Below, piece by piece: positions 1-64,000 of a stretch of DNA of 64,000 nt. The translations under genes were made by a program, and so were the position numbers. The notes beneath the pieces were generated by a model. It did not search any database, was not told the origin of the DNA, and was given only the letters and a program-made list of their open reading frames with translations. This DNA comes from Trichoplax sp. H2 (Eukaryota). Where the stretch lies: positions 496,001-560,000 of the forward strand of contig NOWV01000012.1 in the NCBI GenBank assembly GCA_003344405.1, written 5' to 3'. Each line of letters begins with the position of its first letter. The first letter of the stretch is position 1.

Positions 1-220
1 TATAAACCTATTTTTCCCGTCTTGGTCATATATACTATAATTCTGAATATGAGATAACATGCTATTTTATCCGAATTAAATCGAGATTTATGATGATTTA
101 ATAATTGATCAATCTAAAGCTGCCGTTGAGGAAAAGTATTGCTGGTGTCTTGTTAGTGAAAGATAGCATTGTTTGTGGGTGGCAGTAATTAAAATGACTT
201 GCTCAGAAATATAGATCGTA

Positions 221-3200
221 TTATCTTCTTCGTGATCCTCCCTAAACAATAAATGAAAGTAGTATTAGAGACAAAGAGAAATTGAAATTCGTGTTAACAA
301 GTACTCAGATAACGATCAGGCAGAATTTATGTAACTTCTGATAATCACGACAATAGTGCATAGAAGTTTGAAAATTGGTGAACCTTTAGATTTTTTAAGG
401 CTTCGATTTCCTCTTGTTTTTTAGTCAGTTTATCATTCATATTGCAAAGGTGCTCGCTCATCATGCTTAATTGGCTATCGTAGCTACGAGTTGTTGTTTG
501 TAGTTCATCCTAACACGAAATTTAAGGACAGATGTTACACAAAATCAGTGAAGTGATGAGGTATAGCGACATGATTTTTATAAAGTAGCTGGCACCCACG
601 ACGTCTTAGCTTAAATGTCGTCGTGGATATGATTATTTTATTTATTCTTACCTTTAATGACGAGATAATAGTCTGTGCGTTTTCTAGGTCTAGGTTTAAT
701 TTTTGTTTAAATTTCTCGGATAGTTCAAGACGTTTTTCTAGTACTCGACTCTAATATCGTAATAATTTTTAATGAAAAAAAATTTAAGGCATAAGCAGTG
801 TTTTCCTTATAAAGAGATACTTGGAGACGGTTTTTTAAATCTAGTAAGTTTTTACCTCGGAGAAAAAAGACGTTGCTTTACTATCAATCGCTTGAAGCTG
901 GTAGCGTTTCAGTTAAATATTTAGCATAGGATAGTCACGATGCAGTTGATTAGTCAATAATTAAATATGCTTACATTAACATTTCATAATTCTTGCTGAA
1001 TAATAAGTACTTTAAGCATATACCTTAGCATTAAGTTCCATTATTCTCGCAGAGTAATAATTCTTGATCAAATTTTCTCGGTTGCTTTCAATATCTTCAT
1101 TCTATCAAAGGAGATCAAGAATATAAGAGACCTTGAAATAGTTTCTGAACTTCAGACCTAGTAATATTGTTAGTAACTTACTCCTTCATCGCTTAAGAAA
1201 TCGGTAACATCATTTACAGTTCCTAACTAAAGCGGGATATAGTACATTCGGATAATTATAAACATGAAGTGGCTTAATGATAACATACAAAATGAATTCA
1301 GGCTATAATAAAATTACAACTTGATTACTAACATTTGTGGAAGGTTGTGTAACATCAATTAAATGTTGACTTGGCATTGCCATCGTAGGAACAGCTAAGC
1401 CTTGAATTAATGCAGTGTCTGTGGAAGGCTAATAAAAGAAAAATCATTTTGCATGCGTTATTTTATGAACCGGTCGCGTGAAAATGATGAAAAAGGCAAT
1501 TTGTAGTTAAGTATAGATTCCACGAATACCACGGTATACCTTATGGATTCCATTCTCGATCACGCTATCAGAATTTTGAGGATTTTGTCTTAAAGTAGTA
1601 TTTTCTTGCTGTAGATGTGCCAGTTTCTGGTAAATAAAATTACGGAAAAAACATTTTGATAAGTATTTATTGTTCATAATTTATATGAATTATTTTCATC
1701 TTTATAGTTATCGCGTAAGTTTTCTAGGTAACTTATTACCTGTTGCATTTTTTCAAATTTAACTTTACTTAATTGGTATTCTAACATCCAATGTTCTTTT
1801 TCCTAAGTATTGTTTATATTTTTAATTTCTTATTTTCTTATTAACGAATTAAACTAATTGCAGCCATATTTCCTTACTTTCTCTAACTGAGTGATACGCT
1901 CCCTTTTACCAGCAACCTAAACATTTTAAAGATAATAGAAAGCATAGTTTATCGACTTATAATTTTACAATTACCACAAATTAAATCATTAAAATAAGCA
2001 ATACAGATTGTAATTTTCGAATGAAATACCTGTTGACTGAGGGTCTCAGTATTCTCGGTCGAACTCTGAACCTTTTTGTAGTTTTCTATTGCTACTGCGT
2101 ACGGTATTGATTCAGGGAGCGGCTATTTAAAAATTTTAAAATATGTTGATTAAAATTACTATTAATCAATGAATTGCTAAATTCTTAAATGGTTATACAG
2201 TCTCAGAATCGCTTGTTGATACTTAGTGAGACCTTTGCTAACGTCGTCATATAGTTGACTGCTCGTCTTCTAAAAGATGAAACGGTGTCGGAAGCTACCC
2301 CCAACTGAAATGCATAGAGACTTTTAGTTAGCAAGTGATTTACTACGATTAGAAATGAATCCTATTTGATCTTACCTTACTATCGCTATTTCGAAGACGC
2401 GATATGAAGAATGTTAAATTATTTCCTATAAATCTAGAAAGCTGGAAGTATATTTAACGCAAAAGCCAGTACTTCACATTAGTTCCAAAGTTTAAATTAA
2501 GTTGCTAGTCTTTCATAAAATAGGAGCCATAAATTGCAACAGCGATCAAGCAATAAATATTGATTTACCTTGTCTGCGGTAGATATAAAAGCATCAACAG
2601 ATGACACTATGCAGTCATTAGTTACTTTAAGACCCTAAAGGAGAGATTATTTAAGAATGGAGAGGAAACTTACAGGTATAATAGACAGTTCATAAAATAG
2701 TTAACATTATTTATTTTTAATGTTATCAAACCTCCGACATCCAAGTTAGCATTTGCTCTTCAACAGTTTTCGACTTGTACCTTCCCATCATGTCTACGTC
2801 ACATAATAACGGTTACAATCCTTACGTAATTTAACGTAAACGAAAACTTTACAAATTTACCTTTAGCACATTTCTGTATGCTATTTAATGAAGTAACAAT
2901 ATGTTTTAGCACAGCTTCTTGACTTGAAAGAGGGTAATCATGTGTCCTATAACCTTTAAATTGTAAAGTTTAGTAGTTTTATTAGCCTTCGTATCCATAA
3001 TTCCGAACGATATCACGAGTATAAACAGTATTTCTTACTGATGTTGCCTAATATCTGTACATAGTTATCCAATTTTATAAAGGCGACGCTAAAATAGTGA
3101 AACGCATCAAGGAATTCTTTGTTTTTCCGTTGAAGAGAGCTTGGATTGGAAAAATGTTCATTCACAGCATTTGAGCTAAAGGTCATTTTTAAGATAGAGT

Positions 3201-6200
3201 GGAATTTAATACGAATATAAATTCGTATTATTACAGACATCCAACCGAGTAATTCTTATGAAATTAGGAGAAAATTATCTAGTAGAATTTATCTTACCAT
3301 AGCTTTTGATATGGTAGTAATCTACTGAGATAGGTAACAAAGCTGTGAAATGCTTGACTTACTTCGCGTAAGCCGAGGACGCCTTCCTAGTTATTTAAAA
3401 AGGATAGTTAGATCCGTGGAATACTTCATAACGAGTTAAAGGAGTTAAATATCATGGAATAGTTCTAACTAGTGTAACTTGTGGGTTGTCTCCAATCTTT
3501 TGATACATAATCGCAAAAGCTTGTTCACATGGATTTAAATATGAGCTATTCTCTTGTAGTTGCGATTTCATCTATGATTTTTTTAATATATTTCGAGCAT
3601 AAGATTTTTAAGAATGATAGTTGCAAGATATACAAACAGTATAATCAACCAAATTCATGTGTGGCAACCTTATTATGAATAGCAGAGATTATAGAGTTTA
3701 CGGCGAAATTTTCAGATATGGCTGTACAATGCTGCATAGTATTTTGTTAATTCAAAAATTGCGTCAGTATTATCAAATGATTAGTAATACAGAATGAGAT
3801 GTAGTTATTACGCAAATAATAGTTGCAACGCTACCTGGAGCATATATGTTAGCCAAGAGCTTAAAGTCTTGAAAAAGTCTCCAACTAAGGTATTTGCTTC
3901 ACCAAGAAGAGCTTTAGCTTTTAGCTTTAAGGAAAGATCATTAATTATATCGTTATATAGAGCTTATCGCATACTCACTATCTCATTTAATTATAATTAT
4001 TGAAAGTTAACAACTTCTTTAATAAAATTGCTAATGTGTGTGATATAATCTTACTCCATCGCTATGATCGTGCGTTGGTACGTCGAGCGCTATGAACTCC
4101 TTATTTCCTAAAATACAAGAACACTACAGTAAAAATCTACTATTTTTCGCTTAATACAAGTGAGCATAAATATTTTATTTAATGTGCTACATGAAGGGTA
4201 AGGATTACCTTTATCGTTAAACATGTTATCGTTAAACCCAACAGTGTCTGCAGGAAAAGATACAGTAGTTATTTATCAGTAACATAGTGTAGTATTACGA
4301 TGCACAAATTGTGACTGAAGTACCTGCTACGTTTGCCCGCTCAAGTCTTATTGAGAGCAATTGTCTTTGACTAGTCACGATAATATATTAGATATGGGAT
4401 TAGTTTAACTTCTCTTTTATGTATCAACGAGAATCTGTGTGATTATTACCTGCTATCCAGCTTCATTTTTTGTTCTTCTAAGTTATTTTGCAAAGTTTGG
4501 ACCTTCAGCTAAGATTTAAATAAATACAGGGAATTAGGGAATGAAATTTAAATCGATTTTTAAATTTTGATTGTTGCTAATTTTAATACCTCGAGCGCAG
4601 CATTTTCTCGTCGTGTAGTTCCTAGTTGCTCTGCTGTAAATGAGGAGGCTTGAGCACTAATTTTGATACATAAAATGGAGGTTAGCCGATAAAAATTCCG
4701 TAAAACTAAAAAGAAATCTGTTTTCAGGTGATAATCACGCTACAAGGAAGGAAAGAGTACCTTTCAAGTTCAACAATTCTATCTTGCAAGGATTGTATTA
4801 AACGTTGATATTCCTGGTCACTTAGGTTACGATCTTCTTCGGAATTAGTTTTCTCTTGCGATTGTATCCTAAGGCGATAACGCTTCAAGTTATTACAATA
4901 GAAAGATTGGTGACTAAGCACTTTACTTTGTCAAATAGCAAGATTATAAGCAAATAATTTTAGAAATTTTTGCTTGACGCACTCCTCTAACTGTATAATT
5001 CGGCCTTGCAAAGACCTAATAATTTGTTCATGTCCATCAGATGATGAAGATTTGTCATTTAGTGCACTATGTAAAATATTACATTATTGTCATTAATGCA
5101 TATATATTTATAGCAGTATAATCTATTGGATTACTTAAGAACCGTTAGTATGAGATTCCGCTAAAAATAAACCTTTCTAGTTCCGTGATACGATCTTGCA
5201 TGGATTTGATTATAATTTCTTGATCATCTTTTTCACTTTGATTATTTACAGTATGTTGCCTAATGTTTTAAAGTTTTAGAGAATCTTACTTATGTCGTAA
5301 ATAAGATTTGTTTACGCTAGATAAGAGTATTAATTTACTGTTCGTTTGCAGTCAATCGTTGCTGCAGCGAGTCGATAGTATTCTGATATTGATCTGCCGC
5401 CTCTTTAGCTCTTATTTCAACAAAATTCATTTCTCTTCTGTATCGCCTACATTAAAATTGTTGGTAATTATGATAATAATTTATAGTCATAATTCCTGTG
5501 TTGAGTACAAGAACAGGTTACGTAAACTTACTCTTCCAGATCATTATTGGCACTCTTTAAGGTTGATATCAACTTTTGATAGTGGGAAATATCTTGTTGC
5601 TTACTATTCTGTACACTGAAGGTGAAATAGCTTTGTCATTAATCGTATTTCTTCACCTACAGATATCGGTATTTTTTGTTAATAAATGGGTAACTCGCCT
5701 TTCCATTTCTAATTGCTTGATTCTCTGTTGTAGAGTATTAATAACGGATTGATAATCTTCCGGTTGTTGATTTTGGTTGATCGTACTGCTAGATACGGAA
5801 AAAAATTAAACTATATTATAAGTCTAATCGTTAGATAATTTGTTTTCGCACAGCAAATGGACGTCTCTAACGGATTATAGCAGTCATAACACAGTATTAT
5901 TACTATTATGATCAGCTACTATAATGATTAGCACCAAGATCTTACCTTTCAAGGTTAACAATTTTATCTTGTAATTCTTGAATAGTTTTAAGGTGTTTTT
6001 CATTTAGTTGTCTGGTTAGGGATTCCTGAAATTCCCTTTCGGTAATGACTTTCCTATATAGCATAAATATAATGTAACATAGCCAATTAGTTAATGCCAC
6101 TAGAGTTGTAATAACTCAAGAATAAAATTAAATTTTTATGGGCCATGAATGTTATATTACTATAGAACTGCCTTTAATATTAGCTCAATTAAGTTACTAT

Positions 6201-9200
6201 ACCGCTCCAGACTTTCAACTTTTTTCTCTAATTCCGTTACGATTTGTCGGTGTTGGGTGGTTAATTGGTTATCATTCTGTGAATTATCTCTTAAACGGCT
6301 GAAGATTAAATATGAAACAAGCTTTACTTTGTATTCTAAGGAATTACTGTAGTCAAATATTTACATTATTATGGTAGAGACAGTAGACGAACGTATGATG
6401 CATAGCAAAATGTATTACTTCTCTAGGGCTGTAATTTGGTCAGTGAAACCCTTCTCTCTGGATTTCATTTCTTGTTGCCTTTCTTGATAATCTTTTAGCA
6501 CACTGAAAGATGGGATTAGATGATTAATAAGTTAAACCATAGATATATGAAAAAAGGTAGTAATAGCAAAGGTGTTACGTGACAAAACGTAAAAAACGTC
6601 GTATCACCAATTCAAATATTTTTAAAAAATATCTTACAGGCAACGATATATACTGCATTACCTTTCTAGACCTTTATTTTTTTCCTGTAGTTGAAGAAAT
6701 TTTTGTTCAGTCTCCCGCACCTGGTTTGAATTGGTGCTGTATCGGCCATTCAATTTGATATAATCATCAACCATGAAAGTGTTCAAACAGAAAATTTTCT
6801 TTAGTGAATGGTATCAGTAAGGTAGATTAAACAAATATCAGGTACTAATTTGTGAAGTAGATTACGCTATATGGTACCTATTTTGTTCTTGTACTTGGCC
6901 CCTTAATGATATTATAATGGACGCTTTATTTTCATTTTCTCCTTTTAATGCGGTTAAATTTCTAAACCGTTTTCAAATTGGACAAGCTAGTTATTATTTA
7001 GTTTTTGTAATAAGATTGGAAAGAATACTTGCTAATATAAGAATCTTTATTGTAGATATTATAACTGTACTTTTGCAACTCCACAATTCTGTCTTCGTAG
7101 CCTTTAATGGCATAATCATGACGCTCCGTTGCTTTTTGCAGCTTCGGTAAATATAAATATAAATATAAGGAGAGAGTATGGTATCTTTGGATAGTGTACG
7201 CAAGGTGCAAGGAAAGGGCAGAGATAGGGACGAGAAGTGGCCGTTCAGTGCAAAATAATGTGTAAGCTTATCATTTTTTCGGTCATTCTACTATACAGCA
7301 CCAATGAAACTGTATAGTATCCTGTACTGCATAAAGTCAATCAATTTCGTAGCTAATTTGGGAGTCAGTCGTAGACAGTAAGGTGTACCACTGCAGACAT
7401 ACGATACAGTTAAAATGACCAGCAAAATAATCGGTTATGACATTATTAATATAGTGAACGACCATTTCCCGTCCGTGAAAAAGGGTAACTGGTTCTGAGA
7501 ACCTTGGTAAAGTATTAATTATATAAAATCATAATCATTACACAACTTTCTATTGTAAGATGAGTTCGTATGCTACAGCATCATCTAAACTTGTAGAGTT
7601 AAATTACTTGTTGAGAAAGATTAGCGTTTTGTTGCCTTTGTGTATTTAGTTCTTGATCAAATACAGCGTTAGAGCGAGTTGTATTCTAGAAAAATGACGA
7701 ATTTATAGTTATATTAATTACGATAGATTGGGATAGTTTTACAATGTTACTGTGCGAGTTCTATAAATTTATAAATGGTATTCATCTGGTACTGTGCTAA
7801 GCAATAAGGTTTTGATATCCTTACATCCTTGGAACGTTCCTTCAATTCTTGAATCTCGTTCTCATTCCTTGCGATAGTACCCTCTTTCTCTTGTAGTGTC
7901 TCCTATTTATATCGATTAAAGATTATTTCATGACGTTGATTATCTGTGGCCATTATACTGTAATAATTTATGACACAACAATTTACAAGCTACCGAATTT
8001 TACTGTGTTTCAAACCTCAAGAGTAGCATTTTTGGCTTTTTCATCAACAACTGCTTTCTTTAGTACCGTTATTTGACCGCGTTGCTGAATAACATTCGCA
8101 TAACAAAATTTAAGGTTAATAATGGCATTAAAGATATGACTGAGAAGACTTTGATAATAATCTATTTTTCTGCAGCGTTTCTAGATTATATGATAAATCT
8201 GAATATAAATCTGGGTGGTCTTACATTATAGAATTATAAAAATAATGTTATAAGTTAATAAATTCAATTTAGAACGTAAATTAATATAGAATAGTCAGAA
8301 TACTCGAATATATTTATAACTGATCTCATTAGCTCATGACAACACATAATGTAAATTAAATATCTTACGAGTCTTATTGAATATTTTATTCATTATATTT
8401 GGAAGTTTCATGTATAATGTTTCAGTGCATCCAATGCTAGTTAAAACTGTGATCTAAAGTAGCCTACTTCAATATGATAAATATGTATGAGGCGTCGCTT
8501 TATACTTCGCAAAATGTAAACTGTACATAAAATTCGCAACCGTTTAGCATAAATTTCTATACCACTATTTCTGGCCGAAATAGAAAGATATTCTGGTATA
8601 TTAAATTAATTAAACATATGTATTCTGACTAGCTATTCTTTAGCTTCTTTTCACGTATTGGTGCGAATATCATGTACTATTGTGGCAATATAGTACGGGC
8701 ATACTATTCTTTAGGCATTTAAGTATTACTGCTCACATTAACTAATTGGCATTCTTAATGGTCAACTTATATTACACCATTTGATAGACATCATTTTAGT
8801 TTGATACGCATATTCAATTATTTAATGTCTCAAATATTATATTACATCTGGATACTTTGTGATAGCCTAATTATCAAATTACAGTCGTAAAAGGTATCAT
8901 ACTAATCAATTCGATTTCTGGAAGCATTTCTATGACGAGCAAGCAGCTATTCTATGTAGTCCTATGTACTGACAGTTGCTGCGCTTGAATTGGCGATCGA
9001 CTCGTGTGTGACTACAACGCAGAAATGTAGAGTACAGCTATAGGTCGACATAAAAGAAGTTAATGGAACTGTAAAGTGAGCACACCTATGCTTTCCTAAG
9101 AAAATCAGTACATTGTCAAGCGCTACCGTAGTTTCAAACTAAACTAACTGCGGTTGGGGAAAATTATCTATAGCCATCAACTACCGCCGTTTACAATAGG

Positions 9201-9792
9201 GATTACTATTACGTTGACGGTTGTGGAAATATACTAGTTATAATACTCATACAACTGTAGGGCGTTTAACATGTTACAACTTTGATTTTGTTCTATGTTA
9301 TACCAGCTTAAGGTTAGTTAATAAAAGTTGCAAAAAGAATGGTATTTATTTTATTTTGACGAACCAGACTTCAATTGGTTAAACTAAGATCGATATTACT
9401 TACTTTCCTCTTACTGTAATTACATACTGCACTTGCATACTCCAAACGTGGTGCTATCGACGAAGTGTGGTGTATTGTACAGTATACAGCGTGGTACGAC
9501 AGATATTGGTAGTTGAAAGTTCTAATTTGTAGAATCAATCTACTTTAATTGATTCCATGAATTTAGAAGATGGTATACCTTGATATAAGATACATTGCGA
9601 TCTGTAGTCCTATTTTATATTACAGTGTACTGTATTTTGACTTATTGTACTTGTTATATTATTAAGACGGGCCTTAGCTAAGTATGATAATATTGATGCA
9701 ATACACCCCCATTAACATTGATAGAAATACTATACCTTTGCGTATTCTTGTAATAGCTTCTGATACTTCTGATTTACATCAGTAGAACTCAT
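221..9792 (-). CDS. PPP1R21: PPP1R21 / KLRAQ1 / CCDC128 (FERRY complex coiled-coil subunit), multi-exon
   Basis: Exon 1 (9736-9792) MSSTDVNQKYQKLLQEYAK and exon 2 (8016-8084) QRGQITVLKKAVVDEKAKNATLE match the KLRAQ N-terminus. The penultimate exon (~384-509) DELQTTTRSYDSQLSMMSEHLCNMNDKLTKKQEEIEALKK matches the conserved C-terminus. The last exon GGSRRR* has its stop at 221-223. Confidence 0.9.
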
Positions 9793-9951
9793 GGTGGCTG
9801 AAGTATCTAGGCGGATTTCAGACTGTTTTGTAGTATCTTATAATCGACTTTCAGAGATGGAAATAGCTGTTTCGGTTCCCTAGGTGCTATGGCAATTCAG
9901 ATTTGGAGATGGCTCAGAGACAACTTACCGCATCTTTGCTGCGTTCCACTT

Positions 9952-10745
9952 CAGGCCTAGATACAGTACGCGTACACGTCGAGTACAGTATAGTATTAGT
10001 GAGTTACAGTACTGTATACTGTACAGTAAAGACTCAAAGTACTGTACTGTATAGTAAAGACCCACAGTACGCTACAGTACATGTACTGTAAGCGCATATC
10101 AATACGTCATCGACTATACTGCAGCTATCGACGGCACTAGAGACCCTCTATGAGATAGAGGGTTTCTAGACGGTACCAGTGTCAAAGTGGGCGGAGTACA
10201 GTACACTCAGTAGAGTACTGCTAACTTATGTACTGTACACTGTACAGTAGAGCACAGTACTTTGTGCATTAATTAATATATTTAAATTATTTAATTTATA
10301 TATACAGATAATTAAGAAATATATCCATCAAAAAGTAAAACAAGGAGTACTACTCCAGGCCTATATGTACAGTGCGCGTACACGAAGAGTACAGTACAGT
10401 ATACTGTAGTATTAGTGAGTTATAGTACAGTATACTGTACTGTACGGTACAGTAAAGACCCACAGTACACTACAGTACATGTACTGTAAGCGCATATCAA
10501 TACGTCATCGACTACAGTACTGTACTGCAGCTATCGACGGCACGAGAGATCCTCTACTGTATGAGATAGAAGGTCTCGAGACGGCACCGGTGTCAAAGTG
10601 GGCGGAGTACAGTACACTCAGTAGAGTACTGGGAACTTACTTAACTACTGTACAGTATGTACTGTACTTTGTGCATTAATGAATAAATTTAAATTATTTA
10701 ATTTATATATACAGTTAATTCAGAAATATCCATCAAAAAGTAAAA
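9952..10745. repeat. ~400-bp direct tandem duplication upstream of PPP1R21
   Basis: Copy A ~9952-10340 and copy B ~10356-10745 share e.g. gtaagcgcatatcaatacgtcatcgact, gtgtcaaagtgggcggagtacagtacactcagtagagtactg and catcaaaaagtaaaa. They differ by substitutions and CAGTA/CTGTA indels. Confidence 0.9.
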
Positions 10746-13700
10746 AAAAGATGGACTAGTTCCAAGTAACTAATAAATAACTTATCACTGTGCCTACGTA
10801 TTTAAGTCTGATTTGCGTTCCAGGTAGCTACTAATATTAAGTCGAATAATGTGATATCTAGCAAAATCAAACCATCGACAGGTGTAATTCTGAGAGGATT
10901 CTCTTGACCGCCAACTCACTTAATTGTTATCGTAAAGAGAGATATCGTTCGAGCTAGAATTCTACAATATCTTGTAGGCTTGTACAGTAGAACGAGCTTT
11001 GAAGTGATATTTTCGAACACTTGTATCAACTTTATTTATTTTAAATTATAATATCCATATCTTTATGTTATTCCTCTAATACATCAGCCGCTGATCTTAG
11101 TTCATTAATTTATAGTTAACAGCATTGCTAGTTATAATTACGGCATTATAATAATCGTCAAACAGCCAGCCCTTCCCGCTAGATTTACAAACCGCAGTAT
11201 TGCGGATATCTCTACATACTGTGTTTATAATTTGATAGCCATTATTTGTGTTATACCCATACAATGTCCTGTACATACTCCACCTAAAAATGAAGTATGC
11301 GATTATAATAAAATGCATAGTATTATTCATTCTTTATTCTTGCATTTGAATATAAATAATTGCATTCCTAATTTTATGCATCATTCCTGCATGCTCTAAA
11401 TAATCATCGATTCAAAAGATTCCATTTTCTGTATATTTGAATAAATACAGCAAAATAATATGCACTTGTAAAGTATTGTCAAGCCGTTAGAGGACCATAC
11501 AAAGTGGAAATACATAAGTGACTTTAACCTAAAACGATGTGGAACGCAGTTCTACGAGTTCTATAGGTTGCAAGTTTATGTATAAAGCATGAATTTAAAA
11601 TTTTGTAAATTAGAATGGAATAACATATTATTCTGTAAAATCGGAAGTTATATCTGCTAACAACAACAGATCGGATTTTATAGTGACTGATAACTTAATC
11701 ATAAATCGTTACCCACTTCACCTAGCATCTACATCAATATAATTAAGCTTAATCTTATAATTTTTTTAGGGGATTTTTTATGACTAATGGAGTTCCAGAA
11801 ATTTCGATTTTTGTATATTCGTGTATCTTAACTCAACATGTTACCCTCGTAATGTTATACTGTATATTAACTCGGTTTTTGGTTGGCTTAAGCAATGAAA
11901 ATCCAATTGATTTTTGAAATGTTATAATTTATGACTCGTAAATCATGAACGCCGTACGTGCGTATCAATTACTGTACAATAACTTAAATATCAACCGAAA
12001 CTGCAAAAGATGACGTACTTAGGATAACAGTATCACAATAATCGATTTATCAGCTTCATTCTAAATCATTATTCATTAATTACTGTAATTAATGAATGAA
12101 TGAAATCTCATAAATTACATATAGAACTAATTATTTTGTTATTAATATTATACTACTAGTGTATGCCCACGAACTCTGTTCGTTGGTTGTGGTTATTTAA
12201 AGTTGTACTTTATTCGATAGCTTCGTCAGTATTATTGTACTATACTGAAAACTTTCTAACCACTTCGTATGTACAGTACAATATAGAATGAATGTGCTTG
12301 CTCCAGGGGCCAGTCGGTATGATGTCAACGTGCGCGTCACTCAAGAGCACGTGACAGTCAGTGATGGAAGCTACAAAATCAGTTCTTACGCAGTCTGTGC
12401 TGTACGGTGTAGTGTAGTGTTACAGTAGTTGAGTAATGAAGCAGAACCAGGAAGAGGCCTCCGAACTTCGGAGTACAGTACAGCAAAAGTTGAACTCCGA
12501 CACAATGTACACTACTGGGCGGTCAGCTAGACCTGTCGGCCGTCTTGATCCGGAAAAACAAGGGTGGGGTAGATGGATGAAATGTTTACGTATTTATTTT
12601 ACCGAACTTACAGTACTGTATATTATTTTTTTGGAGATATTGTGCTGTTCTGTACTAAGGTGTTTCAGATCGAACTAGTGCAAAGAATACACTTTAGGGC
12701 TTGATATCCCTTCATATTTTTATAATATCAGATAATTATAATAATTATTACTGTATTTTGCTACTCAACAGAGTCTACTGTGCTTGTTATTTGGTGCTGT
12801 TGGGACTTGGGAGTGAGGATTTTACCAATGCTCTGCAGTGCGACTGTTCGTCATTATTGCCACTAGTAAGCACCAACAGCATTTCAGTGTGTAGTGCACG
12901 CCTGTGTTTGGATTAACTCAAATGGCTAGTGTATTAGCTACTAAGCACATGTATTTAACTCTAGGCCTTGGGTTTCAACGAGCTCGCTAGTTGTAGGAGA
13001 ATTTAGTTATGCGTATACTCGTATGCTTATCGCTAAGGTTAGTCATGAAGTACGGGGATATTATCATTAATTAAATAAAAAAAATAAAAATAAATATACC
13101 GTGCAGTATAATAAATAAACAAACATAGAATTATAATAAAAATAAGTGCATTTCTAGGTCGCGGTTACTCCACGCGGGACTTGTCCAAGTGCAGTTGTAA
13201 AATGTTCATAAAATTTTATAAGGCACAGCACAGCAATAATATACACATATAATCAGAACTTTGAAATCGGAATGTTAGCTCTGTCTTTACAGTAAATAAA
13301 TTGTTGGTATTACCTTCGTTCTAATGTTCTGCTCTTCTAACAGATATGGCAGTTAATTAATTGATTAAGAATTAGAATAATTATCATAATTATTAATAAG
13401 CGATAAATACTAAAGTGTTACTATATGCTGTGTTACTACTGTTCCATCTTTAATATGCTGTAATCTCGAATTTGTAATGACAAAGTTTTCCAAGTGTAAA
13501 TTTAAAATATGCGTAGTTTGAATTAAAATAAAATTAATTTTAAAAATTCTACAAAATTTCGTCTCAAGAAGCAGGCGCACACGTGAAAAAGTACAGTACT
13601 GCACTGTCTTGACAATGTGATCTTCAAATTTCGGACAGTTACTACTGTATGTGCGTCGTGATATACTGAAATTAAAAAGTTTTACAGTCCTAAATCCTAT

Positions 13701-14446
13701 GATATGGCTGAAAGCATGATCGGATACTCTTATAATGGAGAATATAGTGAGCACCGGGATAATTACAATCCTTCATTTGTTGCATTTTTCAGTACAATAT
13801 ACTAAAGGTATCAAAATGCAAAAAAAGCAGTCAGTAAGCAGCAATAAAGCTTGTTTTTATGAAACTATTTGGTAATTTTTTGATTCATACTACAGTAGTA
13901 CACCATGGAGACATGGATGTACGGTATTTCACTGTCAATAGTTATAGTCAATACAGTAATAATATTATAATCATTAGTAATAAAATTTTAAATAATAATA
14001 ATTTTTAATTATTTGTTAAATCAGCTTTTGCAGTCCATAATACAGTGCTAAGAGGTTGGTGATTACAGTACTGTACTGTACACTAGTGTACAGTACAGTA
14101 CAGTACAGTCCAATCTGGTGTACAGTACAGTACGCTAGTGCAGTTCAGGGTTCGCTACAGTGCATTGAAGTCAGTGCAATTCCACATAGTGGATAGTACC
14201 GTGCAGTAGTGTAGCGTACTGGGTGATGTGCAAGGTCAAATTACTGATAGAGCGAAGAATTTTGAGTATGCATGAACTAGTAATTCTCACATTGGCTGAA
14301 TGTCGATCATCCTTACTGTACCGCCCATTATATCCCTAGCACCGCCCAAGCCAAGAAAACGTGACAAAAGAACAGCCATTTAATCGCATATGGTGGCAGC
14401 TTATTGTCTTCGTAAGTGATTACATATTGTGGCCTGTCGAAAGCTG

Positions 14447-14665
14447 ATTTGCAAATGCATTTCAATATGTTGTTTTGCTTGCGCAACAATCAAAACAAAG
14501 ATGAGAGCAAGCAACATCGCATTAATTATCGGCCTTCATTTGCATATTCATGACTAGTTCGGTCACTATAGCAACTACATTAGCAGCCAATCACCGACAC
14601 GTCTGACGTTATCATGATTAATTAAGTAAAAACTGAATGCCAATCAGATCTTCGCTGGCCAATCG
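14447..14665 (+). promoter_or_regulatory. POU gene proximal promoter with octamer/MORE element and CCAAT boxes
   Basis: ATTTGCAT at 14538-14545 within ATTTGCATATTCATGA (14538-14553); palindromic ATTTGCAAAT at 14447-14456; three GCCAATC motifs at ~14586, 14639 and 14658. Confidence 0.55.
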
Positions 14666-14746
14666 TGGTAAACGTGATAGGGCATCTTTCAACACATTAA
14701 TGTGTGTGTATCTGGCGGCTAAACCTTGTAGCGAGACCGAAGGAAG

Positions 14747-15847
14747 ATGGCAGCCCCTTCCAATCATTATAGCGTGACTGTTTCTTCTACGGCTTCTACG
14801 AATGATCCAAGAATGGCTACGCCAATAAATGTTCAGAGTCAATTCGCACAAGTGCATAAAGTAGTTCAATTTCAGGATCCTAATCAACAAGTACAAGCTA
14901 ATGTTGTCGGTGATAGAATGGGAGGCAGCCGTATGCCTCCGCCTCAACCGTGGCCTTTACCGGAAAGCGGCGGCCAAGTTCCTTGGCCAGTAACTACAGC
15001 TACTTCTCAAAATTTAATCGATATCAAACCGCATAGGCATGAAGATGGTCAAGTAACTATGGCTGGTCCTATACCTTTGCATGCTCGCCCTCAATTAGTC
15101 CCAGCACATGCGCATCCAGGTATGATGGAGCATCCCCGCTGGCCTACAGGACCTGCTGCAGGACAAGTTCATCCTGATCAGAGATCGCATCTAAATGCCA
15201 ATGCACAAATTGCTTATCCTATTAATGGTTGTGTACCTGGCCAAACGATGCCGTCTCATGTTGGTCCTCCACCACCACATATGAGAGAACAACGTGAGAA
15301 CGATAAGCCAGGTAATGAGAATCAATCGGAAGACACACCCACATCAGACGACCTAGAACAGTTCGCTAAGCAATTCAAGCAGAGGAGAATCAAGTTAGGC
15401 TACACACAAGCTGATGTTGGCCTTGCTTTAGGTAGCTTGTACGGTAATGTTTTTAGCCAGACAACGATCTGTCGTTTTGAGGCTTTGCAACTTAGCTTCA
15501 AAAATATGTGTAAATTGAAACCGTTACTGAACAAATGGCTTGAACAAGCCGATAGCAATAATAGTAACCCAAGTGCTGTTGATAAAGTAGCAACGCAAGG
15601 AAGGAAGCGTAAAAAGCGTACCTCTATTGAAGTAGCTGTAAAAGGAGCCTTAGAAAATCATTTTCTTAAACAATCTAAGCCATCTGCACAAGATATTGGT
15701 TCATTAGCCAACACTCTACAATTAGATAAAGAGGTTGTGCGTGTATGGTTCTGTAACAGGAGGCAGAAAGAGAAACGACTTAATTCAGCAATGTCAGGTA
15801 ATGGCGAGGATTCACATTTATTGGTGGAGTCACAGATGAATCAGTAA
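14747..15847 (+). CDS. POU3: Class III POU-homeodomain transcription factor (Brn/POU3F-like), single exon
   Basis: 366-aa ORF with a POU-specific domain ([28 protein letters not shown]...[25 protein letters not shown]), a class III-type linker ([17 protein letters not shown]) and a homeodomain ([15 protein letters not shown]). Confidence 0.96.
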
Positions 15848-17853
15848 TTGAAACAAAAAAGCACTTCAACCTATTACTTTAAATTGGGAAATTCATTTGA
15901 TTCGCTCACTCTTTTATCTTTCGAAAGTTGCTGCTACTACTACAGTGAATTAGTAAGTTGGTAAAACGAAAATTTGACGAATGAATGATAGCTTACAGAT
16001 GAAGCATTCTATGAACCGATTTAATCAATGAAAGTGCTGTATGTAGTACCGTACTTGTTTTGTGTTATTTTTTCTAGAGTATATTGTACGTAATTAAGCT
16101 CTGTTAAATTTTTCGCTAAACATCGTCAGTAATGTACTTGTACATTGTCTATTATCTAAGAATATTATTAATGTAGAGTTTCTACTATCTAGTTTAACCT
16201 GCATGGCAGTTTTCGTGTACTGGTGTCTAGTTTTTGAAGATGGCTACGAAAGAATTTTTTTATGAACTTCAGTTATACGATAATAGCCTAACGACTACTA
16301 TACCGTACAGTTGGCGCTTTTTGTGATATTACCTTTTTTATGTAGACCAAATCGCTTTTTAATACATGTCATTAACCGTGGAAAAGATGAACGAAATGTA
16401 GTCGTTTTCGTTGTTTCTGATGATATCAGTTGATCATAGCCTAACTTCCTCATCTTTTGTTATCCTGTATGATCTACTAAGAATATAATTTTGTTGATAG
16501 ATAAAATAATTATGTCAGCACTGTATTGTCACTGTACAGTCTGTATTCTAGTCGGCGTTTGTGCAGTGAAATGTAAAGATACTGTATCATAAATGGTAAA
16601 TGTAAAATATAAAAACAGCCAGTGCAGTCCGCTAGCACCGTCAATGATTACCTATTTGAGAGCTATGTCGAATAATCGAAACGATCATACTGTACTATGA
16701 GTTTTTGTTTTCATAAAGGGTCGACTTTTGTATCGTGATATCATTCATATCTGTGATAGTGTTGTGTTATAATGTCACATTGATACTGTACGCGTATATA
16801 AAGAATGCTGTATTGTGTCTAATTTTTATTTTACCCTTCCTGCCGTCGTTTTTATTTTTAAGCTGTAGAAAAAGTGCAGCGCAGTATAGTATACGTATAG
16901 CTGTACTATACTACTAACATTTTTGTTTCAATTGCCTCGTCGCAAGGGTATTATTCATCAATGTGGCTTATAATTTCTCTTGGACGATTGTACATAGGTA
17001 TTCGAGATGTAAAAGTAGCAACGCTAACTTTGACCAATTACTGTATCTGTAATGTAGTTTCACTATAATTTCAGATATGCCCTCAAAGAACGATCTGCCA
17101 CTTTACTCTGTACTTATTCAGTTGCAGTTACATTAGTGTACCTATAGACGAATGCTTCTCACTGTGATACAGTGCGACATTAAGCGTTGTACTGCAGGTT
17201 GCTGATGTAAATGATGACAGCATGTTCTGTTCTTACATTCTTATCAATTAAACAGCAATAAAATGAAGAATTGCAATCTGCAAACTGACTAAAATTATAC
17301 ACTGCCCTACAGTACAGTAGCATGTACGTAGTGCATTTTTTAATCTCCAGTTCATTAATAGGTATCGGTTATTACCGTTCGTGAGGGTATATCTGCAGTG
17401 ATTACTATTCTGCTGCGATGATTACAATTTTAAAATTATAAATGAACAAATAACTACTGTAATGAGTAATCGTTTTCATAGAGCATTACTGTATCTGTTA
17501 TTGTATTTGTTACTACAGATTTTTTTTAAGTCTGCTTACGGCACCGATAAAGATATACATCTTGATCTTATTTTCAATAAAGGCATCTTACTACCTAAAT
17601 TTGTTACGCTTGCAAGATTTTGCCGTGATGATAGTCCAATTATTATATGTTTGAACAATGGTTTGATACGCATACCACTACTTGGTCGTAATTCTACGTG
17701 TGGCCACTTGTCTTCCTAATCACTAATCAGTACTGTTGTTATCAAAACAGGATTCTGGCATTACGCAATCTCCATCTGCCGTCACGAGTTATTCTTGTAA
17801 AAGAGCAAAGTGAGGCTGACTCCATCAATGCTATTTACATTACAGTTAAGACT

Positions 17854-20537
17854 TCAGAGGCTCTTTTCTTTTGCCTTCTGCACTAAGCACAGTACTACCA
17901 TCGTGATGGTTTTACAATGCAGTGTGTATATTGGTACCTTATTGAATTAATCTAATTTAACAGTAAATGGGAAATATCTGACCTGCAGTAAAAAATGAAA
18001 TGGCTCACCAGCCATAATTCTTCCTTCGAAGCCTCCGTTTTTACTGTACTGTACAGTACTTTGCACACGGCGTACTGAGCAGAGACTGTACTGTACTGTA
18101 CGGTACAGTACAGTACTGTATAGTCCTTCGTTATCGAGTTAGGCCTGCCACACCTTTGAATTGGCTAACTGTACTGTACTGTGTTAGGACCTGTACAGTA
18201 CAGTACCATACTCAACTGCAGTACTGTAGAGACTCTTTATAAGAGATTACAGTTTTATTAGCCAGTTCAGTACAGTAGTCACTGTAACTTGTATGTGTTC
18301 TCATTGAACCGAATTTTATCAGTTAAACTCATGCATAAGCTGCTTACGAAATATGCTTACATGAAAACTGATTCATCAGTATACAGTATATACTGTACGG
18401 TAGAATTACCGAAATATCAAAATGAGATCAATAAAGGTTGTACAATGTACAGTAAATAGCTATCCATAACGGCAAGAAGATTTACAGTACAATGTGTACA
18501 CTGTACTGTACTCAGTACATGCTGCATGTCTGCCACCTTTTCTGTCTGTCTGAAGTTTTTGTATTGCAGTACAGTACTGTACATATAGTATTGTACACTG
18601 TACAGTGTACCGTTCACGGTACACCACATACAGTACTGTACAGTACTGTACAGTACCGTAGTACAGTACTGTACACTGTACAGTCGTGTACTGTACGGAC
18701 TGTATTTTAGCGTTCAGTATTATAAGCAAAGACTTCTGGGAATCAGGTCCTTTTGCCCTGCTGGCTGTTTCTACGATAGAAAAGAAAAATGGTAGGTATC
18801 AAGATCATCGTGAGGTGGAATCATCTGTTTTATATCGTTAACATCGTTCATTTAATCCTCTTTTTATCTGTAAATTTGATCGTATCGTACATTTTTTTTA
18901 AAAGTTATGATGATAGCAATGTATTTTTAAATTGTAAAACGTTTTTATAGCACCATTTTAAAGTGCGTGTCGTTTGTTTCAGTTCAATACGGTAGACAAC
19001 CTAACGTGGTTCAGTCGACTCTCCACTGTGTTAAAGTAGAAGATATAGTTTGTTGTAGTCCACTATACTGCATTAAATTCGATGTGTATCTGGATCTAGT
19101 TTTAATTTTCAAGTTATTTCTAANNNNNNNNNNNNNNNNNNNNTCAGAGGCTCTTTTCTTTTGCCTTCTGCACTAAGTACAGTACTACCATCGTGATGGT
19201 GTTACAATGCAGTGTGTATATTGGTACCTTATTTAATTAATCTAATTTAACAGTAAATGGGAAATATCTGACCTGCAGTAAAAAATGAAATGGCTCACCA
19301 GCCATAATTCTTCCTTCGAAGCCTCAGTTTTTACTGTACTGTAAAGTGTACAGTACTTTGCACACGGCGTACTGAGCAGAGACTGTACTGTGCTACAGTA
19401 CTGTACAGTACAGTACAGTATAGTCCTTCGTTATCGAGTTAGGCTTGCCACACCTTTGAATTGGCTAACTGTACAGTACAGTACAGTACTGTACTGTGTT
19501 AGGTCCTGTACAGTACACTGTACAGTGTACAGTACAGTACCATACTCAACTGCAGTACTGTAGAGACTCTTTATAAGAGACTACAGTTTTATTAGCCAGT
19601 TCAGTACAGTAGTTACTGTAACTTGTCTGTGTTCTCATTGAACCGAATTTTATTAGTCATTCATCAAGTTAAACTCATGCATAAGCTGCTTACGAAATAT
19701 GCTTACATGAAAACTGATTCATCAGTATATATACTGTACGGTAGAATTACCGAAATATCAAAATGAGATCAATAAAGGTTGTACAATAAATAGCTATCCA
19801 TAACGGCAAGAAGATTTACAGTACAATGTGTACACTGTACTGTACTCAGTACATGCTGCATGTCTGCCACCTTTTCTGTCTGTCTGAAGTTTTTGTATTA
19901 CAGTACAGTACTGTATAGTACTGTACAGTATTGTACACTGTACTGTACAGTAGTAGTCTATGTCATCCGAGCTTGTAAGTCTACAGTGAAAAGTCATATT
20001 CGCTACAGTACGAGTCACGCCCATCCCGCCATGTACAGTATTTTAAACACTGCTGTACAGTACAGTACCGGACAGTACAGTACTGTACACTGTACAGTCG
20101 TGTACTGTACGGACTGTATTTTAGCGTTCAGTATTATAAGCAAAGACTTCTGGGAATCAGGTCCTTTTGCCCTGCTGGCTGTTTCTACGATAGAAAAGAA
20201 AAATGGTAGGTATCAAGATCATCGTGAGGTGGAATCATCTGTTTTATATCGTTAACATCGTTCATTTAATCCTCTTTTTATCTGTAAATTTGATCGTATC
20301 GTACATTTTTTTTAAAAGTTATGATGATAGCAATGTATTTTTAAATTGTAAAACGTTTTTATAGCACCGTTTTAAAGTGCGTGTCGTTTGTTTCAGTTCA
20401 ATACGGTAGACAACCTAACGTGGTTCAGTCGACTCTCCACTGTGTTAAAGTAGAAGATATAGTTTGTTCTAGTCCACTATACTGCATTAAATTCGATGTG
20501 TATCTGGATCTAGTTTTAATTTTCAAGTTATTTCTAA
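17854..20537. repeat. ~1.3-kb direct duplication flanking a 20-N assembly gap (probable uncollapsed haplotypes)
   Basis: 17854-19123 is repeated at 19144-20537 and N20 occupies 19124-19143. Copy A ends exactly at the gap and copy B starts exactly after it. Both copies contain RPS4 exon 1. Confidence 0.9.
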
Positions 20538-22740
20538 GTTTTACATACAGCATCTTTTACATCATGCTGAGTGCAGAGAATTTCAAAATCACTTGATATG
20601 GCTTGAAATAAGGTGTTACGGTACGCGTATACTTTTATTAATAGAGCGCCATTTGTAATTGAACTCATTTAGGCACGAGGCCCAAAGAAGCACTTGAAGC
20701 GTCTTCATGCGCCTAAGCATTGGATGCTTGATAAGCTTTCAGGATCATTTGTGAGTAGATTTATCATCTAATGATAGTTCGATTCTTAATTAATCTTTGT
20801 CAGTAATCACGATGGCTGTGTTTCTTCATGATTTTACAACTGAGTGGGCAGACCAAAGCGTGTACGAGTATCCGGCTTTCAGCTCAGTATTGCAATTTAC
20901 TGTAAAACTACGGATACTGTAGTTTAATATTACAAATTGTTTTAGATCATCAATTAGTAATATTACAATATTTGTTACCTGGGTTGTACAGTATAGGCAA
21001 TAAGCTGCATGAAGACACTATTGTGATATAAATGAGCTGATTACGAAATCATCCATTCACGGCTGGTATCATTCACTATTATAAATATTACAGTAAACTA
21101 TGTACGATAGAGTACAGCATACATACTGTACGTAATGTATAAAGTAGTTCAGTTTTGATCTATTTTTGCTCTATACACTATTTTATGTCCCTGGCAGTTC
21201 TACTATACCGTATTCATAGAGTTTGTATTTATACACAGTTGTAAAGTAGTTACCATACTATACTCCTTTAGTAGACTCTCGTGGTATGCTGAACTAATGG
21301 TTTGCAACTTTACACTGCTCATAGAATCGGTTCATTTGCAAACTAAAGTTAGACTAGATCTCGAGATCCACAATGTAGTTTATTTCATAGCGAATTTATC
21401 AAGCTTGCAGGTCTTTAGCTTCCATCAATGAATTATCAGTTTTAGAAAGCTGAGATGACAAGCATATTTATGCATACGTATACGATAGTTATAGCTAATC
21501 CCTAGGCAATAAATTTTACCGATTGTCCAAATACTATGTCGTATTTACAGTAAACAAACACATGCTTACAACAAAGTTCTGTCGTTGAAATTTTAAAAAT
21601 TTCTGATTAAACTATGTGGATTACTTAGCTGATAAACTAATGCTTTATGCGCTTACTATTTTAGGCTCCTCGCCCGTCTTGTGGTCCGCATAAATTTCGT
21701 GAATGCTTGCCCTTAGCTATTTTTATGAGAAATCGTTTGAAATATGCGTTGACATATGATGAAGTAAAGAAAATTGTCAAGCAGCGTCTGATCAAGATTG
21801 ACGGAAAAGTTCGCACGGACATCACCTATCCGGCTGGGTTTATGGGTGAGTATTTCGTAGCATGGTTTGTTTATATAAGTTGCATTACACTCTTTACTGC
21901 GAAATATTGCCTTCATTTATACTACCTTGTATAATAATTAAAATTTATAAGCGCTTAGTACCCGCGATATACATTATGTTGTACTGTAATTGTATAGTAT
22001 ATGGATATAGCTTTCCAGATATATTTATGGTTATTTAGTCAAGATACTAGTTAAATACGTAGAATAGTAATTGATTAATCTTTATACTAATGTTAACAAT
22101 TACATGATTGATCCCTTTTCCTAGATGTAATTGCTATTGAAAAAACTGGAGAAAACTTTCGTTTACTTTATGACGCTAAAGGTCGATTTACTGTTCACCG
22201 CATTACGCCTGAGGAAGCATCTGTAAATATGATCATAGTTACAGTTTTTCGTGATATGATTGGTAGGTTATAGCTCTTGGAATTAATTTTATAATTTTTA
22301 ATCATTAGTACAAGTTATGCAAGGTGAAACAACTTCAAATTGGCGCGAAGGGTATCCCATATGCAGTAACCCATGACGCTCGTACTATTCGTTATCCTGA
22401 CCCATTAGTTAAAGTGAATGATACCATCAAGGTTGACCTTAAATCTGGAAAAATAACCGACTTTCTCAAATTTGACAGTGGTAATCAAGTTATGGCAATT
22501 GGCGGACGTAACATGGGTAGAATTGGGGTTATTACTCATCGTGAACGACATTCTGGATCTTTTGACATCGTTCATGTCAAAGATGCCCAAGGGAACGCCT
22601 TTGCTACGCGATTGACTAATGTGTTCGTAATCGGCAAGGGTACTAAGCCTTACGTTTCTTTGCCTCGTGGTAAAGGTATTCGTCTGACAATTGCGGAAGA
22701 ACGTGACAAACGTTTGCAAGGGAAGCAATCAAATATGTAG
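20203..22740 (+). CDS. RPS4: 40S ribosomal protein S4 (eS4), 5 coding exons
   Basis: ATG|gtaggt at 20203-20205, downstream of a pyrimidine-rich TCT-like start (~20162). Exons: 20673-20750 ([22 protein letters not shown]), 21665-21845, 22125-22222 and 22309-22740 (...[20 protein letters not shown]). Confidence 0.97.
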
Positions 22741-24003
22741 ATACTTATAAACTGTGTTAAATTTTCAATAAATATCGATTACCTGATGACTGGCACGTTA
22801 GTGTGGCTATAATATTGTTCAACGTAATCCAAAGTTGGTGATTATGATGGTATTTTAGTGTTCACTTTTCTATCATTTCAACATTGAATGATTAGTCTGT
22901 CAATGAGTTATGCGATTGACTGAAATTAGGACTCTTACTCTCAATTACAATCATTTCTTAGTAAGATCACCGGGTACTGTAATAAGTGTACACTCGAAGT
23001 AGAGTGGTAGCACTAATGTGAAATATAACTTGTCTCTTTTGCATTGTGCGAATATGCTCCAGTCCAGATATGACTGTATAATATCGATTAATATTATTAT
23101 CAAGAGTCTCATTGGCACGACATAATACATGGGTTCGGTTAGTTATACAGTGTACTGTATATAAACTGAATAGCAATAGTAATGTGTAAGTATTTTATAT
23201 ATTTACTGGGCTATTGCAAATTGTGAATTAGGACGTCGAGAAGCGATAGGTTGTTGAGCTAGTACCGTAGAGGTAAAAGCTTTTTTTACTTGTATGGCTA
23301 TTCTACTACATACTATGCAATTCAGCATAAGCGGCATCAAAGTGAGTGAATAGCGAGCGAATCAACACTGTAAGCCTTGTGTAAATTATGAGCAAAGCGG
23401 CATGTAGATTGTACACTGTACAGAACCAATGCATTTAGGTATCCGTGATTTGGCACTACGAAAGATAACTAGGAAACTCGAGTGGATCAAGCCAATGAGC
23501 AAACGTTTCTTGTCGTCATGTACAGTACTGTACTATATACATTAGTTATTTCCATGTGACCTATCTAAAAATGCCTCCGAAACTCCTTTCTACTTGTATT
23601 CTACTGTACTTGTCTAAGCCAATTTGCCAAGTTTTATGGAAATGAACTAAGATGTTGGAAAAGTGTTTGATTCATTTGCATAGGCACTAGCAGATATGTT
23701 TGGACAAGTACTGCACATTGAAGATATACTCATCTACTCATATACAGTATAGCCGTTTCAGCGGCATTTCTGGATAATCGTATGTCATAGGGAAATGACT
23801 GGATGTAGTCAGGGGCTCTTGAAAATGCGGATTTTCTTAGAAGCCTTAGATGCAGTGGATACATTAAAATGCGAAATCATCCGGATGGCTGTTCGGTGCT
23901 CAGTGTGGCATGGTCTGAACCTCTAGAACTGGAGGTCCATCGTCCATGAGATTAGAACTGTCGTCAACTATAGAATGCACTGGAGAAAGTTTTTCTCACG
24001 TGC

Positions 24004-24880
24004 AAAAGCGAATGCAGGTGTATACTGTATAGTACACTTGTTGTATACAGTACAGTAGAGGGTCTCTGGTATAACAGTACTGTACACTATTGTACAGGTC
24101 TGTATACTGTACAGTAGAACCAATACAGGTAAAAGAAAAAAAAATCTTTCCTTCTCGAGTACAGTACTGTACTGTACAGTACATCATACGGTACAACACA
24201 GTACATTATACGGTATGCTACAGTACATTACACGGTACTATACTGTACTGTCCTGGACCGCGCCGTACCGTACTATACTGTACTGTACACTCAGTGTGCT
24301 GTACAGTGTACAGTACAAAAGCGAATGCAGGTATACTGTACTGTACTGTATACTGTAGTACTGTACTGTACACTTGTTGTGCTGTACGTAAGTACACTGA
24401 TAGTGTAGTATACAGTACTGTACACTATTGTACAGCCAGTACAGGTCTGCCATATAGAACCAATACAAGTACAATAAAAGAAAAAAAATCTTTCCTTCTC
24501 GAGTACAGTACAGTACATTATACGGTAAAAACAGTACACTGTACGGTATACTACAGTACATTATACGGTACTATGCTGTACTGTCCTGGACCACGCCGTG
24601 CCGTACTATACTGTAGTGTAGTATACTGTACAGTACAGTACCGTATTGTACTGTACAATGTACTGTACTGTACTGTACTGTATACTGTAGAACTAATACA
24701 GTACAAGTAAAAGAAAAAAAATCTTTCCTTCTCGAGTACAGTACGTTATACGGTGAAACACAGTACAATGTACGGTATGCTACAGTACATTACACGGTAC
24801 TATACGGTACTGTACCGCACCGTACAGTGTACAGTACACTATCACGGTATGACCACGAGGGCTTGCACAGTACAGTACTG
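24004..24880. repeat. Degenerate ~3-copy tandem repeat saturated with TACAGTA/TACTGTA/TACGGTA modules, upstream of CCT8
   Basis: Anchor aaaagaaaaaaaatctttccttctcgagtacagta at ~24131, 24476 and 24709; aaaagcgaatgcagg at ~24004 and 24317; ctgtcctggacc occurs twice. Confidence 0.85.
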
Positions 24881-25060
24881 TCAAAAAGTCGAAAATTGCT
24901 GGACAGAATCCAGTACAGACTTTACGGTCAGAAAACGTGGAAGATCGCGCGTTACCTTTAAGCACATTTCTTTGGCATTCTCTGCTGTATCAATTGATTC
25001 AGAATAGGAAATTTATTGCAGAAGTAAAATCATATAAAACGCCAGAGAAATACTGCGAAA

Positions 25061-28000
25061 ATGGCTCTTCATATACCTCGTGGGATGTTACAAACTATGA
25101 TGAAAGATGGCGCAAAGGTAAAATGAAATTTTGCATTCAAGAAAAGTCTGATAGTGTGCCAATATTACCTGAAAATGACAAATTGGAGACCAGTTGACTG
25201 AGATAGATAGACTTAGATATTACTACTAAAAAATATCATTCGATAGTGCTATCCTTACAATGATACAGTCATAAATTATAGGATGACTTTAAGTATGATA
25301 GTCCACTATGGAGTGCAGAAGAAAGTTGGATGTAGAGGTATTGATCGATGGATATCGTAGACTCGACTAAGGTGGTCTTTGACAAATTGGAGAGGTAGCC
25401 GTACGCTATACTGTAGTTACTTTTCACGAAGTGTATTCTGCGATACTGTACTAGATAGACAGCCTTGTAGTCCAGTTCTTCCACCGATCTGCTGCCTAGT
25501 GACGCTTTATCCAGCGATAAAGTTATAAAATTTCTTACTTTATACATCGCTTTCAAAGAGTCATGATATACGATTATGTAGTAAACAACGTATAGAAGTA
25601 AGATAAATGAAAGATATGTAATTGGGTCATACAATTATTCTAAATTGACATTTTTGATGTAATTCATCTGATGTTCAAACCACTATTGAAATAAATTTGA
25701 ATTTATCTTCATCTGTTCATCTATATTTGAGGCATAAGCAATGCTGTACTGACTTTATTCTCCTATAGTATAGTACAGTAATTAACTCATGGCTTTTATA
25801 ATATCAATTTCCAGCATTTTAGTGGCTTTGATGAGGCTATCTTGCGCAATTTAAATGCCGCTAAAGAATTAGCGCGCATGACGCGGACTTCGTACGGCCC
25901 AAATGGGATGAATAAAATGATTATTAATCATATCGAAAAATTATTCGTTAGTAACGATGCCGCAACCATGATTAAAGAAATGGAGGTAAGTTCGTAAGAT
26001 ATTCTCAAATTAATTTTTATTTAGTTTTCTAATTATACTTATTCAATGCTAATTCCCTTGTGTGCTAATTAGGTTCAACATCCTGCTGCAAAAATGCTTG
26101 TGTATTCTTTACAAATGCAGGAGCAAGAGGTAACCGATCACACACAGTACTTTATCTCCAATATCAATTACTTGCCAAACAAAAACGACTTTTGTTCTCG
26201 CATAATCGTTTTAGATTGGAGATGGAACTAACTTCGTAATCATATTTGCTGGAGCGTTATTGGAGCTAGCAGAAGATTTACTAAGAATGGTACGTTGCAA
26301 AAAACAGTCACAACGATACAGTACACTAGTTGACGTATGTTCGACAATATCGTCAAATTGAAAGAGTACGCTCTTTTCTCTTGCTACTGTAAATCAACGC
26401 ACTATTTACTGTACATTACTAAATTAAGCAAACTTTGTATGGTACCGTGCATCAGATTGAATTATGATTATTTTCATCTTTGTTTTGATAGGGTTTATCA
26501 CCAACCGAGATTATTGAAGGGTATGAAATGGCATGCAAAAAAGCGATTGAAATATTGCCTGGTAACCAATTGCCGTTTTGACAATTTGTGGCTTCATTAG
26601 TGTTCCATTTATGATAACGTAGAAATTTAACATTGGGAATTTACTTTAATCATATCTTTTCTCTAGATCTTGTTTGTGGTAAGGTATCAAATCTTCGTGA
26701 TGAGAGTGACGTGGGTAACGCTATCAGAACTTCTGTGGCAAGTAAACAGGTAAATTATAACGATATTACAAGAGATTGTTTGAATAGGAACTAAGGTCTT
26801 TGTTCTATTTTATTTTTAGTATGGTTATGAAGGTTTTCTATCTGATTTGATTGCTAAAGCCTGTAGTAAGTTGATGGATAATTGAATGTATCCACCTGTA
26901 ACTGTAGTAAAATTGATAACGTAAACTAGGACAGTTGTTGTGGACAGACTCGATACTATTAGTATATTTAATTTTTAATTTGTATTTTTCAAGTCAGTAC
27001 AGTTGGAGCTAGTGATCGTGTTCTCTTCAACGTGGATAATGTCCGGGTGGCCAAAATATTAGGATCGGGAGTTCTCAGATCTAGTGTTCTTCGAGGAATG
27101 GTATTTAGAAGAGGAATTGAAGGCAAGGGAGAAAGTTTTTAAGATATTTACAACCCACGGACTTTTTTAAAATTCTAACTAAATGCAATGTTTTTGTTAT
27201 ACTGCTTATTAGGTGAAATTAAAGAATTGAAAAACGCTAAAGTTGTAGTTTATTCTTGTCCAGTTGATATTAGTCAAACTGAAACCAAAGGCACTGTACT
27301 ATTGAAGTCAGCCGACGAACTATTGGAATTCAGTAAAGGGGAAGAGACTATTCTTGAGGCAGTATGTATACTGTTATGTAGTCCTTATAAAATAGTAGTG
27401 ATGAATGAGTAGATTATTATAATTTTTTGGTCTGCGCGCAATTATTTTCTAAATATCTGTATTCTATTACTTTGAAATGTTTGGTTATTAGCAAATCCAA
27501 GCAATTGCTAACACTGGATGTAATATTGTTGTTTCTGGCGGTAAAGTTGGTGAAATGGCTCTTCACTTTTTGAATAAATTTAAAATTATGGTTGTAAGGT
27601 AAAAGAATACAGTTACATTATTGATTGATTTCTTTGTTGACAGTCATTATAAAGGCTTGTATAAATTTGTAACTTCTACAATTATAATCTATACAGAATC
27701 CCTTCTAAATTTGACCTTCGACGATTGTGCCGAACTGTAGGAGCAACTGCATTACCAAAAATTGTAATATACCTTTGCAGTCATTTCTTATTGCTGTACT
27801 GGTCACTTCGTTAGCACGTATAACTTCATGTCTCGTTCTATTATTTAGATGCCGCCTACAGCGGATGAATGTGGCAGTTGTGATCGAGTTTATTTAACCG
27901 AAATTGGCGATAATACTGTTACAGTATTTGATCAATGTAATTTAATATATTGTAGCGCTATCTATCGTTATATTCATCAATTTTCTGCACTCTATTGCAA

Positions 28001-29013
28001 CGTAATTTTATTTATTTTAAATAGCGAGTGATAGTGTAGTATCAACTATCGTTATTCGTGGTTCTTCTGACAATATCATGGATGATGTGGAAAGATCAAT
28101 TGACGATGGTGTCAATACCTACAAGGCTTTGACGAAGGTTTGAATGTTATCCTAATGATTATGTTACTTAATATTCTATATTACTATTAACAATAAAAGT
28201 AAACCCATTGCGTTTAAATCTATAATTACCGATTTTCCCTCGCATTCTTAGATTGGTTTTATCTGATGTGATAGTTATAAATCTAATTTATTCATACACG
28301 TAGGATCCTCGATTGGTACCCGGGGCTGGTGCAACAGAAATAGAGTTAGCGAAGGAAATTTCATCTTACAGTGAAACGTGTCCTGGTTTAGCTCAATACG
28401 CTATAAAGAAATTTGCACAAGCCTTGGAGGCGCTTCCAAGAGCGCTTGCCGAAAACTCTGGCGTCAATGCCAATGAAGTTATTTCTAATTTATATGCAGC
28501 CCATCAAACAGGCGATAAGGCTAGTGGTTTTGATATTGAGGTAAGTTGATTTGGTATTGGGTCATTTTGGCACATTCTCTAGCTGTGGATTGCAATTCTG
28601 TGCATTCTAACATTCGCAAATGTGCAACAGTTTTATCGAACTTTATATTAGCAATTGCGTTTATATAGCGCATTTTGTCAGTCAGAGTTCGGAAAACTCT
28701 ATCTTTCCCATTAATAAGAGATGCTTTAAATTTTCTAGACGGGAAAAGCAGATGTAAAAAACGCAACTGAGTGCGGTATTGTTGATTTGTATCTTGTTAA
28801 ACATTGGGGACTAAGATTTGCCACAGATGCGGCAGCTACTGTTCTTCGAGTTGATCAGGTAACAAAAACATGCATTATCATTTGAGTATCTCATATTTTA
28901 TATAATGCTAACAAAGTTAAAACTGTGCTTCATATAAAATGGGATAGATCTTCATGTCAAAACCAGCAGGTGGACCGAAGCCACCAGAAGCGAAAGATCG
29001 AGACGATGATTAA
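25061..29013 (+). CDS. CCT8: T-complex protein 1 subunit theta, multi-exon
   Basis: Exon 1 (25061-25117) MALHIPRGMLQTMMKDGAK; exon 2 TRTSYGPNGMNKMIINHIEKLFVSNDAAT; GDGTN motif; VPGAGATEIELAK; C-terminal VLRVDQIFMSKPAGGPKPP...DDD* with stop at 29011-29013. Confidence 0.96.
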
Positions 29014-29496
29014 CCTCCTTTTTAACTAATATTTGTAATAATCTAAATTTATTCGTATTCTACATCAATCTAAAGATAATCTTCTCTTTGAAATAGTATA
29101 CAACACGAAAACAAATAAAGTAATTATTTAACTAATATTAATCTATGAATGCAAAATTTATCATTCCAGCAGTTTTCTTACACACTTGTGAAAAAACTCG
29201 AACGTCGTAGTATGCTGTTTATTGCATATAAGAACTAACAGGCTACATTAACTGCATATGATGTTATGTTCATAATTTAAGAAACTAGTGTGTAAATATA
29301 CTTACGTAAACGGACATACATTGCGAATCTACAGTAGTAATTTTCTTTTTCAGTAGTGATTGACTTCTAAATACTCGACTTCACGTACATAGATATATCT
29401 TCTATAATAGCCATACTAGTGATAAACGAGTAAGGTAAAAAAATATATTGCAGGCTATATCATATAGCATGCCGGTAATTTCGTTGTACATTCTCC

Positions 29497-32400
29497 TTAT
29501 AAACCAAATGGGTCTTGTGGTTGCAATGGTGGTCGTTGAAATGCTGCTTGCGGTTGTGATTGGGTTGGAAACATATTTTGCTGTTGGAATGGATTTAACT
29601 ATAAAAATGAGAATTGGGTTGGCAATTAAATTGAGAGTAGAATAAGAGGCTTCAGTTTATCCAACTTACAGGGTTAACGGGTTGCTGCATAGCCATCGGC
29701 TGTGTAAACTGTTGTTGAGGAAACTAGTTTTCGTTATTAAAATGTTAAAATAAGTGTAATAGTTAGTACTATAATAGTGGGTATAATACTGCTGTAGATT
29801 TCGCCTTGAATAGAAAAAAGGACATATTAATTTCCCTAAAGAAAATATAAGGACAATTTACCCCCGCAGTCTGTTGCTGGTTCCAAGTGCCAGGTTGTCC
29901 CCAGGTTGTAGTTGTAGTAGCGGCAATCGGTCTAAATTGATAATTATCTCCTCCGGTTAATTTTTGTGGTTGAGATGGTGTCCATTGATGTTTCGATCTA
30001 TTTATTATACGGTATAATAAAGAGTTTTAACAATAGTACTATTCGTCAAGATATTCAACAGTTGCAAGTATATCTATTCTAACTCACTTTTTACTGGCCA
30101 TAACTGATCCTTTTGCAGGAACAGTGGCATTAGTGTTACGCAAGGCTGTAAAGAAAATATAGTCGATCAATTCGTATATATAAATTAAACAATTATTGGC
30201 CATCATTAATTCATGTGTTACGCTACGTACTCAGATTTTCAGCGGCCTTCGCTAAGCTAGAATCCAAATCATTCGATAATTGGGCATTTGAATCATTATT
30301 TTGAATCTGTTGGGCTTTCTCTGTTCCAAGAACGGTCGGTTGCATAACTCCAGCAAATACTTTAAATGTAACAATAAAGTTAATAAACTACTTTTGTACT
30401 GGATAAAGTGAGAAAATTTTTAAAGACTACTTACGATCTAATGGTTGATCACTGTTCGAGTTGGGGGCATCTTTAAAATTAGCTTTAAATGGTTCGTTAT
30501 TTGCTACAGGTTAATGTAATAGGGTACATATTAATAGAAATCAAATGTTCGTAATTGCTGAAATTAATACACGCTTCCTCTATAATATGCAATTTTATTT
30601 TTGTCGTATACTGTATATTACTACAGTAAGATGAAACTAGCAAATACGCTCAACGTCAAGACTAATATATTGAGATGGAAATCTCCATATAAGTATGTAG
30701 AATGCTTTAAAGATTCATATTCTTTCAAACTTTATTCAACAGCTGAAATAGCTGCACTCTAACTTTTAATCTTATATTTTAAGATACCTTGTGGCACTTG
30801 ATTGAAATTTGCATTAAACGATTCAGCTAAAAATAATGATTGAAATTAAACGAGAAGTAGGAATTATATCGTAATTGATGTAATTTATTCATCTAGTATT
30901 ATATTCTATTTTATTTTTCTATATTTTTACCTTGTGTTGGTTGATTAAAATTCGTATTAAATTGCATAGCAGGAGCAGCTAAAATAAACATTGAAATACA
31001 GTATAAGTACTTCCAGAACTTATATCATAGTAACATATCTATGGTATTTCATTTATAGTTGTAAAGGTATTTTATGATTCAGTTGGCGTTATATATAGTA
31101 ATTGTTCTGTGTTTATGACTGATAGGCGTAAAACATCATTTAATTTTGTTGAAAGAACCTTGAGGCTGTTGCTGAGATTGCCAGAGAGAATTTCCAGCAC
31201 CACTTTGAGCGCCTGTAGGTTGCGAAGGAAAAATACCTCCAAGATCAGTTAGATCATTCTTTGGTACTGTCGGTTGCTGTGGTGATACAGAGCTGGCCAT
31301 AGGCGACTGTTGAAAAGGATCAGCTTGAGGACTAGTAACAGTTGGCTGCGATTGAAAAGGATCAATTTGAGGTTTAGCAACAGTTGGCTGCTGTTGGAAC
31401 AGATCAGCTTGAGGACTAGCAACAGTAGGCTGCGGTTGACTGTTTGAATTGAAAGGATCGAACGCTGTACGTTGCTGTTTTGGTTGCTCAGCAGGGGCAT
31501 TGTTGAATGGTTCAAAAGTATCAAATGAAGGAGTCTTTTCAGTTGGAGTGGGCTGTGGTGAATTTGGTGATATTAAATTTGGTTGTTGTTGAGGGGTTTG
31601 CGGTTTTGCTTGATTTGCGGTAGCAGAACCGGGTGCAACGTTGAGACTGTAAGCTCTTTGCTATAGATAAATGATACAGGATCTACATTCATATCACGTT
31701 CTACATATTAAATTATCAAGCAGTATTGCAGTATAACCTTCAATATTTCCATATTTTGGATTTCCGCTTTTGCTTTCTCTATTTCTTCAGTTGAAGCTTT
31801 GCCTCTGTATTAAATGGAAATGGGTATTTAATTAATGATAGCAATTCATTCATTATTTTACATGTGTTTTAAGTTTGAGTGAATGCGTACTTGGCTCCTT
31901 TTTTATCTAGACCGTAAAAATGATTCTCTAGGGCCTCGAGTAAGCTTGCAGGTGCCTAATAATAAGTTCAATACCAAGTTCGATTTAATTATGTACTTAT
32001 CTGTGCCAAAATGATACAAAACGTTCATCACTTACAGAATTGAGATATGGAATATCCCCTTTGTCGTATCCACGATCCTAAATGCATATATATATATTTG
32101 TGACTTTACTATTCAGGATCTACTTGATATAGTGCTTTCAGATAATTATTTTCAATTGAGCTAACCTCAGCTATTTTCCAAAATTCTTTAACTTTTTCCA
32201 TTGTGACAACAAATTTTTTATAAAACTCTAATGCATCCTTACAGCTCTTTTTGCTTAAATCAAAATATTTCTCTATATGTAATACAGAGGAGAGGAAGAA
32301 CTAGTCAAGAGATGTTATTCAAATTTATGCGTAAAAAAAATTTTTGCTCAGACAGATTTTGTATTTATTACTTCAGAATATTTAGTACACACCTAATAGG

Positions 32401-35400
32401 TTGATCATTGCGTCATTATAACAAGCAAATAGCCGTACAAGATCCTACAGTGGATAGTACATGATTTATAAGACGATATAACTTGATTGAATTGGAATAA
32501 TATATACTGCTAAGAATTAAAATTACCTTGAATAATAAGAAGAAGGCATTGGAAATAACGCCATTGCTTAATTCACCAACCGTGATCTAGTGCATGATGA
32601 AGAATATTGTTATGACATGCACTTCCTATGCTACAATAATGATAAATGACTGCGTACCTCCATTCCAAGAAGGGAATCAATTTGTTGCTCGAGTGCAGGC
32701 AAAGTTTTACTTAACTGTAAAGTATCAAGTCCCAATAACTAATTAGTAAATTTTGTAAATTTTTTATATGATAATGTGTATCTACTGATACTACTGATAA
32801 TTTTAATGATTATTATTGTCTAAGGAAAAGTATAAAGAGAAGCTAATAATCAAAATAAGGCATATTTAATTACTTTAATCATTATAGTTACCTTAGCGAA
32901 TTCTTGCTTTCTCAGAATACCATCTTTCCTGGATAATTTAAAAAAAACAATACAATTTTATTTCAAAGGATTTAACTTGGTAATAACAGGGTTAAATTTA
33001 TTACATTTAGATGGTAATACAACCCTTTCTACATACCCTCGTTCAACTCTACAAAAATCATAAGCCATCATACGGTATGAGTATGATTTTGCATTGAGGT
33101 ATTTGGCATATTTTCTAGCAAACAGTGACATTTCGTATCCTAAACAATAGTAAAGCGGTAAATTAATGGACTCATCTCCTAATATTGACAATATCAATCC
33201 AAATAGTTTACTAACCTTGATTTCCACTTCTATCTAAGAAAGTTTCCAGGTTGAAGCTAGCAGTTCTAGAAGCTACGTGTTGGACATAACGCTGAAAACA
33301 CGATATATGTACATTGTTGAACAAATGTCATCATTGCATCGACGAGTAGGAGTTTTATGTGCTAATTTTAATTTTTAGTTCACTTAGATTGTACTGTTAT
33401 AATACTACGCAGATAAATGTATTCACTTGTATGCTATTTTTGATAAATTTATCCTAACGACATTTATAGAAAAATGTTCCAACAGGAATCGCTCGCCTCT
33501 TTTTAGCCACATAAGTGTATGTCAAAGTATCAACTTAGAACGGACGATAAAAAGTCAATGCATACATGCCACAAAATTGCTTTCAAAATGGGTGTGATTC
33601 AATAGTGTACAATATTGATGATCGAAATTGATATATCAAGTATCTTGTCATTAATAATAACGTAATACATATAGCTGTTGCGCTTCTACTCATCCAGTAG
33701 AGAAATAGAAATGATACTCATTTATTGGCAATTAATTCAAGTAGTAGTCGATATTCGTATTTCTATCGATTAAAGTTTTATAAGGCAGAATAGATAACAA
33801 CTACTGCCTTTCTAATGAAAAGACTTCATTATCCCTATTGAAAATAGTCTAGTCATACTATCTATTACAGTATACTAGTAGTCCTTGGTTATCCCATGTA
33901 GTGAATTATTTTTACAAGAAATTAAACTTTTCATCCAATGATCAGATCATCCATGGTCATACAGTACATGCAATAGTCATTCTTGATTACACTGATACAC
34001 TATACTTGGGTAAATATTACTTATTCAATAGAGGATACAGCAGCTAAATATGGCAAAGATGGATAATTCATAATACAGTATAATTCTAGGGCGAGAGAAG
34101 TGGCTTGATAGCCTGTATTAAGAATCGAAGCAAGTTCATTTCTCCTATTCTAGTCTATTATCAATATAGAGTTTTTTCATTTTTTTGTACTGAAACATTA
34201 TTTTTACAATCGCCTATTCCTATGGGAAACTTGCATTGAGGATTAACTACGTGTGTTATAAATAATGGATAAAGTGTAATTTCGCTTGCTATTTTACACT
34301 TTCTTTTAAACAGTTAGTACTCTACAACACGTTCAAATGGCATTTGAATCAATTGGTGCAAACATCACCGTAGTCTTAAGATTACAATAGTTGACAGCTG
34401 TATGACTGATCAATGATTTTGGAAAGTACATTCTTTGAATGTACTTCAAAGTTTCAAATCAAAGTGTGATCAAGCGGAAAATTTTACCTTTCAATGTGAA
34501 GTAACTTGGAATTGTGAACGCGGAAATGAGGCACTTTCTTATAATTGCCAACTATATCATTCATTCGATTTTGTGCGATTATTTTACGTTGAACGCAATA
34601 AAGGAGGAATAAAGTACATTTAGTTGACATGGATAGCAACTGTAGTTGAGCTACAATACTTGATTACAAAATATAGTTGAAGATTCTGTACTGAAATTTT
34701 ACTTTCTACTCTGCAGTCTGTGTATTACTTGACGCAAGGTTGGTATCTTAACCTGGAGAGTTGATTTAGACTGAAATTTGACGAAAATGATTGATTGTTG
34801 CAAATATCTATTGATATAGTTGGTTTTAGTGGTTCAAGCTTGTTGGAACATAATGAAGTTGCTATGACTAATAGGAGAACGTGATGAAGCAATACAAGTT
34901 AACGTGTTGAAAAAGAGTAAAATTGGTTGTGCTCTATTATTGATGATCCAATGGGGATCATGACCATCACGACAACATGGGTATTTGCTCTATTTAGGCG
35001 AGGTAGAAGAAGAATACTACCATGGCTTGATATCGTTGTCTGAATAGCGGGGATAACGACTAATGGAACAAAGTTGCTCGTCCTCTACTTTACCCCAAGG
35101 TTGATTATAAATGGATTGAATGGAAATATTGTTATTGTAACATTGTAGTTACGTATATTTCTTCAATCAACTGGGTCAGTTAGAAAGGAGTAGTGAAAGA
35201 CTGAACAACAACAACAAATGCCTTTGTAGATCGTAGTTGTAAGTGGAAAAAAAACACATAGTGTATACTAGTTGGATGGAGTAACTCAACATAAACTTAT
35301 CATCAAGCATTGATTTGAATTGATGAAGGTACAAATTAGACTCAAATTTACCTCATTGCCATAGCATAAGAGTTGATGATGAGTGACTAATGTCTTGCAA

Positions 35401-36523
35401 ACTACCACCCAACTGGTATTATTAGTACGCTCGTATAAGGTATCCACCATGACAGAAATATCCACATTTTGTCCATGGGTACACTGGATCAAATCTAGAA
35501 GGTAGTTGAAAATAGGAAAAAGAGAATCATTATTTAACGCTATCTTGCCTCAAGCAAAAGACAGATTGGTGTCAATGGAAAAAAAAGAAGAAGAAACAAG
35601 TAGGATAGTCTATCGTTATCCAACTGGAAATTGTATCATTCTTGATCGATATCAACTTGAATCCTCCATTGGACCCTATCGATCAGGACTGTTGGTTGGA
35701 TGATCGAGTATTGGAGCACGTTATGATGACTACTGGTGAAGGAATTTTCCTGTTAGTGAGAAATTGGGGTCTTTCTGGTTTGTACTGAGTTTGAGAAAGG
35801 TCGATGAAAGTATGAAAAGAAAGGAAGGAGGGAGGGGGGGGGGGAAAAAAAAGAAAAGACATGACAAGCAAGTGGAATGCAGACCGTCTTGTTCTTGGAC
35901 TATCTTACTGTCTCTTCTATATACTTATTGGTGGTACGAAAAGTGTCTACGGTAGTACTATGTGTGAACGATGATCAACAAGCTCTTGACAACGAACGAT
36001 TGCATGTTTTGTACTCATGCAAGGTTGGAAAAAATGGCAAGTGAATGAATTGAATAACGGATCGATTGATTGTACAATTCATCATTGTCCATGATGAGGA
36101 TGGAAAGTGGTCGAGTCGATCAAGATTAGCGTAGAGAGATAGTAAAAGATCCTTTTGGTTGGACTTGTCCTGTATGTAAAAGAGCAATGGCGACGACGAT
36201 TTTGCATCTTTTGTATGCAAAGTGGGAAAAAAAAAAAAGAAAGAAAAAAAAAGGAAATGGATGGGAGAAGCTTAGGATAAGCACTACCCATCATCCTCGC
36301 TGATGATGACAGCAAGTAACGACAGTGGAGATGAATAGTAGTAGTAATAACAGTAGTAGAATAAAATAGAGCAAAGGACATGGTGGATCCTGTTCGACAT
36401 ACAATCGACATGTTTCTTCTTGGGTGAGATGATATCATGGTTGGTCGCTTTGCATACAGCTTTGGAGATGAAATCGCCAGTTAAAACATGGCGGGCAGCA
36501 GTCACTCGATCGACAACGGACAT
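29497..36523 (-). CDS. PICALM: ANTH-domain clathrin assembly protein (PICALM/AP180-SNAP91 family), multi-exon
   Basis: Exon 1 MSVVDRVTAARHVLTGDFISKAVCKATNHDIISPKKKHVD; WVVVCKTLVTHHQLLCYGNE; GYEMSLFARKYAKYLNAK; disordered tail with DPF/NPF motifs, DLDSSLAKAAENL and KLTGG; ends QDPFGL*. Confidence 0.93.
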
Positions 36524-37128
36524 AATTGGTATCCAATCTATTTAGCCAATAGAACAAGTATTCAATGAATGCAGTGGCAACCTAAGATTGAAATCAATCT
36601 AATTCATCGAATCGTCTTCAACTAACTAGCGATCAAAAGCTTGCAAGAAATGAGAAAGGAGCGCAATAAAAAGGTGGAGCAGCGATTTGACGTCAAGCGT
36701 GCAGTCACATTCAACCACCGTGGTGACACACTACTGCGGACTGTAGCGTTGTGTAGGACGTGCACTGGCGTCCACAGTGCATGAGTGCGGAAGCGAGTGT
36801 TAAGTATGGTAGACTGTAGACTGTAGACTGTAGAGGACAGGAGAAGTCGGCGACGCCGGCGGCGCGAGACGAGCGTGATGACGCGATAACGCTCGCTGGA
36901 CTAGACACGATCGTATACCATCGTCGCGACTGTATACAACAGTATGCATTTCAACAATCGACGATAGGATTGTATGGAGCATGGTTGACCACCATGTCGA
37001 CTTGTCTTGGGTAGTCTGTCGTCCACAGTCTATAGTACTGTAAATACAGTACTGTAGACTGTGGACTGCAGGCAGGACTCTACTGTACAGTGTACACTGT
37101 TACTGGAGACTGTTGAGGCATTTCGTTC

Positions 37129-37613
37129 ATGAAGGCCTTGAAGGTAGCACTACCGTTAACACCAAAGGCTACGGTAGACTGTTTAGGCCTTGAAGGTAGC
37201 TTTAATTCCATATCAAACATCGAATAACCTCTAAACCCTATCGTTGTTTCTAATTACACATCAATGTTGCATCGAGAAGTTAAATTGAATCCCCCCAAAA
37301 AGACAGTGATGGTCACGCTACGTTCCCATAGTAAAGCACTTCAAAGGTTAATGAAGGCCTTGAAGGTAGTACCACCGTCAACACCAAAGGCTACGGTAGA
37401 CTGTTTAGGCCTTGAAGGTAGCTTTAATTCCATATTAAACATCGAATAACCTCTAAACCCTATCGTTGTTTCTAATTACACATCAATGTTGCATCGAGAA
37501 GTTAAATTGAATCCCCCAAAAAAGACAGTGATGGTCACGCTACGTTCCCATAGTAAAGCACTTCAAAGGTTAATGAAGGCCTTGAAGGTAGTACCACCGT
37601 CAACACCAAAGGC
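37129..37613. repeat. 222-bp tandem repeat, ~2.2 near-identical copies
   Basis: atgaaggccttgaaggtag at 37129, 37351 and 37573. This also explains the twin ORFs at 37264 and 37486. Confidence 0.92.
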
Positions 37614-37861
37614 GAATACTGTAGACACTAGCGATATCCTCATTAGTAAAAAAATGGAGGACACATTTCTGTGGCATGGCGGCGCTCGCCATGCAACAGA
37701 ATGGACATCGACCAGGAAAATGCTTCAATGAATATTGTAGCATGGGTTGCCTTGTTAAGGCCAAAAGAAAAAATTTTCAGTCACCTAATGAAGTGATCAT
37801 TTCAAACCCAACAATGACCTGGTTCGCTTTGCTTACACTTGTCATTTTGGCTTTCTAGTGG

Positions 37862-38150
37862 ATATAAGGAATGCATTGGCAGTTTCAATCCAAAAGTAGG
37901 TCATGGACAGCTTGAAGGGATAAGCATTGATGGACAGTACAACTTCCATACATGTATTATATAAGGAATGCAGTGGCAGTTTCCACCCAAAAGTAGGTCA
38001 TGGACAGCTTGAAGGGATAAGCATTGATGGACAGTACAACTTCCATACATGTGTTATATAAGGAATGCAGTGGCAGTTTCCACCCAAAAGTAGGTCATGG
38101 ACAGCTTGAAGGAATAGGCATTGATGTACAGTACAACTCCCATACATGTA
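37862..38150. repeat. 97-bp tandem repeat, 3 copies
   Basis: ataaggaatgca...caaaagtaggtcatggacagcttgaagg...cagtacaac starts at 37864, 37961 and 38058. Confidence 0.92.
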
Positions 38151-41100
38151 TTTCACTCCCCCTTTCTCCTCCAAAAGAAAATTGCCGCTTGCTTGAACTG
38201 AACTTAATCTCAACTTAGAGAGAGCGCTTGAATGGAGAATTAACTTGCCTTGACTAGTACTACTGGTCGCTATACAGTTAGAGTGTTGTGACGATACTCT
38301 ACTGTTAAAGTACAGTGATAGTCCAGCGCTCCCCTTTTTCATCGCTGTACGTTCTTGTAGAAACGTTTTTCCGCATATTCTACAGCACCAATCAATGCGA
38401 CTACATCATTTCATACTTATTGGTAAGCTTTATTCATACAAAATGGACCAGTATATCAATACCGATGGCTTGTAACTCTAGCATCAAAAAATAGGATGCA
38501 ATGACATCTTAACTGAAGGCCCCAAAATACCGGTCGATAGTATTTGAGCTTGATTTCTTGCCTCTATGAGTGGGACGAATTGAATGCATACTAACGATAA
38601 TAATATAGTCATCAAGAGATGATCTGTCGTTACTTCAAGCTTAGCCATTGACGGATATCATCATTAATTTCTATGACTAACCAGCATCCGATCCTAAATT
38701 TCAACCTGTAAAGTAATGTTTGTGAGTTGTTCGAGATCAGCAAGCTGGTGTTGGATCGTGCTTCTAAGTTAGATAGTCATTTCATTATTCATCACTGCCC
38801 GCCTACTGTGATCAACGACGCATATAAATTAAATTAAATTAAAATTGGATTTGATTTATATCCCCCTCCACGGTATTATAATTATTGCATGGACATGATA
38901 GTAATTGGGCTCTAATACCAGACATTGTTGACATAAAGTAACCGGATGGATAGTTAACGTAAGCACTTTAGTATTTAATACTTGTGTACCTATATAGATA
39001 TACTCAGCCAGAATAGCTTCCATATCACCAATTAGATGCAATTATACGTAGGCATTAGTGGCGACTTTGACAACGAACTGCCATAAGATGTCGTGGCACC
39101 ATGGGCAAAATTCATGTTCATTTTTTAAAATCAAAATGAATGAAACCGACACAGTTTTAAATATACCCTTCAATAGAAAATTTGCTATGCCTATGGTGAA
39201 TTTGGCCTAAAAATTATTTTATTATCAGATTTTCTGAATCACATTGATTTAAATTTGTCTTTTTCCTTTTGGGGGTTTATGAGAGATCTCTGGTTGAATT
39301 CTAATCAAGAAACCAATATACAATTCTCCTTTTATAGCTTTTACCCTTAATTAGTATAATTAGTATAATAACCAACCGAACAATACTACATTCAATACTC
39401 CACGCTGAACATATCAATCAAAATTATCACTAATGAATACATTAAAGCATAACTCATTTTGTACAATATGTTCGTAGTATCGCCTTGATATTGTTATCAT
39501 CGCATCTTTTCCTTACGTAAACGAGGAAAATGATATTTATGGGGGTAAGAGTCTAGACTCTTTTCCTTCAAAGGGTTTCAGTAAACATGTCAATTTTTAA
39601 AACTAGACATATACACTAGTAATAGTTCATTAATGGATACTAGTAATGATTTGATGCAGTACTGTACAGTGTACATACTAATACTAATACTAATATAATT
39701 CAATTTTGGATTACTCTTTTTATTATCCAGCATAATGTTAGCCACTTCTCTAAAAGTCCTTCATAATGTGTAGGCTTGCTTGCCTATCCATTACCAATAC
39801 TGTAACTTATATAGCGGTATCTACTATTAAACCATTTTTCTATCCGAGTAAAGCAATTTACCTTTGCTTCCAGTTGCTGCACCATGACTCATGACAGTAT
39901 AATTCTACCGGTAATGCAACCACAATGATTCCTCAAGATAATTAATTCCTTTATTTTAACATTACAATACTCTACTGTATAGGTTATTATGCTGCTATTA
40001 TAACGTGTTTTACTGATATTATATCCGCTTATGAACGCATTGTTATTGACTTTTTTATCTATATTTTTGCCACCTAAAATTTGCCTTACCGCCATTACTT
40101 TGCATACATTGCACTATGATGTGCAGGATGCAAATTTTACATCATTAACTGTACAGGATAATAATAATAGTCCTAATAGCATACGTGCATATAGAGAGAC
40201 ATGCGACTTTAAAAAGAAAGGTCTCTAATGTATATATATAACATATATAAACAATACAAAGAAAACCACCTGCATATCATTAATTATACCTTAATTTATT
40301 CATGATAATTTAGCTTGACTATCGGTCCTCGTCTTTAAAAGAACCGGAGATTATGGATTACCGCAAGACCTACATACAGTATTGTGTGTACTATACGCTA
40401 TACAGTATACTCATACATATTTTTTCTATCTTTATCTCTGTGCATTATAGACCTTGGGATCACAGGTATTACTCAACGCCATCCATTTTACAGTACATAC
40501 TGATGCATACGCGAAGACAAACGAAAACTTCATCAATTAATTTCACTGTCAACATAAATCTCGTTGCAGTATACAAAGAGTTCATCATAACTTTAACGAG
40601 GTTACGGGTTATTATATTTTAATATTTGTTGCTGTCATGAGAGTTAGTATACTATAGTAAGCCTGCATAATAAAGAGGTTTACTTTCACATGCATTGCGC
40701 TTTATACCTTAAATCAACTTCTGATATCTAGATTGAAGCAAAATCGTAATCTACGGTACTTGGCAAACTTGTAAAGCACTATCAATAGTATAGTGTTAAT
40801 ACTTTATAAGAAATTGTCAACATACTACTATAAGCAACTAAGGTTGCCGCGCAAGCTGAACATAATAAATTGGATAGTCTACACCTTAGAGTGGATCACA
40901 TCATAAAATAGATTGGATGATCAATTTGCAAACAGAGTGGACTTAATGATGTACTACATAGAATTAACGGATCCATCTAGGTATTCGTATGCACGTATTG
41001 TACTGTACAGTTCTGTTTGCAGAGCATTATACCTTAGTCCTACTACAGTATATCCACAAGCACTAGAGAACAAGCGATGACGTCAGATTTTGATTACACA

Positions 41101-41511
41101 TAACTACTCCCATAACATGAAGTTACTACTGCATGTCTGTATCGATAAACAGCTAATTCAATCCAAAGGGTAGTGCAATTACTCGTACTATAGGTTTCCT
41201 CGCTGCTAACAAAAAGTAGAAAGCTTATCAGCAAAGGTGCAATCAGTTTACAGCGGGTAAGATATTCTTTTATACAGCGCATATATTACAGCGAACTTAA
41301 TATGAATATAGCGTACCATACAATAGATTCACATATCGTTTGTATTGGTAGAAATCTGATCCCAAATTTTATTTTACATTATCTTTAACAAAAAATTTCA
41401 GTATATTACATTAATGAGGATAATATTAGAAATTTGGTAAGCACTTTCTCCCGTAAATTATTACGAAAAAGAGCACAAACAGCATTATATTGTTAATACC
41501 AAGTTTTAGCG

Positions 41512-51980
<10,469 letters not shown>

Positions 51981-52519
51981 TTTCCAAGTTTGTCTATATT
52001 ACTAGTGAGATAAATTAGTCATTGCTTACCGATGAATCACTGTACACTATGTTGTACGCGACCCGCTTAAAATTGTTTGTAATGGCTTATTACGTACTTT
52101 CAACAGTTCTTTCCTTTCTTTCTTTGGCTACGGAGGGACCAGTGAATAGACTGAATACTCCTTTACAGTACAGTATACTGTAGAGTATGGTCCAGTATGG
52201 TCTAGTCCAGGATGACTGTTAATAGAACTTGTGCTGAGTACAGTACAGTACAGTCCACTCCAGTACAGTGTACAGTGTACAGTACGTATTGTACGGTACT
52301 GTAGTGTTTGAATGTGTCCATGAGCTACAGTACTGTACAGTACAGGATCTGTTCAAGGGGGCATTTGACGACGCATGCACGTCGAGCGTTGACATACTGT
52401 ACAGTACAGTACAGTACAGTACTGTACACAGTACTAGTAAATAAATCAATACTGAACTGTACTGTACAGTACTGTACTTGACAACAAAGCAAATACTGTA
52501 CTGTACAGTACTGTACAGT

Positions 52520-52927
52520 ATACTGTAGGCGTCCAGTACTACTGTACTGTACAGTACTGTACTGGACGCCTACAGTATGAGTACAAGGATACAACTGTAC
52601 AGTACAGTACAGTACTCCGTACAGTACACTGCTGTACTGTAGAGTAGAGACTGAGAAGAATCTGAATGCAATTGTACAGTACAGTAAGTTGGGGCTGTGA
52701 GCCTGCGCACTGTACTGGGCTATTAACTTATCTTATTGTACTGTACTGTACTGTACTGGACGCCTACAGTATGAATACAAGGATACAAGTGTACTGTACT
52801 GAGTACTGTACAGTACACTACTGTACTGTAGACTACAGTAGAGACTGAGAAGAATCTGATTGCAATTATACTGTACTGTACTGTAAGTTGGGGCTGTGAG
52901 CCTGCGCACTGTACTGTGCTATTAACT
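52520..52927. repeat. ~194-bp direct duplication plus 20-bp inverted repeat in the BRWD/DHDDS divergent promoter
   Basis: tactggacgcctacagtatga at 52560 and 52754; agttggggctgtgagcctgcgcactgtactg occurs twice; atactgtaggcgtccagtac (52520-52539) is the reverse complement of 52559-52578. Confidence 0.85.
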
Positions 52928-53431
52928 CATCTTATCTCACCTGTCCCAATGAAAGATTGATTGTACTGTACTGTACAGTACTGTACACTGTACACTGTAC
53001 AGTACGTCATTACCATGACGTGTGAACGGACCGGACTGGACTGTGCCGAGGGTTAACTGCCGGTACGGTCACGGACTGGCGAGACAAATACAGTACGATG
53101 AAATACCCAATTACAATACTGTACAGTACAGTACAGTAATTACACCAGTGCTGTACTGTACAGTACAGTGTACAGTACTGGTCTTCCAATGTACAAGTTT
53201 TCACTGTACGTCACGTCACGTCTATTGCAATATTACATGTGTTGCTAGTTGAGAGTCGACTCAGTTGAAGCATACGAAAGCGTCAAAACCTTGCCTTGCA
53301 GATGGATACAGCCATGGCTTCTGCTCCTTCCAATGTGCTATAATTCATTCATTAAAGCGAAATTTTCAATTCAGAACACTGTCAGTTAAGCCTAGGTGTA
53401 CACTTGCTAATTGTTAACACAGTCTATTGAG

Positions 53432-55767
53432 ATGGCACTGACTACACGTAGCGATAGAGGCAATCAAGAAAGCAATTCTGCTTGGTTCCCCGAGAGGAAA
53501 GACCCTGGCTTCATTCAAAAATTTTGCTGTAAAGTCATCAAGGCCGGTGAGATACCCAAACATGTCGCCTTTATCATGGATGGAAATAGAAGATATGCAT
53601 TGAAAATGAACTACTCGAGGATTATTGGTCATTCCATGGGATTCGATAAATTAGCAGAGGTATCTTGATTAATTCATTTTACTGTACGATACTGTATGAT
53701 AATATGAGCTGCAGGACGTGCCCCCCACTACCAGTACTACAGTACAGTACAGCAGTATCTTATTACTGCCTAGAATGTTCTTCACAGGTGACCATAAACA
53801 AGCTGGTGTGTATTATGAAACAGTAATAGCAAAATTAATTTAGTGTTGCTTATAGAATTGTATGCAATTGAAAATAGTCTATAACATGGATGGACTATAA
53901 CTGCATATGTGCTAATAGGATACATACTATACATTAGTCAAATGAAATATCGATTGCTTTATCATAATGTCCTATCACAAAATAATGATACCCCAACGTT
54001 GTAGACATTGGAATGGTGCTTAGATTTAGGCATCAAAGAAGTGACAGTATACGCTTTCAGCATTGAAAACTTTAAACGTTCCAAGAAGGAAGTGGAAGAT
54101 TTAATGAAATTAGCCAAAGGAAAATTTGACAGATTGTTACTGGAAAGGTAATCTTGGTATTGCTACATTGATCAATAATTGCAGCCAATTCCTTGCTAGG
54201 CTACTACAGCAGTTCGCTGTGTGTCAAGTCTGGACTTAGTCTATATTTGGATCTATTTTCTGATCAGAGATAAAATCGACAAGCATGGTATTTGTATTAG
54301 AATCTTTGGCGATATTAGTTTGCTACCTCCAGATGTCCAAGTTGCTGTTGCCAACACAGTTAAAATATCTCGGCATAATAACAGGTTCTACTCATACATT
54401 TGCAATTTTTTAGTAATGTACAATAGTTGAATATCAAATACAAGTATTTCTATTCAACCGAGGGCTAATTGACATTGACTGTTTATAGGGCGTTCTTAAA
54501 TGTATGCTTAGCTTATACTGCCAGAAATGAGATGACAAATGCTATGAAGGAATTAGCGATAGGAGTCGAAAATCAAATGTTACGACCGAGGTTAGTCTTT
54601 AGCCGTGTCCTGGATTTGTCCTAAATTCAATTCTTATTGTTATTGTCTATTAATGATTGATTGCCTATATGTCAATTGATAGCGATATTTGCGAAGATCT
54701 TTTGGAAAAATGCATGTATACTGGCGAAGCTACCCAACCAGATCTAATCATTAGGACATCTGGAGAAGTGCGATTAAGTGATTTCTTACTGTGGCAAGTA
54801 AGGCGTAATTTTATGTTACACGACGTTTAGGTTATTATCCCAAGCATCCATTTTATCTAGTTACCAAAATGAGACTAAAATCTTGACATTTACAACATCA
54901 TATTTCTTCAATGCAAGAGTGCCTATTCATGCTTGACCTTTCTTGATGTATATTGGCCCGAATTTACGATTTGGAATTTTTTATGGTGTATTATACGATT
55001 TCAATTAAGTTACCAAAAGATTAAGGTAAGGAATACTTTAAATTATCTCGTAATTATCCTTTTATCTTCTTATGATGCCGCAATAGCTAAAAAGTTTCAA
55101 CTTATTGAACATTGTTGATAAATAATATAATTGGTAGGACGGCAAACAATATAACAATCAAATGAAGGAACATTTACAACATGTATCAGACAAGGAGAAT
55201 GCCTTAAAAGAAGCTTGTAAGTATTATCAAAGATCCATAGGTGGATGCTGATTATTGTTTCAGCAAATTATGAGAACATCTACAGTTATACTTGATGCTG
55301 AAAAGCTAGTAGAGTGGTAGTAAATTTACCAACATATCTATCAATCTTATTAAACGTGGTTATAATTACTTTCATTGGCTATTTAACTTTAAAATATTAT
55401 GATTACATCGTTAGTTAAATCGTCATTAAAAATTTTTCTATTCCATGGTGAAAGAAACCTTTTATTAATTGATGGTTTCTTGATCTATAATTTTGTTTAT
55501 TAGCCGCTAGCTGGCAGAATATTCTAAATACTTTTTTTTTTTTAATATAGTAAGCTATTTAAAATAATTACAAAATATCAAATTCCACTATTATGACATA
55601 TTATAACTACTGTAATAAATTTAGGTATGGCGGGAGAAGTAAATACGAACATGGATGATATCATCAAGCGATATAGGCAAGAACGTGAGAAGCGAGTTAA
55701 TAAATTCATAAATTATTTGCACAATAAAAGATTGGAATTTGTGAATGCATTAAGCAATCTTGATTAG
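53432..55767 (+). CDS. DHDDS: Dehydrodolichyl diphosphate synthase (cis-prenyltransferase), multi-exon
   Basis: [63 protein letters not shown]; stop at 55765-55767. Confidence 0.95.
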
Positions 55768-57331
55768 TACAATAATTGTTATAAAGAGTTTATAAGCAGA
55801 ATATGAATTATCTTGTATATTGTACAAAAATAAAAGTTAATCATCTGATGATGAATATTACTATCGATCAATTTATAAGCGCTACTGTAATTTTTAATAG
55901 TAAGCTGTCAAGTTGCTATATCTGCAATATGAATCATTTACTGTCTTAGAGTCTTCTTTTGGTGTTAGAATACTTGCAGAAACTTTACGAAAGATATCCA
56001 ATGAAATTATTGAACCCCTTGATAGGTTACTAAAAGGTATCCCCATTCCGGCTACCTCAAAGTCATTGTTTTATAACATAGTCAAAATTTTTGTCAATTT
56101 CCTATATATTTTATACTATGACTTGTTATGCGCTCCTTGCATTGTTAGCTTACTTTACTTGAGATTGTCGATGTGTAAAAAATTTTGAGAAATAAAGCAA
56201 TCCGCTTGAAGGTGCACGTGTATTGCAATTATTGGAACTTGAATCCAGAATTATCGTAATAAAATGTAATTCAGAGATGATAATTTCATGATAATTCTTA
56301 TGGTAGGCAACAATAATTCGGACAATACCGCTCTTATCAGTACTTTTATTGCAAACTTACTTAAGTTGTAATTTGGCTAGCTAAAACGAGTACGATGGCC
56401 AAAGGTAGAAGCAAATCTACAGAATTCCATCAGCTACTTACTCTTTTTTATTTCAATTTCCTTGTTGGTACTGTAGTACTATATAACGGTAGAGCTTATA
56501 AATTAATTTAATTTTATTGATAACTTGACGCAACTGCCAATTTCAGTGGCATTGTTATGGTCCATGCCCGAAATACTTATAAGTTATGTATTTATTGCAA
56601 AAGAGTACTCCCGCAAGGAGCAAAATGAGAGGCTTTTTTGTCTCAATATCTACTTAGAGAATTAAGTCATCTAAAAGCAAGTCGAAACGACATAGTTTAA
56701 GTAGAGAATAATAGATTTCATGAATACCATTATATATTAATTAATTTTTAATGTTCTATTTGCAATGATGAAATCAAACTAGTGAGATTACATTTAAATC
56801 AGGGCTAACAGGTGTAAATACATATCAACCACCATCTATAGTATTTTATTCGAGATTTATTTATCTATTTAATCTACGTTCCCAATAAGGAAATTAACTT
56901 CTGATAGATAGGAACAGTTTAAAACTAAGGCTCATTTAATCCCGTAGCAGTAATCAATTAAACTCTTTAATAAAGTCGCTCCATACTTGGTAAATGGAAG
57001 TCTTTCCAATGAATTATGAGGTTAACTAGTCATGGAACTAAGTTTATGATATTTATAATACATGGTTAATATCACTGTATTTAAAGGTAAAGTATCATCT
57101 TTTTAGAATGCTTTTGTATATGTATAATAATATCAAGCGGCCTTGATTGCTCTTCAGAGCGTATGAAAAGAATATAATCATAATTTAGCACCTCGACCAA
57201 GAGTGATATTAAAGTCATAAATTACTGTACCGTTTCAGATTCATGTATATAAGTGTAAAATAGAATAAATCTATACAATGAAATATAAGACAGCAGAAGC
57301 TAATATTTTAGAGAGTTTACAAATGATTCTA

Positions 57332-60300
57332 CTAAGTAGAACCTCCTTCTAGCTCTAGCATATCTTCTATTTCTTCCTCAAGAACTAAATGATCTTCGTT
57401 CATTTCATTGACCACTTCATATTCCTTTATATAATAAATTAGCATAAGTTAACGACTAAAACTGCTATCTCTACTTCTATAAAATGTAGAAAAGTGTAAG
57501 TCACCTCCAGCTCTTTCTGTAATTCTATTTCCCAATCTTGTAGTTTTTCTGCTTCACTAGTAGTTACTTTTTCCTTAGATTCATCCTCGGTAACGTTTTT
57601 CGTATCTGTACTGTTATTTTCGTTCGTATCATTAGTTTCATTTGTCTCTTTCTTTAGTATTCCTAACTGGTGCATTTCATCTGCTAAATCTGCATGACTT
57701 AATTCCGCTAGACGTAGTATTATACAATTACAATATCAAACAGCAAGGTAAGTTACAAAGCAAAGAAGTAGTTACAGAGTTAAACTGGAAATGGTGCTGT
57801 ATTATCTCACTTTGAAAATTCATACCATTTGTATAAGCTTCACTAACAAATTCGTTAGTTAATAAGGACTGATCTTGTAATGATGTATCTTGATTCTCAG
57901 TTTCGCTGTTTTGAATCTACAAAAATGCATATTTTAATACTGGTAGCTCAAGAGTGAAGCTTAATAAGATCTAATCATGGATAGATTCTCACCGAGTCAT
58001 TATTTTCCACCTTGGTATTCGGAGTTGTCGCAGTATCGCGAGGAGAATCCCGTACACTGTCAACTAAGATACGAACAAATTTAAGTTTATACTCATATAA
58101 CGGTATTGGTTGTATCCGACTAGCAGGATTTTAGCAAAGCTATCAAATTATGCCAAATTAAGTATTCACTAACCATCACTAGCACTTTCGGACAAAGATG
58201 ATTGCTTGTTAGTACTTTCAGGTGTTCCAGTTGTGTTCGCTAGTAATTTTGTAAATAATGGAGAATTTAGCATGCAATCATGTATTTTTGTGTTATGATG
58301 CCATCACATAAAAGCGTGTTAGACAAGTTAGGATGAATGTGTCAGAGGTTTTTTTATAAGAATAGATAATAGTGAGCACTGCAAAAGAAATAGTCCCTGC
58401 TGATAGAAATACGCTTGATTGCAATAGTAACGCAATAGTTACGCTGATGTTATTAAATCGATTTATACCTTCAGCCATAGAGCTCAGTTGTATAGATTGT
58501 TTTATAAGAGAAACTCGATAAAAGTAGTTACGCCAAAATTCTTCCTCTTTAACGCTTCAATTTGTGCATTAGAAATAGAACTAAATTAAGTAAAGGTCAT
58601 TTCCTAATTTATTATAGTAGTGTGTAAGACAGCTTACAGTTTAGGTACTAGCTCAAAACGCATATTCATGAGATTTCCATCTTCTTCTAATGTCACCATT
58701 GCTACAGGATAGTAGATAGCAGCATCAAAGCGAAACTCAGCTCCAGATGGAGGGCTTCTCAAGAAATTTCTTCTGTCCTAGATTATTGCAGTATTTGTCC
58801 CAATTTTAAATATCGTTTATTACAGAACGGCGTTATTCAATGCAACAAGAAGATGCAATAAAAAATCTTTTGCAAGCATTGTGCTGTTCACTTTAAGAAA
58901 ATCCGAGCACATTTTGGCGCAAATATGATGACGTTACTATCATTCAATTACCTTTGACAATGCTAAGATTCTAGTTTTCATAGCCTCTTCTTCATTATAG
59001 CCTACCCACGGAGGTACGGCCGCTTCACCTACCAGTTAGTAGCATGTTAGTAATTTATCAGGGTAAGGTAAGCAAGATTGGAATAAAGTTGAGTATATCT
59101 ACTATGTATCCTCTGTACTTTACACACCAATTCGATTTGCTTGTTTACTCTCGATAAATTGTTTTTGTTCTCGCATGAAAGATCCAATGACCGTCTTGTT
59201 TTAAAAATTGTAATACAATTTATTGTTAGGTAGTGTGTATTGATTAATTTGTACACCTACTTTATCAAATTTCGATAACTATGACCCTAAGCTATCTACT
59301 TTGATACTGTATAAGTCTGTGTTATTGTAGAAGCATCTTTACAATAAGGTTCAGTATTTTAGATGATAATGAGATAATAAAATTTGTAAGAATACTGCAA
59401 TATGTTGCAGTTCAGATAATTCTAATTTGAAGAAAGCGTGTGTATGGCTGGCTTATTAAGTGCACATAATTGTAAAACGTTAGTGGTTGCATGTAAATTA
59501 AATAGCGGTAATTATAAATCGTTCGTAGTCTACGCATTAACATATAGAAATTATCAATTTGAAATCGTGTCGTACAAACTGAATGCTTTCTTTTTAATCA
59601 CTTTACACTATCTCAACTTTAATTATTGGCATAATAAATAATAATAATAATAATGAATTTGCTATTACGGTAACTTGGGGATGGCAATATGCACAGTTGC
59701 TATATATGCTTACCTTCTCTTCCACTGTATCCTTTAGTTTAGAGGCAACCGTAACTGTTCTACTTGCAACATCGCTTGTGACATTTTTAACATTGGCGAT
59801 AAAAGCTAGTAAGGAAAATATTGATAGTTAACAGTCACGTATAATACCGTATAGTGAATAATAAATAGACATTTGAGGTCTCGACTATTGCTTGGAAGCA
59901 GATGTAGGTAAATATCAGCAAGCTGTTCAATCGTGATTTTAGATTGAATACATTGAGTGATATCTCAATCGGGTGCTCTCAATATCGCTGTAGTAAGTGT
60001 AACAAGTCCGATTAGAATAGCTACCTTGGCGTTACACCACAGTATATCGGAGAGATGATGTATTTCTACTACAATACTGTATGAAAAAGTCATCTTTGCA
60101 GTGGCAATCCTATAGTGGAATAATTTCGAAACTATCCAACACTAGAAAATTACGTACAGTACTGTATAGTATATCCCATAATCACTGGATCGATTACTTG
60201 ATTGCATTTCTACAAGACAGAGTAAAAGATGTATTGTATCTACCATCTTATTAACGTCTCTGCTGGTGTTGTTTAGCCGCTACTCATCACTCTTACGTAA

Positions 60301-61103
60301 ATCGCCATTATGATGATATTGATGAGCGATACCTTAACTGTCGATCCCTACATCAAGTTAATGAGATTACTCAAGCGTGAACAAGGAGATTATGAATGGG
60401 TAAAGGGAAAAACGTAACGTAAGATATATTTTGGAATAAATGTTATCATCTTTTTGCTCTAGCTAAAGAGAATAGTCGACGCATCCCTTATAATTAATTA
60501 TTCAATACGACAAGACGATCAGTCGGATATAGTTGACACTAGACAGTACAGGATATCGTAGAATTGGTACAAGTACGGATAGTGGTTTCTGCAGGATGTT
60601 GTGACCTTTACTGAAAGTTTCCTATATCGTAATTATAAGAAACTAATATCGCCTACGATAGAAAGAATAACTACTACAGTGCGTAATACTTTCTATATCG
60701 CTAGTAAATTATGTTCCTAATTCATTCAATAGTATCCTAGTGTAGAGTAGTGTAGTTACGGTGGAGTAGAAAGTAGATTCAGTAATGCTACGTGTACTGT
60801 GGGTTATTTTGCAATTGAAGTACTTGTTGACACCACAGTCAAGACTGATCTTTTTTCGCTACTATAAGAAGATGAAAATAGGTACTTACATCCCCAATTG
60901 AAAGGAGTTGAAGGATTTTTATCGGTTGTATCTTTGTCATCATCATTGGTAATTTGGTCATTTTGATGGTCATCTTGATTATGATCAGGTTGTTTCTCGT
61001 CTTTGCTGGTTGATTCTACATCCTTGTCGCTTTGATGGTCGGTATTTGTATCTTGGTTTGCTTCGTCTGACTGAGAATAAAACCAATTCTTCAAGTTTAA
61101 CAT
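57332..61103 (-). CDS. SYAP1: Synapse-associated protein 1 (BSD domain), multi-exon
   Basis: Start MLNLKNWF at 61103; [63 protein letters not shown] (BSD domain); [11 protein letters not shown]; stop at 57332-57334. Confidence 0.92.
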
Positions 61104-61329
61104 TGAGTGATACTTTAATTTACATGGAATAAGAAGTAAGACTATCCTAATTTCAATCACTTTCTCCAAGTAGTTACTTGATATTGTTGACAAAAAAAAA
61201 ATGCAATTGAGCAAACCCACAATCGAGATCGATTCCTCACCATCAAGATGTGTAAGTACTGTACTGTACTGTACTGTACAGTACAGTACTGTAGTCGAGT
61301 GACGAACTGTACACTGTACACTGTACAGT

Positions 61330-62205
61330 ACTGCATCTTTTTTCTTTCTGTTGGGAATGTCTCTCTGTCTGCTCTGTCCATACCTCAATCGGATACAGTG
61401 TACTGTACTGTACTACTTCTTTTTTCCTTTCTTTTGGGAATGTCTCTCTGTCTGCTCTGTCCACACCACAATAGGATACAGTGTACAGTGTACAGTACAG
61501 ACAGTACACTTGTCCAGCTGTACTGTACACTGTACACTGTACTGCATCTTTTTTTCTTTCTTTTGGGGTGTCATTCCGTCTGCTCTGTCCATACCTCAAT
61601 AGGATTCAGTACACTTGTCCAGCTGAACTGTACAGTACACTGTACTGCATCTCTTTTTCTTTCTTTCTTTTGGGAATGTCTCTCTGTCTGCTCTGTCCAT
61701 ACCTCAATAGGATACAGTGTACAGTACTGGACACTTGTCCAACTGAACTGTACAGTACACTGTACTGTACACTCACTACTGCATCATTTTTTCTTTCTTT
61801 TGGGAATGTCTCCCTGTCTGCTCTGTCCATACCTCAATAGGATACAGTGTACAGTACTGTACAGTACACTTGTCCAACTGAACTGTACAGTACACTGTAC
61901 TGTACTGTACTGTACAGTACATTCACTACTGCATCTTTTTTTCTTTCGTTTGGGAATGTCTCTCTGTCTTCTCTGTCCATACCTCAATAGGATACAGTAC
62001 TGCATCTTTTTTCCTTTCTTTTCGGAAGATCCTCCTGTCTGTTCTGTCCGTACCTCAATAGGATACAGTGTACAGTGTACAGTACAATACACTTGTCCAG
62101 CTGTACACTGTACTGTACAGTACTACACACTACTGCATCTTTTTTTCTTTCTTTTGGGAATGTCTCTCTGTCTGTCCTGCCCATACCTCAATAGGATACA
62201 GTGTA
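61330..62205. repeat. ~8-copy minisatellite: conserved ~65-bp core separated by variable TACAG/CTGTA tracts
   Basis: Core gcatcttttttctttcttttgggaatgtctctctgtctgctctgtccatacctcaataggatacag recurs, with ggatacag-like ends at ~61391, 61474, 61602, 61710, 61839, 61989, 62061 and 62194. Confidence 0.9.
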
Positions 62206-62589
62206 CTCTTTACAGTGCACAGTGTACAGTCAATCTGCTTCAGTACAGATCAAACGACTTTTACATACTGTATGACCATTGAGATGCAAATGGCCTTACC
62301 TCCAAGCACCTTGCAAAGGTTTGCAAGCACATAAACCATCTAGATATTCAACAGCCTGCGAATGAAGAAAAAGTGAAATCAGCTAAAAGCCTACTGTTTA
62401 TTGGTATAATAAGCTTCATATCCAGGAAAAGACAGGAATAATACTCTTTTCAACGTGGATGGAATGAAATGAACTCGATGTAAACGTGTTTGCAGCGAAG
62501 AGGAATTTTCACTTCGATTGATTAAATTATAGAACAAATTAAGTCGTTGCAGAACTTTGACGTAGATAGCAAATTAGTTGACATCAAGA

Positions 62590-64000
62590 ATGTCCCTTTC
62601 TCTGCCAAGTAAGTACGCATATCATAGAATCTACACGCCGTATCGATCGCTGCCATCACTACTGTTCTATCAAGGTGCTAGGAACGTGATGATAAAATTG
62701 CGTCATTCTTGCCTTTATTCTACCACGACGTGGCTAAAGCATGACCACCTTGACCCAAGAATATCCAAAGCAATTATCCAACGTATATTTAGCGGACGTT
62801 TATATAGTCGCAAGACTGCAAGCGCATCATACGAAAATGATGATGATAATCTGGATTATATACCACTTGGTAATCAACCTCTAATCAACCTCTGACCGAT
62901 CGAGAGAAGACATTACTTAAGCGAAAAATTATCGATCAAGATGCTGAACGACTAGCAAATACATCATTTCATCATCTTGGAATATTGAATGGTGTTTCAA
63001 ATCAATTGAAAAAGATACAACTAATAAAACCAACTCCAATTCAATGTCTAGCAATACCACCGATATTAAATAGATATGATGCCATCATTGAATCACATAG
63101 CGGAACTGGCAAAACATTTGCTTTTCTATTACCATCTATACAAGATTCTAAACAACCTTTCTCAACAGTTATTATCGTACCAACACGTGAGCTCGCCATG
63201 CAAATTGTCTATAACGCTAATCGTATTGAAACTTTATGTAATATAAATGAAAAATATCATACTCGTGCAATTGTTTCTAGCTCAAACGATCATAAATTAA
63301 ATCATAATACGTTAAGATCGATGAAGTCGCGTATTATTGTCGGTACTGGTAAAAAATTAAAAGAAATTATAGAAGATCCTGATAATGAATCACTTTTTCG
63401 CAATGTACACAGAGTGATTATTGATGAAGTCGATCGCGTTCTACTACCCTTGAAAAAACATGGTCATCATAAGAAAAGAATGATGCGATTTAGACACCGA
63501 AAAGCTGCTGACATAGCTTGTGAATTACTACAAATAAAAAGTTCTAGTCCAAGGAAATTTCAGTTAATTTGCGCGTCTGCAACTGTTGTACCTGAATTAA
63601 TTGATGATTTACAAAGATTAGGATGGGATGAAAATACTAAATATTTAAGCTATGGTTTAGCTTCTACTGATAGTACAACAGTTAAGCATCAATTTTTAGA
63701 ATTTGAATGCAACGACGATAATCTCGAACATAGTAAATTAATGACTGTCGTTCGCCTTTTAAACCAGAAAAAGAGTCCTAAGCCTGCTCTTCTTATTGTT
63801 CATCGTAGTAATTCCGTGATAGCTTGTGTACAACAGCTCATAGAATATAATATTAATGCTGTTGCATTATATGAGAAAACAATGGATAATAACCAAGCGG
63901 ATTATGGCCAATTGGTAGATGATTTAAATCGTGGCAAGATTGATATCTTGGTTACTAATGAAGAAAGTGTTCGCGGACTCGATTTTATGTGTTTAAAAAA
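62590..64000 (+). CDS. Intronless DEAD-box (DEVD) RNA helicase with a putative mitochondrial presequence; frameshifted as assembled; 3' end outside the window
   Basis: Open frame from ~62874 to the window end carries a Q motif (PTPIQ), SHSGTGKT, PTRELA, DEVD, SAT and VTNEESVRGLDF. The upstream frame from ATG 62590 joins it in frame if one copy of the 11-bp duplication at 62871-62892 is removed. Confidence 0.85.

Follow-up and report, generated by a model that had tools for sequence, protein, structure and literature searches.

Promoter-focused ACAGT-class repeat tracts in Trichoplax are mosaics of modules bounded by TA and built on a palindromic GTAC core

In this work we describe repeat tracts at gene promoters in a window of 64,000 nucleotides (the whole stretch of DNA analysed), each of them a mosaic whose modules are bounded by TA and share a palindromic GTAC core. 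Two module types make up the mosaic, one of 5 nt (CWG plus TA) and one of 7 nt (CAGTG or CACTG plus TA). The source of the window is Trichoplax, because protein comparison matches a CCT8 exon to TRIADDRAFT_25783 of Trichoplax adhaerens at 100% identity, the next matches reaching 77-81%. Our preferred reading, which taken jointly we hold to have an even chance of being correct, is that the tracts belong to the (ACAGT)n-class promoter repeat of Trichoplax published in 2010 and that they arise through endogenous repeat instability. A transposon-scar origin of the Trichoplax ACAGT promoter repeats we consider a less likely alternative.

The original prediction was of dense fields of TACAGTA and TACTGTA, and counts across the window bear this out: TACWGTA occurs 328 times (TACAGTA 166, TACTGTA 162) against an expectation of 18.82 +/- 4.16, and none of 100 dinucleotide-preserving shuffles reached the observed number. 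Related words are TACGGTA (26), TACCGTA (11), TACAGTGTA (20) and TACACTGTA (20). The eight patches first delineated, which cover 5,188 bp or 8.1% of the window, hold 237 of the 328 occurrences, giving densities of 28.5-98.8 per kb as compared to 1.55 per kb outside. Both unit lengths are real, since spacings from one GTAC to the next peak at 5 nt (n=162) and 7 nt (n=40), with further classes at 10 nt (n=20) and 12 nt (n=11). The fifth base of the 5-nt units is A in 84 cases, T in 73, G in 3 and C in 2, and a tally of adjacency counts indicates that 7-nt units more often adjoin 5-nt units of their own sense (19) than of the other (8). The claim that two orientations and two lengths are mixed therefore stands, but finding both words is not unusual in itself, because they are reverse complements around the palindromic GTAC core. 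What is unusual is their random alternation within single arrays.

Over all chains in the window, adjoining 5-nt units share their central A or T in 30 of 59 cases, compared to 27.4 +/- 3.8 in shuffles. None of the five window arrays of at least five units is pure (10 of 23 adjoining units agree), while 22 of 47 short arrays are pure and pure runs of at least three units number 14. By comparison, 112 metagenome contigs with at least five units (L001-L112) contain 166 pure and 15 mixed arrays, adjoining units agree in 1,101 of 1,131 cases, and the minor-orientation share is below 0.1 at 84 of the 112 loci. Self-complementarity alone does not explain the mosaic, because the pure metagenome arrays have the same GTAC core.

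The tracts (Table 1) occupy intergenic DNA on the 5' side of genes, in many cases separating a divergent pair. Pfam searches of ORF sets placed the POU, RPS4, CCT8, DHDDS and DEAD helicase genes on the + strand and the PPP1R21, ANTH/PICALM, BRWD and BSD (SYAP1-like) genes on the - strand, so that each patch lies 5' of at least one gene, as had been proposed. The three 3'-to-3' intergenic stretches contain 0, 3 and 2 TACWGTA, and 11 Pfam-supported coding ORFs contain none, in agreement with the claim that coding exons are free of patches. For T. adhaerens, Wang et al. (2010, Biol Direct 5:18) reported 11,697 microsatellites, of which 61.8% were pentanucleotides, and 78% of these ACAGT. This dominant repeat lay upstream of genes (54% of loci within 1 kb, 85% within 5 kb), a published bias that extends the predicted enrichment near transcription starts to the genome, and ribosomal-protein genes were enriched near its loci.

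Table 1. Repeat tracts and associated features, in window coordinates.
Feature	Position	Details
Tract upstream of PPP1R21 (- strand)	9948..10751	~400-bp unit in two tandem copies (9948-10346 and 10352-10751, 81% alike), each with GTACW modules and a 15+15-nt hairpin; first exon ATG-CG/GTAAGT near 9930; PPP1R21_C domain on - strand
TACTGTA in copy 2 of ~400-bp unit	10555..10561	Copy 1 (near 10150) has TA alone
Short tract, POU3-class gene	14060..14140	8 TACWGTA in 81 bp; ~600 bp upstream of single-exon gene (+ strand, ATG 14747)
RPS4 bidirectional promoter, copy A	18040..18700	Fills ~770-bp promoter; flanked by - strand gene first exon ATGGCTG/GTGAGC (18002-18015) and RPS4 exon 1 (ATG ~18789)
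TACAG in (TA)n run of copy A	18382..18386	Missing from copy B; TA vs TA-CAG-TA, non-array
Run of 20 N	19124..19143	Splits duplicated RPS4 promoter locus
RPS4 bidirectional promoter, copy B	19330..20120	RPS4 exon 1 ATG ~20203; last exon downstream, 22309-22740
CCT8 upstream tract	24019..24880	21-22-bp higher-order units of four degenerate TACNN modules; internal duplication 24019-24372 vs 24354-24705; CCT8 exon 1 25061-25117, + strand
Small self-complementary tract	37020..37100	4 TACWGTA, weakest patch; ~1.5 kb upstream of exon for N-terminal part of ANTH domain (35289-35549, - strand)
Densest tract	52160..53180	63 TACWGTA; divergent BRWD (-) / DHDDS (+); 194-bp unit x2; DHDDS N-terminal Prenyltransf exon 53411-53665
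Tract at BSD/SYAP1-like gene (-) / DEAD helicase (+)	61250..62230	~83-130-bp satellite, eight copies; conserved pyrimidine-rich core, flanking GTACW tracts varying in unit number and type between copies

Beyond the patches, TACWGTA remains the commonest 7-mer, with 90 occurrences in 58,005 bp as compared to 8-19 for composition-matched controls; the suggestion that the modules are sparse in introns thus holds for density relative to the patches and not for their rank among words. Their frequency there is 6.9x expectation, whereas all 20 one-letter neighbours fall at 0.7-3.7x, and TACSGTA, at 3.1x, is in line with other AT-to-GC transitions. The flanks of these lone heptamers are at background level (13 of 75 preceded by G, 20 of 75 followed by C), and hence they are not remnants of GTAC arrays. 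The scatter of single heptamers over non-coding DNA, together with a point-mutation decay that is even across positions, implies that a mutational process creates modules as complete units. Within gene bodies TACWGTA has no strand bias (30 versus 33).

Further insight into the behaviour of the tracts comes from the RPS4 promoter, which is written twice in the window. The two stretches that flank the N run, 17854-19123 (1,270 bp) and 19144-20537 (1,394 bp), form a dovetail overlap of one locus, most likely two unmerged alleles at a scaffold gap. The originally listed patches are therefore real as tracts but represent seven loci rather than eight. Nine of the 11 indels between the RPS4 promoter copies fall in tract columns, which make up 341 of 1,406 alignment columns, while 14 of 977 aligned flanking sites differ; the tracts are thus hypermutable, and most differences between same-locus copies are whole modules gained or lost. 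A single indel can take in several modules at once (15 and 19 bp), TRF periods in the window are 10, 12, 15, 21-22 and 194, and the patches have clearly been built in part by tandem duplication of 10- to ~400-bp blocks. As the original prediction had anticipated, indels are not confined to sites beside identical adjoining units: among 21 internal indels revealed by comparing local copies, two oppose TA to TA-CWG-TA at a non-array TA with no such unit. One of these interrupts the left arm of a hairpin in the second copy of the ~400-bp unit upstream of PPP1R21, and since the same hairpin is intact in the first copy (10137-10169), the TACTGTA represents a derived 5-nt insertion.

Under our preferred mechanism, modules would be born by endogenous repeat instability on the self-complementary lattice, through replication slippage and unequal exchange and perhaps through short templated insertions, primed by TA microhomology, during break repair. 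Tracts may have been kept at promoters since they are tolerated there, or because they are useful as open-chromatin or insulation elements. This mechanism leaves the lineage-specific coin flip of the central base unexplained, and the mosaic counts against slippage, which should yield pure arrays like those of the metagenome contigs. The exact gains of CWGTA at TA and the lone heptamers with background flanks likewise count against it. These are the observations that bring in an alternative, in our estimate rather unlikely, by which a low-copy cut-and-paste element of Tc1/mariner type, whose ends read CAGTG...CACTG, would insert into TA sites within the open chromatin of promoters and later excise. 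A 3-nt staggered cut would leave TA-CWG-TA with its central mismatch repaired randomly to A or T; because each scar supplies a new TA target, scars would stack into arrays, later amplified by slippage and block duplication. The A/T coin flip, absent from ordinary ACAGT arrays (97% pure), is a prediction of this footprint model, and the independence of adjoining central bases accords with it. The two words match the canonical Sleeping Beauty footprints exactly (PMC6943129; bioRxiv 10.1101/659086), although this is the coincidence of a single 7-mer, since the second word is the reverse complement of the first. Footprints would also account for the abundance, background flanks and uniform decay of lone TACWGTA, for the lack of strand bias in gene bodies, and for the two differences at non-array TAs, one polarised as an insertion and the other readable in either direction. 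Counting the units at each TA site in patches yields a roughly geometric series, of the kind expected from an urn of TA targets (observed 223/49/30/21/6/2/2/2 versus 198/81/33/14/6/2/1/0.4), but with fewer singles and more long arrays than expected. Were CAGTG ends cut with a 5-nt stagger, the outcome would be TACA(G/C)TGTA, the two 7-nt modules, and T. adhaerens has three intact single-copy mariner/Tc1 ORFs (Wang et al. 2010). Against this, the window revealed no donor element: Pfam detected no transposase family among 286 ORFs of at least 50 aa (136 on the + and 150 on the - strand), and while the arms of 154 TA-CAG...CTG-TA pairs match at no fewer than 18 of 24 positions, wherever in the arms these fall, none looked element-like among the 40 listed, whose arms have the fewest GTAC and nearly all consist of GTAC-lattice sequence or lie within or adjoining a patch. 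According to the T. adhaerens survey, transposable elements make up 0.13% of the genome with none active, and mariner/Tc1 sequences comprise 11 degraded pieces without TIRs (Wang et al. 2010); transposable elements are reported in none of 14,572 ESTs, and there is one MITE family of ~20 copies. Furthermore, nine tract indels between copies just 1.4% apart would demand a very active present-day element, duplication is required in any case by the 15- and 19-bp indels and the higher-order units, and non-canonical Sleeping Beauty footprints are not enriched (TACATA 33, TATGTA 32 and TACGTA 26 versus 41, 40 and 26 expected). Of the Tc1/mariner interpretation first put forward, the promoter focus and the mosaic of TA-bounded modules are upheld, while an excision-scar origin is neither shown nor refuted.

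The location of the tracts at 5' ends and between divergent genes could also reflect homotypic binding-site clusters under selection, a reading we regard as improbable, in which a placozoan factor would bind the near-palindrome TACWGTA, or GTAC at 5-nt spacing, and overlapping sites would accumulate in promoters, the repeat appearance being a by-product of dense packing. Wang et al. (2010) suggested a transcription factor binding role for the ACAGT repeat, repeating ACAGT emerged as a motif linked to chromatin patterns when a convolutional network was trained on Micro-C maps of T. adhaerens (PMC12817080), and central G or C is rare in arrays (5 of 162). However, one-letter variants decay evenly, without position-specific tolerance; individual sites are not conserved, given the many module indels that separate copies of a single promoter; introns contain many lone heptamers, without strand preference; and selection itself is unable to create 5-nt insertions at TA. 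A literature search found no factor that binds TACWGTA. A cis-element role of the tracts, as such, would agree with the literature. Highly improbable, in our view, is that the patches represent a dispersed transposon or MITE, for example of Mutator type, present in several copies and with the modules in its terminal repeats. Mutator insertions have been reported in placozoan GP1 (housekeeping) promoters, with TIRs carrying a loop-anchor motif (Kim et al. 2025, Nature 642:1097), the Chimaera paper assigns a repeating ACGG motif to a transposable element (PMC12817080), TACGGTA is enriched in the window, and ACGG flanks the hairpin in the first copy of the ~400-bp unit upstream of PPP1R21. Yet with perfect arrays masked, there were no similarities at E<=0.01 between patches more than 1.6 kb apart, and no element-like TIR pair was present among the pairs listed.

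Set beside known systems, the window resembles Sleeping Beauty/Tc1 footprints in its 7-bp words, TA bounds, A/T-ambiguous centre and 5-bp gain at TA. Footprints elsewhere are single scars, whereas the window has arrays at promoters without a known donor element, and non-canonical Sleeping Beauty scars are not enriched here. The Mutator-TIR motif of Kim et al. (2025), compared by description, is likewise lineage-specific, repeat-derived, focused on housekeeping promoters and tied to 3D contacts; it is carried by a transposable element and is of ACGG type according to PMC12817080, whereas the window repeat is ACAGT and no element common to its patches was found. The (ACAGT)n arrays of metagenome contigs have the same unit and palindromic GTAC core, but are pure where those of the window are often mixed in central A/T. 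Wang, Zhang, Meyer and Bao (Wang et al. 2010) tallied perfect repeats only, and the accessible text of their paper makes no mention of an A/T mosaic in arrays, of 7-nt units or of lone heptamers, nor of the footprint idea, the word 'footprint' occurring 0 times. The (ACAGT)n repeat that they described is like that of the window in genus, repeat unit, upstream-of-gene bias and its link to ribosomal-protein and housekeeping genes, represented here by RPS4 and CCT8.

The promoter tracts of this window are the ACAGT promoter repeat already published for Trichoplax, and in that sense a rediscovery. In this AT-rich and gene-dense DNA (G+C 35% over the whole window), TACAGTA occurs 166 times and TACTGTA 162 times, giving 328 copies of TACWGTA (hereafter the heptamer) against 18.8 +/- 4.2 expected from 100 dinucleotide-preserving shuffles of the window, none of which attained 328. 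These are accompanied by TACGGTA (26), TACCGTA (11), TACAGTGTA (20) and TACACTGTA (20). The eight dense patches of such words previously described from the sequence alone are real: they total 5,188 bp (8.1% of the window) and hold 237 of the 328 heptamers, at densities of 28.5-98.8 per kb compared with 1.55 per kb outside. At the core of the tracts is GTAC, with steps from one GTAC to the next of 5 nt (n=162), 7 nt (n=40), 10 nt (n=20) and 12 nt (n=11). In the 5-nt unit, position five is A in 84 cases, T in 73, G in 3 and C in 2, in agreement with the two module lengths and both orientations of the original prediction, while the 7-nt units are of the types GTAC+ACT (20) and GTAC+AGT (12). Period-5 rows of TACAG or TACTG dominate the output of TRF, and 14 pure runs of at least three units are present; among short tandem units of the window, ACAGT/ACTGT thus predominates. 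Upstream of CCT8, at 24165-24248, 24509-24570 and 24737-24799, we also observed ~3-4 copies of 21-22-bp units consisting of four degenerate TACNN modules that include TACGG; the excess of TACGGTA over TACCGTA owes much to these higher-order units. An Rfam search of the window returned no family.

Genes were placed by a Pfam scan of stop-free ORFs 50 aa or longer, from which ORFs lying more than half inside patches were excluded (reducing 168 to 136 on the + strand and 180 to 151 on the - strand, where the ORF at 112-264 was also omitted, so that 150 were scanned), supplemented by tblastn and reading of the sequence.

Features placed in the window, with the basis for each assignment
Feature	Position	Strand or setting	Basis
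PPP1R21 first exon	near 9930	-	Pfam (gene), sequence reading (exon)
TA vs TA-CWG-TA difference	10555-10561	interrupts hairpin arm	~400-bp unit comparison
POU+homeodomain	14732-15847	+	Pfam
RPS4 exon 1 (ATG then GTAGGT)	one side of 18-kb tract	+	sequence reading
Divergent first exon	other side of 18-kb tract from RPS4 exon 1	-	sequence reading
TA vs TA-CWG-TA difference	18382-18386	inside (TA)n run	RPS4 copy comparison
RPS4 last exon	22309-22740	+	Pfam
CCT8 exon 1	25061-25117	+	tblastn with named CCT8 protein
ANTH (PICALM-like), N-terminal part of domain	35289-35549	-	single-ORF Pfam scan
BRWD exons	near 52160-53180 tract	-	Pfam
DHDDS N-terminus	53411-53665	+	single-ORF Pfam scan
BSD (SYAP1-like) gene	other side of 61250-62230 tract from DEAD helicase	-	Pfam on ORFs
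DEAD helicase	beside 61250-62230 tract	+	Pfam on ORFs

The proposed promoter focus of the tracts is borne out for the window, although the number of loci requires correction. Self-comparison identified 17854-19123 and 19144-20537 as a single 1.3-kb locus on either side of the only N run (19124-19143), and this dovetail layout across 20 N means that the two patches assigned to RPS4 are one locus seen twice, leaving seven loci. All seven lie 5' of at least one gene, three of them between divergent genes, and for six the nearest start codon or first exon is no more than ~0.6 kb away, the tract of the ANTH gene being ~1.5 kb off. The three 3'-to-3' intergenic stretches are nearly empty (0, 3 and 2 heptamers), and the 11 Pfam-supported exons contain none, consistent with the reported absence from coding exons. 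Among the genes themselves, CCT8 has an 81-aa exon that matches TRIADDRAFT_25783 of Trichoplax adhaerens at 100% identity, the runners-up reaching 77-81%, and its exon 1 is likewise 100% identical; the closest named relatives of the POU protein are cnidarian, at ~50% identity, and comparison of a BRWD exon with longer proteins gave no match. Several stretches between genes also deserve mention. The ~3.3 kb at 10750-14060 lack any Pfam-recognisable ORF yet carry ~14 lone heptamers, an unusually high density (4 per kb). At 31309-31439 a 42-bp repeat (a multiple of three) is present in 3.1 copies inside a 174-aa - strand ORF (31136-31660) that has no Pfam match and may represent a repetitive coding exon of a gene between the CCT8 and ANTH genes. 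Between the exon that starts the ANTH domain and the small tract beyond it (35600-37000), the + strand is purine-rich (GC skew ~+0.2, AT skew up to +0.16) and many overlapping - strand ORFs have no Pfam match; the true 5' end of the ANTH gene is uncertain.

The duplicated 1.3 kb, in which lie the first exons of RPS4 and of its divergent neighbour, is probably a false duplication derived from unmerged alleles, and would add a spurious extra first exon to any gene model here. At the same time, the copies supply an allele-like comparison of the kind suggested with the original prediction. Outside the tracts they are 98.6% identical, with 14 mismatches over 977 aligned sites plus 2 indels; the tract columns (341 of 1,406) contain 9 indels and 24 mismatches in 281 sites. 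Whole-unit changes (5, 7, 7, 7, 15 and 19 bp) are present among the 11 indels (7, 3, 15, 19, 12, 5, 7, 6, 65, 7 and 2 bp), and the tracts are hypermutable, largely by whole modules. Across three pairs of local copies, either paralogous or probably allelic, 21 internal indels were available. Two of these turn TA into TA-CWG-TA, exactly +5 bases, with no adjoining identical unit; in one, the hairpin arm that the insertion interrupts is whole in the sister copy, identifying the insertion as derived. The 5-bp indels expected at lone TA sites are realized in these two cases; other lengths occur too (2-65 bp in the RPS4 copies).

Arrays of TACAG and TACTG are mutually reverse-complementary, so that the presence of both words is expected; their interleaving inside one array is not. 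To place this mosaic in context we compared it with metagenome contigs carrying at least 5 uninterrupted TACWG units (at least 112 loci). Among the matches listed, the control arrays number 166 pure to 15 mixed, 1,101 of 1,131 pairs of neighbouring units are alike, and the minor orientation accounts for a share below 0.1 in 84 of 112 loci. In the window, none of the five arrays of at least 5 units is pure and neighbours agree in 10 of 23 cases; shorter arrays, of 2-4 units, divide into 22 pure and 25 mixed, compared with 238 and 16 among the matches listed for the controls. Over all 5-nt chains of the window, a unit agrees with its neighbour in 30 of 59 cases, compared with 27.4 +/- 3.8 in shuffles, and no significant periodicity of the central base was detected at lag 2 (16/26) or lag 3 (4/11). 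Four metagenome contigs (L058, L059, L066 and L090) also contain A/T-mixed TACWG arrays, L066 with a repeated TAAATTAA central-base pattern. The mosaic is hence a feature of this genome rather than of the ACAGT unit, rare elsewhere but not unique.

Beyond the patches (58,005 bp), the heptamer is the commonest of all 7-mers, with 90 copies compared with 8-19 for composition-matched words. The 75 single units found there are preceded by G (13/75) and followed by C (20/75) at background frequencies, as opposed to 38/73 and 49/73 for multi-unit runs, which indicates that enrichment concerns the TA-bounded heptamer as such and not a fragment of GTAC arrays. Flanks of 78 lone heptamers are near background with no target-site consensus, and no bias of heptamers toward either transcription strand was seen (30 vs 33). 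Relative to expectation the heptamer is enriched 6.9x and its 20 one-letter neighbours 0.7-3.7x, the G/C-centred form (3.1x) behaving like other AT-to-GC transitions; this pattern is more readily reconciled with units that were born whole and decay neutrally than with a binding site whose tolerance varies by position. Within patches, the number of units per TA site is approximately geometric, as predicted by an urn in which TA is the target, albeit with too few singles (49 vs 81) and too many runs of three or more.

Larger duplications are superimposed on this lattice. TRF periods of 10, 12, 15, 21-22 and 194 bp were recovered, together with a ~400-bp promoter unit present twice at 9948-10751, internal duplications within the 24.0-24.7 kb tract, and eight copies of a ~83-130-bp satellite (61300-62230) between the BSD/SYAP1-like gene and the DEAD helicase, which share a conserved pyrimidine-rich core while the tracts flanking them vary in unit type and number. 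Footprints cannot build such blocks; slippage or unequal exchange in some form is operating here. The satellite is entered by a 202-aa - strand ORF (60804-61412) and spanned in full by a 363-aa + strand ORF (61191-62282), the latter probably spurious. Beyond the 37.0-kb tract lie two unrelated tandem repeats, at 37125-37613 (222 bp x 2.2, 97%) and 37862-38152 (97 bp x 3, 95%), which in contrast to the GTAC tracts have no indels between copies; a 135-aa - strand ORF over the 97-bp repeat (37998-38405) has no Pfam match. Each ~400-bp PPP1R21 unit carries a 15+15-nt hairpin with GACGG on both sides, followed by a GGGCGG box (10137-10169 and 10543-10580); it may correspond to the 'ACGG' motif of the literature, which is carried by a TE and associated with insulation or loop anchors.

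How might such tracts have formed? We give about an even chance to endogenous instability of a self-complementary repeat lattice, in which slippage and unequal exchange would act on the lattice, short templated insertions at TA microhomology would add units, and the products would be retained at promoters, possibly serving chromatin organization. This accounts for both the block structure and the hypermutability, but leaves unexplained the random central base in this lineage, which is exactly what the stacked excision scars of the original prediction explain. In that scenario, a Tc1-like element of low copy number that moves by cut and paste and has CAGTG...CACTG ends, or a transposase derived from one, would have written the tracts while hopping in open placozoan promoter chromatin: cuts staggered by 3 and 5 nt would leave TA-CWG-TA and TA-CA(G/C)TG-TA scars with a randomly repaired central mismatch, and the scars would later be co-opted as promoter or insulator DNA. 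We regard this as conceivable though rather doubtful. The coin flip between neighbours (30/59) is its prediction, and it would account for lone heptamers with random flanks, for empty (TA) and scarred (TA-CWG-TA) states at non-array TAs in 2 of 21 indels, and for a pentanucleotide as the commonest microsatellite of a nearly transposon-free genome; the even decay of one-letter variants and the roughly geometric number of units per TA site are compatible with it.

The window, however, yielded neither a candidate element nor a transposase. None of the 286 scanned ORFs matched a transposase family in Pfam, and while 154 TA-CAG...CTG-TA pairs have arms matching at 18 or more of 24 positions, none of the 40 with the fewest GTAC in their arms resembled an element on inspection of overall arm content, the arms being nearly all GTAC-lattice sequence or inside or beside a patch. 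The published T. adhaerens survey is likewise unfavourable, Wang et al. (2010) giving TEs as 0.13% of the genome with none active, MITEs as rare, and 11 mariner/Tc1 pieces, of which three retain intact ORFs yet are single-copy and lack TIRs. Moreover, to produce 9 tract indels in copies that differ by 1.4% an element would have to be very active now, 7-nt units adjoin 5-nt units in the same sense more often than not (19 vs 8 in a tally of adjacency counts), which suggests local derivation over independent events, the patches have only modules in common, and agreement with the footprint word is one 7-mer coincidence. The non-canonical Sleeping Beauty scars TACATA, TATGTA and TACGTA are not enriched outside patches (33, 32 and 26 vs 41, 40 and 26 expected), a weak argument since canonical scars predominate in several cell types according to PMC6943129 and bioRxiv 10.1101/659086. 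Clusters of binding sites kept by selection fit less well and appear unlikely, as the one-letter decay lacks a pattern of position-specific tolerance. Poorest of all is the fit of dispersed TE or MITE copies, which we consider highly improbable: after masking, there were 0 cross-patch matches, so that no non-microsatellite sequence is shared, and no TIR pair resembled an element among the 40 of 154 with the fewest GTAC in their arms.

Since 2010 it has been an oddity without explanation that ACAGT is so abundant in Trichoplax, and the question now touches current work on the 3D promoter hubs of placozoans. Kim et al. 2025 (Nature 642:1097) describe promoter hubs and an anchor motif in Mutator TIRs, PMC12817080 (2026) reports that a network trained on Micro-C maps of T. 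adhaerens singled out repeating ACAGT and ACGG as motifs tied to chromatin patterns, and Mukherjee and Moroz 2023 list five predicted TE-derived transcription factors in Trichoplax. We found no literature linking ACAGT tracts to excision footprints, and the word 'footprint' does not occur in the accessible text of Wang et al. 2010; searches with the repeat as a string matched only primers and microRNAs, and those combining ACAGT, ACTGT, pentanucleotide and promoter found nothing relevant. As far as these searches reach, three aspects appear to be unpublished: the random A/T mosaic of the arrays, unlike ACAGT arrays elsewhere; the TA-bounded heptamer itself as the enriched word, born whole and evenly decaying; and locus copies that differ by TA to TA-CWG-TA insertions. 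Whether a conservative transposon has recorded its visits in almost every promoter, or a placozoan quirk of repair or replication seeds the units, either alternative bears on the origin of regulatory DNA in a compact, early-branching animal genome.

Set against known systems, the tracts share with an ordinary slippage microsatellite the change of length by whole units seen in the RPS4 copies, but fail its other hallmark, runs of one identical unit (30/59 alike vs 1,101/1,131 in controls among the matches listed). A Tc1/mariner footprint consists of TA, 2-4 terminal transposon bases and TA, and the TACAGTA and TACTGTA of the window equal the canonical Sleeping Beauty form as given in PMC6943129 and bioRxiv 10.1101/659086. 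The (ACAGT)n repeat of Wang et al. 2010 (Biol Direct 5:18) shares with our tracts the genus, the dominant unit and the upstream position: pentanucleotides make up 61.8% of 11,697 T. adhaerens microsatellites and ACAGT 78% of those, 54% of ACAGT loci lie within 1 kb and 85% within 5 kb upstream of genes, and ribosomal-protein and kinase genes are enriched among them.
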